IMG/VR virus record: IMGVR_UViG_3300048881_000780
Length of the DNA: 64,000 bases
Source: a virus
Taxonomy: Duplodnaviria; Caudoviricetes
Reading direction: 5' to 3' (one strand)
In this document: positions 1-64,000 of the stretch, in pieces
Layout of the letters: each line of letters begins with the position of its first letter
Position numbering within the stretch: the stretch's first letter is position 1
Made by a program: the position numbers and the translations under genes
The notes under the pieces: generated by a model
What the model was told of the DNA's origin: nothing
The model's input: the letters and a program-made list of their open reading frames with translations, nothing else
The model's database searches: none

Positions 1-1002
1 TGCTCTAACTAACTCAGCTCTACATCCAGGGCCCAGTCCCATTTTAGCGATGAGAGCGGGATTATTTAAGATAACTCTACTAACTGTAACACCAGCTAAT
101 TCAGTAGGTTCTAGTAGCCCCACAGGCGTTATAACGCCAGTTTTACCAACTTGCCAAACAATGTCCTTAATTATCGTCTCAGAGGCCTGATCGGCGAATT
201 TAAAGGCCCTCGCGGCCCTTGGGCGATTAGATACAATACCTAATTTCTCAAAGTGGACTAAATCATCAGCGTCAAATACAATTCCATCAACCTCATAAGG
301 TAGAGAGTTTCTATCTTGGGTTGCTTTTAGCACAACCTCTTTGAGTTCACTTCTCTTTACTTTTCCGTAATTGGGCATTTCAAAACCAAGCTCTTTTAGA
401 TCATTAAATTTATCAAACTTAGAAGTATACTCTTTGTTTTCATCAATAATATCAAAAGCAATACATCTTAAGTGTTCACAATTTGTTCCATCAAGTTTAT
501 TAACCGCTCCAGTCGCAGCGTTTCTTGGGTTCTTTTTATCACTAAAGTGCTTCTGCCAATCTGAGATATGAAGGATATACTCACACCTTACGACCACTCT
601 ACCCTTTCTTTTGATAGTTTTTGGAACATTCATTTTTAGAACATTTGGCGTAATATTATTCCCAACCTCTCCATTCCCGCCTCTTGTGGCCCCTTGAATG
701 AGCTTTCCATCTTGATAAGTTAACTCACCCGAACTACCATCCAGCTTGTCACTCCATAGGATAAAGTCTGAACCATACTTAAGGGCCCATTCGTTTAGTT
801 CATCGACATTATTCTTTATTTTTAATAGAGAACCCATAAAGATACTTAATTTAACCTGAGGCCAGACGCTATTATCCTCAATTTCAGTATCAATATCTGA
901 AGCATTTAGGCCAAACATCTCATCATATTGAGAATCACTAATTATTGGATTACCTTCTCTATAGGCCTTATCTGCCTGCTCTTTTGTGATTTTCTTAGTC
1001 AT
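1..1002 (-). CDS. ligA: NAD-dependent DNA ligase, N-terminal part (runs off the window start; missed by the ORF track)
   Basis: Manual translation from ATG at 1002: MTKKITKEQADKAYREGNPIISDSQYD...MGSL...SDKLDGSSGELTYQDGKLIQGATRGGNGEVG...EPRNAATG...YEVDGIVF...PRAARAFKF...WQVGKTGVITPV. Contains the KxDG adenylation motif and other LigA motifs. Confidence 0.95.
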   Translation of the reverse strand, partial: MTKKITKEQADKAYREGNPIISDSQYDEMFGLNASDIDTEIEDNSVWPQVKLSIFMGSLLKIKNNVDELNEWALKYGSDFILWSDKLDGSSGELTYQDGKLIQGATRGGNGEVGNNITPNVLKMNVPKTIKRKGRVVVRCEYILHISDWQKHFSDKKNPRNAATGAVNKLDGTNCEHLRCIAFDIIDENKEYTSKFDKFNDLKELGFEMPNYGKVKRSELKEVVLKATQDRNSLPYEVDGIVFDADDLVHFEKLGIVSNRPRAARAFKFADQASETIIKDIVWQVGKTGVITPVGLLEPTELAGVTVSRVILNNPALIAKMGLGPGCRAELVRA

Positions 1003-1006
1003 TTTA

Positions 1007-1252
1007 TTAATCCTTTCTGAGAGTTTGAAGACTATCGAAAACTATTAAAGATTGTTTCTTCTTTAAATTTGGAATGGATGCTTTTAGATCATTGAATACT
1101 TTATCGATATCACATGACAAATGCGAATAAGAGTTAAGGTTATCCAAATTATTTTTCGTAACCTCACTTATAGTCTCAGTATCAATATTAAATGATTTAA
1201 CTCCAGTTACAAACGCTGTTCCAAATATTGAAAAAACTCTCATCTCACTCAT
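1007..1252 (-). CDS. hypothetical protein
   Basis: ORF with GAGGAG RBS, directly upstream of ligA. Confidence 0.6.
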   Translation of the reverse strand: MSEMRVFSIFGTAFVTGVKSFNIDTETISEVTKNNLDNLNSYSHLSCDIDKVFNDLKASIPNLKKKQSLIVFDSLQTLRKD

Positions 1253-1313
1253 CTTAACTCCTCTCTTTTGTATAGAATAAGTTTAACATTCCAACCTCCA
1301 GAAGTAAAGATAT

Positions 1314-1330
1314 TTAACAAATTGCGTTAA
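1314..1330. promoter_or_regulatory. 17-bp palindrome TTAAC-N7-GTTAA overlapping promoter
   Basis: TTAACAAATTGCGTTAA; internal TTGCGT is 17 bp from TAAAAT (1345-1350). Confidence 0.7.
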
Positions 1331-1377
1331 GAAATAAATTATGTTAAAATAGGTATATATCAAAAAGAGAGGACTGT

Positions 1378-1743
1378 ATGGGAAATTATTTTTTAGGTCT
1401 AATAGTAATTTGTGCATTTAGTGTAGCTCTAAATGTAAATTTGCTTACTTCCAAAGGTGAAACCTCGAATATTGAAAAAGTAATATATATAATTAGCTGT
1501 GATGATCAACTTAAAGAAGAAGTGTTTGAACACTTTGAAAGATCCTCACACGGCGAGATGTATGCTTCTAAAAGTGGTGTCGCAACGGATCTTTCAAAAT
1601 TTAAAGAGTGTCAGGTGGTAACAAGATCATATCTAACAGTTATTAAAGATGAGGGAACTGAATACGAGTCTGTTATGAATAAGATTAGCGAAAAGAAATC
1701 TATCTACTCTAACCCAGATTATACTATACCTATTTCTCTGTAA
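1378..1743 (+). CDS. hypothetical exported/membrane-anchored protein
   Basis: Hydrophobic N-terminus, GAGGA RBS. Confidence 0.65.
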   Translation: MGNYFLGLIVICAFSVALNVNLLTSKGETSNIEKVIYIISCDDQLKEEVFEHFERSSHGEMYASKSGVATDLSKFKECQVVTRSYLTVIKDEGTEYESVMNKISEKKSIYSNPDYTIPISL

Positions 1744-2001
1744 TCATCTAGCTATCTCTTTAAAAGAGATAGTGCTAAAAGAGAGTATTTTAAAACTCTA
1801 AATACAATAACAATCAAAGCGAAGTGATTATCATCACTTGTCTTCTTTTTTAATAATTCTTCTGCCACGTCTAAAATTGTAATAATAAATAATTCTTCCA
1901 TGACCATTAAATGGATAAAATTAATTAAAATATTGCTTTTTTCTAAATGAATACAAAGGAACCACTCTAGCTAGTGATAAAATTGTATAGAAGGAGAGTT
2001 T

Positions 2002-2610
2002 ATGAGTGAACTTTATGGGCTAACGACACTGGTCGGAATATTTTTAATTACTCTAGGGGCCATAAAGATCATGGAGCTTTTACTTTTTAGAAAGGTTGAA
2101 ATGAAAATAACTTTCAATGGAATCTCTTATCCAGTTAGAATTGATTATGAGTGCAAACCGCTTTCAAAAGCTTTCTTTAGTTGGAATAATGAAGAACACT
2201 TTATGAATCAAATAAAAAATAACTTAGAATTTGAAGATATGGATATACACAAACTGTCCTCTTTAATGAATAACCCATATCACAATTTCAAACTTAAAGA
2301 GCTTGAGAGGGTCGGAATTAGAACTGTTGGCAAATTTGGAGAACGTAATGTATCTGGAATATTATTTACAAGACTAAAAAATAAAGAAAAACCACAAGAA
2401 GTCATCCGCATAAGATTTAGATTTGAGGCCAGTATTGATCCTGACTATGTCGCAGTAAAGAAATTTGGTGAAGTCATGGGAAACAATACGAAGCTAGAAG
2501 GTGAGTTTTTTACAAAGGAAGACATCGAAAATACTTTATTAGAAATCATAGAAAAACAATTTCCAAAGTCTAATCCTAAAGTATCGGTATCAGAAATAGA
2601 GGCATCTTAA
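2002..2610 (+). CDS. membrane-anchored NPxxNF-family protein (paralog 1)
   Basis: N-terminal TM helix; LMNNPYHNFKLKEL matches the genes at 25982-28071. Confidence 0.75.
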   Translation: MSELYGLTTLVGIFLITLGAIKIMELLLFRKVEMKITFNGISYPVRIDYECKPLSKAFFSWNNEEHFMNQIKNNLEFEDMDIHKLSSLMNNPYHNFKLKELERVGIRTVGKFGERNVSGILFTRLKNKEKPQEVIRIRFRFEASIDPDYVAVKKFGEVMGNNTKLEGEFFTKEDIENTLLEIIEKQFPKSNPKVSVSEIEAS

Positions 2611-2684
2611 CGAAGGCGAGACAAGTATAAGTAAACGAGGAAACTCATAGAACCCCAACTAGAGCACCTTATCGAAAATAGAGC

Positions 2685-2701
2685 TTAACACTTCTTGTTA
2701 A
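2685..2701. promoter_or_regulatory. 17-bp palindrome TTAAC-N7-GTTAA
   Basis: TTAACACTTCTTGTTAA upstream of extended -10 TGATATAAT (2728-2736). Confidence 0.7.
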
Positions 2702-2740
2702 AAATTATATACAAATAATAGAAATAGTGATATAATGGAG

Positions 2741-2886
2741 TTGAGTCTTTATTGTATTTTGGCAATAGAGTCTAACTTAGGTGAAGACCTAGCTCTGCGA
2801 ATATCACTAGTTGATAGGCAAAACAATTTGAGAATTCATTAATTTTAAAACTAATAATTCTATACTTTGACAACTCGCAGACTCAA
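2741..2886 (+). ncRNA. candidate structured leader RNA, copy 1
   Basis: Closing stem TTGAGTC/GACTCAA, hairpins at 2747-2770, 2778-2791 and 2831-2861, stem CTGCGA/TCGCAG; motif 2866-2885 shared with 22313-22332. Confidence 0.6.
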
Positions 2887-2913
2887 TTAATTTGTATAGT
2901 ATTGGAGTTAGTT

Positions 2914-3645
2914 TTGAAAAATCTAAAAATCACCAACAAGAATGAACTTATTAAATTAAAAGAAGATTTCTCGAAAGAGTATAAGAAGTTCTTTAATCAA
3001 GATCTCAAGAATTCAAAAGTGGAACAATTTCTAGCACAACTATATGGGGCAAAGAACTTTAATACCCTCATGGGATCTTTTGAAAATAGCGAAAATATCG
3101 AATTCAAATCTTTTGAAGAATTCCAATTATTTATTGAAGATCAGGAAAACCCATATTCTAAGAGAAAACTAGCGCTCGTTGAGTATTTTCCCTCTCCTTA
3201 TATTGAAATAGAAGTTACTGAAAATTATGATAAAAGCGGAAATTTTAATACTAATAGAATTCATTATATAGATGGTGACGCAATTGCCGATTGTGAAGAA
3301 ATTTCTAAATTAAAGGCCTTTTTAAAGAATTTGAAGCTCTCTGGAAAAGAATCTGAGTTATCTATTATCTATGCTCGCTTAATGGATTTAGATACTGATT
3401 ATACGGCCCAGGCGATATTTCAAGGTTACGCTGGTGCAGACTATCTTGAATGGGAAGAGTGTATGAATAGTATAATTAATACCTTTAATTTCTATAGAGA
3501 GATATTCAGTGGAGACCTCTTCGGTGCTCTAATGTTCTCTATGGATTTTCTATTATTTTGTAATGATGGTATGATCAGCGATAGCGTTGTTACCCTACTC
3601 GATAATACTTTCACTCATGTCGATATAAATAGATCATTTTCATAA
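2914..3645 (+). CDS. protein with Glyoxalase_8-like helical N-terminal domain (paralog of 22363-23082)
   Basis: TTG start after GGAG; LKNSKVEQFLAQLYGAKNFNTL aligns with IRNSKVEAFMADFYGFKDYNSL. Confidence 0.7.
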   Translation: MKNLKITNKNELIKLKEDFSKEYKKFFNQDLKNSKVEQFLAQLYGAKNFNTLMGSFENSENIEFKSFEEFQLFIEDQENPYSKRKLALVEYFPSPYIEIEVTENYDKSGNFNTNRIHYIDGDAIADCEEISKLKAFLKNLKLSGKESELSIIYARLMDLDTDYTAQAIFQGYAGADYLEWEECMNSIINTFNFYREIFSGDLFGALMFSMDFLLFCNDGMISDSVVTLLDNTFTHVDINRSFS

Positions 3646-3651
3646 TTTGTG

Positions 3652-3696
3652 CTCTAAGTGGTGGTAAAATATAACTATAATTATCACCACTTGGAG
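3652..3696 (+). other. 16-bp hairpin covering the RBS of the next gene
   Basis: CTCTAAGTGGTGGTAA pairs with TTATCACCACTTGGAG (two G-U pairs). Confidence 0.55.
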
Positions 3697-3702
3697 ATTT
3701 AA

Positions 3703-4101
3703 ATGAGTGAGATGTTAAATGACACGAGACTTCAATTATTGATGACAGGATACAATGACACTGTATTACTGGTGGTCCTTACTCTGGTACTCATCGGGTT
3801 GGGTTTATCCTTCATTCAAAAAAATCAAATTTCATTTCTTGTTCTATTAATTGCGACACCTATGGTGATTTTTATAAGTATCAAAACTGATCCAGTTTGT
3901 TTATCTAAAGCTCCTTTCATGAAAACTCAAGCGATTGACTTTTCAAAATATCTCCATAAATTCCCAGTGTATGACTTAAAAAGTAAGAAGTTTGTCAAAG
4001 TTGACTATTCTGACTATAAGATAGTCAAGTGTTCCCTGGAAGATTTGGATACAATTAAGTCGAAAACATCATTAATAAAAAAGATCAAAGGTCATTATTA
4101 A
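3703..4101 (+). CDS. 2-TM membrane protein, IDFSKY family (paralog of 19434-19910)
   Basis: PVCLSK..IDFSKY..FPVYDLKSKKF..IVKCS shared with 19434-19910. Confidence 0.7.
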   Translation: MSEMLNDTRLQLLMTGYNDTVLLVVLTLVLIGLGLSFIQKNQISFLVLLIATPMVIFISIKTDPVCLSKAPFMKTQAIDFSKYLHKFPVYDLKSKKFVKVDYSDYKIVKCSLEDLDTIKSKTSLIKKIKGHY

Positions 4102-4114
4102 CAAATTGCGTTAA
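4098..4114. promoter_or_regulatory. 17-bp palindrome TTAAC-N7-GTTAA
   Basis: TTAACAAATTGCGTTAA, identical to 1314-1330. Confidence 0.7.
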
Positions 4115-4140
4115 AACATAAAACACGATAAACTAGATAC

Positions 4141-4332
4141 ATGAAAAATAGTCAAACCTATTCTATTCATGAGATCTTATTTGGTGAACAAATTCATCAA
4201 ATGATCTTATCTAACTTGGCCTACTACTTAATGGGGTATTTCTTTCTAATAAGAGAAGCTAGTCTAAGTTTTTGGCTATGGGGCTTTATTTGCATACTTC
4301 TTTCAAGAATTAAGGTGACTAGAGTTAAGTAG
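4141..4332 (+). CDS. small hydrophobic hypothetical protein
   Basis: Short ORF downstream of a palindrome promoter. Confidence 0.4.
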   Translation: MKNSQTYSIHEILFGEQIHQMILSNLAYYLMGYFFLIREASLSFWLWGFICILLSRIKVTRVK

Positions 4333-4437
4333 AAGTAACGGGGGATTTATGTTGTCAAATTTTAATGATTTATTTTATAGCTCATACTCTGGCATTTCTC
4401 TACCTTCCCTATATTTTCTTTAAATAAGAGAGACTAT

Positions 4438-4737
4438 ATGATCACTCTAGATGATGACTGCATTTTTATTGACGTTGACGATACTCTCATTCAAAAGATG
4501 ACACCTAATTTCAATCTTATTGGAAAGATTAAGCAGTGGAAAGATGCTGGACGTACCATTATTGTATGGACCAGTAATGCTGATGGAGTAAATCACGCTC
4601 TAAAGGCTATTAATCTTTGTCAAATAGAATATCTGGTTGATGTAGTTATGCCTAAACCTCGAACGATAGTTGATGACGATCACTTAGAGTATTACCAGGT
4701 AATCGATCCCGATACATTAACATGGAGAGACAAGTAG
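4438..4737 (+). CDS. minimal HAD-superfamily phosphatase-like protein
   Basis: IFIDVDDTL motif I, VWTS motif II, PKP..IVDDD motifs III/IV. Confidence 0.75.
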   Translation: MITLDDDCIFIDVDDTLIQKMTPNFNLIGKIKQWKDAGRTIIVWTSNADGVNHALKAINLCQIEYLVDVVMPKPRTIVDDDHLEYYQVIDPDTLTWRDK

Positions 4738-5363
4738 TGAAGCTTATAAAATTAAAAGAAAACCTTTTCCAAGTAGATTTTGATACTCAAAGAGAATTAA
4801 CCAGAACAATGCTTCGTTTTCAAGAATTTTATGAGTCTCCAAAATTTAGAGGGAGAGCTTTTTCTTTAAGAGAATTTAAAGAATGGTATCGAAAAGAAAA
4901 TGGCGTTTTTAATTATTACTCTTACTGGGAAGGGTTTAATTTTCCTGATTACATTGTAAATGATTTCAGATTTGGAAAGTTTAAATATTTAACAAAAAGA
5001 GAGATGGACCTACTTAAAATATTACCAATCGGCTTTAAATACTATGTCATTGGAACTTTTAATGGTGGGGATAACGATGTTATTGAGCATGAACTATGTC
5101 ATGCCGAGTTTTATATAAATAGTAACTACGCTAAAGAGGTAACTGATCTCATACTGTCATACAAAAAAGAGACACTTCCTCTAAGAGAATTCCTATCTAA
5201 AGAAGGTTATCACGATGGGGTACATATCGACGAGATCAATGCATATCTCGTAATAGATAAAGAGTTTCTACTTGAAAAAGGGGTCTCTTTCCCTGGAAAT
5301 CTTCAAGTAGAACTATCTAACCTAGCAAAAAAGTATAAGGTTCTGAAGATTTTAGATCAGTAA
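4737..5363 (+). CDS. HExxH zincin-like hypothetical protein
   Basis: VIEHELCHA and downstream IDEINAY; probable GTG start at 4737. Confidence 0.6.
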   Translation: MKLIKLKENLFQVDFDTQRELTRTMLRFQEFYESPKFRGRAFSLREFKEWYRKENGVFNYYSYWEGFNFPDYIVNDFRFGKFKYLTKREMDLLKILPIGFKYYVIGTFNGGDNDVIEHELCHAEFYINSNYAKEVTDLILSYKKETLPLREFLSKEGYHDGVHIDEINAYLVIDKEFLLEKGVSFPGNLQVELSNLAKKYKVLKILDQ

Positions 5364-5375
5364 AAAGGAGATCAA

Positions 5376-5636
5376 ATGAAATATATTATCTTGTTATTAA
5401 TTTCCTCACCTGTTTTTGCCATTAATATTCCAGTTAGTCGGGTTTGTTACAAAGTTAAATTAGTTGATTCTTCTGATGGTGGGACTTTTAGAGGTACCAC
5501 TTTTTATAGTGGTGAAATCTGTAAAGAGACTTTTATGAAAGAGGCAATATGCTTTAGGAGTGGGTATAGATATGCCTTCTCCATTGATTGTAAAGTATTT
5601 GATCAGTACAAGGAAGAGGTTTCAAGTGAGTACTAA
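5376..5636 (+). CDS. small secreted protein
   Basis: Signal peptide MKYIILLLISSPVFA; AAGGAG RBS. Confidence 0.65.
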   Translation: MKYIILLLISSPVFAINIPVSRVCYKVKLVDSSDGGTFRGTTFYSGEICKETFMKEAICFRSGYRYAFSIDCKVFDQYKEEVSSEY

Positions 5637-5841
5637 AGTTACCATTGAATTTGATGATGAAGAAATGGCCAGCGCCTTTGTCGCGAACTTACTCGATGGC
5701 GGAGGGGGTCAACTTCTATGTGATTTTAACGAAAAAACAAATGAGCTTGAGTACTTTGATTTTGATAGTGATAATTCAATAAAAGATAATAACGGACGCT
5801 ATAAGACTTTAAGATATAGAAGAGCAAGTGAGGATAAGTAA
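5626..5841 (+). CDS. hypothetical protein
   Basis: GTG start after GAGG, overlaps neighbours. Confidence 0.55.
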   Translation: MSTKVTIEFDDEEMASAFVANLLDGGGGQLLCDFNEKTNELEYFDFDSDNSIKDNNGRYKTLRYRRASEDK

Positions 5842-6785
5842 TGGATACTCAAACTGAAAAAACGGAACTTAGTTTTAGTTTATCTGGAGAAAATTTCACT
5901 AGATATATTCGCGATCTTACTTTAGAACCCAACCTAACTAAAGCATGGAAAGTTTTTCAGCAAACTTTCTTGGATCTAGATTTAAGCACTCTAAAAGAAG
6001 CATTTACTCTAATAATTGATGGCAGCATGGAATTCACTGGTGTTAATAATCTGGAGTTGATTGAATCCGACAATTGCTCTCTAATTGAGCAATTTAAAGA
6101 AAATCTCTTAATTTCTAAGGAAATTGGACATAATGATAGTTCATTCTTTACTAGAGAGCTTAAAACTCTTTTATTTATTGGTCATCTTCCTAAAGAAGAA
6201 AGGGATGAATTCTTTCTAGATATAGTAGCTGGAGAATTTTCAGATCAAGAATTTGCATGGATTACAGGTAATGGTAAATTCATTCCTGTTTCTTATCAGG
6301 GACATATAGCAATGCTTGATAGAATTCGAAAAGAAGACCTAGTAGATGAAAAGTACCCTATCGGAGAAAACCATTGGATTAAAATTACAACTGGAAATAC
6401 CATTTTTTGCTTGGGCCAAAAGATTACCGATCAACAGAAAAATACTCTATGTAATTTTTTAAAGTTTAAAAAGAAAGACTTCTTTAGGTTTAACTCTGAG
6501 ATTGAGATTATTGGATTTGGTTACGCTAAATTAGCTAATAATGAGGTTGAGCTGATTGACTTATGGGGAGATGATCAAGACCTTGATAGAGAGAAATATC
6601 TCGAGCGCCCAAAGGGAGCAGTTAAAAGAGTTGATCTCGAACGTGCTCTGGTTCTTTATGGATACCAAGTTCCCCTATTTACTTATATAGATGGAGAATA
6701 CAGACGACTTAAGTCCTGCGATTTTCACTATCGTGGAAGCAGGGAGATTTACTGCCAAGTTAGTGATTTATATGGCCACTTTTAG
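5841..6785 (+). CDS. hypothetical protein
   Basis: 314-aa ORF, TAATG coupling. Confidence 0.75.
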   Translation: MDTQTEKTELSFSLSGENFTRYIRDLTLEPNLTKAWKVFQQTFLDLDLSTLKEAFTLIIDGSMEFTGVNNLELIESDNCSLIEQFKENLLISKEIGHNDSSFFTRELKTLLFIGHLPKEERDEFFLDIVAGEFSDQEFAWITGNGKFIPVSYQGHIAMLDRIRKEDLVDEKYPIGENHWIKITTGNTIFCLGQKITDQQKNTLCNFLKFKKKDFFRFNSEIEIIGFGYAKLANNEVELIDLWGDDQDLDREKYLERPKGAVKRVDLERALVLYGYQVPLFTYIDGEYRRLKSCDFHYRGSREIYCQVSDLYGHF

Positions 6786-6847
6786 TAACTGCTTGTAATT
6801 TATTCACAGGTTGATAAAAAATCTTTAGGTCGTGGTATTTAGTTTCC

Positions 6848-7750
6848 ATGATTTGTTATAGAGATTTTTTACAAAGTCTTCACTCTAACTCCTGTCAGAT
6901 TGTAAGATATCATAGTGACTTAGAAAGTCCTAAGTATATGCCCGCTAAAGAGCATGAAGTCGAGAAGGTTACTGGGGCCTTAGTGGGAATGCTTGGGCCA
7001 TCGAATATCTTTATTGTAGATAAATTTTCCAACGAATTTAAACACTCAGAATTAGACATTGATCTATCTTCAATCGAATTAGATCTGCCATTTCACAATA
7101 TATTTATCGAATCAAGACCTGAGAATCAATTATTTTGGTCAGAAGAGTATATTATCTCCGGTCTCAATCTCTTATATAGTTCTACGACCGATGAATACTA
7201 TTACATGATTGTTTCGCCAGGTAAGGTTATTGAAGATATTGATATTCCGCTTGGTAGATCTAGTACAGACTATATTGACTATATCCCCAGGTGCTTTGTT
7301 GGGACATTTAAAATAAGTGAAATTGCAAAAGAGCTAAAGAGGACAACTGATTACGGGAATCACCCTGCATTTGCTTCATACGTACTAGCAAAGAAGTTCT
7401 GTGAATCTCTTGATCATAGCTCTTTTGCTAAAGAAGTGGTCTCAAAAGGGGTTAAAGTTCCAAAGAAGAATAATCCTAAGAAGAGTAAAACTCAATATGT
7501 AGAAAAAGAGGTTATTTACATAAGTAGTGATCAGAATCAGAAGTACTTTAAGTCTCCCCTTTCTGGAAGAACTGTTGAGTGGAAAGTTAAGTTTAAAAGA
7601 AGGGGTACCTGGAGAAAGATCTCTCCAAACAGCCTTGGAAAGAATCATAAGGGAGAGAGAGTTGTTTGGGGAAAAACTTGGGTAAAGGATTCAATTGTTA
7701 ATGAAGATACCCTTTTACCAGATAAATCACAATTAAGAGTTTTTAGATAA
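6848..7750 (+). CDS. phage/plasmid-type protein with C-terminal RRGxWR...WV motif
   Basis: KFKRRGTWRKI...GKTWVKDSIV basic tail typical of mobile-element proteins. Confidence 0.65.
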   Translation: MICYRDFLQSLHSNSCQIVRYHSDLESPKYMPAKEHEVEKVTGALVGMLGPSNIFIVDKFSNEFKHSELDIDLSSIELDLPFHNIFIESRPENQLFWSEEYIISGLNLLYSSTTDEYYYMIVSPGKVIEDIDIPLGRSSTDYIDYIPRCFVGTFKISEIAKELKRTTDYGNHPAFASYVLAKKFCESLDHSSFAKEVVSKGVKVPKKNNPKKSKTQYVEKEVIYISSDQNQKYFKSPLSGRTVEWKVKFKRRGTWRKISPNSLGKNHKGERVVWGKTWVKDSIVNEDTLLPDKSQLRVFR

Positions 7751-7867
7751 CCTTAATGGGTATTTAGCACAGTGATAATATTTCCCTGAATGATTAAGTG
7801 GTATTATATGAATTCAGAAACTTAATTAACTAACTACCGTAATCTTCTATTTTTAATAACCAACAAA

Positions 7868-8329
7868 TTAACCTACATCCATAAAGTTATAAAGTTTAAT
7901 TAAACATTCTTTAACTTCCTCGTCTTCGCAAGTGGTGATTTCATCTAGAAAGAATTCATTTAACTCTCTATACTTAGAAGTATTGGAAACAAAGTATTGA
8001 TATAGGGCCCTATAGGAGGCTACCTTGATAAACTTCGACTCAATGGAAGCGAAATCCTTAATTCTCTCAAAGAGATTTTCATCCTTTCGTTCTCCTAGTA
8101 TCCTTATGACTTCGGCCCTGCCTATTTCAGGTATGCTATCATCTAAGATTAGATCAATTACTAAATGATATTTTTCCTTATCTAATGCTTTTAGAATGTT
8201 TTTTTTACTTGTTGGTCCAAATGTGTCGTTAAATCTCTGTTCAGATGATTTAACTTTAGAAATCATATTTTTGACAACAGTTTCTTGGTATTTCTTTTTC
8301 TTTACATTTTTTTTGTTTTTAGAGTTCAC
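7868..8329 (-). CDS. HEAT-repeat-like protein
   Basis: GRAEVIRILGE...IKVASYRAL helical repeats. Confidence 0.55.
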   Translation of the reverse strand: MNSKNKKNVKKKKYQETVVKNMISKVKSSEQRFNDTFGPTSKKNILKALDKEKYHLVIDLILDDSIPEIGRAEVIRILGERKDENLFERIKDFASIESKFIKVASYRALYQYFVSNTSKYRELNEFFLDEITTCEDEEVKECLIKLYNFMDVG

Positions 8330-8341
8330 TTAGTCATCCTG

Positions 8342-8527
8342 TTAATTGAGTGTTCGTTTAAATCTTCTCGTGCTTTTCCTTACATTCCTTGTCTTGGTAA
8401 CTTTAACTTCCACTACTCCACACTCTTTTGAACAAGATATATTTTCCAATAAACTCTCTTCACTAGGAAAAATCTTGTTGCCATTTCTTGATATACCTAA
8501 TTCGTTATCGAAATCAGTCATATCCAT
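8342..8527 (-). CDS. hypothetical protein
   Basis: Short ORF in a minus-strand block. Confidence 0.5.
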   Translation of the reverse strand: MDMTDFDNELGISRNGNKIFPSEESLLENISCSKECGVVEVKVTKTRNVRKSTRRFKRTLN

Positions 8528-8605
8528 AAACCCAGTTTTAGAGTCTAATTCTTCGACTCTCTTTAACTTTCACTTCTTTACAATATTCTTCAAAGCTTAT
8601 TATTT

Positions 8606-8842
8606 TCATTTAAGTAAATCCTTTAATAGAAATAGAAGACCTACTAATATAAATCCAAAAGTCATAACTGTTTCTGGACTAGTGATACAATCTATCAATT
8701 TATCTCTAGAAGACTTCTCTCTGGTTGGAGTTTTATCGACCCTATCTAATATCTCTATAGCTAATTTCTCACTCTTGAGTCTAGAGAAACCTTCCACTAG
8801 TAAGATATTTTCTATTTCGTTTAATTTTTCTTCTTTAGTCAT
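8606..8842 (-). CDS. small membrane protein
   Basis: C-terminal TM helix; overlaps the upstream gene stop. Confidence 0.55.
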   Translation of the reverse strand: MTKEEKLNEIENILLVEGFSRLKSEKLAIEILDRVDKTPTREKSSRDKLIDCITSPETVMTFGFILVGLLFLLKDLLK

Positions 8843-9299
8843 TTAATTCTCTCAGGTTCTTGCAATACTTTTCAATTCTTCTACTTTCTCCACTTCTTAA
8901 GGAATGGATTAAGTTAGATGTACTGTCGGCAATTTTAACTCTCTTTGCGATATAATTAGTTTTTAGTTCTTTAATATATTTAGATCGGCTCTGATTTTTC
9001 TTCTTTGTTAGAAGATCAATTGATTTAATTAAATTATTCGGCACACCTAGTGAGCTTAATTTCTCGAGTGTAACATCTGTATCCTCTACTAGATCATGGC
9101 ACTCTATAACAATTTTTTCTTCAATAGTAATACTTTTAAAGATCTCACAAAATGTATTTTTAACATGATTAAGGTGATAACCGTATGGAAAGGATAAATA
9201 CATTTGATTTCTATGCTCTTCTCTAGCTAGCACAGTAACTTTAGTTAAAACTTCATTTAAATTATCAATTTTATCTTGAATGTCTTTTAAGCTACTCAC
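8835..9299 (-). CDS. HD-domain small alarmone ((p)ppGpp) hydrolase-like protein
   Basis: H.NQ....PYGYHL, HDLVEDT, VKIADSTSNL: RelA/SpoT/Mesh1 hydrolase motifs. Confidence 0.8.
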   Translation of the reverse strand: MSSLKDIQDKIDNLNEVLTKVTVLAREEHRNQMYLSFPYGYHLNHVKNTFCEIFKSITIEEKIVIECHDLVEDTDVTLEKLSSLGVPNNLIKSIDLLTKKKNQSRSKYIKELKTNYIAKRVKIADSTSNLIHSLRSGESRRIEKYCKNLRELND

Positions 9300-9347
9300 A
9301 ATATCTCCAATTGTCTGGCATTTTACAATTATACATTAGTTCAGAAA

Positions 9348-9364
9348 TTAACACAATACGTTAA
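9348..9364. promoter_or_regulatory. 17-bp palindrome between divergent genes
   Basis: TTAACACAATACGTTAA. Confidence 0.7.
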
Positions 9365-9419
9365 AAAACCATTTACATCCCTCAGTATTTCATGTATTAT
9401 TTAATTGAGGGGAGAATCT

Positions 9420-9644
9420 ATGCTAAAGTCAAAATCTCATAAGAAGGCGATTTCAGATAAAGAGGTCGCTCAAGCTCAATTACAAGAGCTAGAGGATAAA
9501 GTTAGGCGTCTGATTTGGAATATAGCAAACCAAAGAGAGAAAGTTCCTTCAAATCTTCTATCTCTTGTGAAAGATATTTATCCTACTAGATCAAGCGAAG
9601 AACAAAGAGTTATCGTAGAGGGTTTTATAACTAACTTAAAATAG
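9420..9644 (+). CDS. hypothetical protein
   Basis: ATG after GGGGAG. Confidence 0.55.
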   Translation: MLKSKSHKKAISDKEVAQAQLQELEDKVRRLIWNIANQREKVPSNLLSLVKDIYPTRSSEEQRVIVEGFITNLK

Positions 9645-9652
9645 GATTACTT

Positions 9653-10285
9653 ATGAATATTAAAACATTAATTAAAGACATTTCTCTATTTAACTTCAAT
9701 TACGATAAAAACACTCTAGATATAGATGCTTTTATGCATGAGGTATCAAATTTTTCTGACAAAATTAATCATAAAGACCAGTTTGGAACTTGTTTGATGG
9801 GAACATTAAACCTAGGTCTATTAAAGTATATCCACTCTCTAGGTGGCGACATTAATGCTACGACAAATACCAAGGGAATGATTATGTCCCTATTAGGGCA
9901 GTCTTTTTATTGGGGAAAACCCGATATCAGTGAATATCTTCTAAAAAATGGGGCCTTATTAGAAAATTCTAATGGCGACGGCAATGCTCTAACAGAGATG
10001 GCGGATACTATATGTCAAAATACTAAGTGCTTAGATGTTTTGAAGAAGTATAATGATCCTACCACTTGGATAAACGAGAAGTATATGTTTTGTAGAGAAG
10101 AGCAGGACTTACTATCAATATCAATTAATTCTGGAAATTATATTGTATCACTCTGGTTATTAAGAAATGGATTTAAAGTAAATAATCCTGCGTCAATTTT
10201 AAATAAACTTACAGGTTCTAGCTATCAATCTAATGAGTCTGGTTACGAAGATTTACTAAGTGAGCTTAAATCCCTAAGTCACTAA
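9653..10285 (+). CDS. ankyrin-repeat-like protein
   Basis: LKYIHSLGGDINA, EYLLKNGA, WLLRNGFKVN. Confidence 0.7.
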   Translation: MNIKTLIKDISLFNFNYDKNTLDIDAFMHEVSNFSDKINHKDQFGTCLMGTLNLGLLKYIHSLGGDINATTNTKGMIMSLLGQSFYWGKPDISEYLLKNGALLENSNGDGNALTEMADTICQNTKCLDVLKKYNDPTTWINEKYMFCREEQDLLSISINSGNYIVSLWLLRNGFKVNNPASILNKLTGSSYQSNESGYEDLLSELKSLSH

Positions 10286-11336
10286 AGTGATCTTTGTGTT
10301 TATCTAGGATATATAATTTTATGGCCATAAAAATATTGAGATCATCAATACTTTTAACTCTAATATGATCATCCAATTCAGATAAATCCCCTACTGTTTC
10401 TTCAAATATTTCGCGGGGAAAGTTACATAGTTTAACAAAGTTTTCCTCGGCCTTACCAAAGTCAAATTCATTTCCGTAAAAACAAGGACAATCTGGCGGG
10501 TCTATATTTTCGACTTCCTCATCTAGGTCATTCTTGTCAAATTGATAGAAGAATACGCCATTAATCTCTTGAGCTTTAAGGCTTTCTTTTATGTAACTAG
10601 TATACTCAGTAGAGAGCTCTCTCATTTTTTCACAAGCACTACGAAGACTCTCTCCTTTGTCTGAATTTCTCTCTAGATCCTCTTTTCTCTCCTCAAGTTC
10701 AGTTATTTCCTCATTTATCTCGTCTAATCTCTCTCTTACGTCTTCCTCCCCTCCGTAAGCGTCAATATTTGCATCAATATCATCGGATTCCTTTTCTAGC
10801 TCTTTTATCTCATCTTCAATATCTGAGATGGCCTCAGTTATTTTATCGATCTCCCTGTCAATATCTGGACAGGTATTGTGCGGGTAAGTTAATCCAAGTT
10901 TACTCGTTAGGGATTCAATTTGATAAATATCTTTAAATTCCTTAGTTTGTCTAAAAGGATTTTTCTCTATAATATTGGCGACTAAATCCAGTATTTCAAT
11001 ATTTCTTATGTTAAGATCTAATAGAAAGTATTCACAAACTTCAGGGATGTCGTCGTGATTCATATTATTAGTGTCTAGTTTATTAGTAGCACATTCTATA
11101 AACTCTGAAGAAGAGATTCCTTCTTTCATTGCCTCATAGAGTTCTCTATTTAATTTGTGATCATCAATAAAATCGTGAGAGATATAATCTTTTATCTCCT
11201 CGAAGATATCTTCTCCAAAGTAGTCTCTATTTTCATATAATTCACTAATTATATGGCCAAATAGCTTCATTGAGCACTTATCTAAAACTGTAATCATTGC
11301 TCCTAAGTGATTGGCCTTCTTTGTTAGATCTAGCAT
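10266..11336 (-). CDS. acidic coiled-coil hypothetical protein
   Basis: 356-aa ORF with heptad E/D-rich central segment. Confidence 0.7.
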   Translation of the reverse strand: MLDLTKKANHLGAMITVLDKCSMKLFGHIISELYENRDYFGEDIFEEIKDYISHDFIDDHKLNRELYEAMKEGISSSEFIECATNKLDTNNMNHDDIPEVCEYFLLDLNIRNIEILDLVANIIEKNPFRQTKEFKDIYQIESLTSKLGLTYPHNTCPDIDREIDKITEAISDIEDEIKELEKESDDIDANIDAYGGEEDVRERLDEINEEITELEERKEDLERNSDKGESLRSACEKMRELSTEYTSYIKESLKAQEINGVFFYQFDKNDLDEEVENIDPPDCPCFYGNEFDFGKAEENFVKLCNFPREIFEETVGDLSELDDHIRVKSIDDLNIFMAIKLYILDKHKDHFSDLGI

Positions 11337-11381
11337 TTTAACTCCTTGGATGTCTTATCGTAATTATATCTATCTACATTA

Positions 11382-11398
11382 TTGACACAACTCGTTAA
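11382..11398 (+). promoter_or_regulatory. palindrome whose left arm is the -35 TTGACA
   Basis: TTGACACAACTCGTTAA followed by TG-TACAAT. Confidence 0.75.
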
Positions 11399-11426
11399 CT
11401 ATTGTACAATAATTAAAGAGGTAATT

Positions 11427-11648
11427 ATGATCGACACTCAAAAAACTGTAAAAAATTTAAAAGAATATAAAGACTTACTTGAGATGGAGAAGTCTCAGTA
11501 TAAAAATACTCTTGAACACCGAATAAGAGAAAGTCACGGTAATGGCCTAGATCCAATGATGAAAAAGCGTGAAACTCAAATTGAAGATATTGAAAACTGT
11601 ATACTTTCAATATCTAATTTATATAGGAATTCAAATGGACAAATGTAA
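11427..11648 (+). CDS. hypothetical protein
   Basis: ATG after GAGG; the track's TTG start is the -35 box. Confidence 0.6.
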   Translation: MIDTQKTVKNLKEYKDLLEMEKSQYKNTLEHRIRESHGNGLDPMMKKRETQIEDIENCILSISNLYRNSNGQM

Positions 11649-12360
11649 TCACACTATTGCCTTTGAATATGGAGAAGAGTATGGATCGTCCACGGGTAGT
11701 ATTATTTCTCTATCCTATCTAGAAAGTGATCCAAATTATTTAAAAAATAATGTAAATAATATTCAAGAGTGCAACTTCTGTCCTCACTGTGGCGAAAAAT
11801 TAGAAGCTCTAATTAAAAAGACTATTAAAAAGTCTAAATCTAGAATTAAAAAAGAAAAAGAAGAGAAGGAAAGAAAGCTGAAAGCTAAAAAAGAAGCGTT
11901 CGCTAAGAAAGTCTCTGATTTTTCTGAACGTCTAAAGTTTAACAAGTTAACTGAAGACGCTTCATACCATGTTATATTTTTTAACGACGGAAACAAAAGA
12001 ATAACGATCGGACAACCAGATTTTTTAGCCAGGTCAATTATTAACGACTTTGAAATTAGAGGAAGAAAAGTTCCTGATCACTTTAAAGTCGACAAGATTA
12101 TTAAGTGCCCGACCTTTGAAGTATTTCAAGAATCTTGTGAAAAAATGGGTTGGGAAAGAAAGAAAAGAGCAATGGTTAAGAAGACCTCAAAGTACACAAC
12201 AACTGAGCTTGAGTATCACTACAATGATGGAATAGTTTACGTTACTGAGATATACGAAGATAGTGATGGTGACATTAATAAATCATACGATAGGGCCAGT
12301 GTTATTACTATCTGTCATGAATATTCGATTGATATAGATATTGAGGTAATTGACTTATAA
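11635..12360 (+). CDS. hypothetical protein with zinc-ribbon motif
   Basis: CNH...FCPHCGEKL. Confidence 0.65.
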   Translation: MDKCNHTIAFEYGEEYGSSTGSIISLSYLESDPNYLKNNVNNIQECNFCPHCGEKLEALIKKTIKKSKSRIKKEKEEKERKLKAKKEAFAKKVSDFSERLKFNKLTEDASYHVIFFNDGNKRITIGQPDFLARSIINDFEIRGRKVPDHFKVDKIIKCPTFEVFQESCEKMGWERKKRAMVKKTSKYTTTELEYHYNDGIVYVTEIYEDSDGDINKSYDRASVITICHEYSIDIDIEVIDL

Positions 12361-12446
12361 AAACGTTACTTTAACAATCTCCTAGAGACTTCCTTAACTC
12401 CAAATACAAGACAATCCTTTGCTTATTGATTTTGAAAGAAATATTT

Positions 12447-12491
12447 TATCCCCAAAATGGGATAAAATTAAGATATCCCAATAAGGGGATA
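12447..12491. promoter_or_regulatory. two inverted repeats TATCCC-N6-GGGATA upstream of NTase/HTH pair 1
   Basis: Copies start at 12447 and 12474; TGCTATAAT extended -10 near 12537. Confidence 0.6.
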
Positions 12492-12551
12492 AATCTCTAT
12501 ATAATTTAATAATATATATAATTTTTCTATACACCATGCTATAATATCTTT

Positions 12552-13094
12552 ATGAGAAAGGTAGTGTCGGGATTGGCGTCCTTAAATAAATGGCTAAATA
12601 CTAATAACTTAAAGATAGATCTTTTTATTATAGGTAGCTACGCTCTCCATCTACAAGGTGTACAAATAGAGAGGGAAACTGATATCGATCCAGTCAACGC
12701 CATAAATGATGAAGATATCGAAAATGAAATCCATAAAATATCACAAGAATTGGGTTATCAGTGGTTTGATCTAGGAGCGTCAAGTATTATCCTTCCGGAT
12801 GGGTACGAAGATAGACTTGAACTAAAGGAAACTCTCACAAATATAAATATTTACACTCTAAGTTTAAAAGACTTAACCATCCTTAAAGTCGCGGCCTACT
12901 TTCATCGAAAAGAACAGGGAATCATTAGAGACTTAGAAGACCTTATTCATATTGACCCATCAATGACAGATGTAAATCAGGCCTTTGATTTTATTTTGGA
13001 TAAGCATGGGGATAATCTCCCCGATCGATTCAAACAAAATCTAGCCGAAGACTTGGAGGAATTAAGAGATGAACTCTCTAACTACTTTAAATAA
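12552..13094 (+). CDS. DUF6036-like nucleotidyltransferase (pair 1)
   Basis: IIGSYAL...RETDID Pol-beta-type NTase motif; LKVAA..R...RDLEDL. Confidence 0.75.
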   Translation: MRKVVSGLASLNKWLNTNNLKIDLFIIGSYALHLQGVQIERETDIDPVNAINDEDIENEIHKISQELGYQWFDLGASSIILPDGYEDRLELKETLTNINIYTLSLKDLTILKVAAYFHRKEQGIIRDLEDLIHIDPSMTDVNQAFDFILDKHGDNLPDRFKQNLAEDLEELRDELSNYFK

Positions 13095-13767
13095 CCAGGA
13101 GGATGTTGCTTGGCACTTAAGCTCCCTTGGAATGCTGATTTCTACAACTGTTGAGAGAGATAGAAATTATATTGATTTAGAAATGTTTCTCATTAAGTCC
13201 ACTAAGTTTCTGTTTAACGATCTTAGATTATCAAGATCTATGGAGTATTGGTGTTTGGCCTATGGGAGGTTTCTATCGTTTAAGAAACTAAACCAATATC
13301 TATCTAATATTGACTCCCGTCATTATGATAGCGCCGTACTGGGAGCACTCTTGTCGATAGCTGACTCAAAATTTCCAGAAAAAGGAAAATTCTCTAAGCT
13401 GTCAAAATTTTGTTCTTCAAATGAAGTGCCTGTGAAGTTATCTAAATTATTTTCAAGTAAGAAGAAGTCTGACCCAAGGTGGCTTAAGTATGGAGTCATT
13501 GCTCCCATATTTATTGCAAATGAGATAGAGAATAATCTCTGTTATAAATCATACCTAGTAAAAAATGTTCCTGAAATCTATTATAGAATAATTGGACTCC
13601 CAAGTGCTATCGCAGATATTAAGTCAATTCTAAGATTCAACAAAGAGATCTCTATATATAAGCTGGCGAAAATGGCCAACTTAACTTATGCTACAGCATT
13701 TAATCACATGAAGAATTACGAACTAGTGGATATTAAACCTAATAATAAAGAGTTCATTAGAGTGTAG
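13069..13767 (+). CDS. NTase-associated protein with C-terminal HTH (pair 1)
   Basis: ADIKSIL...SIYKLAKMANLTYATAF; homologous to 18503-19198 and 41745-42404. Confidence 0.65.
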   Translation: MNSLTTLNNQEDVAWHLSSLGMLISTTVERDRNYIDLEMFLIKSTKFLFNDLRLSRSMEYWCLAYGRFLSFKKLNQYLSNIDSRHYDSAVLGALLSIADSKFPEKGKFSKLSKFCSSNEVPVKLSKLFSSKKKSDPRWLKYGVIAPIFIANEIENNLCYKSYLVKNVPEIYYRIIGLPSAIADIKSILRFNKEISIYKLAKMANLTYATAFNHMKNYELVDIKPNNKEFIRV

Positions 13768-14040
13768 TTATTTTAAACATCGTTATCTTTTAGACATTGT
13801 AAGTAGCTAGAAATTCGACAGATTAGTGGTTTAGACAGCATTCTATTCTACTGTATCTTTTGCAGTGCCTCAGTGTGAAAGATTTGGAGGCTGTGTGGAC
13901 ACACCCGCTTCCAATATAGAGGTTGTTGTTTCTATTATTTGGATTAGTTATATTGTAATCAAATTGATTCTAGATACAATAAAGGCAAAGAACTAAAAAC
14001 GAGACTTAAGATATAATTGATTAAGTATTTCGAGAAGGTC

Positions 14041-14268
14041 CTAAAACTCTCCAGAATGTTTAATTTTAATTCTCTGGAGTACTTCATTTAAAGAAGAAAT
14101 ATTAGTAGATCCGCCATTTTTTACTTTTCCATTAGATTTAATCTTCTTCTTTATTCTAGTTTGATCAATGTGAAATAACTCTACCCCATCTCCCTCTTCC
14201 GCTGGTGTTGTGCTTGGGGAAATATAGCGCCCCTCTTTTAACCATTGCTTCTTAGTTTTAAGAGTCAT
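14041..14268 (-). CDS. hypothetical protein
   Basis: LKTKKQWLKEGR; coupled to the upstream ORF. Confidence 0.55.
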   Translation of the reverse strand: MTLKTKKQWLKEGRYISPSTTPAEEGDGVELFHIDQTRIKKKIKSNGKVKNGGSTNISSLNEVLQRIKIKHSGEF

Positions 14269-14599
14269 CTTGCTCTCCCGTGTAACTATATACTGGTTCT
14301 TTATTTACGTAAGAATACATTTCCTCTTTATTTAAAAAGATTTTCATAATAAGAGTGTTCTTTGACTTATTGACCATTGTATAGAAATTAGCGAAAGGTA
14401 GCTCTAGAACACCTAAATCCATTTCATTAAACTCGTACTCAAAGTGTAAGTTAGTATAATCGTCACCGCCACTTTCATAGAATATGACATTATAAGCAAG
14501 GTATGGTAGATCTAAAACTAGAGTATAGACACTATCACTCTCTTTGTAGAGTTTGATATCTTTGATTTCCTTTCTTCCTTTTTTATAATTAAGCTTCAT
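14258..14599 (-). CDS. hypothetical protein
   Basis: Overlapping operon member. Confidence 0.6.
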   Translation of the reverse strand: MKLNYKKGRKEIKDIKLYKESDSVYTLVLDLPYLAYNVIFYESGGDDYTNLHFEYEFNEMDLGVLELPFANFYTMVNKSKNTLIMKIFLNKEEMYSYVNKEPVYSYTGEQDDS

Positions 14600-14960
14600 T
14601 ACAATTCACCTGTGATAGTAACTCTTTTAGTCTCTTGTATAATTTTGGGGCCTTTTTTTTGGTACGCTCTTCCTCGTACAATCCTTCTAATTCACTCCAA
14701 TTTTCAATAAGGATACTCCACTTCTTACTTACGCTCTTTAAACAATTGATCTTTTCCTTTAGTTCAGGAAGATGCTGATTTACTAGGCGATAACATCTTC
14801 CAAAATCAGATGGATCCACTGGATAAGGTTGGTACTCCACATCTTTTGTAGATGGAATATTTAAAATCTTTTTGATCATCACTTTTGACGAGGCCCCGGC
14901 CTCTCTGGAATCCATCCAAGCGATGGCCTTTTTAAGTGTAACTACTTCTGAATTTTGCAT
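14589..14960 (-). CDS. conserved phage-type hypothetical protein
   Basis: GASSK...PYPVDPSDFGRCYRL motif. Confidence 0.65.
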   Translation of the reverse strand: MQNSEVVTLKKAIAWMDSREAGASSKVMIKKILNIPSTKDVEYQPYPVDPSDFGRCYRLVNQHLPELKEKINCLKSVSKKWSILIENWSELEGLYEEERTKKKAPKLYKRLKELLSQVNCNEA

Positions 14961-15168
14961 AATATCTCCAATTTACTTAATCACCTTTTTGATCTCTTCT
15001 CTAAAGAACTCGCAACGCTCTGGGATATACCCCAGAGTTTCACTGAGAGTCTTTTTTTAACTTCTCTATCTCTTGCTTTTGTTTGTAGATGATTTTGTCC
15101 TTTTCCTCACAAGAGTTATTAAGTCTTTGAATGTGTTCTTGCATATTGTAAGTCATTTAAAATCTCTC

Positions 15169-15981
15169 CTAGGCGCAAAGTGCCACTAAATCAGGCACTT
15201 GGGCTGTAGATGAAAACTCGAGGTACTCATCCATGTACTTTGGGTATTTAGCTCCCTTTACTTGCTTTAATCTAAGAGTCTTTTTAAGATCTCTCTCTAA
15301 GTTGGCCATCTTCTTTCCAAGCTCTGGACGAAGTTTGGCCGCGTTCTTATGTTCAGAGATCCTGCCATTTACACAGAATACACATGAGAGCCTAGAGAAC
15401 CCAAGTGAGTAGACGTGATGAGGAGCTTGTCCAGCATTTTTAATCTCACTGAAGACTTCCTCAGTGTTATATTCAAAGATTGGTAACCAATCATAGATTG
15501 TGTGAGTTGGGTGCTTTTTGGTCATATGCATCCCAGAAGTTCCCTTTCCCTTACTTAAAGTAAATGGTTCCTTTAACATTCTTCTTTTGGATTCATCAGC
15601 TCTCATTCCTGTGGCATTAATGGCCGTCTCTAAGTTGTTTTCATACATATAATTATGAATAAACTCTTTGATTGGTTGAGTCTTTAAAAAATCTGTACAA
15701 AACTGGTGTTGACCACTAGGAAGTCTTCCGTATTTTCTTGCTAACTGAAAAAAGTCTAATTCCGCCTCTACGACGTGAACAGGTAGACCAAAGCTATTTT
15801 CTTCGATCCATGGTTTCATCTCTTCCCACTCCATTTCCCCAAGATCAGCATGTACCAGAACAATTTTCTCTTTGAGCCCAAGTCTAACCAGCTTTGCTAG
15901 CATGGCCTGAGAATCTTTTCCACCAGAGTGTGAAACGAAAATTACATCTGCATTTGAAATTTCTTCATTAAGTTTTATCAT
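15169..15981 (-). CDS. PAPS reductase-family protein (copy 1)
   Basis: SHSGGKDS PP-loop, CTDFLK, GMRADES.RR, RLSCVFC. Confidence 0.85.
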   Translation of the reverse strand: MIKLNEEISNADVIFVSHSGGKDSQAMLAKLVRLGLKEKIVLVHADLGEMEWEEMKPWIEENSFGLPVHVVEAELDFFQLARKYGRLPSGQHQFCTDFLKTQPIKEFIHNYMYENNLETAINATGMRADESKRRMLKEPFTLSKGKGTSGMHMTKKHPTHTIYDWLPIFEYNTEEVFSEIKNAGQAPHHVYSLGFSRLSCVFCVNGRISEHKNAAKLRPELGKKMANLERDLKKTLRLKQVKGAKYPKYMDEYLEFSSTAQVPDLVALCA

Positions 15982-16060
15982 AAATCCCCCTTCCTTAACC
16001 CTAACACGTTGTGTCATAAAAATAAATAAGAATTTATAAATAAAAAACTTCTTTACAATA

Positions 16061-16077
16061 TTGACGCATCATGTTAA
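16061..16077 (+). promoter_or_regulatory. palindrome/-35 (a degenerate partner lies at 16001-16017)
   Basis: TTGACGCATCATGTTAA. Confidence 0.7.
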
Positions 16078-16108
16078 TATTTATGTACACAACACAGGGA
16101 GACTATAT

Positions 16109-16333
16109 ATGAAAAAGACATTAATCATTATTTCACTATTTCTTAATTGTAATAATATTATTGCTCAAGAAGTCGTATCAAATAACTGTAGCGTTATAAC
16201 TGTTAAAAAGGTTCCATATAAAGAAGTTTTAAAAAGGAGAAAATTTATTCCATCGGAATATATTCAATTTGAAAATAGCCATCAAGAAGTAAATTACTTC
16301 GTCTTTGAGTCAAAGAATAAGCCACTATATTAA
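16109..16333 (+). CDS. small secreted hypothetical protein
   Basis: MKKTLIIISLF signal-like N-terminus after GGGAG. Confidence 0.5.
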   Translation: MKKTLIIISLFLNCNNIIAQEVVSNNCSVITVKKVPYKEVLKRRKFIPSEYIQFENSHQEVNYFVFESKNKPLY

Positions 16334-16347
16334 TTTAGGAGAAGTTT

Positions 16348-16653
16348 ATGATTGTTGAATTATCAAATGCTGTTAAATCTATTTGTGAGAAAATTGAACA
16401 CTTTATATCACCAATAAAAAGTTTTGGAACCTGTCATGCTGTATTTGTTGGCGATAGTTATTTTTTTGAAACAATGAAGGTAGTCGATGGCCTTGGCAAT
16501 TGCGGAAATATCTCATTAGATAATAAAGGACTATACGTCTACCGTGATAGCGATCAAATATCAATTAATGAAAAAAATGGAGATAGGGAATATCTAAGAC
16601 CCCACGTACAAAAGCTTTATAAAGACTTTAAAGAGTCATCAAAGCTACATTAG
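16348..16653 (+). CDS. hypothetical protein
   Basis: AGGAG RBS. Confidence 0.6.
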   Translation: MIVELSNAVKSICEKIEHFISPIKSFGTCHAVFVGDSYFFETMKVVDGLGNCGNISLDNKGLYVYRDSDQISINEKNGDREYLRPHVQKLYKDFKESSKLH

Positions 16654-16662
16654 GATTATTTT

Positions 16663-16890
16663 GTGCAAAGATCTAAAATATCTCTAGAAGATGCCATTGA
16701 CCATTTCTTTACTAGCTCTGAGATCATTAAACTTCTAAGAGACTATCGTGATATTAGAGCTGGTAATGGCCCTCATACGTCACCTTTTTATCAACTGGTG
16801 ACACATCTTGAGGAAGCTGGATTTGGTAATCAAAGTAGAAATTTAGCTGAGTCTCTTGTGATTGACTACGTATTTAATAGATATATCTAG
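16663..16890 (+). CDS. hypothetical protein
   Basis: GTG start, AGGA RBS. Confidence 0.55.
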   Translation: MQRSKISLEDAIDHFFTSSEIIKLLRDYRDIRAGNGPHTSPFYQLVTHLEEAGFGNQSRNLAESLVIDYVFNRYI

Positions 16891-16936
16891 AGATAATTTT
16901 TACGATAAGTAGTTTAAATATAGAATTGGAGAAATT

Positions 16937-17491
16937 ATGGGTTGGTGGTCAGAAGTTATTATAGGAGGAGATCGTCCTCTAGATTGTAGAGCGATTCTAT
17001 TAGAGAAAATGGGTGTTCCTCACTACGAAGAGAATTCATCAGATAAAGTTAAAAAGGCGCTAAATAGCAGTTTAGATTCTATTGATCATATGTGCTATGA
17101 ACTTTTAGAGAGAGGGTATGATTCTATCTCTTACCAAGTGATTGGTGTTATGATTATGGAGTCAGGTGCCAATTTTCCAGAAAGTTTAAAATCAAAAGTT
17201 ATTAAAATGACGAAAATTGATGAATGGTATAGAGAAGGTGACGAGAAAAGAGTTTTCTTTATTGAAGAATTTATAAAACAAATTGAAGAGTATGACGGAA
17301 CTGCTGTAGAAGTGGCCACAGAATCTCTTTATGAAGTCTTTTTAAAAAAGAGAACAGAAAAACAAGATGAATTCATTCGCTCTCGCACTTACATTAATGG
17401 CGCTGAGTTTAAAGACTATAAAGCTGGATTAACTGACCCAGAAGTACTATTAGATGCCGATGATTTAATCGAGTTTCAAAAAATCAAGTAG
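16937..17491 (+). CDS. hypothetical protein
   Basis: MGWWSE..GGD N-terminus; GGAG RBS. Confidence 0.65.
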   Translation: MGWWSEVIIGGDRPLDCRAILLEKMGVPHYEENSSDKVKKALNSSLDSIDHMCYELLERGYDSISYQVIGVMIMESGANFPESLKSKVIKMTKIDEWYREGDEKRVFFIEEFIKQIEEYDGTAVEVATESLYEVFLKKRTEKQDEFIRSRTYINGAEFKDYKAGLTDPEVLLDADDLIEFQKIK

Positions 17492-17588
17492 GTTAAAGAC
17501 GAATCCAGTATATGAAATCCCCGAGGGAATAAAAGAGATATTTGATGAAAGAGATGCCCTTTATAAAATAATAGACTATAGCTTTGAG

Positions 17589-17912
17589 ATGGATAATATT
17601 GAAGCTATGGACTGCTTCTTAAGTGAATCCCAAATCCATGAGTCTCATGTACTACTAAATGATGGTACTCAGGTCTCTCTATTTTTACCTGGGTATCGTT
17701 ACTATATTGTCATAGATTCCAGTGGCCTTGGTGATACATTCTCTCATCAATTTGAAGTTACTCGCATTCCTCTAACTGGCTTAATAAAACAGGCCAGAGA
17801 TAAGAATCAATCCATTGGAGCATCAAGCATCTCAAGTTCTCTAGAGCAAGAAATTGAGTCGCTTAGTGGTGACCAAGTCAGAGAAATATTTAATTTTGTC
17901 TTCTTTAATTAA
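17589..17912 (+). CDS. hypothetical protein
   Basis: Open ORF, start uncertain. Confidence 0.5.
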   Translation: MDNIEAMDCFLSESQIHESHVLLNDGTQVSLFLPGYRYYIVIDSSGLGDTFSHQFEVTRIPLTGLIKQARDKNQSIGASSISSSLEQEIESLSGDQVREIFNFVFFN

Positions 17913-17972
17913 CAACTTAGCTCTTTAGTTGTATTTTCTTACCATAATAGTATAATACTATAGAGGTAAATA

Positions 17973-18500
17973 ATGGATATTAAAAGAGCTCTTGAAGCAT
18001 TAGATTTTTACTTACTTAACGATGAGTCTAGTCAAAATTATCACTTAGTTATTGGTGGTGGCGCCGCCATGAATCTATTAAATATCTCTCATCGAGAAAC
18101 GGAAGATATCGATGTCTTTACACCAAGAATCCTTGGATCTCTTAAGGAAGCAACTAAAGCTGTAGCAAGTAAATTATCAATTGAAGACGACTGGTTAAAT
18201 AATGGCATCAACTTCTTTAAGGAAGCTCTTTTGCCAGGTTGGTCAGATAGGTTGGAAACTGTTTACACAGGTGAAAAAATTAAAGTATCCTCTGTATCTC
18301 GAATAGATTTAATTTCTCTTAAATTCATTTCTGAAATTCATCGTGAATCTGATATTATGGATATTAAAAAACTGTGCCCCACTATTGAAGAGCTAACTCA
18401 AGTGGCCAATTATGTTAAAAAGTACCAATTACATTTAGTAAATGATCGAATATGGCACAAGGAAGTTGATCATCTAGTTTCTAGAATCACCAAGGAATAG
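17973..18500 (+). CDS. DUF6036-like nucleotidyltransferase (pair 2)
   Basis: IGGGAAM...RETEDIDV...DWLNNG...LPGWSDR...DIMDI. Confidence 0.85.
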   Translation: MDIKRALEALDFYLLNDESSQNYHLVIGGGAAMNLLNISHRETEDIDVFTPRILGSLKEATKAVASKLSIEDDWLNNGINFFKEALLPGWSDRLETVYTGEKIKVSSVSRIDLISLKFISEIHRESDIMDIKKLCPTIEELTQVANYVKKYQLHLVNDRIWHKEVDHLVSRITKE

Positions 18501-18502
18501 TT

Positions 18503-19198
18503 GTGAACGAAAGATCTCTAGAAAAGAAGTGGCGAACACTTGGTATCTCTTATCGCTTTAGAGATGAAAGTAGTGATATTTTCTACTTACCTGAGGATAT
18601 ATTAATTGCTAGTTGTAATTATGATTCCATCAAAGAAAATAAAACTTTCATATCTCATCTACTTATGTGGGTTGCTGATTATAATAAGTTAATCCATGTG
18701 GATCTAATAAAGAAGAAATTCCAAAATCTAACTCCTCTTGGGGTAGTTATTTTATGGAGAGTAATAAAAGAAATTCAAGATCATGAGTTCGATTCTAGGT
18801 GGAATGTTATTTTAAAGATGTGTGAACAATCAATGAATGATAATGACTTATCTAACTTGTCTTTAAGTAGAGATTCTAAACGAGGTTTTAAAGGGGAAGA
18901 TTCTCACTTATCAACTTTGGGAGTCTATTCAATACCTCTTACCCCTACTCATAAGAAGAAAATTTATAAGAGAGAGAGGGTTTTAGGGAGTAATATCTGG
19001 CTAAGAAATAGAGTCTTGTTTGGTACTAATTTAAGGGCAGATATCTTCACTATAATTGAAAATGAGATCTGCTCAAGTCCCTATCAGTGCTCTAAATATC
19101 TAGATATATCTCTTAAGACCGCCTACCAACACTGGAATAGCATTAAAGAATTTCAATCTCTAGAAATTAATAAAGATTACGAAAATATCGAATTTTAA
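18503..19198 (+). CDS. NTase-associated protein with C-terminal HTH (pair 2)
   Basis: WLRNRVLFGTNLRADI...SPYQCSKYLDISLKTAY. Confidence 0.7.
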   Translation: MNERSLEKKWRTLGISYRFRDESSDIFYLPEDILIASCNYDSIKENKTFISHLLMWVADYNKLIHVDLIKKKFQNLTPLGVVILWRVIKEIQDHEFDSRWNVILKMCEQSMNDNDLSNLSLSRDSKRGFKGEDSHLSTLGVYSIPLTPTHKKKIYKRERVLGSNIWLRNRVLFGTNLRADIFTIIENEICSSPYQCSKYLDISLKTAYQHWNSIKEFQSLEINKDYENIEF

Positions 19199-19266
19199 AT
19201 GTTCATATATGTTGCATTAACCCCCGATATCTACGATAAATGATCATATATGATCATTAAATAATT

Positions 19267-19357
19267 TATATCTTCAATATATTGTATATTAAATAACATC
19301 TATATCTTCAATATATTGTATATTAAATAACATCTGTATCTTCAATATATTGTATAT
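19267..19357. repeat. 34-bp tandem repeat, about 2.7 copies
   Basis: TATATCTTCAATATATTGTATATTAAATAACATC at 19267, 19301 and partial at 19335. Confidence 0.9.
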
Positions 19358-19382
19358 ATCCCCTCATTAAATAACTTAAATA

Positions 19383-19399
19383 TTGACACATCATGTTAA
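19383..19399 (+). promoter_or_regulatory. palindrome/-35
   Basis: TTGACACATCATGTTAA. Confidence 0.75.
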
Positions 19400-19433
19400 A
19401 AAGATTAAGATAGAGGTAACACCGGGGATAATT

Positions 19434-19910
19434 ATGACAGATTTACTAGATTCGATATATTTCTATTTAACACTAAGGGAGCAAGGTTCTGTTGTTCATG
19501 CTGTTGCGTTTGGGTTTCTCTTGACTGGAATAGGGGCCTCGATAATATCTTATAACCATGATTACGATGGGGTACATGGGAGAACTTTAACTTTCATCAC
19601 GACTATACTTACTGGTTTAATTGTACTGACTCTAGTATCTGGACTTCACAAACCAGAGGCTCCTTATTGTCTAAGTAAAAAGATTGATCTTTTAAACAAT
19701 ATTGTTTCAAATGAGTCAAGAAATACGATCATAGATTTCTCTAAGTATTCAGCTGACTACCCTCACTATGACCTAAAAACTAAAAAGTTCTCACGTCTAA
19801 ATTATAAAAAGTTAGAGTTAGTAAAGTGTTCAGAAAGCGAGAAGTTTTTAATTGGTGAAATTTCTAGAAAATTTGAGAGTTCTCATTTTTACGATGGGAA
19901 ACCTATATGA
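19434..19910 (+). CDS. 2-TM membrane protein, IDFSKY family
   Basis: PYCLSK..IDFSKY..YPHYDLKTKKF..LVKCS. Confidence 0.7.
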   Translation: MTDLLDSIYFYLTLREQGSVVHAVAFGFLLTGIGASIISYNHDYDGVHGRTLTFITTILTGLIVLTLVSGLHKPEAPYCLSKKIDLLNNIVSNESRNTIIDFSKYSADYPHYDLKTKKFSRLNYKKLELVKCSESEKFLIGEISRKFESSHFYDGKPI

Positions 19911-20482
19911 AATATAAAGTATCCGAAGTACCTCAGTATATTAGTGTTGAATATAATACCGAAATTGGTTTTGGTCACCTCAGAGAGTGGCTAGAAGCTC
20001 TAGATCAAGAAACTAAAGAAAACTTTGGCAGTAATTACTGTCTAGATCTTATCCCCGACTTCCAAAGAGGACATGTTTGGTCACTGGATCAAAAGGTGGC
20101 CTTTGTCGAGCACGTTTTAATGGGTGGTCGATCGGGACTGGAAATTCTATTTAATGCAACCTTTTACGCTAAATCTAGTGATGGAATCCCAATGGATTCA
20201 TACTGCGTAGATGGTCTACAGAGAATAAGTGCAGTTCTAGATTTTTTAGACGAGAAGTTTAAAGTATTTCCTCATTTAAACAATGGTGGATTGTTAGCAT
20301 CTGACTTTAGAGATCAAAGAAGACTTAAGCAATTTAGATTTAAAGTTCAAGTTGGATCATTTCAAACTAGAGCAGAAATTCTAGAGTGGTACCTCCAAGT
20401 TAATAGTGGTGGAACCCCACACACTAAAGAAGAGCTTGAAAGAGTTAGAAAGCTTCTTAAAAATGAATCCTCGAGAAAGTAG
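19907..20482 (+). CDS. DUF262 (ParB-fold) domain protein
   Basis: PDFQRGHVW, VDGLQR, NSGGTPH. Confidence 0.85.
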   Translation: MKYKVSEVPQYISVEYNTEIGFGHLREWLEALDQETKENFGSNYCLDLIPDFQRGHVWSLDQKVAFVEHVLMGGRSGLEILFNATFYAKSSDGIPMDSYCVDGLQRISAVLDFLDEKFKVFPHLNNGGLLASDFRDQRRLKQFRFKVQVGSFQTRAEILEWYLQVNSGGTPHTKEELERVRKLLKNESSRK

Positions 20483-21210
20483 TGATTCAGAAGAGGCCAT
20501 TAATTATTCACATTAACTTTAGAATGGATAGAGATTATGAACCTCTTATTTTACCAAATATAGAAAAAGGGTCGTGGATTCAATTTACAGACTTAGAAAA
20601 AGATAGAATTTATCTAAAGGAAAATAGCACAGAAGATCTCCCCTATACAACTGATGGCCTATATAAAATTAAGACCCATGGAAATATCCCAATTGCAAGA
20701 CTAATTAAAGACTGTAAACAACTTAGAAAATCGATTTTCAAGATAGAAAGTGGTGATCACCACTTCTATGGCAATTCAATCATTAAAGGGTGCTCTAATC
20801 TTAAAGAATTTATCTCCACTGGTTCTTGCCAAGTTTATAATGCTGGCAGTATGTTTGAAAATTGCACCTCCTTAGGTATTGTAGATATACAAACTATGTC
20901 ATTTTTTGAATGTCACTTTATGAGTTATATGTTTTACAATTGTAAAAAATTAAAAGAGATAAAGTTCCCCACTAACTTTGGTCGACAAATTGGAAATCTT
21001 CACTCTATGTTTTATGGGTGTAATTCTCTAAAAGATATTGATATGGAAGGCTTTAGACCAACTCTTTCAAATTGTAACATCGAAGATATCAGAAAGTACT
21101 GCCCTGCTAGAATAAGAATTAATAAAACCCTAAGAAAGTGGTCCCCTTTTAAAGATAACCTGGATTTCTACACTCAATCTGTAAATGATTGGATTCAATC
21201 GATATCGTAG
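20482..21210 (+). CDS. DUF285/BspA-like repeat protein with NxW tail
   Basis: SMFENCTSL, YMFYNCKKL, SMFYGCNSL repeats; ends NDWIQSIS. Confidence 0.75.
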   Translation: MIQKRPLIIHINFRMDRDYEPLILPNIEKGSWIQFTDLEKDRIYLKENSTEDLPYTTDGLYKIKTHGNIPIARLIKDCKQLRKSIFKIESGDHHFYGNSIIKGCSNLKEFISTGSCQVYNAGSMFENCTSLGIVDIQTMSFFECHFMSYMFYNCKKLKEIKFPTNFGRQIGNLHSMFYGCNSLKDIDMEGFRPTLSNCNIEDIRKYCPARIRINKTLRKWSPFKDNLDFYTQSVNDWIQSIS

Positions 21211-21237
21211 GATATTAAGCAAGAGTAAAAAAACATC

Positions 21238-21254
21238 TTAACACCTTACGTTAA
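21238..21254 (+). promoter_or_regulatory. palindrome/-35
   Basis: TTAACACCTTACGTTAA, 17 bp to TATAAT (21261). Confidence 0.75.
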
Positions 21255-21285
21255 AAAATGTATAATACTATACAAAGGGGAGCAC

Positions 21286-21678
21286 ATGAAAAAAATATAC
21301 ATAATTAAAGTCACAGATCCAGAAGAAGGCACTTTCTATGCTAGCTCATACGATGATAAAGAGAAAGCTGAACTTTATATGGTTAAAACTAATCTCGAGG
21401 TAAATTCTGACAATATCCAAAAAGCAGAATTAGCTTCCGTGCAGTTAGAATACTTTTATAAAAATATTTATTACAACCCAAAAACATTAGAGATATCGGC
21501 CCGCATGTCTGATGCGTTTAATACAAGAATCTTTTTTGACGAGGGGAAACTTAGAGCAGAAAGAAAGTCTGAATTACTTGATAACATTAAGACTCTCAAA
21601 GCGATACAAGATGCAAAACCTGTTATCCCAGTAAGCGAGGACGTTCCATCTTTTGATGATATCATAGGTAGGTTATAG
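21286..21678 (+). CDS. hypothetical protein
   Basis: GGGGAG RBS. Confidence 0.65.
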   Translation: MKKIYIIKVTDPEEGTFYASSYDDKEKAELYMVKTNLEVNSDNIQKAELASVQLEYFYKNIYYNPKTLEISARMSDAFNTRIFFDEGKLRAERKSELLDNIKTLKAIQDAKPVIPVSEDVPSFDDIIGRL

Positions 21679-22077
21679 TTTATCTTTACTTCTATTTAAT
21701 AAATCTTTATTCGTAGAAGATAAGAAGCTCTTACACCAAGAAATCAAATCTTTTCTGAAATCTGCAAAGAGATCGAACTTAAAGACTTTTGTCTCGGTCT
21801 CTTTTTGCCATGGGTATTTATAGTAGAAAACAATTAATTCAGAATCGGCTATCTCAAATTTGTAATTGGCAAAAGAAAAGGATTCTTTAGTACCTGTAAA
21901 AAGCTCTAAGAGTCCTCTTAATTCTCTTCTTGATAATTCTATTTCATCTATTCTGGTTATTCTGTTTTTTAAAAACAGAATAGGTCTAACTATATCACTT
22001 TCTACAATTTCAAAGTACATTACAACCCTTGATTTATCAGTGACTAGCTCTGTTATACCTCTTCTGTCTTCGAACAT
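21673..22077 (-). CDS. hypothetical protein
   Basis: 134-aa ORF. Confidence 0.55.
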   Translation of the reverse strand: MFEDRRGITELVTDKSRVVMYFEIVESDIVRPILFLKNRITRIDEIELSRRELRGLLELFTGTKESFSFANYKFEIADSELIVFYYKYPWQKETETKVFKFDLFADFRKDLISWCKSFLSSTNKDLLNRSKDKL

Positions 22078-22133
22078 AAATATTTCTCACTACTATTGTT
22101 ATATATCTGTAATTATACCATATTAGCAATTAG

Positions 22134-22150
22134 TTAACACAACTTGTTAA
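22134..22150. promoter_or_regulatory. palindrome just upstream of a TTGACC/TATACT promoter
   Basis: TTAACACAACTTGTTAA. Confidence 0.7.
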
Positions 22151-22193
22151 TAATTAATTGACCATTATCAGATTAATAAGTTATACTTAGATT

Positions 22194-22352
22194 GATCCAA
22201 TGTGAATCTCACCTCTTGGTTCAAACAGAGGAGACTCTGGCCCTAGGACTCATAAGCGAGATGGCGATATCTTTGATCATTTAATTGCTTAAAATCTTTA
22301 TAATTATGCAATTTTGATAATTCCTAGACTCAGATTTATACTTGCATTGGTG
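22194..22352 (+). ncRNA. candidate structured leader RNA, copy 2
   Basis: Closing stem CCAATGTGA/TTGCATTGG, hairpin CCTCT/AGAGG, stem CTAGGA/TCCTAG, hairpin AATTGC/GCAATT; motif shared with copy 1. Confidence 0.6.
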
Positions 22353-22362
22353 CGGAGATTTT

Positions 22363-23082
22363 ATGAAAAACCTAATTATTCAAACAAAAGAAGATCTACA
22401 AAAAGCGAAAGAGGATTTTAAAAACTCCTACTTTAATAACTTTAATCAAAAAATAAGAAACTCAAAAGTTGAAGCCTTTATGGCCGACTTCTATGGTTTC
22501 AAAGATTATAATTCGCTACTTGGTTCATTTAAGAATGAAGCTATGAAATTTAGCAGTTTTAATGAAATGCTCTCCTATTTTCAAGGTGAAAGTGCCACTT
22601 ATGAAGAAAAGGTTCATATTGCGTCAAAATACTTTCCATTAAATATGGGAATGGTTGAATCTTCGGGCAATAAAAACTTGGGGGTAATTGTAGCAGTTGA
22701 AGATGGACCTACTATGAGTTGTTATCGGGACGTAGAAGAGCTTTATGTGTGGTTTAACTTCTTTAATAGGTCTAAGCTCAATAAATCTATTGAGAAGGCC
22801 GTAGAGCGCTCTAGAGAGCCCGTATTATCTAAATCAAGGAAGAGATATGCTCTCGATGATATACTTCCTCATGAAAATATTAACGATGACTATTATGACA
22901 AAGAGGAATACACCAAGACGTTGTATCATTTGATCTATTTTTACCGAGAATTATTCAATGGTAGCTACCGTCAAGCAATGAAAGATGCGCTAGATTTTTT
23001 GTATTTCACTGCCCAAAAAGAAGAGGTTGAAATTGCTGTTTTTAGAGATAGAAAAGATGGCGTTATCTCACTCGCAAAATAA
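22363..23082 (+). CDS. protein with Glyoxalase_8-like N-terminal domain (paralog of 2914-3645)
   Basis: ATG after GGAG; shared N-terminus and shared FYRE(L/I)F.G...DFL.F C-terminal block. Confidence 0.7.
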   Translation: MKNLIIQTKEDLQKAKEDFKNSYFNNFNQKIRNSKVEAFMADFYGFKDYNSLLGSFKNEAMKFSSFNEMLSYFQGESATYEEKVHIASKYFPLNMGMVESSGNKNLGVIVAVEDGPTMSCYRDVEELYVWFNFFNRSKLNKSIEKAVERSREPVLSKSRKRYALDDILPHENINDDYYDKEEYTKTLYHLIYFYRELFNGSYRQAMKDALDFLYFTAQKEEVEIAVFRDRKDGVISLAK

Positions 23083-23096
23083 GTTAGGAGAAGTTA

Positions 23097-23369
23097 ATGA
23101 AAATTGTGAAAGTAATAGTTATGATCTTAATGTCAATTTCACTTAATGCAAAAACGGTTACCCTTAAAGATATTAAAGTTGGTGGCTGTTTTACAACTTC
23201 AGCTACTATTAATTTTTCTAGTAATCCATATATCTTGCATATAAAATTAAGCGCTAATACTTACGGGCATATCTATCGTGGTTCTCATCTAATAGTGGAA
23301 GAGGAGCGTTTTTCTCATCATATAGTTACACCTATCCCATGCTTTGGATATTACAAGATTCACAATTGA
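23097..23369 (+). CDS. small secreted protein
   Basis: Signal peptide ending SLNA. Confidence 0.6.
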   Translation: MKIVKVIVMILMSISLNAKTVTLKDIKVGGCFTTSATINFSSNPYILHIKLSANTYGHIYRGSHLIVEEERFSHHIVTPIPCFGYYKIHN

Positions 23370-23382
23370 CACATCATGTTAA
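23366..23382 (+). promoter_or_regulatory. palindrome/-35
   Basis: TTGACACATCATGTTAA, 17 bp to TATAAT. Confidence 0.8.
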
Positions 23383-23422
23383 ATAATATATAATAGAGAT
23401 AACCAACAAAGGACATTATCCA

Positions 23423-23614
23423 ATGAACCAAGCAAGTTACTCTTTTATTGAATTATCAAAGAAATCTCAAGAAAAGGCCATTTTAGACTATCAGAATGGT
23501 TGGAGAGAAACTCACCCAAATGACTCTCTTAGTGATGGAGACGTTGTTTCAATTTTAACGACTGATTTAAAGTGCGATAGATATAAATCAGACGGATCTC
23601 TAACAGTAGACTAA
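23423..23614 (+). CDS. hypothetical protein
   Basis: YSFIELSKKSQEKAI phage-like N-terminus. Confidence 0.55.
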   Translation: MNQASYSFIELSKKSQEKAILDYQNGWRETHPNDSLSDGDVVSILTTDLKCDRYKSDGSLTVD

Positions 23615-23625
23615 TCGGATATCCC

Positions 23626-24036
23626 ATGAATAGAGAAGAAATTGAAACTATAAATCTATTAATTTCTAAATTCATGGGTGTTGAATATTGTAAGTGTTGT
23701 GATGATGGATGGGATGGAGTTTCAAGATCCTTGCACGCTAATTGCAAAAAGTGCGCAAAACCTCATACGACCAATCTTGCCTGTCAAAATAAGTATACTA
23801 ATTCCATAGAGTCTTATTCGGAGGTCTGGAATAAACTTTTAAGGGACTATGGAATTAAAGTAGAAACTCATTTGATTTCAGAAGATATATATCAAATTTT
23901 CTTTGAAAGTAAGTGTAATGCCGTTCTCGTTGAATACAAGTCTAAAGATAAAGAATCAATGGTTCATGCTTACGCCAGGGCCACTAGTGAAATTGTTGAT
24001 ATCGTTCTTGAGTCTTACAATAATGATCGATTCTAA
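23626..24036 (+). CDS. phage ABA-sandwich-like hypothetical protein with Cys cluster
   Basis: INLLISKFMG...YTNSIES resembles 57611-57928. Confidence 0.5.
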   Translation: MNREEIETINLLISKFMGVEYCKCCDDGWDGVSRSLHANCKKCAKPHTTNLACQNKYTNSIESYSEVWNKLLRDYGIKVETHLISEDIYQIFFESKCNAVLVEYKSKDKESMVHAYARATSEIVDIVLESYNNDRF

Positions 24037-24039
24037 CCA

Positions 24040-24126
24040 ACTTCTTGGGATATTTTTACAAAACCCCTAACTTTTTGGGATATTTTCACGAACTCCACTA
24101 CTTGTTGGGTTATTTTCACTAAAACT
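24040..24126. repeat. imperfect 30-bp direct repeat x3
   Basis: ACTTnTTGGGwTATTTTyACnAA at 24040, 24070 and 24100. Confidence 0.8.
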
Positions 24127-24133
24127 AGAAATT

Positions 24134-24682
24134 TTAATAATCACATCTAGCGTGAAACTGTACTCCCTTTATTGTGAATTTAAGAAGATCCGCCTTTACA
24201 CCCTCTTCTTTTATATCAAAGTGTTCAAGATCTCCAATGTAATTACTTGGTGGAAGGTGATCAAGAATACTAGAATGTCCCAGAAAAATAGAGACAGATT
24301 TATATTGAGATACTTTTAAATCCTTATTAACTTTTTCAACGACTTCATCGATGATATCAGTGGCCATTTGTTGAGATGTCCTAAATAACTCTTCACAGAT
24401 TATATTAGTTGCCGCATTTAATAGGGCCTTAGTTTTTGACACTCTTTGAATGTATAAGGCCGTTAACTCCTCATCTTCTTCAATAATAGACATGATCTCG
24501 TAGGTATCCATATCTAGTGATTCGGTTCCATCAGTCTGAACACTTACTTCCATAATATCAGCTTTTAACTCTTCAATATCTTTAAGTTGTACTCTTTTAC
24601 TAAAGGCCTCTTCAAGCCTTCTCTTGCATAAGTTTTTAATTGAGTCTGTGGCCTTTATGGATAGTGATTCTAAATTTAACAT
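24134..24682 (-). CDS. hypothetical protein
   Basis: 182-aa ORF, AAGGA RBS. Confidence 0.65.
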   Translation of the reverse strand: MLNLESLSIKATDSIKNLCKRRLEEAFSKRVQLKDIEELKADIMEVSVQTDGTESLDMDTYEIMSIIEEDEELTALYIQRVSKTKALLNAATNIICEELFRTSQQMATDIIDEVVEKVNKDLKVSQYKSVSIFLGHSSILDHLPPSNYIGDLEHFDIKEEGVKADLLKFTIKGVQFHARCDY

Positions 24683-24791
24683 ATGGTTATTCCTTATTTT
24701 AAGTTTCTTATTTCACTTATCGTAAATTGATTAGTGAAGGTTCTAATTTATGGGTAAATTTCTTATATAGGAGCTCTAAAATAGGAGTAAA

Positions 24792-25460
24792 TTAATCATC
24801 TAAACTCTTTATCCAAGAGTTATCTATAGAGATCTTTGGTTCTATTATTGTGATATTTTCAGATTGTGACTTAAATAAGTGCGCGTTGTAAGGTGAAACT
24901 AGGACCTCTTTTAAGTAGTGGCACCCTTCGAAGATATGGTCAATATTAACATCTTTACTTAGTTTAACTTTTGAAAAATCAAGAACCTCTAGTTTTGTGC
25001 AATTTGCAAACATTCCCTTCATATCTTTAACATTTGTTAAATCAATATTTGATAAATCAACATTTTCAATTCCAGATGACTGAAACATTACTTTCATATC
25101 TTCAAGTTTGTTAAAACTTGAATCTTTAAAAGAAACCTTCTTAAGAGAGAAGGCCATCCTAAACATATCATCCATGCTTCGCCAGTCACAATCCCCAAAA
25201 CTAATGACCTCGGTTGCGTAACACATTAATCCAAGAGCAGTTGCACATAAATTGCCACTAATTTTAATGATGTATTCTCCAGGGTCTTTATAAGTGTGAT
25301 ATAGTTTTTTTATATTCGAGTCATAGATATAAGACTCCTCTGAACCGTCTCCCCAATCTATATTAAAGTCTAATTCAGGGTAGTCTTGTAGTATCAGCTT
25401 TGGACTATGTAAAGGTCCTAATATTTGAATCTTAAATATAAAGGGCCTATCTCTATTCAT
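24792..25460 (-). CDS. PKD-like + DUF285/BspA-like repeat protein with NxW tail
   Basis: RPFIFKI, IDWGDG..HTY..PGEY, TNVKDMKGMFANC; ends NSWIKSLDD. Confidence 0.8.
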   Translation of the reverse strand: MNRDRPFIFKIQILGPLHSPKLILQDYPELDFNIDWGDGSEESYIYDSNIKKLYHTYKDPGEYIIKISGNLCATALGLMCYATEVISFGDCDWRSMDDMFRMAFSLKKVSFKDSSFNKLEDMKVMFQSSGIENVDLSNIDLTNVKDMKGMFANCTKLEVLDFSKVKLSKDVNIDHIFEGCHYLKEVLVSPYNAHLFKSQSENITIIEPKISIDNSWIKSLDD

Positions 25461-25850
25461 CTAACTCTCTATCGCCAGAGCAACTGACTTTAAGTATGAG
25501 AGGAGGCAATTTTCATCATGGCCACTATCTAAGTACTTTTCTACATATTTAAATATACTTGGATGATCAAAGATTTCATCATTATTTACATCTTCTTCGG
25601 TTTCCCATAGATCTGAAAAACTTACTAAGAAGGTCGTAAATAATTCAATCATATCCTCTATATTTAAGTACTCGAGTTCTCTAAGGTAGCTAAATTCATT
25701 ATGATCCACCATTTTTAACCATCTTCCTAGATCAGATTTCGAGACCTCTAGCATATCTGCCAGGTTTTCAATATTAAATATTTCACCGTAATTCTTATTT
25801 ACGGCAGATATTAATCTCATCGAATAATGTAGTTTTGCGTACTTATCCAT
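25461..25850 (-). CDS. hypothetical protein with possible HTH
   Basis: IENLADMLEVSKSDLGRWL. Confidence 0.55.
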   Translation of the reverse strand: MDKYAKLHYSMRLISAVNKNYGEIFNIENLADMLEVSKSDLGRWLKMVDHNEFSYLRELEYLNIEDMIELFTTFLVSFSDLWETEEDVNNDEIFDHPSIFKYVEKYLDSGHDENCLLSYLKSVALAIES

Positions 25851-25916
25851 TTTATTCTCTTTGCTAGCTGTGGTTTTTAAATTTTACTACTACCTATCGA
25901 CTTTTAAAAGCAAAAC

Positions 25917-25933
25917 TTAACACCACTTGTTAA
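25917..25933. promoter_or_regulatory. palindrome/-35
   Basis: TTAACACCACTTGTTAA. Confidence 0.7.
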
Positions 25934-25981
25934 AGTATGGATTATGATATAAACTACAGGAACACTACACCTAGAGGAATT

Positions 25982-26629
25982 ATGGAATTCATAAAGTTCA
26001 ACTTCAACTTCATCTGTTTTGCGATTGTGAGTCTACTTGCCGCAACTGGGATCATTCTATTGATTGAAACTATCATAACCAAAATATTAGCTTCATATAA
26101 TAAATGCAGATCTGTTTCTGTTCCTATCGGGAATGACGACTCATTTAGGTTTGAGTACAATGTTTTAAAATCAGAGAAACCTCTCTATCTAGATTCATAT
26201 TATGATAAAAGGATTATGGAACACATAACCGACATTTTAAAGCATAGTGAAGTAGATTTAGAAGATATCAATGTCTTTATGGGAAATCCTTTTCATAATT
26301 TTCAGTTGAATAAATTAAAAAATAAGTACGACATACGAGTAAAAAGTATCAATGGGCTTAACTTCTTTGCAGGCACTAATTATACTGGAAAGTCTAGGGT
26401 TACATTGGAACAAGATAGTTTAACTCTCCAAACTAGCCTTCATTATAAAGTAGAATTTCCTAGTAACTTAATTCTCAGAGAGTCATACAATGAACTAATG
26501 AAAAACCTTAGTTTCCCGCGACCTATAAAGTCTAGTGATGATGCTAAAGAATTTATCCTGAAGTATCTAAACTCTATTTATCCGGGCAAGAAGTTTGTCG
26601 TAATCATCGAAAGCATCGAAATTAACTAA
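25982..26629 (+). CDS. membrane-anchored NPxxNF-family protein (paralog 2)
   Basis: TM helix; FMGNPFHNFQL. Confidence 0.75.
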   Translation: MEFIKFNFNFICFAIVSLLAATGIILLIETIITKILASYNKCRSVSVPIGNDDSFRFEYNVLKSEKPLYLDSYYDKRIMEHITDILKHSEVDLEDINVFMGNPFHNFQLNKLKNKYDIRVKSINGLNFFAGTNYTGKSRVTLEQDSLTLQTSLHYKVEFPSNLILRESYNELMKNLSFPRPIKSSDDAKEFILKYLNSIYPGKKFVVIIESIEIN

Positions 26630-26668
26630 TGGTCAATATTTAAGTGAACAAATCACAAAAGAGGAGTT

Positions 26669-27346
26669 ATGGCATATTTATTAAAGAATTACTTATGGGT
26701 TATCGGACTTGCTTTAATTACTACCGTAACATATCGCCTTTATTATTGGTGGATAGAATCAACAAATCAAGAGCACTTAGAATTTTGTAAAAAGTGGAGA
26801 TCCACTGCAATTACTCTTTTTTGTGAAGATATTTCTAAAACTTTTAATTTTAACTATGAATTAATCCCAGGTCATAGGTCTCTCGATATGGGAGCATGTT
26901 TTGATGAAATCATCAAAGATCATATAATTAGAGTCTATAAGAGTAATGGAACAAACTTAAACACCCTCAACACCTTCATGAAGAATCCTTGTCAAAACTT
27001 TATGATCAGAGATCTATTAAATAATCACGGTATTCTCATTAGAAGAATTAACAAAGTTAAGCTAAACGTGCAGTCAGATTATTCAGGAGAATGTCCTGCT
27101 ATTATCAGAGAGCATGATACTAACTATAATGTCTTAGTAGATTATCGGGTAGATTTTCCAGAATATCTCCAAATGAAAGAAACTTACGATGAATTGATGA
27201 GTGGGATGAGTGGATTAAAACTTCCCTCACCAATAGAACTTCACGATGACGCCAGGGATGCTATCTATAAATATCTAAACACAGTATACCCAGGCTTTAA
27301 GTTTGGAGTAACTATTTTAAAGGTCGAATTACAGGAGGCCCTGTAA
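26669..27346 (+). CDS. membrane-anchored NPxxNF-family protein (paralog 3)
   Basis: TM helix; FMKNPCQNFMI. Confidence 0.75.
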   Translation: MAYLLKNYLWVIGLALITTVTYRLYYWWIESTNQEHLEFCKKWRSTAITLFCEDISKTFNFNYELIPGHRSLDMGACFDEIIKDHIIRVYKSNGTNLNTLNTFMKNPCQNFMIRDLLNNHGILIRRINKVKLNVQSDYSGECPAIIREHDTNYNVLVDYRVDFPEYLQMKETYDELMSGMSGLKLPSPIELHDDARDAIYKYLNTVYPGFKFGVTILKVELQEAL

Positions 27347-28071
27347 TGTACTTCCGATATATAATTGTTGTTTTAATAATATATTTGGCTTATGCGGCAT
27401 TTAAATTCTTTAAAAGATGTAAAGAAAGCAAAAGGATAGACTTTTTAAATAGATTTAAATCAGCTCAAATAGCGCTTCAAATGGGGCCATTTAAAAAGAG
27501 TATTTTTATTATGTATACGCTCTCTAAGAGCAATACTAATATATTGTCCTTACAAGAATACCAAAAGATTGTAAGATCTCACTTCTTGAAGATCCATAAA
27601 TTAAATATGAATAGCATTCAGGATTTAAAGGATCTCTATAAGAACCCCTTTTTTAATTTTAGAGTTAAAGAGCTCTATGATCGATATGGAATTGTTATTC
27701 AAACTATCGATGGATTTAATTTTGACAATGTAGTCAAGGCGCCATCGAAAGCGATTGCAAGTAAGCACGGAAAATATTCACTCTCTGAGTACAATTATAA
27801 AAAAGAATCCCAATTAGAAGGAGTCTTTAACTCTACTTACGTTAGCGAGAATGGTTCGACTGAAGTTAGGATAGCGTATTCTGTAAAGGTTCCAAGAGAT
27901 AAACTCCTTAAACATTCATTTTCTGAGCTATCTAATAAAGTTGTCGACACAATTGACACTAGAAGTAAGAAGGAAGCTAAGGTCTATGTGAAAAAGTGTT
28001 TAAATGAGTCCTTCGTAGATTATGCGGATTATAATTTTGAAGTAATAATTACTGACATGAGGATTTCCTAA
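27346..28071 (+). CDS. membrane-anchored NPxxNF-family protein (paralog 4)
   Basis: TM helix; LYKNPFFNFRV. Confidence 0.75.
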   Translation: MYFRYIIVVLIIYLAYAAFKFFKRCKESKRIDFLNRFKSAQIALQMGPFKKSIFIMYTLSKSNTNILSLQEYQKIVRSHFLKIHKLNMNSIQDLKDLYKNPFFNFRVKELYDRYGIVIQTIDGFNFDNVVKAPSKAIASKHGKYSLSEYNYKKESQLEGVFNSTYVSENGSTEVRIAYSVKVPRDKLLKHSFSELSNKVVDTIDTRSKKEAKVYVKKCLNESFVDYADYNFEVIITDMRIS

Positions 28072-28892
28072 TGAATATTTTCTATGTGATTTATATTATT
28101 CCACTACTAATTCATTTCACTTTATTCTGTGTGAACCCTTCTTTTGAGATGTCATTCACTCTTGGACTTAACATAATCACCACTCTCTCTTTTGTGTTTA
28201 ATGAAAGAAAAATATTAGTTGCCATATTTAGTGCCACTGTTTGTGTTTATGCTCAAATATATAGCGCTAATTTCTTTTCAGATTCAAGCGAGGCCTACTT
28301 TAAAGGTGTTGCGCTTTATATATTATTTGAACTATTGAGATTATCTATTGGTAAAAGAAAGAAGATGTTCTCAAGAGCACTAGAGATGGTCCTTTTGGTC
28401 ATGATGTTAGTTATTAGTCATGTTAATATGATCATGTGTTTCAATTTTATTTCGGTTATATTATTTATATTTAATCATATAATTTATTTCTTCATTCTAT
28501 CTCCAAGATTAAATATGAAGATAATAGATTTTTTAAGATTTCGAGATTCTAGTAATAACTTTAAGTATATCAGTGTTTCAATAATGTCACCTACTCTACT
28601 TATGGCCTATTCTTGGGTAACTGACTTAATAACAATTAAAGAAGCTCTCTATCTCTCTATGGCAATGCTGGTACTTGAGAACTCCTTGTCTACTAAGAAT
28701 TTTTCAATATGGTCAAACAGAAGAGAGCGTAAGCACTTAGCTGGTTTATCGATTATCTCATTAATTAGTTTTCTCTATATTCACGATGTCCAGGTATTCA
28801 TTCTTGGATACTCCTATGTTGTTATTGCTATTTGTAATTACCTTGTAAATGTATATGAAGAAAATATTAAAATAATACGTAGAGGTGATTAA
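28071..28892 (+). CDS. polytopic membrane protein
   Basis: Many hydrophobic segments; TAATG coupled. Confidence 0.65.
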   Translation: MNIFYVIYIIPLLIHFTLFCVNPSFEMSFTLGLNIITTLSFVFNERKILVAIFSATVCVYAQIYSANFFSDSSEAYFKGVALYILFELLRLSIGKRKKMFSRALEMVLLVMMLVISHVNMIMCFNFISVILFIFNHIIYFFILSPRLNMKIIDFLRFRDSSNNFKYISVSIMSPTLLMAYSWVTDLITIKEALYLSMAMLVLENSLSTKNFSIWSNRRERKHLAGLSIISLISFLYIHDVQVFILGYSYVVIAICNYLVNVYEENIKIIRRGD

Positions 28893-29101
28893 TTAAAACA
28901 GCTTTAAATTTACCTACAATAATCGTATGTCTGATATGGGCCCTAATCATAGTCCATGGATTGATTTTGTTAATAATTAAAAGATATCAAGAAGACGAAG
29001 AGGATACGTTTAATTATGTAGACGATCAGGGAATAAATGAGAAATAAGTCGGTTTTTAGCGCTCTTAAAACCAGGTTAGTAGAATCAGTAAGGAGTACTC
29101 A

Positions 29102-29494
29102 ATGAAAAGAATTTTAGTTACGACACTTATACTTACAGCTTTAGTATATCCGATAAATCTATCTGCTTCAGTTGGATGGTTTCTCTTTGGTGCGGCAGTT
29201 GGGTCATCAAATTCAAATCCAAAGAAAACAACGATTACAAAAGGAAGAGTGAATCAATCCTCTCTATTTTTACTAGTTTCAGATAATGAGGATTGTCGGG
29301 CCCCCTATCGAAAAGAAGTAAAGAAATCAAATGATCGAAAAGTTGCAGTAAGGGTCACCGAGATAACATCATTTATTGAAGATAAGAGAGGATGCGTTAT
29401 CATTGAAACATATAATGGATCTGTTGGAGTGAGAATGAAGTTCGATCAATTCTTAAAAGAGTATAATGCTATTAAAGACTTACCCCTTAAATAG
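29102..29494 (+). CDS. secreted/membrane hypothetical protein
   Basis: Signal peptide, AAGGAG RBS. Confidence 0.65.
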   Translation: MKRILVTTLILTALVYPINLSASVGWFLFGAAVGSSNSNPKKTTITKGRVNQSSLFLLVSDNEDCRAPYRKEVKKSNDRKVAVRVTEITSFIEDKRGCVIIETYNGSVGVRMKFDQFLKEYNAIKDLPLK

Positions 29495-29503
29495 GAAACT
29501 TGT

Positions 29504-29710
29504 ATGAAGAAAGTTAATAAGCTGACTCAAAAATTACTTAAAATGAATAGAGAGAGGCAGACGGGTATATGTGGACAGGCCTTTACTAATTACAATTGCC
29601 TAGTTTGCGAAGATGACTTTTCTCACCCAAATACATGCACTCCTATGATCTGCCCAAATTGCACAACTGAATTAAAAAAGGAATTAAAAGATGACGAAGA
29701 TGAAAAATAA
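29504..29710 (+). CDS. small zinc-finger-like protein
   Basis: CLVC...CPNC. Confidence 0.6.
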   Translation: MKKVNKLTQKLLKMNRERQTGICGQAFTNYNCLVCEDDFSHPNTCTPMICPNCTTELKKELKDDEDEK

Positions 29711-29900
29711 AGAAGAAGCTCTTTGTGAGGCATTCTATCTAATGAGACTAACTATTAATAATATTAACGATTGTGAAGATCTACTTTCCAAAGAAATGAA
29801 AAGACTTCTTTTAGACAATAAGGATAGTTATGCTTACAAAGAATCACTAAAAATGGCAAATGATAGAGATTTTCCTCTAATCGATGAAGCATTAATTTAA
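29691..29900 (+). CDS. hypothetical protein
   Basis: Operon member. Confidence 0.5.
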   Translation: MTKMKNKEEALCEAFYLMRLTINNINDCEDLLSKEMKRLLLDNKDSYAYKESLKMANDRDFPLIDEALI

Positions 29901-29909
29901 GGACTTAAT

Positions 29910-30260
29910 ATGAATGAAGATAATACTTTTAAAATGATCACACAAGCAAGTGATGCCCTGGCAGTTTCTCCTACTGTGATACATGATTTATTAGGTTTTG
30001 ACGCTGCAACTAGTGAAGAGGTAGCAAATAAGAGAGTTAGAATACTTAAGTATGTTCTAAGTATGTTTAACCGCTTTGAAAGCGCCGAAGCAAAGTACTA
30101 TGGATTAACTCATGCATATTATAAGATTGATGAAAGTGCAGAATTTGCTGACTCATTTCATTCCTTACTTATTCAAAACGATGATCTACCAAATGAGATA
30201 TTTTGGTTAGCTACCAGTAAGGCCCTAGAGTTTTACCATGCCAACATAAGGAGTTCTTAA
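29910..30260 (+). CDS. hypothetical protein
   Basis: Operon member. Confidence 0.6.
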   Translation: MNEDNTFKMITQASDALAVSPTVIHDLLGFDAATSEEVANKRVRILKYVLSMFNRFESAEAKYYGLTHAYYKIDESAEFADSFHSLLIQNDDLPNEIFWLATSKALEFYHANIRSS

Positions 30261-30694
30261 TGAGTTTGTTTTGTATCATAGATTTCAATAACCAAAAACT
30301 ACCCAAGAAAGTTCAGGTTAAAGTTGATGAAATAAACTATATAATTGATGACTTAATTAATACATCGATAGATATAAAATGTAAGAAAGTGCGAATTGCA
30401 AGGGTCCAAGATCTAAGAAACCTTAGGATAGAGTTAAAGGAAATTAGGGATCGAGATATTAAAGAGTGGGAAGACCGAACTTTAAAAGTAGCTAAGAAGA
30501 AATGGCCTAAAGCTCATATTTATTCATATCGATTCTTTGATACGGCATGGGAAGCTTCAGCCTATAAAATTAAAGAGGGAAGAAAAGAGAAAACCATCTT
30601 TCATCATTATCACAGAAGTTTAGTTGATACCCTGAGACGATTAAGGACCATGGAAAATCATATGAGAGACAGAAGGTATAAGTTACCTCGATAG
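30260..30694 (+). CDS. hypothetical basic protein
   Basis: TAATG coupled. Confidence 0.6.
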   Translation: MSLFCIIDFNNQKLPKKVQVKVDEINYIIDDLINTSIDIKCKKVRIARVQDLRNLRIELKEIRDRDIKEWEDRTLKVAKKKWPKAHIYSYRFFDTAWEASAYKIKEGRKEKTIFHHYHRSLVDTLRRLRTMENHMRDRRYKLPR

Positions 30695-30703
30695 GAGTGT
30701 TAA

Positions 30704-31093
30704 ATGAAGTATTCTGGAGAACTAACAATTCACTTTGAACAAGGTTGTGGTTCATGGCCTCAATTTCATGATGACAGAGGTCTGAATGGAGAGAATAATG
30801 AATTTTGGAGCTGGGACCATACTATAAACTTCATAGGTAAGCTCTTTTTTAGTAATATCAAAATCTACGATAATGATTCCAATGTCGTTTACGATGGGCC
30901 TATGACATTTAGTAAGAGTATTCACAGAAAGAATATTATTAAGATGAAGGAAAGTGATTCGGAATTCAAATTAACTAGTTGGGATTTTTACTCTCCTACA
31001 GAATTACATCCCCTTACCTGGAAAGAATATTGTATAAAAAAGTATAGATGTGAAATTGAAACAGATTTAGTAATCGATGCATTTAAAAATTAG
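30704..31093 (+). CDS. hypothetical protein
   Basis: AGGAG RBS. Confidence 0.65.
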   Translation: MKYSGELTIHFEQGCGSWPQFHDDRGLNGENNEFWSWDHTINFIGKLFFSNIKIYDNDSNVVYDGPMTFSKSIHRKNIIKMKESDSEFKLTSWDFYSPTELHPLTWKEYCIKKYRCEIETDLVIDAFKN

Positions 31094-31142
31094 TTAGATA
31101 TTCTTTTATTTCTCTACTTACTCTCTCGATTAATAATTTAAT

Positions 31143-31580
31143 TTAACCGAAGTCATTTAAGAATTCTTCAATTTCTGATACTTTGTTCCACTTAATATCA
31201 ATACCCAAAAGATCCGATGTTACAAAGAATCCTCCCATATCAACCACAAATGAGTATGCACTTTTTCTTTTGAAAATTGAATAATCGCTATCTAATTTAA
31301 TCAGATCTCTAGTTTGTCTACTCGTTTCAAGAACCCCATGTTTAATATCATTTAAGAATAATTCATTTTTCTGTAATACTTCTTTATTGATATTATCTAA
31401 TAACTCTTGAGATCCGATTATTTGAAAATTTATTTTCAATAACTTTTTCCCTATATGTGCACATAATCTGTAAACAGGTTTGTGGTGTCCTCCGTAACAA
31501 TAGGACATATAAGCAAAGTCACTATTGCTTCCCTTAATATAACCTGGATATAAATTGAACTCTTCTTTAGTTATTATCAA
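31143..31580 (-). CDS. LYPGYxKG-family protein (subtype b, copy 1)
   Basis: IITKEEFNLYPGYIKG...VSEIEEFL; probable TTG start at 31580. Confidence 0.7.
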   Translation of the reverse strand: MIITKEEFNLYPGYIKGSNSDFAYMSYCYGGHHKPVYRLCAHIGKKLLKINFQIIGSQELLDNINKEVLQKNELFLNDIKHGVLETSRQTRDLIKLDSDYSIFKRKSAYSFVVDMGGFFVTSDLLGIDIKWNKVSEIEEFLNDFG

Positions 31581-32085
31581 TAAAACCATCTTTCTTTAAC
31601 TCACTCTCTAGGTAATTAAAATACTTCTGAGCATTATCAGTATTTCTAAAGTAATTATCGACTTCCCCGACACTACTCCAAGTAGAAGATAGCGTAAAAT
31701 CTGATTGCCAGCCAACATTCTTTCCATTTACGATAATTTTACCTTGATACCAAGCTTCACAAATCAAGAAGTTATCCACGTCAGATAGCAAATCAGCAAA
31801 ATCGTATGCTTCTTGTCTAGCGGTACATTTACATTCTCTTATATTTGAGAGCGTGCGAGAGTAGTCATCTTCAACTTCCCTCGGCAGAGCATCTGAAACT
31901 ATTTGCTCTCCATGAGAGTAGAACTCAACTCTGTAAGATACCTTGCCCGCTTGGTAGTTAACAGCGTAAACATACTTTGAAGTGTTTTTTCCAATGCCAA
32001 AGGATCTTGCAATAGCAGGCCTATCTGTAGATGATCCTTTTTGGTAACCTGGATATAAATTAGGTATTTCTTCGTATATTATCAT
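31567..32085 (-). CDS. LYPGYxKG-family protein (subtype a, copy 1)
   Basis: PNLYPGYQKGSSTD...NIRECKC. Confidence 0.75.
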   Translation of the reverse strand: MIIYEEIPNLYPGYQKGSSTDRPAIARSFGIGKNTSKYVYAVNYQAGKVSYRVEFYSHGEQIVSDALPREVEDDYSRTLSNIRECKCTARQEAYDFADLLSDVDNFLICEAWYQGKIIVNGKNVGWQSDFTLSSTWSSVGEVDNYFRNTDNAQKYFNYLESELKKDGFIDNN

Positions 32086-32092
32086 TATTAAC

Positions 32093-32584
32093 CTATATAT
32101 CTAGGGCCTTAAGCCAGGAGTTAGTTATTTTATCCTTATTTAAACTTTCCAGAGCTTTTCTAACCATCATTTTTCTTTGAGAGAAAAACAGCTCCTTTTC
32201 TTGTTTAAGTGTTAGATTATTAGGAATTTTCCCTTCTATGAGTCCATGAACCATTTCATGACTTAAGGTTATGAGTTTAGTATCTTTAACTATTTCGCAA
32301 TTAAAATTAGTGAAACATAGTACTTCGTGACGAGTAGAAAGTGCCAATAACTCCTTTATGGGGAGAAACTTTGTAAACTTCTCTTTGTTTAAAGTTTTTA
32401 AATACTTTATAGACTCTAATAGTTTTTCAATATTTAGTGGGTGTCCCTCTATGAATCTTATCTCGATATCATTGTTAAAATGATCATTTATAATTTTAGA
32501 TGCTTCTAAGCGGGATTCCTCTGTATCAAAGTAGATATCACCAATAACATCTCTTTTTGATTTATGTTTTAATAATGAATCCAC
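32093..32584 (-). CDS. hypothetical protein with NxW tail (paralog of 33620-34066)
   Basis: ASKIINDH...LPIKELL; ends NSWLKALDI. Confidence 0.7.
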   Translation of the reverse strand: MDSLLKHKSKRDVIGDIYFDTEESRLEASKIINDHFNNDIEIRFIEGHPLNIEKLLESIKYLKTLNKEKFTKFLPIKELLALSTRHEVLCFTNFNCEIVKDTKLITLSHEMVHGLIEGKIPNNLTLKQEKELFFSQRKMMVRKALESLNKDKITNSWLKALDI

Positions 32585-32616
32585 CTTCTCTCCCGTATCT
32601 AAGAAGTTACTACTAA

Positions 32617-33123
32617 TTAAAAATCTTTTAGAAACCCAGATTGCCTCTCTTCAATCTCTTTAATAAATCTATGTGCTCTATCTTCTTGATTAAAGAAATC
32701 TTCTATTTCTTTAACACTAGAAAATCTATACCTTATATCATCCATTTGTAATTGTTTTGCCGTTAAGTAGAAACCTCGTAAAACAACGGCCTGAAGCATA
32801 TACTTTGAAGCTGTTTGAAAAATGCATTTACTACTATCAAGTTCTAATATTTTTAAAGTATCTTCTTTCGTGCTACAAGATTCATTCTTGATATTATTAA
32901 GCAACTTATGATGCTCGCTTTCAACTCTGTCGTATATAGTTTCTCTTAATCTTTGCTCTCTTTCTGCACTGAACTCAATGATAACTTCTTCATTGTTAAG
33001 ATTTGTTAAAACTGTAAAAACAGGTTTAGTCACTCCGTGGGCCTTTGCAAATATGGCATTATCTAACTTAGTCCCTTTTTCATAACCAGGGTATAAATCT
33101 GTGAATTCTTTTGTAATAATCAC
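32617..33123 (-). CDS. LYPGYxKG-family protein (subtype b, copy 2)
   Basis: IITKEFTDLYPGYEKG...VKEIEDFF. Confidence 0.75.
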   Translation of the reverse strand: MIITKEFTDLYPGYEKGTKLDNAIFAKAHGVTKPVFTVLTNLNNEEVIIEFSAEREQRLRETIYDRVESEHHKLLNNIKNESCSTKEDTLKILELDSSKCIFQTASKYMLQAVVLRGFYLTAKQLQMDDIRYRFSSVKEIEDFFNQEDRAHRFIKEIEERQSGFLKDF

Positions 33124-33611
33124 TCTAAATCCTCTAAGAATTGAAAGTATGAAAGGGCATTATCTTTATTTTGAAAATATTCTTCAATTTCTGCAATACT
33201 ACCCCAAACTCCCTCGAGCCCCAGATCACTTTCGTATCCATGATCTTCGTCATTTATAGTTACTTTTCCTTGAAACCATGAGTTCATAGAAAATAAATCA
33301 TCGCAATTATTAATTAATTCAACTAATTCACTAGTATCTTTAATGGAATTGCATTTTCACTTTCTAGCATTAGATAGAGTATTAGAGAATCTATCCTCTA
33401 CTTCTTCATCTAGATAATTACTTATTCTCTGCTCTCCAGAAGAAAAGAACTTAACTTCATAGGTATTTTCACCGAAGTTAGCACTTACTGAACAAACGTG
33501 GTTAACTCCGTCATCAAAGTATCCACAACATCTAGTTATGACATCGCTATCAGTGGGAGTCCCCTTTTTAAAACCTGGATATAGATCCTTCTTATATTTA
33601 AAAATAATCAT
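33120..33611 (-). pseudogene. LYPGYxKG-family gene (subtype a, copy 2) interrupted by one in-frame TGA
   Basis: TGA at 33357-33359; the frame continues for 78 codons, aligns with 31567-32085, and ends at a TGA overlapping the next GTG. Confidence 0.75.
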
Positions 33612-33619
33612 ATCTATTC

Positions 33620-34066
33620 CTATTTTAAAGACTCTAGCCAACTATTGTGAACCTGAATGATTTTAAACTTTCTTTTTAGATCTCTCTTATCGAAGTGGTG
33701 CCATAATTCGATGGCCTTATCCCCATGACGCTCCATCATTTTTAAAGTCCCATTAGCGAGGTATACCTTTTTATTGTAGATATAACCTAGTGGATCCGTT
33801 AATTTTATTGGAAACCAGGTCAATTCACTTTTTACTGAGAACTCCAATAATTTTCTTATTGGTAAAGTTAATAATTTCTCATCATTAGCGTCCATATGAG
33901 AAAGTAGTGATACTAATTTTGTAATATCTAGCGATTGATGCTCTAGAAAAGTTAATCCAATTTCTAGATGATCTCTAATTATCTCACTAGCTCTATCTAG
34001 ATCTTCAATATTGGAATATTGAATAATTCCACCCCAATGAGCTTTCTTTGGTATTTCTTTTTTCAT
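33620..34066 (-). CDS. hypothetical protein with NxW tail (paralog of 32093-32584)
   Basis: ASEIIRDH...LPIRKLL; ends NSWLESLK. Confidence 0.7.
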   Translation of the reverse strand: MKKEIPKKAHWGGIIQYSNIEDLDRASEIIRDHLEIGLTFLEHQSLDITKLVSLLSHMDANDEKLLTLPIRKLLEFSVKSELTWFPIKLTDPLGYIYNKKVYLANGTLKMMERHGDKAIELWHHFDKRDLKRKFKIIQVHNSWLESLK

Positions 34067-34073
34067 AATTATA

Positions 34074-34304
34074 TTAAGAAATTACTACCATCTTAGAGAT
34101 TTCGCGATCTTCATCTTCGCTCTCTTCAATGATCTTATTCACTTGTAGAGTAGACAATACTTTTAGTATCATACTTTTAGTATCAATTTCTTCAATCTCA
34201 GAAACTACTTCTGAGCGACCATAATCGCCATAATTGTAAGAAAATCCGATTTCCGCCTCTTGATCTTCTCTTAGAAGCATTTCTACTAATTCTTTAACTT
34301 TCAT
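34074..34304 (-). CDS. small phage-type hypothetical protein
   Basis: MKVKELVEML...YNYGDY. Confidence 0.65.
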   Translation of the reverse strand: MKVKELVEMLLREDQEAEIGFSYNYGDYGRSEVVSEIEEIDTKSMILKVLSTLQVNKIIEESEDEDREISKMVVIS

Positions 34305-34343
34305 TAATACCTCGCTTATTCAAATTATATACTAATTTAAGAC

Positions 34344-34360
34344 ATAACACAATACGTTAA
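34344..34360. promoter_or_regulatory. palindrome between divergent genes
   Basis: ATAACACAATACGTTAA. Confidence 0.6.
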
Positions 34361-34401
34361 AAATACTTTTAATAGTTCTATCCTGTTGATATTATTTCTA
34401 T

Positions 34402-35394
34402 ATGTCAAAAAAAGATAAAAGAGCTATCTATAACTTAGAATTAGTCAAAAAAGTGGCCGATAAATGTACCACTATATGTGAATTTAGGACAAGTTATCCA
34501 GGTCACTATAATTGGGCCCAAAGAAAAGGTCACTTAAAGATTGTTTGTAAAAATTTATTAAGTACAAGATTTAAAACAAAAGAATGGTCTCTACCAGCTG
34601 TTAAAAAAGAAGCTAAAAAGTATAAATCTAAAGTAGACTTTGTTAAATATTCTAGTGGTGCTTACTATTGGGCCACAAAAAATGGAAAAATAGATGAAGT
34701 TTGCAGTCATTTTAAAACTAATAATATTAAATGGAATTTAGAAATGGCTAAAGAAATTGCATCTAAGTATAAAAGCTTTAAAGATTTCAGAGAGCATGAA
34801 CCAAAGTGTTTTTCATATTTTAGAAGAAAACACCCCGAAATTCTTAAATACTTTAATAAGAATGAAAATCTTTGGAATATAGAGTCTTTAAAACTTGAGG
34901 CCCAGAAGTATTCAACCAGGTTTCAGTTTCAAAAATGTGCCGGAGGTGCTTATAACTACGCAAGAAGAAAGGGGGTATTAGAAGAAGTTTGTGATCATAT
35001 GGAAAGAGTCGTGCAATATCGAGAGTCAAAATTTGGAGATCGACTTAGTGATAAGATCAAATCTAAACTGAATTCATTAGGTATTAATTTTAAATTACAT
35101 AGAGAATACCATACTAGTGATGGTAAATCAGGTAGAATTGATTTTCTATTAGAACTAGAGAACATTTTAATTCCAATTGAGGTTAAACACGATGATAGCT
35201 CATGGAGTGAACTGGAAATAAAGAGACAGTTAAAAAAGTATGACAATTATTTTCACAATGCGAGAGAAATGGTCACTCTTAAAACAATACTAGTTTCCCC
35301 TTTTGGAAGGTATGGAATACCTGAAGATGTCTTCTTGGGTCAATTGGTTGATATATGTAAGAGCAACCTCTCTGAATTTAGAGAGGCCTGTTAA
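34402..35394 (+). CDS. repeat-domain + PD-(D/E)XK nuclease (homing-endonuclease-like)
   Basis: Four W..E....EA.KY....F repeats, then GRIDFLL...IPIEVK. Confidence 0.7.
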   Translation: MSKKDKRAIYNLELVKKVADKCTTICEFRTSYPGHYNWAQRKGHLKIVCKNLLSTRFKTKEWSLPAVKKEAKKYKSKVDFVKYSSGAYYWATKNGKIDEVCSHFKTNNIKWNLEMAKEIASKYKSFKDFREHEPKCFSYFRRKHPEILKYFNKNENLWNIESLKLEAQKYSTRFQFQKCAGGAYNYARRKGVLEEVCDHMERVVQYRESKFGDRLSDKIKSKLNSLGINFKLHREYHTSDGKSGRIDFLLELENILIPIEVKHDDSSWSELEIKRQLKKYDNYFHNAREMVTLKTILVSPFGRYGIPEDVFLGQLVDICKSNLSEFREAC

Positions 35395-35395
35395 T

Positions 35396-37219
35396 TCAGG
35401 GGGGATTATAATAGGGTCTAACATAGTAAATATATGGAGTATCACTGCGGGGAACAACTTTTAAATAGAAGATTGAACCGTCTCCATCGGTGACTTTAAA
35501 TGTAGACTGACAACCTTGGGAATTAGGTCTTCTCTTGTAAATAAATACACCTCCACCAGCGGTATAACTTTTAAATTCAAGACATTTATTAGTTTGCACG
35601 ACACTAAGTTCACCATTTGAGTAGTTAGCTGTTATTGTCGCTAACCTCGTGGTCGTACTATATTGATTAAGTGGTTCGTGAGCTATTATTGCTCTAATGT
35701 GATTTATTGGGTAAGTATCAGCGTTATCACCAGATTCATCACCATCACTATCTTTAGATTCACTAGCATTGTCTGGAAAAGCATCTTCAGAATCTTTTAC
35801 ACCATCTTTATCTCTATCGTAGGCGATATTTGGATTATTTGGGTGATCATCTCTATTATCACCTACTCCATCACCATCACTATCTTTGGATTCACTGGCA
35901 TCATCTGGAAAAGCGTCACTATTATCACCTACTCCGTCTCCATCTCTATCTGTGCTATCATTAGCGTTATTTGGAAATAAATCACTCTTATCACCTACTC
36001 CGTCACCGTCGCTATCTTTGGACTCTCTAAAATCAAGCGGAAAAGCATCTTTTGAATCAACTACCCCATCATTATCATCATCGTCATCAGTTAAGTTCCC
36101 AATACCATCTTTATCTGTATCAATGTAATCACTGGGATCATTGGGCATCTTATCATCTTGGTCTTTTACTCCATCACTGTCGTTATCGTGATCTAGTTTT
36201 ACAAAACCAGTACAAATGGTTTTCTTTTTGCCATTACAATTATCTTCAATGGCCCATAGAGCGTTTTCAAAACCTAGGTATCCCTGGAGAGATCTCAGAC
36301 CCTTGTTGATAATATTTATATAAGTTAGCTCTAGATTAATGCTAAGGCCCGTGATAGAAAATATTGGTTCACTGCCACATTCGCTTAAAGTATCTTTGTG
36401 ACCAGGTAGGTTACCTCTAACAAAGAAACTCTTTTGATAAACTGGACCAGTTGCAAAATGAGGCGGATTCATATTTCTTTGAGCACTTGAGTGACTCTCA
36501 TTAACTTTTAAATCAATACTTTTAACGATCTTAGAGTTAAGGGCCTCAATTTTATTACCTCTTTTAATATCAAGCACTAATTTACCTAAATCTGAACACT
36601 TCTCAACACTAGAAGTTAACTCTCCACTATAAGTAGCGAAGGTAGTATTGTGTTTTATAAAATATAGTTCTGTTTCACTTTGTTTTATGATGATATTTCT
36701 ACCAAAATTATTAGAGAGAAAACTTGTGAGATTAAAGCTAGTTGTATTCTTATAATCAGAATCCAGAGGGCTTTGAGTCTTTACTAGTTTTATCCCATTA
36801 CTTGGATCTACATCCTCATCCAGATTTAGTAGCAACATTAAAAGACCAATATAAGTACTTCCTGCATGAGTGACATACATTTTGTGTGATATGAAATTCT
36901 CTACTTCTCTACAGGTGCTCTCATATATAAGTTTGTGTGAAATAAAGAACTTAACTTGATATCCAAGATGACACTTAAATTGTCCATTAGCGTCTGTTGT
37001 TCCAGTTGTGTAACTTGTTGGACTAAAGGCCTTGTAATTTAAATTGGCCACTCCACCGTAAATAGTAGAGGAGATAATCTCATCTCCGTGCTTTTTGGGA
37101 AGTTCTATATTTTGATTAATTTCATTGGTGCTTCCTCCAGCAGATGAATCTTCTCCGCCTCCGCCACCACCGCAGGCAGTAATCAAAGATAACAAAATCA
37201 GCGTGTAGACAAATTTCAT
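35396..37219 (-). CDS. lipoprotein with thrombospondin type 3 (DxDxDG) Ca-binding repeats
   Basis: Lipobox LITA-C followed by poly-G; repeated DSDGDGVGDNSDAFP. Confidence 0.85.
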   Translation of the reverse strand: MKFVYTLILLSLITACGGGGGGEDSSAGGSTNEINQNIELPKKHGDEIISSTIYGGVANLNYKAFSPTSYTTGTTDANGQFKCHLGYQVKFFISHKLIYESTCREVENFISHKMYVTHAGSTYIGLLMLLLNLDEDVDPSNGIKLVKTQSPLDSDYKNTTSFNLTSFLSNNFGRNIIIKQSETELYFIKHNTTFATYSGELTSSVEKCSDLGKLVLDIKRGNKIEALNSKIVKSIDLKVNESHSSAQRNMNPPHFATGPVYQKSFFVRGNLPGHKDTLSECGSEPIFSITGLSINLELTYINIINKGLRSLQGYLGFENALWAIEDNCNGKKKTICTGFVKLDHDNDSDGVKDQDDKMPNDPSDYIDTDKDGIGNLTDDDDDNDGVVDSKDAFPLDFRESKDSDGDGVGDKSDLFPNNANDSTDRDGDGVGDNSDAFPDDASESKDSDGDGVGDNRDDHPNNPNIAYDRDKDGVKDSEDAFPDNASESKDSDGDESGDNADTYPINHIRAIIAHEPLNQYSTTTRLATITANYSNGELSVVQTNKCLEFKSYTAGGGVFIYKRRPNSQGCQSTFKVTDGDGSIFYLKVVPRSDTPYIYYVRPYYNPP

Positions 37220-37427
37220 GGGAACACCTTTTTTATTTATAACTCTATTGTAGCTCCCTATATTAGTCACCTCAAGAAAGAGTACTAGAGTCTAATAATA
37301 TGAAGAGTTTAATAGAGCTAAATAAGTCTAAGGTAAGTGAGAGTTAATAGAAAATTCTAATAGTTATAAAGTATAAATTCACAGAATTTACGGAAATACG
37401 CCTCTATTTTTTGGCATTTATAGATTT

Positions 37428-37994
37428 TTATTCTAAGTGTTCCTTAAGTAATTCTTTAAAGCCATCTTTATCTAGATGCAAACAGTGAATCATCTCGTTA
37501 CTGCTCTCTTTATTAAGGAATATGAAATCGTTTTTAAGATAGAAGTTATCAAGAAGTTCTTTCTTTTTATCTAGCTCTTTCTCGTTCTTATATTGTTCGG
37601 TTGGAGAGGATTTAAGACAGATATAGTCGCAATTAAATAAATAGGCATACTTCTTTAATTCATCAAGGGCCATAGAGGCAATGCCATTGTCTCTAAAGGA
37701 TTCTTTAATGAATAGATCTGATATAATGAGAATTTTAATATCATATTCATCGTATTCTCGTTTAAAGTATGCCCAAGTAAATTCGCAAAATGTCGAAGAA
37801 TCATGATCCATAATTTCAAATAGCTCTATATCACTGGAATTTACAAGTATTCCTTTCATTTCTCCAGCATCTAGCACTTTATCATCTTCATTCATGACCG
37901 AAATATCCATATTAAAGTATTGAAAGGTAGAAAAGTCGTAACCATCTTGGTTGGGAGTAAATGTTAATTTTGGTATAATCTCAAATTTCTTCAT
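37428..37994 (-). CDS. GNAT-family acetyltransferase-like protein
   Basis: LFIKESFRDNGIASMAL acetyl-CoA motif; NFYLKNDF. Confidence 0.7.
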   Translation of the reverse strand: MKKFEIIPKLTFTPNQDGYDFSTFQYFNMDISVMNEDDKVLDAGEMKGILVNSSDIELFEIMDHDSSTFCEFTWAYFKREYDEYDIKILIISDLFIKESFRDNGIASMALDELKKYAYLFNCDYICLKSSPTEQYKNEKELDKKKELLDNFYLKNDFIFLNKESSNEMIHCLHLDKDGFKELLKEHLE

Positions 37995-38004
37995 ATCCTC
38001 TCCA

Positions 38005-38421
38005 TTAAAAAGTACCCATTAAAATCATAAACATAAGAGCATCTTCGGCCTCCTTGGCCTCTAGCTCTTCTTTTTTAAATTTCTCTTTTGCTCTTATTAC
38101 ATCTTCTCTTGTATAGATATACTTTTTATAAATTACATCAACTGGTTCCATTACCATTTCTTGGTTTTTCTCATAAATTACACTAATCTTCTCAATCTCA
38201 CAGGGACCATCTAGATCTAGATGCTCGCAACTATTTTTATCATCTCTATATACGTAAAATAACCCATCTTTAAATGACACTAATTCTACATTTGTTGCGA
38301 TCTTTCTACCCTCGCAGGAGAGATTATAGGAAATGTGCTCATCTGAGAATGTATCTATGTACATTTTCCAATAGAGACCGCTAATAAATGCAAAAAACAC
38401 CAAAACAAATAATTTTCTCAT
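38005..38421 (-). CDS. membrane-anchored hypothetical protein
   Basis: N-terminal TM helix. Confidence 0.55.
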   Translation of the reverse strand: MRKLFVLVFFAFISGLYWKMYIDTFSDEHISYNLSCEGRKIATNVELVSFKDGLFYVYRDDKNSCEHLDLDGPCEIEKISVIYEKNQEMVMEPVDVIYKKYIYTREDVIRAKEKFKKEELEAKEAEDALMFMILMGTF

Positions 38422-38463
38422 AAATTCATTATCGCACAATATCAAAAAACAATAAAGTAAATA

Positions 38464-38480
38464 TTGACACAATCCGTTAA
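38464..38480 (+). promoter_or_regulatory. palindrome/-35
   Basis: TTGACACAATCCGTTAA, 17 bp to CATAAT. Confidence 0.75.
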
Positions 38481-38511
38481 ATAATGCATAATAAATGCAT
38501 AGGGGAAAACC

Positions 38512-40257
38512 ATGAAAAGATACGTTTCAAAAACTAGATACTTACAATTTTTAAAATGTCCACTGGATATGTATATGAATACATATAATAGAGATCTCCT
38601 AGAATATGATCAGGGAATGAAAGATAGAATCGCTGAAGGTGATGAAATCGAATCATTATACGCAGTTAAGAATCCAGGCATGTTAGTTGATGAGGATTTT
38701 AAGGATTGGCAAGCGCAAAGAGATTCAACTGTAGAATACGAAAAGATGAAGGCCTCTAGAGTATTTGAAGCGACAATTTTAACTGACTGTATGAAGGCCT
38801 GTAGAGTAGATGCTCTTGAGTACAACGGTGACGGTAGTGTTACACAAAAAGAAATTAAAAACACAACTTCAATTAAAGAGAATGGAAAATATAAAGAGAA
38901 GTATATTCTCGATGCTTCTTTTCAGAGATGGTGTTTAAATTTAGCGGGTTACGTTGTTGATAGAACGTATATTGTATATCTAAATAAAGACTACGTTAGA
39001 GATGGTGAACTTGATCTTGACCAATTATTTATTGAAGAGGATGTAACCGATCAGTGTTTAAGACAGATTGAAAAATTTGAAAGTGATGATAAAACATCTG
39101 AAATTCTAGAAATTTTAGCCGATAGAGAAAATCCACCAGAAGTAACAATGTCTCTAGACTGTATTAAAGCAGGGAGAAATTGTAACTTTGAAAAGCATTG
39201 CTCTAGTAAGTGTGGTTTTGACAAGGCCTTTACGAGTAGATTATTTAATGCTTCTAAGCAGTGGGCACTTAGAAAGAAAGTAGTAAATGAAAATAAAATC
39301 TTCAAAATGGAAGATATGCCAGAAGTATTAGCTAAGAAATTAGCAAAGTTTGCAAAGCTTGATTACAATTTCACAATGGAGGGAAAATCTCTCTACTACG
39401 ACAAAATGCACTTAACTAACTTTTTAGATAGTTTAAATTGGCCTTTATATCAATTTGATTTTGAAACTTTTAAATCAGCTATCCCTAGATTTGATAAGTC
39501 TAGTCCACATCAACAAATACCTTTTCAGTACTCTTGTCACAAACAAGAGAGAAATGGAGAAGTAACTCATTCTGAATTTCTTCACATGGAAAGAGGTGAA
39601 AGAGTTGGACTTAGCGACCCTAGAGAGAAGTTAATTATTGCAATGATTGATTCACTTGGAGAAAGTGGTGATATTTTGGCTTGGAACTCTTCTTTTGAAG
39701 AATCTAGAGTTAAAGAATTAATTAGAGATTTCCCTCAATATAGAGAAAAGCTAGTAGCTATCTTTAAGAGATTTAAAACAGTAGATTCTCCATTTACAAA
39801 TAGAATGATTTATCTTCCATCTATGAAGTCGTCTTGGTCACTTAAGTATGTAGGACCTAGTGTACTTGGCGAGGAAGTTAATGATTATTCTGATTTACAA
39901 GTATCAAATGGTGCAGAGGCCATGAGTATCTATAATGACTTAGCTAAGAACGCTCACAATTACTCAGATAATGACCTAGCTAGAATTGAAAAGGGATTAT
40001 TGGTATATTGTAAGTACGATACTGAGAATCCAACTATGATAGTTGATTTTATGCACTGTATAGTAGGTAGAAATGAGCTTATAAGCGATTTAACTAAGAA
40101 ATCTAACCCTGAGTTACTTAATCGTTGGAATGAGCTTAAAAAGGATTCTAGAGAGTATGAGACTAGTGAGCAGGCCATTATTTTTTCTTATATGCAAAAG
40201 AAAATACAGAATGAGGCCAAGAAAGATAAATTAGCATTTTTAAAGGCGGGGTTTTAA
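38512..40257 (+). CDS. DUF2779 protein (Cas4-like PD-(D/E)XK N-terminus + RNase H-like exonuclease domain)
   Basis: SKTRY..FLKCP, VDAL...EIK, FDFET...QQIPFQYS, SWSLKYV, YCKYDT. Confidence 0.85.
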   Translation: MKRYVSKTRYLQFLKCPLDMYMNTYNRDLLEYDQGMKDRIAEGDEIESLYAVKNPGMLVDEDFKDWQAQRDSTVEYEKMKASRVFEATILTDCMKACRVDALEYNGDGSVTQKEIKNTTSIKENGKYKEKYILDASFQRWCLNLAGYVVDRTYIVYLNKDYVRDGELDLDQLFIEEDVTDQCLRQIEKFESDDKTSEILEILADRENPPEVTMSLDCIKAGRNCNFEKHCSSKCGFDKAFTSRLFNASKQWALRKKVVNENKIFKMEDMPEVLAKKLAKFAKLDYNFTMEGKSLYYDKMHLTNFLDSLNWPLYQFDFETFKSAIPRFDKSSPHQQIPFQYSCHKQERNGEVTHSEFLHMERGERVGLSDPREKLIIAMIDSLGESGDILAWNSSFEESRVKELIRDFPQYREKLVAIFKRFKTVDSPFTNRMIYLPSMKSSWSLKYVGPSVLGEEVNDYSDLQVSNGAEAMSIYNDLAKNAHNYSDNDLARIEKGLLVYCKYDTENPTMIVDFMHCIVGRNELISDLTKKSNPELLNRWNELKKDSREYETSEQAIIFSYMQKKIQNEAKKDKLAFLKAGF

Positions 40258-40635
40258 ATGATCACTTATGAGAAAACAGAAGATGGTGAAAATGTTTACT
40301 GTATACTTGGTGATAGAGTTATAACTGATTTTTACGATTTAATGGATGATGCCAATGATAAGATTGCATCAACAAATAAAGAACTCTATAAACAGATGAA
40401 ACTTGTCACTCAACTGCAAGATGCTCTAGAGGAAGCGGTCAATAGATTGGATTTCGCTAAAGAAGTTATCGTAAAGAAAGAAAATAAAGATATCGCCGAG
40501 GCCAATTATGAAGCTTCTAGAGAGTCCCTTGGGATTCTGAAAGCTTCAATCTCTCCACATCTAAAAGCTTCAAAGACTACTATGACTTTACACGAGCATC
40601 AAATTAGACTTCATAAAGGAATTACAGATGAATAA
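40258..40635 (+). CDS. hypothetical coiled-coil protein
   Basis: Abuts the upstream gene. Confidence 0.6.
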   Translation: MITYEKTEDGENVYCILGDRVITDFYDLMDDANDKIASTNKELYKQMKLVTQLQDALEEAVNRLDFAKEVIVKKENKDIAEANYEASRESLGILKASISPHLKASKTTMTLHEHQIRLHKGITDE

Positions 40636-40912
40636 TAATGAAGATCACTTGTGGATGAATACTGCTGAGATAAAAGAAGAATCTAAAATACTCTCAGTAT
40701 TAAGAGATAAGAAACTTTCAAATTCTAAAAAAGCTCAAAAGTTAGGATTTGAAAGAACCACTGTTAGGCTAAAAGAAAAAAGGACTTCCGTTTGGGTAAA
40801 GGGAGATAGTCTTTATAAGAGTGTAAACTCTTTAGTTACAAGTAGATTAAAGTATCCACTAGGATTTGATTTTTATTATTGGGGTAGACTAGCTAGAAAC
40901 GAATACTCGTAG
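40628..40912 (+). CDS. hypothetical protein
   Basis: Overlapping operon member. Confidence 0.55.
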   Translation: MNNNEDHLWMNTAEIKEESKILSVLRDKKLSNSKKAQKLGFERTTVRLKEKRTSVWVKGDSLYKSVNSLVTSRLKYPLGFDFYYWGRLARNEYS

Positions 40913-41071
40913 GATATAAAATGAAAGAAGTAGTTAAAAATTGGATTTTCACAGAGTGGGCCATGTTTAAGGGGCTACCGCTTTACCATCAAGAGCAGAA
41001 ATTGGATTTTATAATCTTTCTCTGTTATTTCTTTTTACTCATAGGCCTATGGATAAGAATTAGTAATCTCG

Positions 41072-41561
41072 ATGAGAAAAGATAGACCTTTCATATTTAA
41101 AATTGATACTCGCAATAATAAGACTCTCGAAATAGATCTCTATAGTCGTATTAAGTATAATTTTGTTATAGATTGGGGAGATGGCAGTTATGAAGAAGTT
41201 AAGTATTCACCCCTATCAGGGAATAAGGATTCAATTTGCCATAGTTATACTGGTGAAAATGTCTATACCGTAACGATATCAGGTAATGTTGAAGCAATGC
41301 TATTTAATAGTGAATCAAGGAAATGTCTTGTTGAAGTTATTGACCTTGGTGATTGCAACTGGAAGAGTTTATCTGAGATGTTTATTCGCTGTTCTAATCT
41401 TCAATCTTTCTCTGAAGGAATAACTCAATTTTTCAAAAAATGGATCTCAATCAATTTTAGTAAATAATTTTGCTAAGGATAGACTCTTTAAGAATGTTAC
41501 CAATATAAACGCCCTGGATGTTAATGCAATCTCTAATTCGTGATTGAGATCTATTGCTTAG
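41072..41561 (+). pseudogene. decayed PKD-like + DUF285 gene retaining a mutated NxW tail
   Basis: RPFIFKI..IDWGDG..DLGDCNW; repeats deleted with frameshift near 41430; second frame reads ...ILVNNFAKDRLFKN...SNS*LRSIA*. Confidence 0.75.
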
Positions 41562-41744
41562 TAACCATATAGGAACAACATTCTAGTCGGAGTTAGTTTA
41601 ATTCTGTTAAATAGAATATAGAAAAATACATTTAAGTTATTGACTAAAGGAGCTTTTTCTCCTCTTTTTTTATGTAAAAATAAGAACTAATTAATAATGC
41701 TTTGTAACTTGTAACAGTTGTTAATATTTTTGTTGAACATGATT

Positions 41745-42404
41745 CTATTTTACGAAAGAGTTTACTAGCTCGATATCTTCTTTTAAAGCGAAAAAAGATG
41801 ATCTACCTATGAATATTAATTCACAAACCTTCTTACAATTCCTCTCTTTATTAATTCTAAAAAAGGTTGCAAGATCTGCTCTAGGTGAAACACTCATTAG
41901 AAGTCTTCCTTTAATCCAAGGATTATTTTTAACAAGCCATTTTCGATCCATAAACTTTCTATCTTCTTGAAAAGGAATTTTTCTGTAGTTGACGCCAAAC
42001 TCATTTAAAAATGTATCTAAAGCTTCACGGGGGTATTTATTCGAAACGACATCAATCTCATTTTTTTGAAGCCTATTTTTAAGGTGAGATATGATTTTTA
42101 ACCATCTTCCTTTTGAATCTGAATCTCTAGCGATAGCACAAAGAGAGCCTAGTATTCTTAACTCTACATCATCTAGACCAATAGATAATTTTAAAAGAGC
42201 ATCTGTTCTTAAAAGATGTGAGTTTATATTAATCCACGTTCTTAAGAGTGAGTGGAATCTAGTTTCCTTTTTTATAAGAGATAATCCACATTCTTTAATC
42301 AACTCGACAATAAATACTTCAGGAGGAACAGTGTAGTTATTTATCCCTCCAGTAAAAGTAAAACCTAGCCCGTTTGCAATATTGTAAAGTCTATTCTTTA
42401 TCAA
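41745..42404 (-). CDS. NTase-associated protein with C-terminal HTH-like region (pair 3)
   Basis: NPWIKGRLLMSVSPRADL matches the pair 2 partner. Confidence 0.7.
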   Translation of the reverse strand: MIKNRLYNIANGLGFTFTGGINNYTVPPEVFIVELIKECGLSLIKKETRFHSLLRTWININSHLLRTDALLKLSIGLDDVELRILGSLCAIARDSDSKGRWLKIISHLKNRLQKNEIDVVSNKYPREALDTFLNEFGVNYRKIPFQEDRKFMDRKWLVKNNPWIKGRLLMSVSPRADLATFFRINKERNCKKVCELIFIGRSSFFALKEDIELVNSFVK

Positions 42405-42906
42405 AAATTGACTCCTCTGCTTGTTTTAAGTCAAAGATTTCGATAGTATTCAAATCGAAGCTTTCGACAAATGCTTTCGCTATTTTGTACTCATTTCTAC
42501 TTGGTTTTAAAGAAATAAGATCTTCAAGATCAAAATCTCTGTCTACAACTGCTTTTAATTTACTTGAAATTAGATCTTGCCGAGAAATCCCCTTGATTCG
42601 TAAGTGACTATAGCTCTTTATGTGTATCACTCTATCTATCCAGCCACTAGGTATTTGACTTTCAAATGCTTTAGCGTGATCATTGAGCCAGTTTTCTTCA
42701 TAACCTAATCTTTTGGCAACTGCATTACGGGCCTTATTTAGATTGTCGCTCATCTTAGGGGATAAAAAATCTATATCTCTTGTTGCACGATTAGAAATTT
42801 CACTAAGCACCAATAAAGCACCTCCGCAAATTACCAAGTTAATTCTTTCGTCAAATTTAGACAGCTCTTCATTTAGCAAAGTTAGGGACTTTTCTAAATC
42901 TATCAT
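42391..42906 (-). CDS. DUF6036-like nucleotidyltransferase (pair 3)
   Basis: ICGGALL...RATRDIDF...NWLND...PSGWIDR...DLEDL. Confidence 0.85.
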   Translation of the reverse strand: MIDLEKSLTLLNEELSKFDERINLVICGGALLVLSEISNRATRDIDFLSPKMSDNLNKARNAVAKRLGYEENWLNDHAKAFESQIPSGWIDRVIHIKSYSHLRIKGISRQDLISSKLKAVVDRDFDLEDLISLKPSRNEYKIAKAFVESFDLNTIEIFDLKQAEESIFDKE

Positions 42907-43125
42907 AGATCCTCCTATTTCTATTGTATCATAAATCCAAACTATTTGGACTATATTGGGTATAAGTATTATAAATTATTCAGTTAATTAGTAATTATTT
43001 TTGTTCTAAACGCATAAAAAGCTTCGTTATTTTAATAACTTAGGCAACTAGTAACTTTTCGAAACATATAAACAAGCACCACTATAGTTAAATACCAATT
43101 GAAGCTAAAAACTAAAGAATTAGAG

Positions 43126-43230
43126 ATTTTTGTGCTATTTAAAATACCCATTTATCATTTTTGTGCTATTTAAATTGCTATTTTCCATTTTTATGCCATT
43201 TAAACCACAATAATTGCTCTTTTATGCTAC
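43126..43230. repeat. iteron-like array: ~18-bp core x4 with 30-31 bp period
   Basis: ATTTTTRTGCYATTTAAA at 43126, 43157, 43187 and a degenerate copy at 43218. Confidence 0.75.
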
Positions 43231-43314
43231 CGCTTGGTTAGCGCAACGTAATCGAGAGAATAAAAAGTAATACCCCTTGTAATACGCTGAAATCACTTAG
43301 TAATCACCGAAGTG

Positions 43315-43771
43315 TTACCGCTTCTTAATCTTTAAAAAGCCCTCGTAGCAGGCACCTCTTTGATAATTACTACTAAAGTGACTACTAACTTCCAAATCAA
43401 ACTTAACAGTACAGAGAAAGTAGATAAACTTGATTCTAAATAATGTTTTCATAACCTCATGAAAGTTTTCCTTCTTCTTGATGAGCTTATTCAACTTTAA
43501 GTAATCTTCTTCGTGTCTTCTATTAAAGAGGGGCAATTCTTGATCCCTTAATATCCAACATAAATATGATGTACTAATATGAACTCTCTCAACTACCCCC
43601 ATATTTCAGGTAAGTAGTTCTTCCCTATTGAAAACTCGGGTAACCAATCATATTTTTAAGATGCTCTCTATTGTCGACTACGATATCCCCAACCTTAAAT
43701 TTAGATAAGAGCTCTCCCTGGTTTAGATCTATATACTTTATAAGTTCTCTAATTTTCTCTTTCTCATCCAT
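43315..43771 (-). pseudogene. frameshifted hypothetical gene
   Basis: AAGGAG + MDEKEKIRELIKYID..KFKVG(D)IVVDN broken by frameshifts, continuing into 43315-43602. Confidence 0.45.
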
Positions 43772-43846
43772 TAAAAGCTCCTTTTTCTTTGATCATAAAT
43801 ACCTGTAAATTTTAAATATGATCCAAAAAGTTGACACTTTTCATCT

Positions 43847-43862
43847 GGTTTACGTGTAAACC
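43847..43862. promoter_or_regulatory. 16-bp palindrome GGTTTAC-NN-GTAAACC, copy 1
   Basis: GGTTTACGTGTAAACC downstream of TTGACA (43831). Confidence 0.65.
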
Positions 43863-43879
43863 TTAACATAACGTGTTAA
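43863..43879. promoter_or_regulatory. 17-bp palindrome TTAAC-N7-GTTAA
   Basis: TTAACATAACGTGTTAA. Confidence 0.7.
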
Positions 43880-43913
43880 CATATACAACGAGAAATAAAA
43901 CATAGGAAAATAT

Positions 43914-44414
43914 ATGAATTTATCTGAACTAACAAATAGAGTAAATGAACTAGTAAATCAAAAAGGTTCATGGGCCGAGATCAGCTCTCTTTTATCTATC
44001 TGTCAAAAAAATAAATTATATTATCCTAAATTTGAAAAGTTCACTCACTGGGTTGAGTCACTAGAGATCGCTAAATCTACAGCAATTTGTATCAAAAGTG
44101 CTGGCGAGTACTGGCTAACTATTCAAGGAAAAGTAAATCCTGAACATATCGCTAGATGTCCAATTAAGGATAAATCTATTTTAACAAAGCTTAAATCTCT
44201 AGAAAGTAAGGGAACTCAATCTCATCAGAAAATGAAGGCCCTTAAAGAAAAAGTTATTTCTGGTGATGTAACTAGAGCAGAGTTATCTGCCCTATTAGAA
44301 CCAACTGGAAATGATAAAGTAAAGATTCAAATTAGAGATCTTAAAAAAGAAATAAAAGATAATCCTGAAGCTCTAGCACTTCTTTCTAAACTTCAAGAGA
44401 TGGTACTAGCGTAA
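43914..44414 (+). CDS. putative helical DNA-binding protein
   Basis: KLYYPKFEKFTHWVESLEIAKSTA resembles DUF3102/ParB-associated HTH segments. Confidence 0.5.
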   Translation: MNLSELTNRVNELVNQKGSWAEISSLLSICQKNKLYYPKFEKFTHWVESLEIAKSTAICIKSAGEYWLTIQGKVNPEHIARCPIKDKSILTKLKSLESKGTQSHQKMKALKEKVISGDVTRAELSALLEPTGNDKVKIQIRDLKKEIKDNPEALALLSKLQEMVLA

Positions 44415-44596
44415 TGAATTATTCTAATCACCCATTGCATTCACTGGACCCACCGTAATTTAACTAACTTTATTACAAATGGGTTCACGCCTACTCTCTT
44501 GGGACATACCTGGAGGAGTATAAAATCTATACCGCTAGTGGTATTTTAACTCTTCTCCAATTTCTCGAGAGCTCTATCTCTAAAAAGCATTTTTAG
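44414..44596 (+). pseudogene. small gene with two in-frame TAA
   Basis: TAATG-coupled start; MNYSNHPLHSLDPP*FN*LYYKWVHAYSLGTYLEEY... Confidence 0.4.
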
Positions 44597-44633
44597 AATA
44601 GGCATCCGTGCGCCCTTTTTATTTACCTAACTA

Positions 44634-44649
44634 GGTTTACAAGTAAACC
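44634..44649. promoter_or_regulatory. 16-bp palindrome GGTTTAC-NN-GTAAACC, copy 2
   Basis: GGTTTACAAGTAAACC. Confidence 0.65.
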
Positions 44650-44684
44650 AAATGATCTAGAGAAATTCTAGAAAGGGCACCACT

Positions 44685-45878
44685 ATGTCAGCAAAGAAGA
44701 AGGAAACTAAAAAAGATAATGAACTTAAGCGTTTTTTTAACCGTGAAGGTTTACAAGTAAACCTAGACTTTGAAAAAGAACTTAAGGCCATCGAAGAAAA
44801 TACTAAGATTGAAGCTGTTAGTGACCCTAGAGAATTAACTTTTGAACAAAAGGTCGCCAGATCAAAGGCCCTAATCATTGAGGCCGTTGAGCAATTTGGT
44901 ATCGACCAGGTATATACAGCATTCAGTGGTGGAAAGGATTCTGCCGTTGTTGCTCACCTGGTGGAGTCGATCTATCCAAAAATGGTTCCGGAAGTTTTCT
45001 GTAATACGGGCCTAGAATTACCTGAGATCGTTAAGATGGTTAAAAAGCACCGTGATCACTATAAGAGAAATGTAGTGATTTTAAGGCCAGTTAAGAGCTT
45101 TAGACAGGTTATTTCTGAGTATGGCTACCCTATCATCTCTAAACAGGTGGCGATGGCCATTTCTCGCTGGCAAAATACTAGTGATCCACTTCAGAGAATC
45201 CTTAGATGGCGTGGTGGAATCAATAGAAAGGGGAAAATGCAAAAAACTGGTGTTATCCCAAATAAGTTTAAGCACCTGGCACTAATGGGTGAATCTAAAA
45301 TTAAAGACTCTGAGGATTTCATGACGGATGAACTTAGAGAGAAGGTAAACGGAGCTCCAAACTTTAAGGTAACTGAGAGATGTTGTTACTTCTTTAAGAA
45401 GGCCCCTTTTGTTAAGTACGAAAAGGATCAAAAAAAGAAACTTGGACTTAAAAAGAGTGATAAATTTCTAGCTTTCACAGGTACTAGATCAGATGAGAGT
45501 TTTCTTAGAAAGCAGGACTTTTTAAAGTATGGTTGTAATGCTTTTAATAAAGGAAAACCAAGATCTAGACCTATCATGTTTTGGGATGACGAAGATGTAA
45601 ATAGATACATCAAAGAGTATAATGTAGAGATCTGTGAGGTCTACTATGATCAACATAGATTTTGCGAAGAAACTCAAAAGATCATTTTTGTTCCAGCTGA
45701 AGAGAGAACGGGCTGTATGTTCTGTGCTTATGGATTACATATGGACGTTAAAAAGGATCCAAAGAATACAAGATTTCATAGATTAAAATTAAGACACCCA
45801 AAGCTATATAAGTATTGTATGGAAAAGTTGGGATTTAGAAAAGTACTTAAGGAATATGTAGGGATTGATTTTGATTAA
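44685..45878 (+). CDS. PAPS reductase-family protein (copy 2)
   Basis: AFSGGKDS, CCYFFKK, GTRSDES, RTGCMFC. Confidence 0.88.
   Translation: MSAKKKETKKDNELKRFFNREGLQVNLDFEKELKAIEENTKIEAVSDPRELTFEQKVARSKALIIEAVEQFGIDQVYTAFSGGKDSAVVAHLVESIYPKMVPEVFCNTGLELPEIVKMVKKHRDHYKRNVVILRPVKSFRQVISEYGYPIISKQVAMAISRWQNTSDPLQRILRWRGGINRKGKMQKTGVIPNKFKHLALMGESKIKDSEDFMTDELREKVNGAPNFKVTERCCYFFKKAPFVKYEKDQKKKLGLKKSDKFLAFTGTRSDESFLRKQDFLKYGCNAFNKGKPRSRPIMFWDDEDVNRYIKEYNVEICEVYYDQHRFCEETQKIIFVPAEERTGCMFCAYGLHMDVKKDPKNTRFHRLKLRHPKLYKYCMEKLGFRKVLKEYVGIDFD
44748..44763. promoter_or_regulatory. 16-bp palindrome GGTTTAC-NN-GTAAACC, copy 3 (inside CDS)
   Basis: GGTTTACAAGTAAACC. Confidence 0.6.
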
Positions 45879-46194
45879 ACCCCTGGAGCATGGATGCTCT
45901 TTAAGTAGTTAATTAATCTAGTTTTTTTTGAGAGGTGATACATATAACTTATTATATATAGTATTATTGACAGGGATCTTGATCACAATCTAGAAAGAGC
46001 AATTGAAACGATGGGAGTAAAAATGCTTAAAAGTTTATCTAGCTCTTCTTTAGACATGTCTTCTCTATGATTATCTTTGTAATGACAATTCTTACAGTAG
46101 TTTTATTCTTTAAAGGACACAATCAACAATACCGCCTTGCGTTACAATTTAAATCATGCTACCATATCACTAAAACATCATCCTGTCGAACGAG

Positions 46195-46557
46195 GTGCCT
46201 ATGCCAGGTAATTATTCATGGAAGCTAAATATCAATCTGAATAAATCCATCGAAATCTCCAAAGAGATATTAGATTACATTTCAAATCTAGTCTCTGATG
46301 GTTGTACTAATTCTAGTATCTACATTAATAATAAAGATATTGGTAACTATCATTTAGAAATATTTGAAGATTCGTCGTTTATTGATTTTGCAGAAATTAA
46401 AGAACTTATACAAGAAGGTCATACCTTCCAATTCTTCAAATCTATAGGTGATGAAGTCGAACATCAAAAGTGCTCGAAATGTAGACTTATTGGCCCGTGG
46501 GAAAATATGAACTTTGTAGGAGAGGTCGTATGTAAAGAGTGTTTACTGGAGGATTAA
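46195..46557 (+). CDS. hypothetical protein with C-terminal CxxC pair
   Basis: CSKC...CKEC. Confidence 0.55.
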   Translation: MPMPGNYSWKLNINLNKSIEISKEILDYISNLVSDGCTNSSIYINNKDIGNYHLEIFEDSSFIDFAEIKELIQEGHTFQFFKSIGDEVEHQKCSKCRLIGPWENMNFVGEVVCKECLLED

Positions 46558-46586
46558 TATATATATAAACATTTTAAATATATAAT

Positions 46587-47030
46587 GTGATTATGAATAA
46601 TAGAGAATTTACATCTAAAGCAAATTGTGACCACTGTGGAGAGCCGTTAAAACCCATGAGAACTCTATCTTGGTTTGGAGAACATGTTATTTGCGCTGGT
46701 AGTGAAAAGTCATGTTCAAAGTTAGAGGACAAATTAAAGTCTCGACTTAGGAATAAGTACGGTGAAGATTTTGAGGGATGCGATAAACCTCTTACTGAAA
46801 TCATTAAAATGGCCCATGTTACTGATCGTGAACTCTATCAGAGTGCAAAAGATCAGGGTCTTAAGTCTAGTGAATTTAAAGGAAACCTTGATGACTTTAT
46901 TGAAGGTTTAATGGTTGCTAAGATTATAAGTAGAGATGATGGTCAAATTATGGAAGCTAGATTTGATGATGATTCTTTAGTATTAGAGTTTGACCACTAC
47001 GGAGTCTATAGAGTTGATATATCTGTATAA
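46587..47030 (+). CDS. hypothetical zinc-binding protein
   Basis: CDHCG...TLSWF...IC. Confidence 0.6.
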   Translation: MIMNNREFTSKANCDHCGEPLKPMRTLSWFGEHVICAGSEKSCSKLEDKLKSRLRNKYGEDFEGCDKPLTEIIKMAHVTDRELYQSAKDQGLKSSEFKGNLDDFIEGLMVAKIISRDDGQIMEARFDDDSLVLEFDHYGVYRVDISV

Positions 47031-47327
47031 CAAAACTTTTTTGATATACCTGGATACCCAATAATAAGAGCGTCAATCATTTTTTTGTTTAAATAGTTTT
47101 TCAAAGTACTTATAAGTATCTTTTTTAGTTATATCGATGTGTTTAACTTTAGCTCTTGAGATACCAGCGACTAACTTTAGCGATACTTTCTTTTTGTTTT
47201 TCTTTATTATTTTCATATTACTATTTTAACATAAAAGGCCACTTTAGACCTTTTTACTCCCCTGTAGTCGTCAATATGTCCAATAAATTGCACAAAATCA
47301 TCACTTTAGGCATAAAACGTCTGGTGA

Positions 47328-47609
47328 CTATAGATATCCCCACTTTCTATATAGTGGGTAATTTTCTTTCTTATCTTCAAATGCCTTATAGTATAAGTAC
47401 TCTGTGGCCACATCCTGACCAGATCTCCACATCAAGACTTTAGTTTTTTGATCAATGAAAAAATCTTTAAAGAGTTCGACCTCTCTTAATTCAGAAAAGA
47501 CACCCTCATTCAACAGATAGTGAAAATCTACTACTCCAGAACTACCATCGCTAAACTGTAGTTTTAGTTCATAGTTACTTATATATTCCGCTGAGATGAG
47601 ATTAATCAT
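47328..47609 (-). CDS. DUF2442 antitoxin-like protein
   Basis: YELKLQFSDGSSGVVDF...GVFSELR...LMWRSGQDVATEYLY. Confidence 0.8.
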   Translation of the reverse strand: MINLISAEYISNYELKLQFSDGSSGVVDFHYLLNEGVFSELREVELFKDFFIDQKTKVLMWRSGQDVATEYLYYKAFEDKKENYPLYRKWGYL

Positions 47610-48099
47610 CCTTAGAAACTCCAATAAATTTAACATCATGTAGAGACAATAGTTGTTGGCGCACTGTTGGATTTGGCATAAAACCATCTCTCTCTAGAAT
47701 ATCCCCATTGAAAAGAACTTTTAACTCGAAATAATTATCATGAGATCCATTGGGGTATTGCTCTTTTATAATCTTATTTATTTCTTTTGCATCTAGATTA
47801 ATGACTGGATAAGATCGACCATCAAATTTAATTTGATCAAATGAAGGAAAGCGAGGGTCATGACAATTAAGGTTAGTGATATATAGAGTGGCCTCTTTAT
47901 TCATTAATTCACTATTTTTAGCGGTTAGTAAACCTAGGGCCTCCTCTAGTTCAGTTCTATTGATATATAAATTACAATCGTCTCCGTGAATATGCACCAG
48001 GTTCGAGTACCCTTCTACTGGTTCAATAATCACTTCCCCATTTTTTAAAAACTCATCACCTAGTAAATCTCTCTCTGTTTGTATCTTTATTTTACTCAT
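47602..48099 (-). CDS. hypothetical protein upstream of DUF2442
   Basis: Overlaps the DUF2442 start. Confidence 0.6.
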   Translation of the reverse strand: MSKIKIQTERDLLGDEFLKNGEVIIEPVEGYSNLVHIHGDDCNLYINRTELEEALGLLTAKNSELMNKEATLYITNLNCHDPRFPSFDQIKFDGRSYPVINLDAKEINKIIKEQYPNGSHDNYFELKVLFNGDILERDGFMPNPTVRQQLLSLHDVKFIGVSKDD

Positions 48100-48123
48100 T
48101 AGCACTTTCCTTATTGTTAAGTA

Positions 48124-48720
48124 TCACTTTAATGATTCTAGCCATAAGTTCGTTTTCTTTGTAGGAATCAATGGATTAAACTTTTTCACCCCAAAGAGGC
48201 CAGTAAGGTAATCTTCAGAACAATCCTCAAATGCCTCTCCAATTTCTTTATCAGTAGACTCAAGGTCTCTACCAAATTCATTATTGGCCCATTTATCAAA
48301 ATTCATCTTGTTAAGATTTCCATTATATATAAAGTAACAATCCCTGCTGGTAGTAAAACAACTCCATCCCTTTAGTACCGATCTACAGTCATACATCATG
48401 GAGGCGTTTCTAAGAAGCTTCAAAATTTCACTAGAGTTATGAAGATCTCTAGGTAACTTGTGTAAATGCAACTTTAAATCCCTAGGAATTGAGCGATCCC
48501 ATTTTTTCGGATCTAAACCAATATTTGAAATTAGATAATCTCGACAATCTACAAAATCCGATTTGTTACTAAATTGAAAGAATCCAGAAAATGAATACTT
48601 AGGCATAAACCATCCCTTGATGTTTTCGTTTCTTTTGGGAGTTTGGATCAACTGGACACTATTAGAAAAGTCATATTCAATCCATTTTTTATACTCAATT
48701 TTGGCTCCATTTTTCATCAA
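48124..48720 (-). CDS. hypothetical protein with NxW tail
   Basis: Ends TNLWLESLK; start may be 48717 or 48606. Confidence 0.65.
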   Translation of the reverse strand: MMKNGAKIEYKKWIEYDFSNSVQLIQTPKRNENIKGWFMPKYSFSGFFQFSNKSDFVDCRDYLISNIGLDPKKWDRSIPRDLKLHLHKLPRDLHNSSEILKLLRNASMMYDCRSVLKGWSCFTTSRDCYFIYNGNLNKMNFDKWANNEFGRDLESTDKEIGEAFEDCSEDYLTGLFGVKKFNPLIPTKKTNLWLESLK

Positions 48721-48725
48721 GTGTC

Positions 48726-48935
48726 CTACTTTTTTGTCGAATTGGGATACGAATAATCATTATCCAGATGATCACGGCTTACTAGATCATCACTGTCACA
48801 ATGACTACTTAATATACTCATATCCATTTTTGATCCATAGTGACTTACTAAAGGCATTAAAGTAGTTTCTATATCTACAGAGGGTGCACAGTGTAGATCA
48901 CCAATTAGAATAAGGTCTGATTTTTTCTTTTTCAT
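48726..48935 (-). CDS. hypothetical protein ending in A_AAA_AAG_TAG
   Basis: GGAG RBS; LIGDLH motif. Confidence 0.5.
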   Translation of the reverse strand: MKKKKSDLILIGDLHCAPSVDIETTLMPLVSHYGSKMDMSILSSHCDSDDLVSRDHLDNDYSYPNSTKK

Positions 48936-48959
48936 TATTTTCTCCAGTTGAAATTTAAT

Positions 48960-49268
48960 CTATATGCTGTACTCACCCAAGCATTCCCACTCACCCAGAT
49001 CTCTCTTATCTTCTGCTTGTTTTCTCTTTAGTACTCTCTGGGCCTCTTCGAGAGTATCCCACTCGCGTATAATCCACTCCATATCACAATCATATGCCTC
49101 TTCACAAAGGGATGTCCAAATAAATTCTTCTTTAAGTACCTCACCAAAGAAGCTCTTAGTTATCTCTTTACACAGGTGTTTAATGCGAAATTTTACACCA
49201 TCAGTTTCAATTTTATATTTACGCTCTCTTGGATCAGTTAGATATACTTGATAAGTTCTAGTAAACAT
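48960..49268 (-). CDS. hypothetical protein
   Basis: GGGGAG RBS. Confidence 0.65.
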   Translation of the reverse strand: MFTRTYQVYLTDPRERKYKIETDGVKFRIKHLCKEITKSFFGEVLKEEFIWTSLCEEAYDCDMEWIIREWDTLEEAQRVLKRKQAEDKRDLGEWECLGEYSI

Positions 49269-49330
49269 ATTACTCCCCTATAGATATGTGTGTACTAATT
49301 TGTATTCCTCATATTAACATGATTCTCAAC

Positions 49331-49347
49331 TTAACGCAAGCCGTTAA
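49331..49347. promoter_or_regulatory. 17-bp palindrome
   Basis: TTAACGCAAGCCGTTAA upstream of the minus-strand gene starting at 49268. Confidence 0.65.
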
Positions 49348-49351
49348 ACAA

Positions 49352-50155
49352 TCAAGATAGAGATTTTAACCAGGTATTAGAGTTAGATATTGATCTCTCT
49401 TTAACAGTCACCCCATCCATGCTCTTAAAGTGCTTTTTCTTTGTTTCACTATTAGCGATAATTTTATTAAAGATACTTCCTGCAAATATACTCTTAGTAT
49501 CTACGTCATCGTTTAATCTAAAACTTGAAATATCTAGGGTTTTTATATTCCTAAACCCTGAAAACATTTTTTTTACAAACTTAACTTCTGGTGTTCTAAA
49601 ACTCGACAAATTGACTTCTTCAAGAGAGACCATATTAAAAAACATATATGACATGGCCGTAATCTTAGAAGTATCAAAGCTTCTTAAATCTAGGGAGGTA
49701 CATTTTCGTACATCCGAGAACATTCGATACATTGATTTTACATTGCTAGTATTAAAACTAGATAAATCAATATATTCTAGACTAGTGGCCCCCTTAAACA
49801 TTTTTGACATAGTGTTAACATTGGTAGTAACTCCACCACTAAAAGACCTTAAGTTTACGCAGTTGCAAAACATGTGACTAAGATCGAACCAATCACAATC
49901 CCCTAAATCAACTACCTCAGTTAGTAAAGGAAGCGATTCGTAAGAAAAACGCATAGTTCCCACTGTTCCGGATATAGTTACCGTGTACTCTCCTATTTTT
50001 TCATAAGTAGATGAAATACAGCTATATTCCCCCTCGTATCTTTCGACTTTTCCATTTCCCCAATCGATAACAAAGTCGTGCTCTGTATCACAATCTAATT
50101 CAAGAGCAAGTTCCTTAGTATTATCCATCATTATTTTAAATATAAATGGTTTCAT
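49352..50155 (-). CDS. PKD-like + DUF285/BspA-like repeat protein with NxW tail
   Basis: IDWGNG; LSSFNTSNVKSMYRMF repeats; ends NTWLKSLS. Confidence 0.85.
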   Translation of the reverse strand: MKPFIFKIMMDNTKELALELDCDTEHDFVIDWGNGKVERYEGEYSCISSTYEKIGEYTVTISGTVGTMRFSYESLPLLTEVVDLGDCDWFDLSHMFCNCVNLRSFSGGVTTNVNTMSKMFKGATSLEYIDLSSFNTSNVKSMYRMFSDVRKCTSLDLRSFDTSKITAMSYMFFNMVSLEEVNLSSFRTPEVKFVKKMFSGFRNIKTLDISSFRLNDDVDTKSIFAGSIFNKIIANSETKKKHFKSMDGVTVKERSISNSNTWLKSLS

Positions 50156-50964
50156 GATATTGCCTTTAACCAGTTATTTCTTTGGTTATTAATGGGTTTA
50201 GTAATAACTTTTTCATTATCTTTAAAGTACTTTAACTTCGCTGACCCAGATACCATTACTTGAAGTGGCCCTTCATTGAAAATATTATCTATATCGCAGT
50301 TATCAAAGTTAAATCCACTAAGATCTAGAAACTTTAGGGATTTGCATTTTTCAAATAGAAAGCTCATATCCTTTATGTTTTTAGTATCTATAGAACTTAA
50401 ATTAATAGATTCAAGTGCTCTCATTTCACTAAATATACAACTGGCCTCAATTAATTTTGAAGTATCGAAACTAGACAGATCTAAATGCTTCAGGGAACAA
50501 GTATTATGAAACATAAAACTCATATCTAAAACATTTCTTGTATCAAATGAGGATAAATCCACACTCTCTAGGGAAGTAGCATTACAGAACATCCCCTTCA
50601 TATTTGTAACATGAGAAGTCTCTCCCCCTTTAAATTTTATTAAGTTAGAGCAAGCGTAGAATATATCATTAAGTGATTCCCAATTACAATTACCTAGATC
50701 AATGACTTCAGTGATCATTGTTGCTGTATCAAAATTAAATCCTAGCTTTTTAATATCTCCGCTTATTCGAATAATATAATCCTTACTATCTTTATACTCA
50801 TGATAGATTGATCTACTTCTTAAGTCAGGATCATTGCGCTCCACTATATTTCCATCACCCCAGTCTATAGAAAACTCATATCCTGAGTGTTTAGTGAAAT
50901 TAATCGTAACTCTCTTATTCTCCCCTCCAAAAACAAGAATATCATAAAACAGAACTTGACACAA
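50152..50964 (-). CDS. PKD-like + DUF285/BspA-like repeat protein with NxW tail
   Basis: IDWGDG; LSSFDTRNVLDMSFMF repeats; ends NNWLKAIS; start uncertain. Confidence 0.8.
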   Translation of the reverse strand: MCQVLFYDILVFGGENKRVTINFTKHSGYEFSIDWGDGNIVERNDPDLRSRSIYHEYKDSKDYIIRISGDIKKLGFNFDTATMITEVIDLGNCNWESLNDIFYACSNLIKFKGGETSHVTNMKGMFCNATSLESVDLSSFDTRNVLDMSFMFHNTCSLKHLDLSSFDTSKLIEASCIFSEMRALESINLSSIDTKNIKDMSFLFEKCKSLKFLDLSGFNFDNCDIDNIFNEGPLQVMVSGSAKLKYFKDNEKVITKPINNQRNNWLKAIS

Positions 50965-50972
50965 GTCGTTAA
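50956..50972 (+). promoter_or_regulatory. palindrome/-35
   Basis: TTGACACAAGTCGTTAA, 17 bp to TATACT. Confidence 0.8.
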
Positions 50973-51018
50973 CAAATATATACTATACAAAACTAATCGG
51001 TTTTACTTAGGGGGAGAG

Positions 51019-51267
51019 ATGAGATCATTTAATTTTAAAGCTAAAAAAGTTGAAACTGCTGGCTCTAAAGTAGAACTCATAAGAGTTACATCAGAAGAAG
51101 AATTAGAAAAAGTAGTTCATTTCTTAAAGGGATTATGTGTACAAACTTACGCATATTATACAAAACACAATCCTAACTCCAATTCATTTGCTAGTGAGGA
51201 GGAATTTGAGAGGTATGTGGTAGATGAAGCATCTAGAGATAGTGCTCAAGTAGTTGTTTTACTTTAA
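51019..51267 (+). CDS. hypothetical protein
   Basis: ATG after GGGGGAG. Confidence 0.6.
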   Translation: MRSFNFKAKKVETAGSKVELIRVTSEEELEKVVHFLKGLCVQTYAYYTKHNPNSNSFASEEEFERYVVDEASRDSAQVVVLL

Positions 51268-51287
51268 TTTAACCAAGAGATTAGCAT

Positions 51288-52037
51288 ATGAAACATACTC
51301 CAAAGAAACCATTAGTACTCTACTTTCAGACAAAAATTGGTGAAAAGATTGAAATTGATATCACAAAAAAAGACGCAAAACCTCTACAAATCACCTGTGG
51401 AGATGAATCGTATATCTCAAATGAAGAAATTGAATATGAATGCTTCACTCCTAAGTTAAGTAGTGATGGTTCGTACGTCGTAAAGGTTTGGGGAGATCTA
51501 GATTTAAGATTTGCCTTTCAAAACATCTCTTTATTGAATAATCTGATCAAAGTTGAAACTGGAGACTTTATATTCACTCATCCAGACTCTTTTAATGGTT
51601 GCATTAATTTAAGAGAGTTTCATGTAACTGGCATGGCCATTATGACAAATATTAAAGGAATGTTCTGCGGGTGTGCTTCTCTAGATTATATAGATTTAAG
51701 AGGTGTCTTTTTTACAGATGACGTTAACTCTACTGAATTCATGTTCTCGTACTGTGAAAATTTAAGAAAAGTAGAATTTCCTAGATCCTCTTTTGGTGAA
51801 AATATCCACAATATGAATAGAATGTTTCTCGATTGCCCTAAACTAGAACATGTAAATATGAGAAGATTTAGACCTAGTGAAGAGGTATTAATGGAGTCTC
51901 TACTTGATACAAAAGCCATGTGTGGACAAATTACAGTATCTCATAGTGTGAAAGAGAGATATTTCCAAGATAGTGATATTTTCTGTACGTCGGATACTAC
52001 AAATATCTGGTTAGAGTCTCTTTCGGATGTTGCCTAA
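51288..52037 (+). CDS. DUF285/BspA-like repeat protein with NxW tail (closest to 20482-21210)
   Basis: GMFCGCASL, FMFSYCENL, RMFLDCPKL; ends NIWLESLSDVA. Confidence 0.75.
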   Translation: MKHTPKKPLVLYFQTKIGEKIEIDITKKDAKPLQITCGDESYISNEEIEYECFTPKLSSDGSYVVKVWGDLDLRFAFQNISLLNNLIKVETGDFIFTHPDSFNGCINLREFHVTGMAIMTNIKGMFCGCASLDYIDLRGVFFTDDVNSTEFMFSYCENLRKVEFPRSSFGENIHNMNRMFLDCPKLEHVNMRRFRPSEEVLMESLLDTKAMCGQITVSHSVKERYFQDSDIFCTSDTTNIWLESLSDVA

Positions 52038-52411
52038 TGGAAAATATAAAATTTTTAACTTTCTTTGATAAGTTACTATTGAGTTCCCCTTTAATATCAA
52101 TGGGCATTTCTCTATTTTGTAATCTGTCATATATTTCAACAGTTTATACCTTAATTACTATGACTATGCTTACAACAGTGATCACAATTCACAGAATTTC
52201 TTTTTGTGACCATAGATATATAAATCTAGCTGTTGTTAATTCATTGAGTTTATTTTTTACTATGATTTGCTCACTAGGTATCTTTATTGAAATATCGTCT
52301 GTGATTATTCCAATTTTAATTTCCATAGAGATTATCAAGTCTATTATCCATATAAATCTACAAGAGAAATACCATGGATCTTTTTACGATAAGTCAGTAA
52401 AGGAGATTTGA
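52037..52411 (+). CDS. membrane protein
   Basis: About four hydrophobic segments. Confidence 0.6.
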   Translation: MENIKFLTFFDKLLLSSPLISMGISLFCNLSYISTVYTLITMTMLTTVITIHRISFCDHRYINLAVVNSLSLFFTMICSLGIFIEISSVIIPILISIEIIKSIIHINLQEKYHGSFYDKSVKEI

Positions 52412-52782
52412 TGAAATATCTAAAAATAGTACATGTTAAGTTCACTGGTAAAGAGATTAAGATTCCTGCTCTGGTTTTCAAAATGCAGTCTAGTGCTGAT
52501 GATTATATTGAAGATAAAATCGATGAGATCAAGTCAATTCTTAGAGACTATCAAGATGTAAAAGTAACTATTCGGTATGGTACTAGCGTACCAGTGTGCG
52601 AAAATATTACTGAATCTATTGAAGATAAGCCTAACTACTCTCCAATATCGATTGAAAAAGGTGTTCTAGATAATAAAATAGCCGAGATTAATGTCGATTA
52701 CTATAATGAATTCTTAGAGCTTCACTTTGATATAATTAAGGAAGTTAGTATTATTGACTACTGTGGATTTGACTTAGACTAG
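52408..52782 (+). CDS. hypothetical protein
   Basis: Coupled start. Confidence 0.6.
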   Translation: MMKYLKIVHVKFTGKEIKIPALVFKMQSSADDYIEDKIDEIKSILRDYQDVKVTIRYGTSVPVCENITESIEDKPNYSPISIEKGVLDNKIAEINVDYYNEFLELHFDIIKEVSIIDYCGFDLD

Positions 52783-53373
52783 CTATCCAACCTTTTTATA
52801 GAGTTCGCTAGTTAAAATATCATAAATAGAGTTCCAGCAATCCACTCTAAGAATCGGATTATTACAATTAACTTGATTGTATGAAGTATTTATTAGAACA
52901 GATCTGTGCCCCACTTCAAGACCTATGAGTGCATTTTTATAATTATCTTCAATCCAATATGATGAAGGATACTTTGCAAGTAACTCTTTTTTACATTCAT
53001 CAAAATCTAGACAGTGAATCTCACTAAAGAAATCCTCCCCTAGCACCTGGTTTAAGTTAATTTCTCTTTTTTTAGATAATTCTCTTCCACACTTTGTTAT
53101 GGCCACAAAACTAAAGTCATGCTCATTTCTAAGCTTAAGTAGAATATCCCTAGATTTCCCTAAGGCCTCTAAATTAGAGAAGTTTTCACTTTCATTAAAT
53201 TGGTAAATCAATTCTAAGATCTCTTTAGAATCCAGGTTAAACCAGTTGCTAAAGCAATAACTGCTGGGATTCTCTTTTACTGGCTTATGTCCTAAATCGA
53301 TCATAAAGTCTTTAAAGCTTGCGACCCAATCTAAAACTACACCATCAATATCAACTAGTATTAACTTACTCAT
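52783..53373 (-). CDS. HAD 5'(3')-deoxyribonucleotidase-like protein (phage type)
   Basis: LVDIDGVVLDW, WIEDNYKN, YNQ...RVDCW. Confidence 0.8.
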   Translation of the reverse strand: MSKLILVDIDGVVLDWVASFKDFMIDLGHKPVKENPSSYCFSNWFNLDSKEILELIYQFNESENFSNLEALGKSRDILLKLRNEHDFSFVAITKCGRELSKKREINLNQVLGEDFFSEIHCLDFDECKKELLAKYPSSYWIEDNYKNALIGLEVGHRSVLINTSYNQVNCNNPILRVDCWNSIYDILTSELYKKVG

Positions 53374-53415
53374 ATCTTAATTTTACCATAAACCAAAGGA
53401 GTCTCAATTTATTTC

Positions 53416-53432
53416 TTGACACAAGACGTTAA
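53416..53432 (+). promoter_or_regulatory. palindrome/-35
   Basis: TTGACACAAGACGTTAA, 17 bp to TATTAT. Confidence 0.75.
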
Positions 53433-53474
53433 AAAACTTATTATAAATACATAATTTTTATATCGGGGGGATAT

Positions 53475-54437
53475 ATGTTAACAATTTCAAATCTTAAGAC
53501 TCATGTATCTAAAATTTTAAGTCTTGATTTCTTTTATCTATCAAATATTTGGTCAAATGATGGTAGTGGAGATTTTAATATTTCCATTTTTGGGGATTCT
53601 CATAATATAAGTTCGATGAGGTTATTAGGTATAATTAACTTTAATGGAAAGGGCCTTATTAAGTCTTTTAAGCTTATCAATGGAGATGAGTACTCTAACT
53701 TAAATGGGAAATATATTAACTTAAGTTCTTTCAAATACGATTACGAAAAGATCATTAAAACTAGACCTGTGGGTGTTGAAGGATGTGATATTATTGGAAT
53801 TGTTAATGATAATGGAGAGGCAATTGTATATAGCCTAGAAGATTATAAACAACTAAAATTACCCTACCAATATCATGGAAATAACGAAGTAAAAAAAGAC
53901 TATAAAAATTGTAAAGTTATCGATATCTATCGTGAGTTAATGAGTAAATATGGTGACTACCTAACAAGTGCTAATATTTATGATGATGGTCAAAAAGATT
54001 ACAACTTTAAATTTAAAATTAAAGGTTTTAGTCTTAATGTCACAATTAGTTGCTTCTTTTCTTATGCAATTAAACTCAAGATATATAATGCTAGTGGCGA
54101 TCTCGTTATAAAATCAAATGGAAATCAAATTAATAGTATATATCGATTTTTTGAGGACATTGAATGTGGAGTTTTTTCTAAGGGAACGAGAGATGCTATT
54201 TTCTTTAGTCAAATTAGAGATTTGATTTCTTTTAACTCTGACAAATCAGATAATGTATATAACTTAGAATTTTCAAAGGTTTCTGGTTCAATCCCATTAT
54301 TTATAGACTTTAATAGTAAGACAATATCGCTTATGAAGAAAACTAGAAGTACCAAATATATACCCAATAAGGTTGATAACATGAATACTCTTCTTAAGGA
54401 CTTTGATCATCAATCTTACGTACTAAAAGCTTCATAG
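53475..54437 (+). CDS. hypothetical protein
   Basis: 320-aa ORF. Confidence 0.7.
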   Translation: MLTISNLKTHVSKILSLDFFYLSNIWSNDGSGDFNISIFGDSHNISSMRLLGIINFNGKGLIKSFKLINGDEYSNLNGKYINLSSFKYDYEKIIKTRPVGVEGCDIIGIVNDNGEAIVYSLEDYKQLKLPYQYHGNNEVKKDYKNCKVIDIYRELMSKYGDYLTSANIYDDGQKDYNFKFKIKGFSLNVTISCFFSYAIKLKIYNASGDLVIKSNGNQINSIYRFFEDIECGVFSKGTRDAIFFSQIRDLISFNSDKSDNVYNLEFSKVSGSIPLFIDFNSKTISLMKKTRSTKYIPNKVDNMNTLLKDFDHQSYVLKAS

Positions 54438-54444
54438 GTAATTT

Positions 54445-54717
54445 ATGAACCATTTAGAATACTTTAACAACTTAACAAGTAAAATCGACGATATAACTAA
54501 GATGAGCAGCTTTGTAGATATGTCGGAAGCATCTAGAGTCTTATCTACGAAAGTAGCTCTAGATATCTACTCGGATTGGCCATGTGATGCCCGTAGGGCC
54601 TATGACATAAATGAAATCCTCTATTTAGTATATGAGGAAGCTAATATCGAGGTAATGAGAGAGATTTTATCTTACGCTAAACGAGAAGTGTTAGCGGTAA
54701 TAGAAACATTAAGGTGA
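54445..54717 (+). CDS. hypothetical protein
   Basis: Operon member. Confidence 0.55.
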   Translation: MNHLEYFNNLTSKIDDITKMSSFVDMSEASRVLSTKVALDIYSDWPCDARRAYDINEILYLVYEEANIEVMREILSYAKREVLAVIETLR

Positions 54718-54894
54718 GGATTAAGTAATGGGAATCTTAAAGTCAATTCTCCGGGAGTTACATATGGAAACTAAAGAATCAGAACAAAGAAGAAAGTTTA
54801 ATTGTGAACAACTTGAATATAGAAAGAGATTGAGAGTTTTAATCTATAATCATAACTTTAGAAAGCTTTTTAAGGCCAATAAGAGGAAGTAGTA

Positions 54895-55242
54895 ATGAAG
54901 ATACTAGATAGACTTCAAAGATATAGCGATAGTATCAGTTATACTCAGTATAGATTCGATAAATTGTCCAATTTCTTAACTTTTGACGAATATAAAGAAG
55001 ATAAGATTTTAAAATTTATGAAATCAATAGTTACTCAACCTAAATACTTTGAAATTATGGATCGAGAAAATAAAAATCTATCTGTAAATGAACTGGTTGA
55101 ACTAAGTGATCAAGATGTTTATTCTAGTATTCAAATGAGATTGTCCAATTCTAAATCCTATGGTGGAGACGCTAGAGGCCTATTGGGAGTAATTAAAGAA
55201 AATAGTGATTTTAAGGTATTAGAGTTAAAGGCTACCTGGTAG
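54895..55242 (+). CDS. hypothetical protein
   Basis: GAGG RBS. Confidence 0.6.
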   Translation: MKILDRLQRYSDSISYTQYRFDKLSNFLTFDEYKEDKILKFMKSIVTQPKYFEIMDRENKNLSVNELVELSDQDVYSSIQMRLSNSKSYGGDARGLLGVIKENSDFKVLELKATW

Positions 55243-55260
55243 TCATTTTGGGGATATAGG

Positions 55261-55599
55261 ATGAGTATAGCTGATATACATAGAGAAGATACACTTATTG
55301 AAAGAGAGAAACTATGGGGAGACATCACCTCTCTGAGTACAAAAGATCTTGTTAGAGCTGTAGAGAATCTTTTTTCTAATAAAGATATTAGTGGGAATAA
55401 TATTAATGGTTTTTATTATCAGACCTCTATTTACGATGATATGGCCAAGGATATTATAAATCGCTTCAATGACGAAGGAAGTATCTCTAAGTCACAGGTT
55501 ATTGCGCTTTCTAATCACTATTTAAATAACGGACCAATTGGAAAGACTGGAACACTAGTTTTGAGTAAAGGTTTTGGTAAAAGTAAGATCGTAAAATAA
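55261..55599 (+). CDS. hypothetical protein
   Basis: Operon member. Confidence 0.6.
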   Translation: MSIADIHREDTLIEREKLWGDITSLSTKDLVRAVENLFSNKDISGNNINGFYYQTSIYDDMAKDIINRFNDEGSISKSQVIALSNHYLNNGPIGKTGTLVLSKGFGKSKIVK

Positions 55600-55611
55600 T
55601 CAAAATAACTC

Positions 55612-55628
55612 TTGACACCTCACGTTAA
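55612..55628 (+). promoter_or_regulatory. palindrome/-35
   Basis: TTGACACCTCACGTTAA. Confidence 0.75.
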
Positions 55629-55661
55629 AATATGTATTATATATAAACACAGGGGGATTCT

Positions 55662-56192
55662 ATGAAAAGACTTAAATATTATGAAGTATCTATGGACACA
55701 GGCAGTAACTACTCTTCTTTTGTCGCAAGATTTAACGACAAAAAAGAGGCCATAGAAGTTCTAAGTAAGTGTGATCTTTTAAAGAGTAATCTGATCAATT
55801 TAAGTAATGGACATCTATCACCAGAAGAAAAAGAGACTTTCACTAAAGATTTCTTAGAAAATAACTCAAATGCTAAAGTAGATGTTAAATACTTCGAGCT
55901 ATCTAAGTCTAATGACATCCAAATGTCTATCGAGGAAGTGGATAATCAATTGATTTGTTCTCTCTCTTACCCTGTAAAAATAGAGTTTTTGCAAGAATCA
56001 CCAGAGGTTAAGGAAGAAGGTAAGCCTTACCAGCCTGCTAAAATGGAAATAGTAGATACTAAAACTTTTCAAAGAGATGTAAATTTCACACTATGGGATA
56101 GTGGATACAGGGAAATTATTCTCGGGTATGAGCCAACATATAGAGGAAGTTTTCTAGTAAATGGTAAAGCAACTGACTTAAGTGATATTTAA
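55662..56192 (+). CDS. hypothetical protein
   Basis: AGGGGG RBS. Confidence 0.65.
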   Translation: MKRLKYYEVSMDTGSNYSSFVARFNDKKEAIEVLSKCDLLKSNLINLSNGHLSPEEKETFTKDFLENNSNAKVDVKYFELSKSNDIQMSIEEVDNQLICSLSYPVKIEFLQESPEVKEEGKPYQPAKMEIVDTKTFQRDVNFTLWDSGYREIILGYEPTYRGSFLVNGKATDLSDI

Positions 56193-56220
56193 TACTTATA
56201 ATTAAAAATAGGAGCAATAT

Positions 56221-56613
56221 ATGAAAGCGTTAACTAGAGAAACGGAAATTCCACTTATGAAATTTGAATTTATTAATAATTTTCATCAAGAACTTTTTAA
56301 TATGACCGAGGATGCGAGAATCGAATTATTGCTTACTAAAGGTAGTACTACTTCTAGAGACTTAGTGAAGAGAAAAGATCATTTTCTTAGAGATGTTCTT
56401 AGAAGAGAATTCGAATACTCACAATGGCCAAATCAATTAATCATGATAGCTAACATGCAAATGAAAGGCATTCAGTTATTTAGTACAGTAAAGTGCCCGG
56501 CGCAACTAGATTTAATCAAAAGCGAATTATCTAAATTAAGGGATGCGAATTCATCAAGGGAGTTATTTTTCATATCTAAAGATATTACAAATAAGTTACT
56601 CCACCATTTATAA
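56221..56613 (+). CDS. hypothetical protein
   Basis: AGGAG RBS. Confidence 0.65.
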   Translation: MKALTRETEIPLMKFEFINNFHQELFNMTEDARIELLLTKGSTTSRDLVKRKDHFLRDVLRREFEYSQWPNQLIMIANMQMKGIQLFSTVKCPAQLDLIKSELSKLRDANSSRELFFISKDITNKLLHHL

Positions 56614-56653
56614 ACAGAGCAAGAAGTTAAATATTAATATTTAAATTTAACTA

Positions 56654-56670
56654 TTGACACATAGCGTTAT
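56654..56670 (+). promoter_or_regulatory. palindrome/-35 (one mismatch)
   Basis: TTGACACATAGCGTTAT followed by TATAAT. Confidence 0.65.
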
Positions 56671-56702
56671 GCTATATATAATACTCCTACAGGGGAGTTA
56701 TT

Positions 56703-57074
56703 ATGAAAAACGCACAAAACATTAGAAAGTTTGCAACTACTTTTATTTCAAGTGAGATCGATCTATTAAATTTCCATATTAAGGAATACAAGGAACTCTT
56801 CGAATCTAGTCCATTTATAGCGGTAACTGAACGAGGAAATGATATCGAGAGAATCGTTGCTTATCTAGATGTGTACGAAACTGTAGCTCTAGGGTTAAAG
56901 AAGAGAACGTCTGATGAAATGGTCTACAATTTAGAAAGTGAATTACACCACTGGTTAATAAATCTAACTTTCAAGCCAGAGATGGGAAAATTATCAAATC
57001 ACAAGGCCCAAGCTGTAAGTTCTTTACTTAGAGAAATTTTTGGGGATTCTCCAATTTCAAATAGAGGTTATTAA
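56703..57074 (+). CDS. hypothetical protein
   Basis: GGGGAG RBS. Confidence 0.65.
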   Translation: MKNAQNIRKFATTFISSEIDLLNFHIKEYKELFESSPFIAVTERGNDIERIVAYLDVYETVALGLKKRTSDEMVYNLESELHHWLINLTFKPEMGKLSNHKAQAVSSLLREIFGDSPISNRGY

Positions 57075-57076
57075 TC

Positions 57077-57610
57077 ATGACTAACTATATATGTTCAACT
57101 TGTAATGAAAATAAAGATGAGAATGACCTATTTAGCTGTCTGAATGAGCATATCCACGAGAAGCATGAGAGTTTATGCGATTCGTATAATCAGGGAGATT
57201 TTCACTGTTCTGATCACATGGATAATTATATGCAATTTTGCAATAAGTGTTCTGATAAAATGAGCGATAAAGAAAAGTTTATGGCCGTTTTAAAGTATGA
57301 ATCTAGGCACTCAACTGATGGCGTAAGAGTGGCCTCTGAAGTGACCTCTGAAACTAAGTTATTCGAGAATATTTCCCTATTAAGATTAAATAGAATGACA
57401 ATTAACTACGCAGATGTGGTTAAAGCGGAATACTCCGAATCAAGTAATCTAACAACCTTCACTCTTGGTTCCATGAGTGGAGGGAGATTCATTACCCGAG
57501 TGGAATCATTCACTATTAGTGGTAATGACGATTGTTATTCATTTGAAGAAGGTAATATGACCCTTTTAGAGGCCCTAGAGAGATCTTTTTTATATATTGA
57601 GGAAAATTAA
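57077..57610 (+). CDS. Cys/His-rich hypothetical protein
   Basis: CSTC, CSDH, CNKC. Confidence 0.6.
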   Translation: MTNYICSTCNENKDENDLFSCLNEHIHEKHESLCDSYNQGDFHCSDHMDNYMQFCNKCSDKMSDKEKFMAVLKYESRHSTDGVRVASEVTSETKLFENISLLRLNRMTINYADVVKAEYSESSNLTTFTLGSMSGGRFITRVESFTISGNDDCYSFEEGNMTLLEALERSFLYIEEN

Positions 57611-57928
57611 ATGGAAGATAGTAAAATAAATGCCGTTATTGCAACTTTTCTAGGATGGTATAGACTATTTAGGCACGATCGTGGAGATAGTTATGTCTGG
57701 AATAATCCAGAGGGATTTGAAACAAAACCTGGATTTACTAAGTCCCTGGATTCATTATTTCCAGCAGTTAGAAAACTTCATGAATCGTATGGTGAGAGTG
57801 TGTCAAACTCGATATTAAAGGAATTATCTGTTAATATGAAGATGGAACTCGTAAACAATGACCATGATGGGATTCGAAAAGTAGCAGAGAATATAGCTGA
57901 GAAAATAATGGAGCTTGAAAATGGATAG
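57611..57928 (+). CDS. phage ABA-sandwich-like hypothetical protein
   Basis: INAVIATFLGW...FTKSLDSLFPAVRKL. Confidence 0.55.
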   Translation: MEDSKINAVIATFLGWYRLFRHDRGDSYVWNNPEGFETKPGFTKSLDSLFPAVRKLHESYGESVSNSILKELSVNMKMELVNNDHDGIRKVAENIAEKIMELENG

Positions 57929-58298
57929 TCAAAGATCTAGAGACCTTTTTACATATAGAGATAGAATTGGTCACACTCTTCAGGTAGAGAGATCTTCATT
58001 AACATTAAAAACTTATATCATTAATGACAATAAGGATATTTCTCTAAATATCTCATACGAACTAGAAGGAAACCCAGTGGGAACTCTTAGTGACTTTGAC
58101 GAAAGAATATATGATCACATCGTAAAATACAGGGAAGAATTTGAGAATATCGAGTGGGATAATAATGTATCTGTGCGCAATTTTTATAATGTTCTAAGAT
58201 TATCACAACTTGACCGAGAGGGCCTAATAGTAAACTCTATGGTTCTATCTTCTGGAATGGGTGAAGGCGTAGTACTTATTGATCGTTACACTCAGTAA
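57921..58298 (+). CDS. hypothetical protein, possible TM-less relative of the NPxxNF family
   Basis: ISYEL...FDERIYDHI...NFYNVLRLSQLDREGLIV. Confidence 0.5.
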   Translation: MDSQRSRDLFTYRDRIGHTLQVERSSLTLKTYIINDNKDISLNISYELEGNPVGTLSDFDERIYDHIVKYREEFENIEWDNNVSVRNFYNVLRLSQLDREGLIVNSMVLSSGMGEGVVLIDRYTQ

Positions 58299-58509
58299 GC
58301 GCCTGGACCTCTTCTATAGTTATATAATCCTCCGCATAGAATAATTGAATCATATCGGAAATTTCTTTTTCATTTAAATCATTCATTTGTCTTGTATACT
58401 CTTCTAATCTCGTAGAATCATCCTGATAATCTAACTCTTCTCCAAGATCTGGATTTTTCATATAGTACTGAACTAGAAAGGTTCTTGCTTTATCAAAGTT
58501 GTATTTCAT
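58276..58509 (-). CDS. hypothetical protein
   Basis: GGGAG RBS. Confidence 0.55.
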   Translation of the reverse strand: MKYNFDKARTFLVQYYMKNPDLGEELDYQDDSTRLEEYTRQMNDLNEKEISDMIQLFYAEDYITIEEVQALTECNDQ

Positions 58510-58531
58510 TTTAATTATCTCCCGTCATTCA

Positions 58532-58897
58532 TTAAGATAAAGCTCTCATCCAATCTAGAACTTGATCGTAAGCTAATACCGTACCACCTTCAAGCTTTTT
58601 ACAAGAGTAGATTTTCTTCTCATTCTTATGCTCCAAAGGAGTAATTCCAATATAAGCTCTATCCCAACTGAAAGTCTTTTTTGTATCATTTAAATTATCT
58701 GCTAAAACTTCATCAAATAAATCCCTGGTGCGAAAGAATTTTCCGTTTAGGGTGGACTCAAAGAATTTAACAACTGTATCAATTTGATTAGACGTAAGCT
58801 TTTCTGCATCAAGATAAATAGGTAGTCTTAGCGATATGGGCTGTTTATTATAACTATCAAAAATAATAGTCTCTTCTCTTTTATATTGTGTTTTCAT
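58532..58897 (-). CDS. hypothetical protein
   Basis: GGGGAG RBS. Confidence 0.6.
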   Translation of the reverse strand: MKTQYKREETIIFDSYNKQPISLRLPIYLDAEKLTSNQIDTVVKFFESTLNGKFFRTRDLFDEVLADNLNDTKKTFSWDRAYIGITPLEHKNEKKIYSCKKLEGGTVLAYDQVLDWMRALS

Positions 58898-58935
58898 ATT
58901 CACTCCCCTATTTCTTAATATCAAGTTTATCTTAT

Positions 58936-58977
58936 TTAACCACACGTGTAAACATATTTCTTGACATCACACGTTAA
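58936..58977. promoter_or_regulatory. back-to-back palindromes on divergent promoters
   Basis: TTAACCACACGTGTAAA (58936) and TTGACATCACACGTTAA (58961). Confidence 0.7.
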
Positions 58978-59005
58978 AAAATGTAATATCTATCTAGGGA
59001 GTGTT

Positions 59006-60235
59006 ATGAAAGATAAAATTGAATTTTTAAAAGTTGGTGGCTGTGTACGAGATCACTTACTAGGCAAAACGCCAAAAGATATAGACTATATAGCTTTAGG
59101 TGCGACTAGTGAAGATTTAATAAATATGGGATATAAACTAGTTGGTGAAAAGAAATTTGCAATCTTTTTAAACAGTAAAGGAGAGGAGGTTGCTTTACCT
59201 AGAACAGAGAAGCAAACGGGTAATCCATCTATGGGTAATTTTGAGATTAAAACAGGAGTTCCTTTAGAGGAAGATTTAAAAAGACGCGACCTAACTATAA
59301 ATTCGATGGCAATGAGGCAATTAGAGAATGGAGAATCTGAAATAGTGGATCCATATAATGGTCAAAAAGACCTTGAAAGTAGAGTATTAAGAGCTACGAG
59401 TAAAGCATTTGCAGAAGACCCTTCAAGAGTGCTTAGACTGGCTAGATTTAAGGCCGAACTGAATTTTAGTATTACGAAAGGGACTCTTAAGATGGCCCGC
59501 CGGATGACTAAAACAGAAGGTTATAAAAATATTCCTTATGAGTTCGTCTTAAAAGAATTAAAAAAGGTATCTCAACTTGATGACCCTACCCCATTTTTTG
59601 AAGTATTATCTGATGTTGACGGTCTTGATCTTATTTATAAAGGTCTACAGAATGCTGCAAATGTTTCTCAACCAATAATCCATCATCCAGAGGGAGATGT
59701 TTTCTCTCATATTAAATTAGTAGTAAAAAGAGCTATGGATTTATCTTTTGGTCTATCTACGGATGATAGATTTTCTATTTTCCTTGCTTGCTTATTCCAT
59801 GATATTGGAAAATCATATACTGCCAAAGAGTTGCTACCAGCTCATCATGATCACGACGAGAGAGGGGCTAAATACTTAGAAGAGAACCTAAAGAAAGTAC
59901 TCCCTAAGAATATTTTTAAGCTATGTCACTTTGTTGCTAAAAATCATATTAAATGTCATAGAATAAAGGAATTAAGGGCCAGCACAATAGTTAAACTTAT
60001 TGATAGTGCCAGAGGCGTAAATCCTCTACTTTTGAAAATATGTCTACAGGCAGATGCCCAAGGTAGAAAAGGTCTAGAATCTAAAACATATGAACAAGGA
60101 AGAATCCTTCTAGAATGCTTTGAGGTACTTTCAAGATCATTCAAAACTGGAGATATCAAACATTTAAAAGGAGAGCAAATTAGGCAAAGAATACATCAAG
60201 AAAAGGTTAGAAGAATAAAAATGATTGAACGATAA
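59006..60235 (+). CDS. cca: class II tRNA nucleotidyltransferase (CCA-adding enzyme) with HD domain
   Basis: VGGCVRD.LLG..PKDID, RRDLTINSMA, EDPSRVLRLARF, HHPEGDVFSH, LFHDIGK. Confidence 0.92.
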   Translation: MKDKIEFLKVGGCVRDHLLGKTPKDIDYIALGATSEDLINMGYKLVGEKKFAIFLNSKGEEVALPRTEKQTGNPSMGNFEIKTGVPLEEDLKRRDLTINSMAMRQLENGESEIVDPYNGQKDLESRVLRATSKAFAEDPSRVLRLARFKAELNFSITKGTLKMARRMTKTEGYKNIPYEFVLKELKKVSQLDDPTPFFEVLSDVDGLDLIYKGLQNAANVSQPIIHHPEGDVFSHIKLVVKRAMDLSFGLSTDDRFSIFLACLFHDIGKSYTAKELLPAHHDHDERGAKYLEENLKKVLPKNIFKLCHFVAKNHIKCHRIKELRASTIVKLIDSARGVNPLLLKICLQADAQGRKGLESKTYEQGRILLECFEVLSRSFKTGDIKHLKGEQIRQRIHQEKVRRIKMIER

Positions 60236-60390
60236 TTACCTACGCTTTTATTATATTGTTACTAATTATGACAATTATTTAAAAACCTACAAAAAAAACA
60301 AATAACCAGGGAGAAAGTTGTAAACGAGTATTAACTCTACGTTAAAGTATAGTAGATATATACGATAAAACAGTTTAAATATTTTATCTC

Positions 60391-60407
60391 TTGACACAAT
60401 ACGTTAA
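60391..60407 (+). promoter_or_regulatory. palindrome/-35
   Basis: TTGACACAATACGTTAA. Confidence 0.7.
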
Positions 60408-60523
60408 ATATGAAACAATGTTTAAAATTCAACCTACAGGAAGTTTCTAAGCTTCGTATCTGAAAAAGATATGAATGGGGAACTATGGAGAAAAATGAAG
60501 TAGAATTTAAATTTATTTAAATA

Positions 60524-60540
60524 TTGACACAATGTGTTAA
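60524..60540 (+). promoter_or_regulatory. palindrome/-35
   Basis: TTGACACAATGTGTTAA, 17 bp to TATCAT. Confidence 0.75.
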
Positions 60541-60573
60541 AACATGTATCATATACCTAAGCGAGGTATTTAT

Positions 60574-61746
60574 ATGATTAAGAGAGAAGACTTTAAAGAG
60601 TTTGTAGAACTAAAAAAAGGTAAAATAAGTACAGTAGATTCTGAATTTAAAAAAGCAGTTCTTGAACAAGCTTATGATAAATTTCAAATTGTAGAAAGAA
60701 GAGATTATCAAGAAGATTCGATCTTTCAAGCTCTCACGTATAATATGCTTGGATTAAAACCATTAATTCTAGCACCTACTGGAAGTGGTAAAACACTAAT
60801 GGGTATGATTACGGCAAATATGCTAAGTGAACTTACTGGAAACGATATTTCGTGGTGTGCTCCTAAAAAAGTGCTACTAGCTCAGGCCTTAGAGGACGCT
60901 GAAAAATTTGGTGTAAATATAAATACTCAATCATTATTTCAAAACGTAAATACGCTTAAGGGTGCAGGAATCTCTATTGAGGACGAGGCCCATCGTCAGG
61001 TATGCTCTACTGGCCTTAGCTTTAGAGAAAAAGTTCAACCAATGTACCTGAGAGAAGAAAATAAGAGTCGCTATCAATCCCTTGGTTTATCTGCCACTCC
61101 GGTAAGATTAGATAAGGCCTCTTTGTTTTATGATTTATTTATAAAAGAAGTATCTACAGGTGAGCTTGTAAAACGTGGAGTTCTATCATCATTTAACTAT
61201 TATAGGGCCCATTTAGATTGGACTCCTGAGAGTCTATGCGAAATGTACCTGAAAGACGCTAGTAAATGGGGTAAGACGATAATTTTCACAAAGACAATCG
61301 CTGACTCTAAGAAGCTAACTGAGCTATTAATTAAAAATGGTGTTAAAGCTTGTGAAGTTCATTCTAAAATGAGTGAAAGTGACCAAGATCAATCAATAGT
61401 TGGATTAAAGAGCGGTGAATTTGATGTACTAGTAAATGTAGATATTCTTAAAGAGGGATTCGATTATCCTGATTTAAAGACTGTGTTTATGAAACCAAGC
61501 TCGAAAGGTTTAACTATTCAAATGGGTGGACGAGTTTTAAGAAAGAGTAATAACTTCTCATTAAAAAATATCATTCAAGGTATGGTTTCTAAAAGTCATA
61601 TCTATAAGTACTCCAATGAAGCGGAAGCTGATTCAATATTTGACATTAAGAAAACTTCAAAAGGAAGTATTGAAATTACTGATAGTGGTATGCTCAAATT
61701 ATCAGATGGTCTATTTCTAGCAACTCAAATAATGCAATTTGATTAA
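60574..61746 (+). CDS. superfamily 2 DEAH helicase (ResIII-like)
   Basis: RDYQ, APTGSGKT, DEAH, LSATP, LKEGFDYP, QMGGRVLR. Confidence 0.9.
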   Translation: MIKREDFKEFVELKKGKISTVDSEFKKAVLEQAYDKFQIVERRDYQEDSIFQALTYNMLGLKPLILAPTGSGKTLMGMITANMLSELTGNDISWCAPKKVLLAQALEDAEKFGVNINTQSLFQNVNTLKGAGISIEDEAHRQVCSTGLSFREKVQPMYLREENKSRYQSLGLSATPVRLDKASLFYDLFIKEVSTGELVKRGVLSSFNYYRAHLDWTPESLCEMYLKDASKWGKTIIFTKTIADSKKLTELLIKNGVKACEVHSKMSESDQDQSIVGLKSGEFDVLVNVDILKEGFDYPDLKTVFMKPSSKGLTIQMGGRVLRKSNNFSLKNIIQGMVSKSHIYKYSNEAEADSIFDIKKTSKGSIEITDSGMLKLSDGLFLATQIMQFD

Positions 61747-61780
61747 TTCATAAGTTGTTGTTTTATCAAAACTTCCCCTT

Positions 61781-61806
61781 GGCACATAGAATCCTATGTG
61801 CCTTTT
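61781..61806 (+). terminator. Rho-independent terminator
   Basis: GGCACATAG-AATC-CTATGTGCC-TTTT. Confidence 0.75.
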
Positions 61807-61908
61807 CTACTTTTACTACATTTTAAATAGAGGTTTTAGTTAGTGAGATTGATAAGAAACTTGCTTAAAATAAATATAACAAAAAGTGTTAAATAATAAA
61901 TTTAATAC

Positions 61909-61925
61909 TTGACACTATGTGTCAA
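61909..61925 (+). promoter_or_regulatory. palindrome/-35 (a second site lies at 61876-61892)
   Basis: TTGACACTATGTGTCAA. Confidence 0.75.
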
Positions 61926-61956
61926 CTATTGTAATATATATTCAAGCGAGGTGAAT

Positions 61957-63129
61957 ATGACAAATTTAAAGGTTCCTAAGTTAGAAGTTTTTAATAGAAA
62001 TCTAGATAATCTACATATTTCTGAAGTTGGGGATTCTCAATTTAGATTATTCGATAAAGAATCCGGTTCTCATATTGAATGTTCAAGAACATTTATTTCT
62101 TCATTTAGAAGATTAATGGGAATTACTGCTCAAAACTACTCATTTAATGAACATTCAGCTAGAGATATTTCTTTTTCTTTTCTTGAGCACTTCAACAGGG
62201 CTCAAAGTAAGTATGGTAGAGAAAACTTTCAACTAGCAACACTAAATGGAAAAGCCGTTAATTTAATGGAGAAATCTGACTCATATTTAAAAAGTGAACA
62301 AGTGCAAGAATTTGTAGATAAAATTACTGATGGAAAATCTCAGGCGATCACTGAATTTAATGTAGATAATAGAAATAATTTAAATATCACATTTAATAGA
62401 GAAGAATACGCAGGAAATTCTTTTTCAGTTAGTGGTGAGGATTTTGAAGCTGTTTTAAAAATGAAAATTCCTCTACATGCTACATCAACGACTATGGCCA
62501 AATATTATATTGAGTCAGTAAGATTAGCTTGTTTAAATGGAATGATAGGGACAAGTGATGCTCAGGTGGCCAATGTTAAATACTCAAGTAATGAAACTGT
62601 GCAAGCTCTTATGAAGTCATTAGAGCAAAAGAGAAATCCAATGCCAGAAGAAATCGAAGAGATAGCTGAAACTTTTAAATTTTTAAGAACGGCTAATCCT
62701 CATGTTGGGTTAATTTACAAAGTATTTAAGAGCTTGAATATAAGTGAGAACTTAAAGCCATACGCTGTAGAACTTGCTAATAAGTTTGGTCTAAATAGAT
62801 ATGATGTTAGTCAAAAAGAATGTCACAATGCGCCTACTATTAAAAATGGTGCTCTTGTTGCTAAGAAAGAAAATTTAGTCTCAGCATACGAAGTTTATAA
62901 CTTTTTAACAGAAGTTAATACTCATGGTGTTGGGGAATTTAGAGAGCAATTTGATAATGATGATAGGAGAAGACTACACCTAGCTTGTAAGACTCTTTTA
63001 AATACTAAAAATTATGTTTTTAGAGGTGCAGTTGATGACAAAAGAGATTACGATGATTTCTATGTTGACCATAATCCTTTTGAAAAAGCGAATAAATTAG
63101 CTAACTCTGAGTCAAAAGACTCGGAGTAA
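61957..63129 (+). CDS. DUF932-like protein
   Basis: RLACLNGM motif; SAYEVYNFLTE..TH. Confidence 0.65.
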   Translation: MTNLKVPKLEVFNRNLDNLHISEVGDSQFRLFDKESGSHIECSRTFISSFRRLMGITAQNYSFNEHSARDISFSFLEHFNRAQSKYGRENFQLATLNGKAVNLMEKSDSYLKSEQVQEFVDKITDGKSQAITEFNVDNRNNLNITFNREEYAGNSFSVSGEDFEAVLKMKIPLHATSTTMAKYYIESVRLACLNGMIGTSDAQVANVKYSSNETVQALMKSLEQKRNPMPEEIEEIAETFKFLRTANPHVGLIYKVFKSLNISENLKPYAVELANKFGLNRYDVSQKECHNAPTIKNGALVAKKENLVSAYEVYNFLTEVNTHGVGEFREQFDNDDRRRLHLACKTLLNTKNYVFRGAVDDKRDYDDFYVDHNPFEKANKLANSESKDSE

Positions 63130-63160
63130 TTTAAGAGAATTTTTAATTAAGGGGAAATAT

Positions 63161-63646
63161 ATGTGTAACAAGAAATGTCCAATAGACCCAAGTCACGAAG
63201 TCGTTGAAGTACAAATGGTATTCTCATCGTATCATAAATGTAAAGTTTGTAACGAGGATATTGAATATTTAGAGGAAGTGCAGGCATTACAGGTCAGTAA
63301 CCCGAACCCGACAAGCAATACAACTTCTCCAACTATGCCATCAAATCAACCAACACCAGTGACAGTTGGTAGAACATATCAAGCTCTACAATCTGGACTT
63401 GATAGAATATTGCATTATGTAGACAATATTAATGACATTGCAGGCCTTAATCAAAATGACCTGATCGCTTGCCAAGTTGAGATTTTGGAGATTTATCAAA
63501 GGATTTCAAACTCTCATTTACAGCTAAAATTTAATGGAAAACATTGTGATGATTTATCAAAAGTTCAAGTTTTATGCTTACAACTTCTTGCTGAAATTGA
63601 AGTCACAGCTAACTCAATAGGAATGAAACAAATGGCCTCCCCCTAG
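63161..63646 (+). CDS. hypothetical protein with N-terminal zinc ribbon
   Basis: CP....H...CKVC, P/T-rich linker. Confidence 0.6.
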   Translation: MCNKKCPIDPSHEVVEVQMVFSSYHKCKVCNEDIEYLEEVQALQVSNPNPTSNTTSPTMPSNQPTPVTVGRTYQALQSGLDRILHYVDNINDIAGLNQNDLIACQVEILEIYQRISNSHLQLKFNGKHCDDLSKVQVLCLQLLAEIEVTANSIGMKQMASP

Positions 63647-63754
63647 GCCATTTATATGAAAGTTGAATCTCTAGTTCTCCCCAATAACCCGCTTAACTAG
63701 AGATTTAACTTTCATTATTTTCTGAAAAAAAGAGTAATAATTGCATTTTTTTTC

Positions 63755-63771
63755 TTGACATGATACGTTAA
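63755..63771 (+). promoter_or_regulatory. palindrome/-35
   Basis: TTGACATGATACGTTAA, 17 bp to GATAAT. Confidence 0.7.
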
Positions 63772-63882
63772 AAATGAGATAATTAATTAACAAATAAACG
63801 GAGCGAAATATGAAGAAGACAATTTTTGATTAACACATAAAACAAAATTCCAGCTGATCACCATGTCAATTTATGGTTGATT

Positions 63883-64000
63883 TGGAACCCGAGAAAGGGC
63901 CGAGTGGAACCCGAGAAAGGGCCGAGTGGAACCCGAGAAAGGGCCGAGTGGAACCCGAGAAAGGGCCGAGTGGAACCCGAGAAAGGGCCGAGTGGAACCC
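63883..64000. repeat. perfect 22-bp GC-rich tandem repeat, 5 full copies + 8 bp, runs off the window
   Basis: TGGAACCCGAGAAAGGGCCGAG. Confidence 0.95.

Follow-up and report, generated by a model that had tools for sequence, protein, structure and literature searches.

Structured leaders through which a protein regulates its own synthesis are well known for ribosomal proteins and for a few phage proteins, each such leader being tied to one protein. Pseudoknots in proximity to the Shine-Dalgarno (SD) sequence are also a feature of SAM-II, preQ1-II, and similar translational riboswitches. Among the autogenous translational operators, that of E. coli L20 (rpmI-rplT) involves a long-range pseudoknot (PMC1888825), that of S15-rpsO also contains a pseudoknot (PMC8470358), and the leader pseudoknot of phage T4 gp32 is a further example (PMC535899, PMC3014915). 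A leader motif of cluster 630,527 is reported to occur upstream of glyoxalase, flavin monooxygenase, and NmrA-like genes (bioRxiv 10.64898/2026.10.21.760802).

In the system considered here, by contrast, the RNA goes with a small N-terminal domain that is common to proteins otherwise unrelated to each other. The locus lies in a window of 64,000 nucleotides (the whole stretch of DNA that was analyzed), which derives from a 361-kb metagenomic element of very high AT content. Most genes of the window, itself AT-rich, belong to no known family, and neither tRNA or tmRNA genes nor Rfam matches were found in it. The explanation that we consider best as a whole, although we rate it as somewhat less than evenly probable, is that a structured leader, a divergent relative of the one associated with the Pfam family PF20066, would serve as a translational operator bound by the N-terminal domain (N-domain) of the protein encoded downstream.

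Genes, promoters, and encoded proteins

Copy 1 of the gene (2914-3645, + strand) encodes a protein of 243 aa and begins with a TTG codon (2914-2916), the position of which is fixed by the protein alignment. Its SD sequence, GGAG (2904-2907, + strand), is located six bases upstream of this start. The paralog, copy 2 (22363-23082, + strand; 239 aa), lies ~19 kb from copy 1, and the two proteins are 33% identical. Both genes are preceded by an untranslated leader of ~175 nt behind a sigma-70-type promoter. The copy 1 promoter (2708-2736, + strand) consists of TATACA, a spacer of 17 nt, and the extended -10 element TGATATAAT (2728-2736), with 10 of 12 matches and with the TG, while the copy 2 promoter (22158-22187, + strand) reads TTGACC-18-TATACT. 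Between TGATATAAT and the TTG start at 2914 there are 177 nt, in agreement with the non-coding leader that an earlier, sequence-only reading of this DNA had proposed, and the equivalent leader that it had placed before the paralog at 22363 is likewise present. No terminator was found between leader and gene at copy 1 or copy 2, and no conserved upstream open reading frame in the leaders. A second good sigma-70-like promoter is seen within the copy 2 leader (22314-22342); it could bypass the structure.

An imperfect palindrome, TTAACAC-N3-TTGTTAA, is located 6 nt upstream of the copy 1 -35 hexamer (2685-2701, unstranded) and occurs again upstream of the copy 2 promoter (22134-22150). It has 13 matches in the window, counted over both strands, versus 0.11 expected. 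We interpret it as a predicted operator that acts at the DNA level and is common to other promoters of the window.

A profile search against 1.8 billion representative proteins (~15 billion proteins) returned three further relatives only, L001-L003, each a singleton on a short metagenomic contig, with proteins 29-42% identical to copy 1. Protein searches of phage records, IMG/VR, and plasmids gave no relative, and word-indexed protein searches returned the family itself only. The leader is carried by all five known family members, while the neighbor genes are unrelated and different at every one of the five loci. As the neighbors differ and the leader and the gene persist together, the conserved unit is the leader plus the gene, which bears out the conserved RNA-protein module of the sequence-only reading.

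The five proteins share their first ~57 residues (17 invariant positions) plus a C-terminal block. The N-terminal part is basic (pI 9.3-9.8) and the remainder acidic (pI 4.2-5.4), such that the copy 1 protein is composed of a basic three-helix N-domain (residues ~5-57) and then an acidic C-terminal part. The small helical N-terminal domain that had been singled out earlier is indeed the conserved part of the protein, and one of the relatives, an 89-aa short form that keeps the leader, is little more than this domain. When modeled alone, the N-domain gives a pLDDT of 85.7, with helices at residues 9-27, 33-43, and 49-55. Fold searches against solved structures gave no meaningful match for the whole protein (model pLDDT 60) and nothing informative for the N-domain (pLDDT 86; best Z 4.2); it is therefore the charge of the N-domain that suggests nucleic-acid binding.

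Pfam yields no match to the whole proteins up to E = 1, and PHROGs none for either paralog. Compared with PF20066 (Glyoxalase_8), the five N-domains score below the Pfam gathering threshold, one of them reaching an E of 0.08. In hhalign, however, the profile of our own N-domains aligns with 25 PF20066 N-domains with 85% probability (E 5.9e-6, 31 columns), and the motif S-x-x-[LV]-E-x-[VF]-A-x3-G-x-[KR]-D-[WFY]-N-[TS]-L is common to both sets. ESM Atlas models of PF20066 clusters superpose on residues 6-62 with 2.0-2.4 Å over 52-56 residues, the TM over the whole length being only 0.2. In the present family, Lys and Phe/Tyr take the place of the His and Trp that do not vary among the 25 alphaproteobacterial domains. 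From these profile and model comparisons, the N-terminal ~55 residues are seen to resemble the N-terminal three-helix part of PF20066. The earlier label "Glyoxalase_8-like" is thus appropriate for this part, by profile-profile and fold similarity, but not for the rest of the protein, and the Pfam threshold is missed.

Anatomy and covariation of the leader RNA

The leader was divided into helices P1-P6, which were compared in five sequences (copy 1, copy 2, L001, L002, and L003); the coordinates below refer to the + strand, and the counts of double changes are for the pairs nearest the loop. P1 is a hairpin of 9 bp (2747-2770) with 36 of 36 cells paired in four sequences and double changes in 5 of the 9 pairs. 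At its place, copy 2, the leader of which spans 22197-22357, has a different, bulged hairpin (22197-22219). The -10 hexamer is found 8-10 nt before P1 at all five loci, which puts P1 at the 5' end of the transcript. P1 can be extended by 2 bp across a U-U mismatch (2744-2773). The sequence-only reading had instead closed the leader end to end, but this 8-bp pairing, UUGAGUCU/AGACUCAA, between the 5' end and AGACUC, exists in copy 1 only and was rejected. It is preferable to regard the AGUCU flanks, which are conserved, as an extension of P1; in L003, a G-C pair in these flanks is changed to A-U.

The second hairpin, P2 (2777-2792), has the sequence UUAGGU-GAAG-ACCUAG in copy 1 and CAGAG-GAGA-CUCUG in copy 2 (22226-22239), and is paired in 25 of 25 cells, with double changes in 3 of 5 pairs. 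A pairing of P2 with codons 3-5 was considered and found not to be conserved; its appearance is explained by the conserved K/R-N-L residues.

P3 is a long-range helix, in which the 5' strand CUGCGA (2795-2800) pairs with UCGCAG (2875-2880). In copy 2, the two strands become CUAGGA (22243-22248) and UCCUAG (22322-22327), a compensation that had been spotted before and that extends over all five loci, with pairing in 30 of 30 cells and double changes at 3 of the 6 positions. The strands of P3 are 66-74 nt apart and enclose two hairpins. The first, P4 (UAUCA/UGAUA), is followed directly by a conserved GGCAA block (GGYRA) and is located at 2802-2821 (22249-22260 in copy 2); its inner 3 bp all covary (3/3). 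The second, P5, is an AU-rich hairpin, AGAAUU/AAUUCU (2831-2861; 22282-22306 in copy 2), with 25 of 25 cells paired and double changes in 3 of 5 pairs. The 5' hairpin and the AT-rich inner hairpin of the sequence-only reading are found in all five sequences.

The 20-mer that had been noted as common to the two paralogs (2866-2885 and 22313-22332, 16 of 20 identical) belongs to a domain at 2860-2899. Here, P6 is formed by CUAUAC (2860-2865) and GUAUAG (2894-2899), corresponding to 22306-22311 and 22342-22347 in copy 2; 25 of 25 cells are paired, and all five inner pairs covary. The 3' strand of P5 and P6 share 1-5 nt. Within P6, an inner helix is formed by UUGA (2867-2870) and UCAA (2883-2886), which encloses the loop CAAC-UCGCAG-AC; this helix, NNGA with UCNN, has 3-5 bp and is present in all five sequences. 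The loop closed by P6 and the inner helix consists of 12 nt, in the order YAAY, P3 strand, AC. Since it holds the 3' strand of P3 (2875-2880), P3 and P6 cross each other and make a pseudoknot of the 3' domain. The invariance of GAYAA and AGACUC is explained by the same arrangement, in which they are in part paired in the inner helix and in part located in the loop, the invariant loop bases of the pseudoknot being GAYAA and ACUC. Between copy 1 and copy 2, the helices have all diverged while the unpaired core is kept.

At its 3' side, the pseudoknot stops 12-21 nt short of the start codon, and the SD sequence comes 2-6 nt further on (22354-22357 in copy 2); in copy 1, P6 ends 15 nt before the start codon. 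The SD sequence is outside every conserved helix, and any occlusion would therefore have to be steric. ACUC and the 3' strands of P3 and P2 were each considered for an anti-SD role, and in no case is the pairing conserved. A pseudoknotted core with ~20 conserved unpaired bases beside the ribosome-binding site is what is found in many translational riboswitches, and the overlapping P5 and P6 could be alternatives. The leader might then be a riboswitch, or a sensor of a small molecule, an ion, or temperature, whose fold sets translation and to which the role of the N-domain is unrelated. Against this stand the lack of a terminator and of a conserved anti-SD platform, as well as the distribution of the related leaders discussed below.

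The core DNA pattern, GC-N-CU-NN-GR ... GAYAA-NYC-NN-AGACUC, was scanned in viral, metagenome, and genome contigs, with 17 matching stretches in the viral contigs, at least 120 in the metagenome contigs, and at least 120 in the genome contigs. Among the 257 pattern matches listed, no real member is recognized by the covariance model. The best of the matches listed, L009/L018 and L149, are due to chance, that of L009 being within a coding region.

As to the reality of the structure, pairing is perfect for P1-P6 in all five sequences, and compensatory changes that keep the pairing, on which the earlier proposal had been made to depend, are found across the five loci. Displacement of the 3' partner by 1-3 bases lowers the pairing of the helices to 12-60%; for P3, a shift of 1-3 columns leaves 13-43% of the cells paired. 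P3 was aligned by MAFFT without intervention; P4, P5, and P6 were positioned manually, one sequence at a time. The single-sequence shuffle P values of P6 are modest (0.31, 0.056, 0.002, 0.054, and 0.065 for the five sequences). The G-U pairs (n = 6) are compatible with the + strand only. The minimum-free-energy folds are not more stable than those of shuffled sequence (z -0.84 and -0.52), and the case for a leader RNA is thus one of covariation rather than of stability. With a covariance model of the five sequences, the members score 124-146 bits, whereas the rest of the window does not go beyond 18 bits, and no further copy of the leader is detected there.

These z-scores, the ease with which AU-rich helices can be found, and the sample of five sequences, of which L001 and L003 are alike in P5 and P6, could be taken to indicate a chance similarity of AT-rich intergenic DNA that contains no functional RNA. 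Such an explanation is hardly credible in view of the perfect pairing across divergent sequences, which the slid controls do not reproduce, and of the gap in model scores between the members and the rest of the window. Judged by its compensatory changes, the stretch of ~175 nt before both genes is a real folded leader RNA.

A different possibility is that the conservation resides in the DNA or is passive, the 20-mer being the -35 element and spacer of a promoter, or a regulator site, and the hairpins merely stabilizing the 5' end of the mRNA. The copy 2 20-mer does read as TTGATA-17-TATACT and that of copy 1 begins with TTGACA, P1 resembles known stabilizer hairpins at the 5' end, and the predicted operator lies upstream of both promoters. 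Yet the -35-like hexamer and its spacing are lost in L001-L003, and a promoter cannot account for compensatory changes between strands 66-74 nt apart; for these two reasons, a promoter-only reading fails. An internal promoter as the cause of the 20-mer fits copy 2 only and was rejected. The operator palindrome is also absent at L001-L003, although the leader is kept there. We therefore regard conservation at the DNA level as very improbable.

Related leaders in Alphaproteobacteria

PF20066 was found in 27 of 301 Alphaproteobacteria, and in none of 400 sampled Gammaproteobacteria or of 14 control genomes. The alphaproteobacterial genes that encode its N-domain are preceded by a GC-rich leader of similar length, for which no Rfam match was obtained. 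An alignment of 22 of these leaders (A9), from which the covariance model R2 was built, displays five helices, including two pseudoknots, with 90.5% of the cells paired, compared to 34-46% when slid, and with double changes in 18 of 23 pairs. In 151 genomes, the alphaproteobacterial model finds 14 sites, all of them directly upstream of N-domain genes, and none before genes without the N-domain. In two cases where only the C-terminal part of PF20066 is matched, the leader is absent. Fusion partners of the N-domain are Glyoxalase_7, a LON substrate-binding domain, and a ClpX zinc finger, and in other proteins it stands nearly alone; the leader accompanies all of these forms. By its pattern of compensation, the alphaproteobacterial leader is a strongly covarying, uncatalogued pseudoknotted RNA tied to N-domain genes.

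The two sets of leaders are organized alike. In both, P2, a short linker, the P3 5' strand, P4, GGYRAA, and a variable part are followed, in this order, by an outer helix, an inner helix, GRYAAY, the P3 3' strand, a C-rich turn, the closing strands, and the SD sequence. Three short motifs are common to them: GGYRAA follows P4, GRYAAY precedes the 3' strand of P3, and the C-rich turn comes after that strand. The GGCAA block that follows P4 here aligns with GGUGAA of the alphaproteobacterial leaders, and a small hairpin after the P3 5' strand and then GGYRAA are found in four of the five sequences, L003 having GUGCAA. In the MAFFT alignment, the GGYRAA blocks of the two sets coincide, as do their GRYAA-P3 blocks. 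In both sets, the P3 3' strand that comes after GRYAAY is in a hairpin loop, which results in a pseudoknot, and the leader sits just before the SD sequence of a gene that begins with a basic three-helix domain.

The differences concern the base composition (27-36% G+C here versus 46-74% in Alphaproteobacteria), the extra 5' hairpin P1 and the longer P2 of the present leaders, the inner helix, which is formed by GA with UC here and by GG with CC there, and the C-terminal protein domain, which is new here. The second pseudoknot, between the P2 loop and the segment after GGYRAA, has six covarying pairs in the alphaproteobacterial set, whereas in the five sequences here it amounts to 0-7 bp (shuffle P 0.08-1.0). 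Neither covariance model recognizes the other set: the one built on the five sequences (R1) detects no leader on 20 alphaproteobacterial loci, and R2, run on the window with the filters off, detects neither of its two leaders. The kinship of the two sets is thus one that we infer. The leader described here is probably an AT-rich, divergent relative of the uncatalogued PF20066 N-domain leader, as the common order of motifs suggests, rather than a demonstrated member of that class.

The alphaproteobacterial distribution bears directly on the two main rivals of a translational operator, of which the riboswitch considered above is one. All of the matches in the 151 genomes precede N-domain genes and none another gene, and the C-terminal domains are functionally unrelated, unlike what is expected for the regulon of a metabolite pathway. 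A riboswitch or similar sensor is therefore considered unlikely.

In the other main rival, the leader would be the RNA component of a working ribonucleoprotein. Cut out of the mRNA or acting within it, it would bind the N-domain in order to build or target the active protein, and not to regulate how much of it is made. Such a role agrees with the strict one-to-one correspondence of RNA and domain, irrespective of what is attached at the C-terminus, with the retention of the RNA by the domain-only short form, and with the divergence of the paralog helices around a common core, which would be expected if each protein has to find its own RNA. On the other hand, neither a terminator nor a processing motif that would point to a discrete RNA was found, the immediate proximity of the structure to the SD sequence in every case fits control in cis, and there is no similarity to known RNA-guided proteins. 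A ribonucleoprotein of this kind thus appears quite unlikely, and the guide RNA mentioned in the sequence-only reading is without support. The same reading had also mentioned an RNA antitoxin. The type III toxin-antitoxin RNA has tandem repeats of ~35 nt and a terminator before the toxin gene, whereas the RNA found here has a single copy per gene and is devoid of repeats and terminator; the lack of tandem repeats makes a type III antitoxin unlikely.

Proposed function and comparison with known systems

In the mechanism that we propose, the structured 5' untranslated leader would be co-transcribed with the gene from the sigma-70-type promoter, and its folded pseudoknot would be recognized and bound by the basic N-domain of the protein made from this gene. 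The bound pseudoknot would then hinder the binding of the 30S subunit, and the protein would in this way limit its own synthesis. A translational operator is favored because the RNA follows the domain and not a pathway, because the N-domain is basic, because the pseudoknot abuts the ribosome-binding site, and because divergence between the paralogs has affected every helix but spared the unpaired core. Binding of the N-domain to the leader and the ensuing repression are put forward tentatively, with slightly less confidence than would make them the expected outcome.

One may go further and regard the leader plus the N-domain (~55 codons) as a portable, self-limiting cassette that can be fused before unrelated proteins, the nascent or free domain capping the expression and the paralogs being insulated from each other by their diverged helices. 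The partners in such a cassette would be a VOC/glyoxalase fold, a LON substrate-binding domain, a ClpX zinc finger, and, here, the acidic domain. We consider this extension doubtful.

With the window, the RNA-domain pairing is extended to a 361-kb element of very high AT content, where it occurs in two diverged copies and together with a novel C-terminal domain. If the domain binds the RNA, the pair would make up a feedback module of RNA and protein that lends itself naturally to dosage control, and this would be the first function for an unstudied Pfam domain. As Rfam 15 does not contain the class, its annotation would also explain many long "empty" 5' regions.

The view in the sequence-only reading that the leader belongs to no described RNA family is upheld by the Rfam search: no Rfam 15 family matches at the gathering threshold, and permissive settings give only chance-level rows of eukaryotic snoRNA and miRNA families. 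No publication describing the leader RNA was found. Cluster 630,527 is similar in being a 5' leader common to glyoxalase-annotated and other enzyme genes, a likeness by description only, as the preprint gives no sequence or structure to compare.

With the SAM-II and preQ1-II riboswitches, the leader has in common a pseudoknotted core with conserved unpaired bases near the SD sequence. It differs from them in that it has no Rfam match, in that the SD sequence is outside the conserved helices, and in that the RNA tracks a protein domain and not a pathway.

The operators of L20, S15, and gp32 work in the way proposed here. Like these, the present RNA is a pseudoknotted 5' leader beside the ribosome-binding site of the gene for its presumed ligand, narrow in distribution and tied to one protein. 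For L20, S15, and gp32, binding and repression have been demonstrated by experiment, while for the system described here they are predicted. Those proteins, moreover, have a primary nucleic-acid target that is mimicked by the leader, whereas the putative binding domain here looks like a portable N-terminal module.

Promoter regions of the two leader genes

The palindrome TTAACAC-N3-KTGTTAA, placed 6-7 nt ahead of the -35 hexamers of both leader genes, is found 13 times when both strands of the window are searched, compared with an expected 0.11. Its copies are sited in intergenic DNA of the window, at 2685-2701, 22134-22150, 25917-25933, 43863-43879 and 60524-60540, with near matches at 1314-1330, 4098-4114 and 61876-61892. 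No such palindrome is present upstream of L001-L003, the three metagenomic loci that carry relatives of the paralogs behind the same leader.

Within the leader of copy 2, a second sigma-70-like promoter with a good match (TTGATA-17-TATACT, 22314-22342) overlaps the conserved GAYAA loop and the 3' helix P6. This internal promoter could give rise to a short mRNA devoid of the leader structure. The leader of copy 1 has a TTGACA, but there the spacer is 22 nt.

Gene surroundings and a short relative

Behind each paralog comes a small gene whose product is a membrane or secreted protein (3703-4101 after copy 1, 23097-23369 after copy 2); the two products are related in sequence neither to each other nor to those encoded downstream in L001 and L002. 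The recognisable genes of the window (1-1002, 15169-16017, 38512-40257, 44685-45878 and 58961-61746) encode an NAD-dependent DNA ligase, two PAPS-reductase-like proteins, a DUF2779 protein, a CCA-adding/poly(A) polymerase-HD enzyme and a DEAD-box helicase. The majority of the remaining open reading frames match no family.

In L003, an 89-residue short-form relative (267-536) consists of the N-domain, the basic three-helix N-terminus of the paralogs, and about 30 further residues, and its leader is complete. A search of the other frames of this locus found no remnant of the C-terminal part.

The PF20066 N-terminal module

Among the alphaproteobacterial loci, one genome (L261, 1216-1381) has the GC-rich pseudoknotted leader ~120 nt ahead of its PF20066 match, and in another (L278) a partial leader match at 3312-3414 precedes by ~1.4 kb a PF20066 match that lies inside a 598-aa open frame. 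In L281-L286, the three-helix N-terminal part of PF20066 (profile positions 8-58) forms a module of its own; its fusion partners are Glyoxalase_7, a LON substrate-binding domain or a ClpX C4 zinc finger, and it also occurs with no partner, as a protein of 103 aa. The Pfam PF20066 model seems to join two domains.

Follow-up and report, generated by a model that had tools for sequence, protein, structure and literature searches.

A strict C-terminal heptad on sequence-unrelated proteins of a hydrothermal-vent mobile element: a candidate docking and export tag

Type IV and related secretion and docking signals are notoriously fuzzy, which makes their substrates hard to predict. Among type VII substrates, the C-terminal tail of EsxB is bound by the FtsK/SpoIIIE-type ATPase EccC, while encapsulin cargo-loading peptides and the capsid-targeting sequence of phage T4 place a terminal peptide on unrelated cargo for a single shell or scaffold reader. 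In Legionella, Dot/Icm effectors carry an FxxxLxxxK helix motif to which LvgA, an adaptor of the coupling complex, binds (PMC7251119). The XVIPCD of Xanthomonas antibacterial T4SS effectors is bound by the all-alpha domain of VirD4 (PMC8740702), and conjugative T4SSs transfer plasmid proteins into recipient cells (PMC11288057). Escherichia coli FtsA ends in a membrane-targeting helix, GSWIKRLNSWLRKEF (PMC9098913).

Here we describe eight soluble proteins, encoded on a 361-kb hydrothermal-vent mobile element, that share the C-terminal heptad N-x-W-[LI]-x-[SA]-[LI] (the tag); all lie in the stretch of 64,000 nucleotides that was analysed, which we call the window (Table 1). The tag resembles the Legionella motif, a short near-C-terminal helix on unrelated substrates that enters one adaptor's hydrophobic pocket and sorts them to a type IV machine, but that motif is loose, is present in 8% of non-effectors as well, serves few effectors and has no fixed distance from the end, whereas the tag is a strict heptad that stops 1-4 residues before the stop codon in all eight carriers and has no known LvgA-like reader. 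The XVIPCD is likewise a C-terminal module common to unrelated effectors and read by one coupling protein, with effector genes paired with immunity genes, yet it is a folded domain of ~120 residues with a Gln-rich tail, in contrast to seven residues on a disordered linker. The type VII signal is also a short C-terminal helix in which a few hydrophobic positions are fixed, and it docks on a motor ATPase, but its motif is different, it is confined to WXG100 helical hairpins, and it belongs to Gram-positive and mycobacterial systems. The FtsA helix has a near-identical pattern, [GN]-S-W-[IL]-[KR]-x-L, and is amphipathic and at the extreme C-terminus, but it is twice as long and has a net charge of +3, whereas the element's tails range from neutral to acidic and have invariant polar and small positions that would not be needed for binding lipid. 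The encapsulin and T4 signals differ in needing a capsid or shell gene, and the T4 signal is N-terminal and cleaved. Virion loading, an option raised in the first-pass annotation, is unlikely, as no virion gene (capsid, shell or prohead protease) turned up when 105 window proteins were scanned with Pfam and PHROG.

Table 1. Tagged genes, the decayed carrier and a possible degenerate variant in the window (a hyphen marks the end of the heptad)
Feature	Coordinates	Strand	C-terminal end	Remarks
Tagged LRR carrier, 242 aa	20482..21210	+	NDWIQSI-S	LRR_5 28.4 vs cut-off 27.7
Tagged DUF285/LRR carrier, 222 aa	24792..25460	-	NSWIKSL-DD	
Tagged family-B orphan, 163 aa	32093..32584	-	NSWLKAL-DI	Relatives outside element not found
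Tagged family-B orphan, 148 aa	33620..34066	-	NSWLESL-K	
Decayed LRR carrier	41072..41561	+	NS*LRSIA	Remnant tail at 41535-41561
Tagged orphan, family C, 198 aa	48124..48720	-	NLWLESL-K	
Tagged DUF285/LRR carrier, 267 aa	49352..50155	-	NTWLKSL-S	
Tagged DUF285/LRR carrier, 270 aa	50152..50964	-	NNWLKAI-S	Tandem with 49352
Tagged LRR carrier, 249 aa	51288..52037	+	NIWLESL-SDVA	Paralog of 20482, E 1.9e-22
Possible degenerate tag, 137-aa orphan	58532..58945	-	LDWMRALS	

All eight open reading frames for which the first-pass annotation had reported this shared ending were found at the coordinates and with the ends in Table 1. In 20,000 residue shuffles of the window's 117-gene set, C-terminal matches averaged 0.0015 and never exceeded 1, against the eight observed, or ~7% of the window's genes, and the mean for matches anywhere in the protein was 0.039, with no internal match observed in the 117 genes. 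These counts exclude chance similarity as the source of the tag. Counted as a heptad followed by one codon and a stop, it occurs five times in the 64 kb, where 0.06 are expected. A six-frame scan of the window gave only one further strict copy in a real frame, the decayed copy at 41535-41555. This ninth copy, as had been proposed, is real and belongs to an LRR pseudogene: the N-terminal half (41072-41467) is intact and shares 50% identity with 49352, the repeats have been deleted, the frame is lost, and the Trp codon of the tail has gone from TGG to TGA, a loss that we count toward a functional tag. The end of the 137-aa orphan may be a degenerate variant; by our estimate, ~0.08 matches as loose as this are expected per window by chance.

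Within the heptad, N, W and the small residue (S/A) never vary, and the second x is polar in every carrier (Q, K or E), consistent with a helix that buries one face in the groove of a protein. The residues that follow differ among carriers (S, DD, DI, K, K, S, S and SDVA, in gene order), shifting the register by three residues. Nucleotide identity between carriers is 63% over the 21-nt heptad core versus 29% over the 45 nt before it, and the codons in the core are mixed (TCN or AGT for Ser, CTN or TTA for Leu). This contrast, together with the mixed codons, indicates that selection acts on the tag peptide and has kept it, rather than recent copying of the DNA.

The tag is portable among sequence-unrelated carriers, although the unrelated families first proposed for nine genes reduce to three groups: five LRR carriers with the pseudogene, the family B pair, and the orphan 48124. 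Five intact carriers match DUF285/LRR_5 and three are free of repeats, as had been described. Three carriers pass the PF03382 cut-off (25 bits) with 38.8-89.6 bits; carrier 51288 falls below both the PF03382 and LRR_5 cut-offs and owes its LRR membership to paralogy. The five LRR carriers are paralogs of each other with a mutual identity of only 21-37%. The two family B proteins match each other with an E value of 6e-8, a relationship of 48124 to either family B or the LRR carriers was not detectable, and no relatives of these two non-LRR groups were found in 1.8-5.8 billion proteins. Family B genes alternate with those of family X, which are candidate immunity genes. A Kyte-Doolittle scan detected no hydrophobic N-terminus or transmembrane stretch in any carrier, in line with the earlier statement that they have no signal peptide.

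For carrier 49352, we inspected a structure model (pLDDT 87.7) that matches solved LRR structures, among them 4u06 and 4fs7. Its LRR fold stops near residue 252. A linker spans residues 256-264, where pLDDT falls below 50, and the tail helix takes up residues 261-266, predicted with low confidence; neither linker nor tail is packed on the fold. Since the fold is complete, the linker disordered and the helix unpacked, the model argues for a tag that is appended rather than an integral capping helix, the case that the first-pass annotation had named as refuting its idea, and it agrees with the description there of a short helix behind a variable linker.

Outside the element, none of 119 DUF285 homologs carries the tag, which, together with the three sequence-unrelated groups, bears out the earlier view that the tail is not simply family homology. 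It is also absent from 2.4 Mb of control loci and from solved structures. The three closest MAGs (11.8 Mb) have four instances of the tag with a single codon between it and a stop, and the reversed control has five. Across 401 Bdellovibrionota genomes there were ~493 matches, never more than five per genome, at a density ~200-fold below that of the element, so that the search proposed against shuffled and host-like proteomes favours the tag on both counts. In ten loci around the most tag-like of these matches, no open reading frame of at least 50 aa ended in the tag. These comparisons point to a tag restricted to the element. The N-domain plus LRR module, by contrast with the element's copies, is an exported one: all eight closest genomic relatives begin with a signal peptide, and in Bdellovibrionota, where the module is hugely expanded, the signal peptides are of lipoprotein type. 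The relatives end either in a terminus of the 26-residue-repeat type or, in Bacteroidota, in ...KIVKQ/KIIKQ, which we take to be a T9SS-type sorting domain. While the usual DUF285/BspA architecture has a signal peptide and often a C-terminal surface-sorting module, the element's LRR copies lack the N-terminal signal and have the tag instead.

We tentatively favor, at somewhat less than an even chance, the reading that the tag is a portable docking motif for one element-encoded reader, most likely a ticket for export or translocation. The heptad would fold into an amphipathic helix of two turns with an N-cap, joined by a flexible linker to the far end of complete soluble proteins, and a single reader encoded by the element would probably hold it in a groove, so that unlike proteins are treated as one class. 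Binding modules with Sec-exported surface relatives, their N-terminal signal gone and the tag in place, would thereby be passed to the element's own, putatively type IV, secretion machinery and on to the outside or into another cell. All eight tags lie within the last ~20-50 residues of a soluble protein, as type IV signals do, but the last 12 residues have neither the Arg-rich character of the VirB/D4 type nor the Glu block of the Dot/Icm type (their net charge lies between -3 and +1, and they contain neither an RxR motif nor an EExxE block), and known T4SS signals are loose and charge-biased or ~120-residue domains, not strict heptads. Further points against export are that Pfam and PHROG found no T4SS, ATPase or other hub gene among the 105 window proteins, that the carriers, like most other genes, lie behind operator-like palindromes found element-wide, so that this arrangement gives no sign of a tie between their expression and a secretion operon, and that intracellular roles are also possible for LRR modules.

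A possible but somewhat unlikely alternative has the tag plugging interchangeable modules into a single machine that the element provides in the cytoplasm, such as an AAA+ remodeller, unfoldase or protease; the modules could then be exchangeable specificity subunits, for example against defence proteins of the recipient or host, by a near analogy with ankyrin/F-box proteins. Portability, linker and invariant residues fit this equally well, most carriers are diversified binding folds (the five LRR paralogs), and they lie among defence-type genes: three DUF6036/AbiEii nucleotidyltransferase pairs and a GmrSD_N/DUF262 gene (19907-20482) whose stop overlaps the start of carrier 20482 and which is translationally coupled to it. 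No such machine is present in the window, however, and the exported nature of all relatives of the LRR module would be left unexplained.

Membrane targeting, in which the tail helix dips into the inner membrane like the C-terminal helices of FtsA and MinD and no protein reader is needed, is improbable. The tails are amphipathic (hydrophobic moment 0.37-0.70) and resemble each half of the FtsA helix, GSWIKRL and NSWLRKEF (PMC9098913), with NSWIKSL and GSWIKRL alike at 5 of 7 residues. A helix of this kind would also have at least ~10 residues, a net positive charge and a freely varying sequence. The tails have only 7-8 residues, half the FtsA length, and their net charge compares poorly with the +3 of FtsA, several of them ending acidic; moreover, N, W and S/A stay invariant between groups whose DNA divergence is saturated, although amphipathicity alone would suffice for binding lipid.

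We consider it quite improbable that the tag is a degron that makes the proteins short-lived through a protease or unfoldase of the host or the element. Classical C-terminal degrons (ssrA/ClpX) require the last two or three residues to be non-polar and a free carboxylate. The tail is C-terminal and exposed on a flexible linker, as such a signal would be, but the residues after the heptad vary in number (1-4) and kind, with no fixed non-polar end or carboxylate in register, and instability of ~7% of genes, diversified binding modules included, is hard to explain. Very improbable is a tether to the element's sliding clamp through a clamp-binding or PIP-like motif: such motifs do sit at extreme C-termini, and the spacing of N, L/I and L/I (N-x-x-L-x-x-L versus Q-x-x-L-x-x-F-F) mimics the PIP box, but the tag has Asn instead of Gln and no aromatic pair, matching neither QL[SD]LF nor PIP, and its carriers are LRR proteins and orphans. 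The window's DNA enzymes with visible C-termini (DEAD helicase, DUF2779 protein, CCA-adding enzyme and NT5C nucleotidase) are untagged; the ligase gene crosses the window start, placing its C-terminus outside this comparison. That the tail has no separate function, as a capping end-piece inherited within one family or by chance, is scarcely credible: five of the eight carriers are paralogs, but chance is excluded, three groups share the tail alone, external members of the family are untagged and the modelled tail is unpacked.

Returning to the export reading, we can extend it to an element-run sorting code, which we regard as unlikely in this full form: the heptad would be a universal ticket, accepted by one reader that serves an atypical type IV machine as its coupling or unfoldase ATPase, and through this machine re-addressed surface modules from a Bdellovibrionota-like host and orphan effector-like proteins, some arrayed with candidate immunity genes, would be injected into recipient or prey cells. 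The element also offers a clear case of address swapping in nature, in which exported adhesin-like modules of a host family were taken, stripped of their Sec signal and relabelled. A strict, easily searchable heptad would delimit all substrates in one step and offer a direct route to the reader. If the sorting-code reading is true, the tag would give conjugation-type secretion systems their first sharply defined consensus signal, and if the reader is a secretion ATPase, it would be usable as a compact, transferable targeting peptide.

The C-terminal heptad N-x-W-[LI]-x-[SA]-[LI] (hereafter the tag) is a genuine and strongly non-random feature. It is portable, selected as a peptide, specific to the 361-kb mobile element that contains the window, and found on three unrelated groups of proteins in the window. 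All eight intact ORFs that the first-pass annotation had listed as ending in this motif were present as claimed, each a few residues short of the stop (see table). When residues were shuffled 20,000 times within the proteins of a 117-gene set, matches averaged 0.0015 at the C-terminus and 0.039 at any position, versus eight C-terminal and no internal matches observed, which bears out the proposed excess over shuffled proteomes. At the DNA level, the pattern of tag, one codon and stop occurred five times in the window compared with 0.06 expected. A ninth, decayed copy reported in the same annotation proved to be a real pseudogene: an LRR paralog survives there as its N-terminal half (41072-41467), 50% identical to carrier 49352 (carriers are named by left coordinate), beyond which the repeats are missing and the frame is lost, and the remnant tail NS*LRSIA has TGA replacing TGG. 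TGA is a true stop in the element, because three carriers terminate with it. The gene at 58532 ends in LDWMRALS, which may be a degenerate variant of the tag.

The earlier claim that unrelated families carry the tag held in that several unrelated groups do so, while sequence comparisons put their number in the window at three. Five carriers are DUF285/BspA-type LRR proteins, mutual paralogs with 21-37% identity. Carriers 32093 and 33620 are paralogous to each other (family B; E 6e-8), and a profile of the two found no other relative among 1.84 billion representative proteins; carrier 48124 (family C) had no detected relative in a 5.8-billion-protein collection. The protein atlas gave no usable match for family B or family C, and the predicted family B structure, with a pLDDT of 42.7, was too poor to be informative. 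A placement of 48124 as a distant family B member, suggested by eye from the likeness GFFQFSN/GIIQYSN, was supported by neither BLASTP nor profile search, and the protein shows no detectable kinship with family B or the LRR carriers. The LRR proteins, family B and 48124 are thus three tagged groups without detectable sequence relationship. A hydrophobic N-terminus or membrane span was found in none of the carriers.

Focusing on the relation of the tail to its fold, we modeled carrier 49352 with AlphaFold2 from a five-paralog alignment (pLDDT 87.7, pTM 0.83). The model, whose fold matches solved LRR proteins, has an N-terminal beta domain followed by an LRR solenoid, whose own C-terminal cap extends to about residue 252. 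Confidence falls below pLDDT 50 at residues 256-264, and a short helix after the motif Asn (residues 261-266) is not packed against the fold. The motif was also absent from the C-termini of all 119 external DUF285 homologs. The unpacked tail of this model and the absence among homologs together argue that the tail is not an integral capping helix of one common fold, the alternative that the first-pass annotation had named as its own refutation.

Carriers share 63% identity in the 21-nt core, compared with 29% in the 45 nt directly upstream, which is the background for the composition. Codon use within the tag varies, with four codons for Ser (TCG, TCT, TCA and AGT), two for Ala (GCC and GCA) and five for Leu/Ile. 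This variety, together with the contrast between core and upstream identity, indicates that the tag was not spread by recent DNA copying; judged from these comparisons, it is a sharp seven-codon island kept by purifying selection. Asn, Trp and the small residue (Ser or Ala) are invariant, the first x is free, and the second x is always Gln, Lys or Glu. In a helical projection, S/A, W, L and L share a face about 160 degrees wide, the polar x lies on the other side, and the Asn takes an N-cap-like position, a pattern that fits a predicted helix lying in a protein groove.

For the origin of the LRR modules, loci were scanned with a four-row carrier alignment. Among genomes, the N-domain plus LRR module was best matched in Bacteriovoracaceae, Halobacteriovoraceae and Bdellovibrionales MAGs (32-35% identity), and the N-domain (F-x-IDWGDG) plus DUF285 module is greatly expanded in three Bdellovibrionota MAGs, at 46, 39 and 137 matches per genome. 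Many of the Bdellovibrionota copies are in tandem, some within open frames of 1,800-2,500 aa. All eight inspected relatives, 460-2,500 residues long, begin with a signal peptide, which in Bdellovibrionota is of the lipoprotein type (Cys following the hydrophobic core); they end in a 26-residue-repeat-type terminus or, in Bacteroidota, in ...KIVKQ/KIIKQ, which we take to be a T9SS-type sorting domain. The element's LRR copies are about 250 residues long, have no signal peptide, and carry the heptad where these relatives have C-terminal end-modules. Of the evidence gathered, this positional correspondence hints most strongly that the tag may be an alternative address, although it falls short of proof. 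The host may be a member of Bdellovibrionota, judging from the affinity of a single module family.

No ORF ended in the strict tag in either of two sets: 4,357 ORFs from unrelated metagenome loci (1.2 Mb) and 4,093 from the surroundings of the LRR carriers' closest genomic relatives (1.17 Mb). A host-like background, the other comparison proposed in the annotation, showed no enrichment: the tag DNA pattern had four matches in the three closest Bdellovibrionota MAGs (11.8 Mb) versus five for a reversed-pattern control. Across 401 Bdellovibrionota genomes it had about 493 matches, with at most five per genome; this is a density of roughly 0.4 per Mb, whereas the window has 78 per Mb. Ten loci inspected around the most tag-like of these matches held no ORF of at least 50 aa ending in the tag. 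A tail profile searched against the Protein Data Bank returned one chance internal match only (CdiI, E 0.84). IMG/VR scans and a phage DNA search found no sister elements, plasmid protein searches returned generic DUF2779, helicase, ligase and BspA matches and no tagged relative, and a 406-aa window protein had no match in the 401 Bdellovibrionota genomes. A metagenome scan with the CCA-adding enzyme, in a collection without the window's own contig, gave 80 loci, all at 40% identity or less, and the tag was absent within 10 kb of each. The enzyme's best relatives (35-40% identity) lie on very large contigs of 100-800 kb, mostly marine, that possibly represent further giant elements or phages.

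The 64-kb window (32% G+C) has small genes tightly packed on both strands and no tRNA genes, and its proteins map to one 361,129-bp contig. Its DNA is also present in hydrothermal-vent metagenomes from two studies; the contigs of the second vent sample contain only identical fragments and are therefore uninformative on variation. Pfam and PHROG searches over 105 predicted window proteins matched an NAD-ligase fragment, two PAPS-reductase-like proteins, a DUF2779 protein, a CCA-adding enzyme, a DEAD helicase, an NT5C nucleotidase, a GmrSD_N protein, three DUF6036/AbiEii nucleotidyltransferases and the DUF285/LRR proteins, and no virion or secretion genes. The stop of the GmrSD_N gene overlaps the start of tagged LRR gene 20482, and the two appear translationally coupled. 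In each DUF6036/AbiEii unit, a nucleotidyltransferase of 171-180 aa precedes a partner of 219-232 aa without a Pfam match, and the three units resemble AbiE-like toxin-antitoxin or defence pairs. The carriers' neighbour genes had no Pfam match. At 31143-34304 (-), family B genes are interspersed with members of an orphan family of paralogs, family X, in the order B, X, X, B, X, X, the first family X gene being split (33357-33641 and 33120-33287); family X proteins (about 150-170 aa, N-terminus MIIxKE..LYPGYxKG) have no Pfam match, and the layout looks like that of effector/immunity or effector/chaperone arrays. Other paralogs are three tandem orphans without family match at 25937-28071 (+; 230, 225 and 241 aa; mutual E down to 3e-33) and the distant pair 2902-3645 (+) and 22342-23082 (+), with 33% identity over 229 aa (E 2.5e-23). 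An operator-like palindrome has 28 window copies at up to three mismatches versus 4.9 expected, many intergenic and some preceding carrier operons. CCACT-box promoters had three window sites, none upstream of any carrier.

Tagged genes and other features of the window
Feature	Coordinates	Strand	Remark
LRR carrier	20482-21210	+	1 residue after motif
LRR carrier	24792-25460	-	2 residues after motif
Family B carrier	32093-32584	-	2 residues after motif
Family B carrier	33620-34066	-	1 residue after motif
Family C carrier	48124-48720	-	1 residue after motif
LRR carrier	49352-50155	-	1 residue after motif
LRR carrier	50152-50964	-	1 residue after motif
LRR carrier	51288-52037	+	4 residues after motif
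Decayed copy	41072-41561	+	
Possible degenerate variant	58532-58945	-	
GmrSD_N (DUF262) protein, 191 aa	19907-20482	+	Pfam E 9.4e-11
DUF6036/AbiEii-type two-gene unit	12552-13767	+	paralogous to the two other units
DUF6036/AbiEii-type two-gene unit	17973-19198	+	paralogous to the two other units
DUF6036/AbiEii-type two-gene unit	41745-42906	-	paralogous to the two other units
CCA-adding enzyme (PolyA_pol plus HD)	58961-60235	+	
Operator-like palindromes, examples	21238-21254, 25917-25933, 34344-34360, 43863-43879, 50956-50972, 60524-60540		TTRACAC-N3-nnGTTAA matches

In the leading interpretation, the tag would serve as an address or export label bound by a protein encoded by the element. Such a role fits all the sequence and model evidence, and comparable cases are known: in the Legionella coupling complex, LvgA recognizes an FxxxLxxxK helix close to the C-terminus of effectors (PMC7251119), Xanthomonas effectors have an XVIPCD domain to which VirD4 binds (PMC8740702), and conjugative systems transfer plasmid proteins into recipients via C-terminal or internal signals (PMC11288057). 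Against export in particular, the type IV signals known so far are loose and biased in charge, whereas the element's tails are strict in sequence and neither Arg-rich nor Glu-rich. A cytoplasmic hub, in which the tag would join interchangeable specificity modules, fits equally well structurally and suits the defence-gene neighbourhood of the carriers. The tag strikingly resembles the C-terminal helix of Escherichia coli FtsA (PMC9098913), which suggests a membrane-targeting helix, but it is half as long and neutral to acidic, and its invariant residues go beyond what lipid binding would need. A clamp-binding motif is unlikely, because the consensus differs and DNA enzymes with C-termini inside the window lack the tag at their ends, and so is a degron, because the residues after the motif differ in number and kind.

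Terminal address or docking peptides common to several proteins are already known, and the tag is a new, unusually strict case.

What the first reader, a model, noticed from the sequence alone, without database searches (positions are those of the whole stretch)
22194..23082. Second copy of the leader RNA + Glyoxalase_8-like protein module, with divergent middle region
Seen: same layout as copy 1 (TTAAC-N7-GTTAA palindrome, promoter TTGACC/TATACT, structured leader, gene). The closing stem CCAATGTGA/TTGCATTGG ends just before the GGAG RBS, so folding could gate translation. The two proteins match at the N-terminus (MKNL.I..K..L.K.KEDF...NSKVE.F.A..YG.K..N.L.GSF.N) and in a C-terminal block (FYRE.F.G......DFL.F) but differ in the middle. 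Inference: diversified specificities of one RNA-protein system, each paralog possibly recognising its own RNA.
Basis: partly seen in the sequence, partly recalled or inferred. Interest (0 to 1): 0.7.

Follow-up and report, generated by a model that had tools for sequence, protein, structure and literature searches.

The report
Second diverged copy, pseudoknotted leader RNA
The 175 bases in front of this gene are a real, much-diverged second copy of a folded leader RNA found in no RNA catalogue; it accompanies one small three-helix protein domain in many bacteria and probably controls how much of that protein is made.

Summary
Window 22134-23082 has the same layout as copy 1 at 2685-3645: palindrome, promoter, a leader of about 170 nt, then a paralogous gene.

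The leader is a real homolog of copy 1. A covariance model trained without it finds it end to end (33.7 bits, E 8e-6; next hit E 0.18). It forms 25 of 28 alignable model pairs, and 12 pairs differ from copy 1 on both sides yet stay paired.

Its 5' arm belongs to hairpin P1. Its 3' arm is the downstream strand of pseudoknot P5 (AUGCAA/UUGCAU), which ends 6 nt before the GGAG.

The same architecture lies before 27 of 30 Pfam PF20066 (Glyoxalase_8) genes that I sampled from Pseudomonadota, whatever domain follows the N-terminal module. It matches no Rfam family. The window's proteins share only that three-helix N-module, and distantly (hhalign E 7.5e-5; no Pfam hit). They are not glyoxalases.

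Most likely this is a cis-acting translational leader, perhaps bound by its own protein. I found nothing for paralog-specific recognition.

The scan reported this RNA class before, on other DNA and for copy 1 here.

The parts
22134..22150 (.). 17-bp palindrome TTAACACAACTTGTTAA, an element-wide operator-like site centred about 52 nt upstream of the inferred transcription start
   Evidence: 9 copies in the window against 0.16 expected. Copy 1 has one at 2685-2701, at the same relative position.
22158..22187 (+). Sigma-70-type promoter: TTGACC (22158-22163), 18 nt, TATACT (22182-22187)
   Evidence: 10 of 12 matches. In all five relatives a -10 box ends 8-10 nt before P1. The transcription start near 22193-22195 is inferred.
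22188..22362 (+). Leader RNA, copy 2, spanning the whole covariance-model match
   Evidence: Model R2, trained without this copy: 33.7 bits, E 8.3e-6, model positions 1-176. 25 of 28 alignable pairs are formed.
22197..22219 (+). P1 hairpin: CCAA/UUGG (22197-22200 with 22216-22219) plus GUGA/UCAC (22202-22205 with 22209-22212). The PF20066-type leaders lack this hairpin.
   Evidence: It also appears in the minimum-energy fold of 22188-22375.
22226..22239 (+). P2 hairpin CAGAG-GAGA-CUCUG
   Evidence: The helix covaries across the five sequences.
22243..22248 (+). PL, 5' strand CUAGGA of the long-range helix
   Evidence: Pairs with 22322-22327. PL is 100% paired in five sequences, and three of its six pairs change on both sides.
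22249..22268 (+). P3 mini-hairpin CUC-AUAAGC-GAG (22249-22260) followed by the conserved motif GGCGAU (22263-22268)
   Evidence: The motif corresponds to GGCGAA/GGCAAA in the relatives and GGUGAA/GGCGAA in PF20066 leaders.
22282..22306 (+). P4 hairpin UAAUU/AAUUA. It is all A-U and is the weakest element in this copy.
   Evidence: P4 is stronger in the other four sequences (helix 5).
22306..22311 (+). P5 pseudoknot, 5' strand AUGCAA, ending 4 nt before GAUAA
   Evidence: All five leaders have a run of 6-7 complementary bases at the same place. PF20066 leaders show the same geometry.
22316..22331 (+). Conserved motif GAUAA (22316-22320), PL 3' strand UCCUAG (22322-22327) and invariant AGACUC (22326-22331)
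22342..22347 (+). P5 pseudoknot, 3' strand UUGCAU, starting 14 nt after PL and ending 6 nt before the GGAG.
22354..22357 (+). Shine-Dalgarno GGAG. It is not inside any conserved helix.
22363..23082 (+). Gene, 239 aa. The three-helix N-module is residues 8-55 or so; the rest is of unknown fold.
   Evidence: AF2 block-mean pLDDT is 80-89 over residues 11-50. Atlas structure rows are and the hhalign result.
23097..23369 (+). 90-aa gene with a hydrophobic N-terminus, 14 nt downstream, probably co-transcribed
   Evidence: No terminator-like site lies between the two genes. Co-transcription is inferred.
2685..3645 (+). Copy 1 of the module: palindrome 2685-2701, leader 2736-2913, gene 2914-3645

Best explanation
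Window 22188-22362 is the 5' untranslated leader of the mRNA for the 239-aa gene. It is a genuine but strongly diverged paralog of the copy-1 leader.

Anatomy: two 5' hairpins (P1, P2), then a long-range helix (PL) that encloses a mini-hairpin (P3), the motif GGCGAU, a hairpin (P4) and the motif GAUAA. A pseudoknot (P5) joins the strand just 3' of P4 to the strand 7-12 nt upstream of the GGAG.

This is an AT-rich variant of an uncatalogued leader class. That class precedes genes whose products begin with the three-helix N-module of Pfam PF20066, whatever domain follows.

Likely mechanism (inferred): the compact PL+P5 pseudoknot holds the ribosome's landing zone next to the unpaired Shine-Dalgarno and so sets the rate of translation initiation. 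The most probable effector is the N-module of the encoded protein itself, giving autogenous control as in ribosomal-protein leaders.

Shown here: homology, covarying helices, position relative to promoter and start codon, and the link between RNA and domain. Inferred: transcription, translational gating and protein binding.
For: Homology of copy 2:
- Model R2, trained on copy 1 plus L001-L003 only, finds 22188-22364 at 33.7 bits, E 8.3e-6; the next hit has E 0.18.
- 28 loci that carry the primary-sequence motifs by chance do not score.

Structure:
- In the five-sequence alignment 94.2% of cells pair, against 74.7% in shuffles and 30-45% when partners are slid. 20 of 34 pairs change on both sides.
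- Copy 2 forms 25 of 28 alignable pairs. 12 of them differ from copy 1 on both sides.
- There are 11 G-U cells against 3 A-C cells, which fits folding of the sense strand.

Pseudoknot P5:
- All five leaders have 6-7 complementary bases at the same place, with four different sequences.

Wider class:
- 27 of 30 PF20066 loci from 401 Pseudomonadota genomes have the ordered elements PL5', P3, GGYRAA, RRYAA, PL3', ending 22-46 nt before the start codon. In the four of our five leaders that the descriptor matches (copy 2: 36 nt) it is 29-36 nt.
- Their PL is 100% paired in 144 cells of a plain MAFFT alignment, with 4 of 6 pairs compensatory.
- A P5-like pairing reaches p<0.05 in 11 of 24. In those 11 the geometry matches: the 5' strand ends 4-10 nt before RRYAA (ours 3-7) and the 3' strand starts 11-21 nt after PL (ours 14).

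The RNA follows the N-module:
- It precedes the N-module fused to Glyoxalase_7, the ClpX zinc finger, the Lon substrate-binding domain (with or without Clp_N), unknown tails and the full PF20066 body.

Protein link:
- hhalign of our five proteins against 24 PF20066 N-domains: E 7.5e-5, same columns 28-60.
- 7 of 10 Atlas structure rows carry PF20066.
Against: - No expression or binding data exist.
- Folding energy is not better than shuffles (z -0.64). The family-consistent nested fold of copy 2 (-17.9 kcal/mol; -29.3 with extra pairs) is well above the minimum-energy fold (-38.6).
- The Shine-Dalgarno is not inside any conserved helix.
- P5 in copy 2 alone is not significant (585 of 5000 shuffles do as well).
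- P3 and P4 of copy 2 are short and weak.
- The five-sequence alignment was fitted to the model, which inflates pair counts.
- The link to the PF20066 leader class rests on architecture and a descriptor that I tuned on both sets. A model of our five leaders finds none of the 30 PF20066 loci. Our GAYAA differs from their RGYAA at position 2.
- The N-module is only mildly basic (net about +3, my count), and no known RNA-binding fold was recovered.
Confidence: 0.5

Rival explanations
1. The leader is a riboswitch. The conserved junction motifs (GGCRA, GAYAA, AGACUC) and the pseudoknot form a pocket for a small molecule or ion. The N-module genes are regulated because they act on, or also sense, that signal.
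For: The RNA has a multi-helix junction with a pseudoknot, invariant unpaired nucleotides and covarying stems, which is the usual look of a riboswitch aptamer. The full-length PF20066 group seems to have a separate hairpin that hides the Shine-Dalgarno after P5, like an expression platform. I read that by eye and did not count it.
Against: The RNA follows a 55-residue helical module across at least five unrelated C-terminal architectures, not an enzyme or transporter of one pathway. No candidate ligand emerges from the gene context. In copy 2 no conserved alternative pairing involves the Shine-Dalgarno.
Confidence: 0.2
2. A 5'-3' closing stem (22197-22205 with 22342-22350) gates the ribosome-binding site, and the two paralogs have diverged so that each protein recognises only its own leader.
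For: The 9-pair complementarity is real (-8.4 kcal/mol) and appears in one minimum-energy fold. It would compete with both P1 and P5, so copy 2 could in principle switch between two folds. Nearly every helix differs in sequence between the two leaders.
Against: None of the four relatives has an equivalent stem (by eye). Copy 1 has a different 5'-3' complementarity (UUGAGUCU/AGACUCAA), which L003 and copy 2 do not share. What the two leaders and the two proteins share are the unpaired RNA motifs and the N-module, so cross-recognition is the simpler expectation. Helix sequences drift in any covarying RNA and are no sign of new specificity.
Confidence: 0.1
3. The RNA is not mainly a translational switch. 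It could be a working partner or handle: a scaffold that assembles with the nascent N-module into a ribonucleoprotein, or an element that sets mRNA stability or location.
For: The RNA and the N-module are coupled across very different proteins. The Shine-Dalgarno is left unpaired in our subfamily. No terminator-like site lies in the scanned regions that include leader and gene, so RNA and protein are made from one molecule.
Against: The position is conserved, ending about 30-45 nt before the start codon. The P5 3' strand sits inside the region a 30S subunit covers, and some members have hairpins that hide the Shine-Dalgarno. All of this fits control of initiation. I know of no precedent for such a cis-RNP with a three-helix domain.
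Confidence: 0.15

Closest known systems
Uncatalogued leader RNA upstream of Pfam PF20066 (Glyoxalase_8) N-module genes in Pseudomonadota, as re-derived here on loci L039-L068
   Same: Same order of elements: a hairpin abutting GC-N, PL 5' strand, P3 hairpin, GGYRAA, variable hairpin, P5 5' strand, purine-rich xxYAA, PL 3' strand, P5 3' strand, Shine-Dalgarno. Same distance from PL to the start codon and same P5 geometry. The downstream protein begins with the same three-helix module.
   Different: Our subfamily is AT-rich, has an extra 5' hairpin P1, has GAYAA instead of RGYAA, and carries an invariant AGACUC after PL. It shows no separate hairpin that hides the Shine-Dalgarno. A model of our five leaders does not detect the PF20066 leaders. 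The relation therefore rests on architecture and gene context, not on a statistical RNA match.
Autogenous ribosomal-protein leaders with pseudoknots (E. coli rpsO/S15, alpha operon/S4); recalled from textbook knowledge, not tested here
   Same: A structured 5' UTR with a pseudoknot next to the ribosome-binding site, sitting before the gene for the protein proposed to bind it.
   Different: Those proteins are known RNA binders whose leader mimics their rRNA site. Here the protein domain has no known function and binding has not been shown.
Pseudoknotted translational riboswitches (for example the SAM-II and preQ1 classes); recalled, not tested
   Same: Covarying stems, invariant junction nucleotides and a pseudoknot strand close to the Shine-Dalgarno.
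   Different: Those pseudoknots include the Shine-Dalgarno itself and regulate genes of one pathway. Here the Shine-Dalgarno is unpaired and the common denominator is a protein domain.
Motif of cluster 630,527 in bioRxiv 10.64898/2026.10.21.760802
   Same: The preprint describes a covarying motif immediately upstream of genes for glyoxalase, flavin monooxygenase or NmrA-like proteins and reads it as a shared 5' leader. It may be the same class.
   Different: The text I could read gives no sequence or structure, so identity cannot be checked.

Membership tests
Local leader family (copy 1, L001, L002, L003) | Significant full-length match to a covariance model trained without the candidate | tested here: met
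   R2: 33.7 bits, E 8.3e-6, model positions 1-176; next hit 15.3 bits. E 3.6e-5 in 292 kb with negative-control loci.
Local leader family (copy 1, L001, L002, L003) | Helices P1, P2, PL, P3 and P4 kept through compensatory changes | tested here: met
   25 of 28 alignable pairs are formed in copy 2, and 8-14 pairs change on both sides against each relative. Family-wide, 20 of 34 pairs covary. The alignment was fitted to the model.
Local leader family (copy 1, L001, L002, L003) | P5 pseudoknot between the strand 3' of P4 and the strand just 5' of the Shine-Dalgarno | tested here: met
   AUGCAA (22306-22311) with UUGCAU (22342-22347). All five have 6-7 pairs at the same place. Per-sequence shuffle p values are 0.004-0.38, and 0.12 for copy 2.
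PF20066-associated leader RNA class | Sits directly 5' of a gene whose product starts with the N-module; PL 3' end lies 22-46 nt before the start codon | tested here: met
   36 nt in copy 2 (22327 to 22363). 27 of 30 PF20066 loci show 22-46 nt.
PF20066-associated leader RNA class | Long-range helix PL enclosing P3, GGYRAA, a variable hairpin and RGYAA one nucleotide before the PL 3' strand | tested here: inconclusive
   The order and PL are present. GGCGAU matches 5 of 6 positions. GAUAA has A where the class has G. The descriptor that fits both sets was tuned on both.
PF20066-associated leader RNA class | Statistical RNA homology (covariance-model match) between the two sets | tested here: not met
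   R3, built from our five leaders, finds nothing in 30 PF20066 loci at E up to 10. GC content is 0.31-0.36 in ours and 0.48-0.67 in theirs.
Pfam PF20066 (Glyoxalase_8), protein | Score over the curated cut-off (23.7 bits) | tested here: not met
   No hit for the whole protein at E up to 1. No PF20066 hit for residues 1-66 at E up to 10.
Pfam PF20066 (Glyoxalase_8), protein | N-terminal three-helix module (profile positions about 3-65) | tested here: inconclusive
   hhalign against 24 PF20066 N-domains: probability 62%, E 7.5e-5, columns 28-60 in both. AF2 gives three confident helices at 9-27, 33-43 and 49-53. 7 of 10 Atlas structure rows carry PF20066, TM 0.65-0.73 by query.
Pfam PF20066 (Glyoxalase_8), protein | C-terminal body of the family (profile positions about 65-143) | tested here: not met
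   No Pfam hit. The hhalign match stops at column 60. The C-terminal model has low confidence.
Any Rfam 15 family | Match at the gathering score or a suggestive E-value | tested here: not met
   Window at gathering score: none. Region 22080-22420 at E up to 10: only snoRNA and miRNA noise. L001-L003: noise only. 20 PF20066 loci: none even at E up to 1.
Riboswitch | Direct, specific binding of a small ligand that changes the fold | not testable with these tools
   Needs in-line probing or a similar assay.
Autogenous protein-binding leader | The encoded protein binds its own leader and represses translation | not testable with these tools
   Only the coupling between RNA and domain is shown.

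The most novel reading that the evidence does not exclude
The leader RNA and the three-helix N-module form a portable, self-contained control cassette: an RNA that is read by the first 55 residues of the protein it encodes. Evolution has placed this cassette in front of many unrelated C-terminal domains. On this 361-kb element, two cassettes that have drifted apart in every helix may now work as two insulated pairs that do not cross-talk.
Probability: 0.15. Interest if true: 0.85.

Novelty: new variant of a known kind. Interest (0 to 1): 0.6.

Why it matters
A covarying, pseudoknotted leader that tracks one small protein domain of unknown function, whatever that domain is fused to, gives a direct way to learn what the domain does. 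It also adds a candidate to the short list of protein-binding or orphan regulatory leaders.

Copy 2 is useful in its own right:
- With copy 1 and three metagenomic relatives, it defines an AT-rich subfamily so diverged that almost every helix has been rewritten while pairing is kept. This makes clear which nucleotides cannot change: GC-N, GGCRA, GAYAA and AGACUC.
- It provides a natural pair of paralogs in one replicon for cross-binding and cross-regulation tests.

In Pseudomonadota the same N-module is fused to substrate-recognition domains of Lon and Clp proteases. This hints at a link to regulated proteolysis that is worth testing.

Tried and rejected
Searches for more protein relatives:
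- The word-indexed search found only the protein itself.
- The full HMMER search gave three metagenomic relatives and nothing else of this family.
- The search for related loci found none in metagenome or genome contigs.

Search for more RNA copies with a primary-sequence pattern:
- None in viral contigs.
- 26 metagenome and 2 genome matches, all chance hits, mostly in GC-rich DNA and several plainly coding. I reused them as negative controls.

Other negative results:
- No match in the phage collection by distant blastn.
- No whole genome is held for this window.
- The single-sequence model R1 found copy 1 but not copy 2. Only the four-sequence model did.
- There is no third copy in the window, even with filters off.
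- The AF2 model is confident only for the N-module. Foldseek's best E was 0.75 and VIA-align's best Z was 4.7, so the tail stays unassigned.
- Neighbouring genes of L001-L003 have no relatives in the window.

Ideas I rejected:
- A proximal promoter-like site (TTGATA, 17 nt, TATACT, 22314-22342) overlaps the conserved GAUAA...AGACUC region and is not kept in the relatives. I read it as a by-product of the RNA motifs.
- A second pseudoknot between AGACU and AGUCU next to P1 is possible in three of the five leaders but not in L003 or copy 2. AGACUC never varies, so this cannot be tested.
- The Legionella N-module genes fused to DnaB_C (L032, L034-L038) have their own conserved leader. Our models do not score it, and the copies are too alike to show covariation. 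I could not place it in the class.
- A literature search for PF20066 or Glyoxalase_8 found nothing.

Full report
WHAT IS THERE

The window is AT-rich (33% GC). It lies on a 361-kb contig that earlier notes of this scan call a giant plasmid-like element.

At 22134-22150 sits the palindrome TTAACACAACTTGTTAA. The pattern TTAAC-N7-GTTAA occurs nine times in the window against 0.16 expected, each time upstream of a gene. It is an element-wide site, not a feature of this module. In both copies it is centred about 50 nt upstream of the inferred transcription start.

A sigma-70-like promoter (TTGACC, 18 nt, TATACT, 22158-22187) follows. Next comes about 170 nt without a conserved reading frame, then GGAG (22354-22357) and the ATG at 22363 of a 239-aa gene that ends at 23082.

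Copy 1 has the same layout: palindrome 2685-2701, an extended -10 promoter, a leader, and a TTG start at 2914.

The two proteins are 34% identical over almost their whole length (E 7e-26). They are about 55% identical in the first 58 residues (my count).

IS THE LEADER A CONSERVED STRUCTURE?

Folding energy alone says nothing: z = -0.64 for copy 2 and -1.40 for copy 1.

The protein has only three further relatives among 1.8 billion representatives. All three are on short metagenomic contigs (L001-L003). Their upstream DNA shows the same series of hairpins with different sequences.

I built a covariance model from L001 alone, with a hand-drawn structure. It found L002, L003 and copy 1 (E 1.5e-16, 1.6e-13 and 1.4e-6) but not copy 2.

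A second model, from those four sequences and without copy 2, matched 22188-22364 end to end at 33.7 bits, E 8.3e-6. The next hit in the window had E 0.18. The result held when I added 28 loci that carry the conserved primary-sequence motifs by chance. None of them scored.

A five-sequence model with filters off found exactly two copies in the window.

In the five-sequence alignment:
- 94.2% of cells pair, against 74.7% in shuffles and 30-45% when partners are slid.
- 20 of 34 pairs change on both sides.
- Copy 2 forms 25 of 28 alignable pairs, and 12 of them differ from copy 1 on both sides.
- G-U cells outnumber A-C cells 11 to 3, which fits folding of the sense strand.

One caveat applies: the alignment was fitted to the model.

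ANATOMY OF COPY 2

- P1: 22197-22219
- P2: 22226-22239
- PL 5' strand: 22243-22248
- P3: 22249-22260
- GGCGAU: 22263-22268
- P4: 22282-22306
- P5 5' strand AUGCAA: 22306-22311
- GAUAA: 22316-22320
- PL 3' strand: 22322-22327
- AGACUC: 22326-22331
- P5 3' strand UUGCAU: 22342-22347
- GGAG: 22354-22357

P5 crosses PL, so the fold is a pseudoknot. All five leaders have 6-7 complementary bases at the same two places, with four different sequences: GAUAAUC/GAUUAUC, AAUCCU/AGGAUU, CUAUAC/GUAUAG and AUGCAA/UUGCAU. Per-sequence shuffle p values run from 0.004 to 0.38.

However, it uses the 5' arm of P1 and the 3' strand of P5, and the relatives have no equivalent. I read it as, at most, a competing pairing specific to copy 2.

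THE WIDER CLASS

Earlier notes of this scan claim that the same RNA precedes PF20066 genes in many bacteria. I tested this myself.

A search for PF20066 in 401 Pseudomonadota genomes gave 57 genomes with a match and 30 loci. The upstream regions show a striking common leader:

GCC, [GCUCGC], hairpin, GGUGAA, variable part, GGCAAU, [GCGAGC], NCC.

A descriptor of these ordered elements hits 27 of 30 loci, 22-46 nt before the start codon. In a plain MAFFT alignment of 24 leaders, the long-range helix is paired in all 144 cells, and four of its six pairs change on both sides.

A P5-like pairing is individually significant in 11 of 24 leaders. In those 11, its 5' strand ends 4-10 nt before the xxYAA motif and its 3' strand starts 11-21 nt after PL. 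In our five leaders the values are 3-7 and 14, and I had set them before I looked at the PF20066 set.

The leader occurs whether the N-module is followed by the PF20066 body, Glyoxalase_7, a ClpX zinc finger, a Lon substrate-binding domain with or without Clp_N, or an unknown tail.

None of this matches Rfam 15, even at E up to 1.

The link between our subfamily and this class rests on three things: the architecture, the position and the shared protein module. The model of our leaders does not detect the GC-rich ones. Our GAYAA differs from their RGYAA at one position, and our subfamily has an extra 5' hairpin P1. I put membership at about 0.7.

THE PROTEIN

Pfam gives no hit. AlphaFold2 is confident only for three helices at residues 9-53. 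Fold searches of the whole model give nothing usable.

The Atlas's own model of residues 6-62 resembles PF20066 proteins in seven of ten rows. hhalign of our five proteins against 24 PF20066 N-domains gives E 7.5e-5 and probability 62%, aligning NSKVEAFMADFYGFKDYNSLL with SHSAALEMIARQHGARDWNTL.

So 'Glyoxalase_8-like' is fair for the N-module only. Nothing suggests a glyoxalase fold in the tail.

HOW IT PROBABLY WORKS

In all five relatives the -10 box ends 8-10 nt before P1, so the transcript starts with the structure. No terminator-like site was found in the scanned region that includes leader and gene. The Shine-Dalgarno is unpaired, but the P5 3' strand lies 7-12 nt upstream of it, inside the zone a 30S subunit covers.

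I therefore favour control of translation initiation by the PL+P5 pseudoknot. Because the RNA follows a 55-residue module rather than any enzyme or pathway, the module itself is the most likely effector (autogenous control, about 0.4). A small-ligand riboswitch comes second (about 0.2), and a non-switch role such as RNP assembly or mRNA stability third (about 0.15).

What both leaders share are the unpaired motifs, and what both proteins share is the N-module.

PRIOR WORK

The scan reported this class before, on other DNA (e1-5692711, e1-5246794) and for copy 1 of this window (e1-5762714). My tests agree with those notes on the structure and on the link to PF20066. I did not test the reported link to efflux pumps.

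A 2026 preprint (10.64898/2026.10.21.760802) mentions a covarying motif upstream of glyoxalase, monooxygenase or NmrA genes. It may be the same RNA, but the text I could read gives no sequence.

Noticed in passing
window 24046-24119: Three direct repeats with a 30-nt period in an intergenic stretch: TTGGGATATTTTTAC, TTGGGATATTTTCAC and TTGGGTTATTTTCAC. They look like iterons or a row of binding sites (read).
   Followed up: no
window 2002-2610, 25937-26629, 26669-27346; also 3703-4101 and 19383-19910: Further paralog families. Three proteins of 202-230 aa share a block (M-x-N-P-x-x-N-F ... a C-terminal Y-P-G-x-K-F in two of them). Two membrane proteins share F-S-K-Y ... Y-D-L-K-[ST]-K-K-F ... 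V-K-C-S. The element seems rich in diverged gene duplicates.
   Followed up: no
window 20482-21210 (+) and 24792-25460 (-): Both products end in the N-x-W-I-x-S-[IL] tail (NDWIQSIS, NSWIKSLDD) that earlier notes of this scan describe as a shared C-terminal tag. The two leader-linked proteins do not carry it.
   Followed up: no
window 23366-23394: A perfect consensus promoter (TTGACA, 17 nt, TATAAT, 12 of 12 matches) lies right after the 90-aa gene and before the 63-aa gene at 23423. It marks the 3' limit of the likely two-gene transcript.
   Followed up: no
window 22261-22284: A seven-codon reading frame (MAISLII, then stop) inside the copy-2 leader overlaps the conserved GGCGAU motif. The four relatives lack it, so it is probably meaningless.
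   Followed up: partly
L032 1340-1488; L035, L036 and L038 about 430-600: Legionella-type genes fuse the N-module to a DnaB_C-like P-loop domain. They have their own conserved leader of about 130 nt (UCGCU..AGCGA hairpin, CCCUUCC/GGAAGGG long-range pairing, GAAAAAUAAA/UUUAUUUUUC pairing around it). The pseudoknot topology is similar but the sequence differs. Our models do not score it.
   Followed up: partly
L063, L066, L068 (Pseudomonadota genomes): The PF20066 N-module is fused to substrate-recognition domains of AAA+ proteases: the ClpX zinc finger, the Lon substrate-binding domain and Clp_N. Each gene has the leader RNA in front. This hints at a link between the module and regulated proteolysis.
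   Followed up: partly
window 3654-3694: An 8-bp inverted repeat (AAGTGGTG ... CACCACTT) lies between the copy-1 gene and the next gene, directly before that gene's GGAG. There is no T-run, so it is not a typical terminator (read).
   Followed up: no
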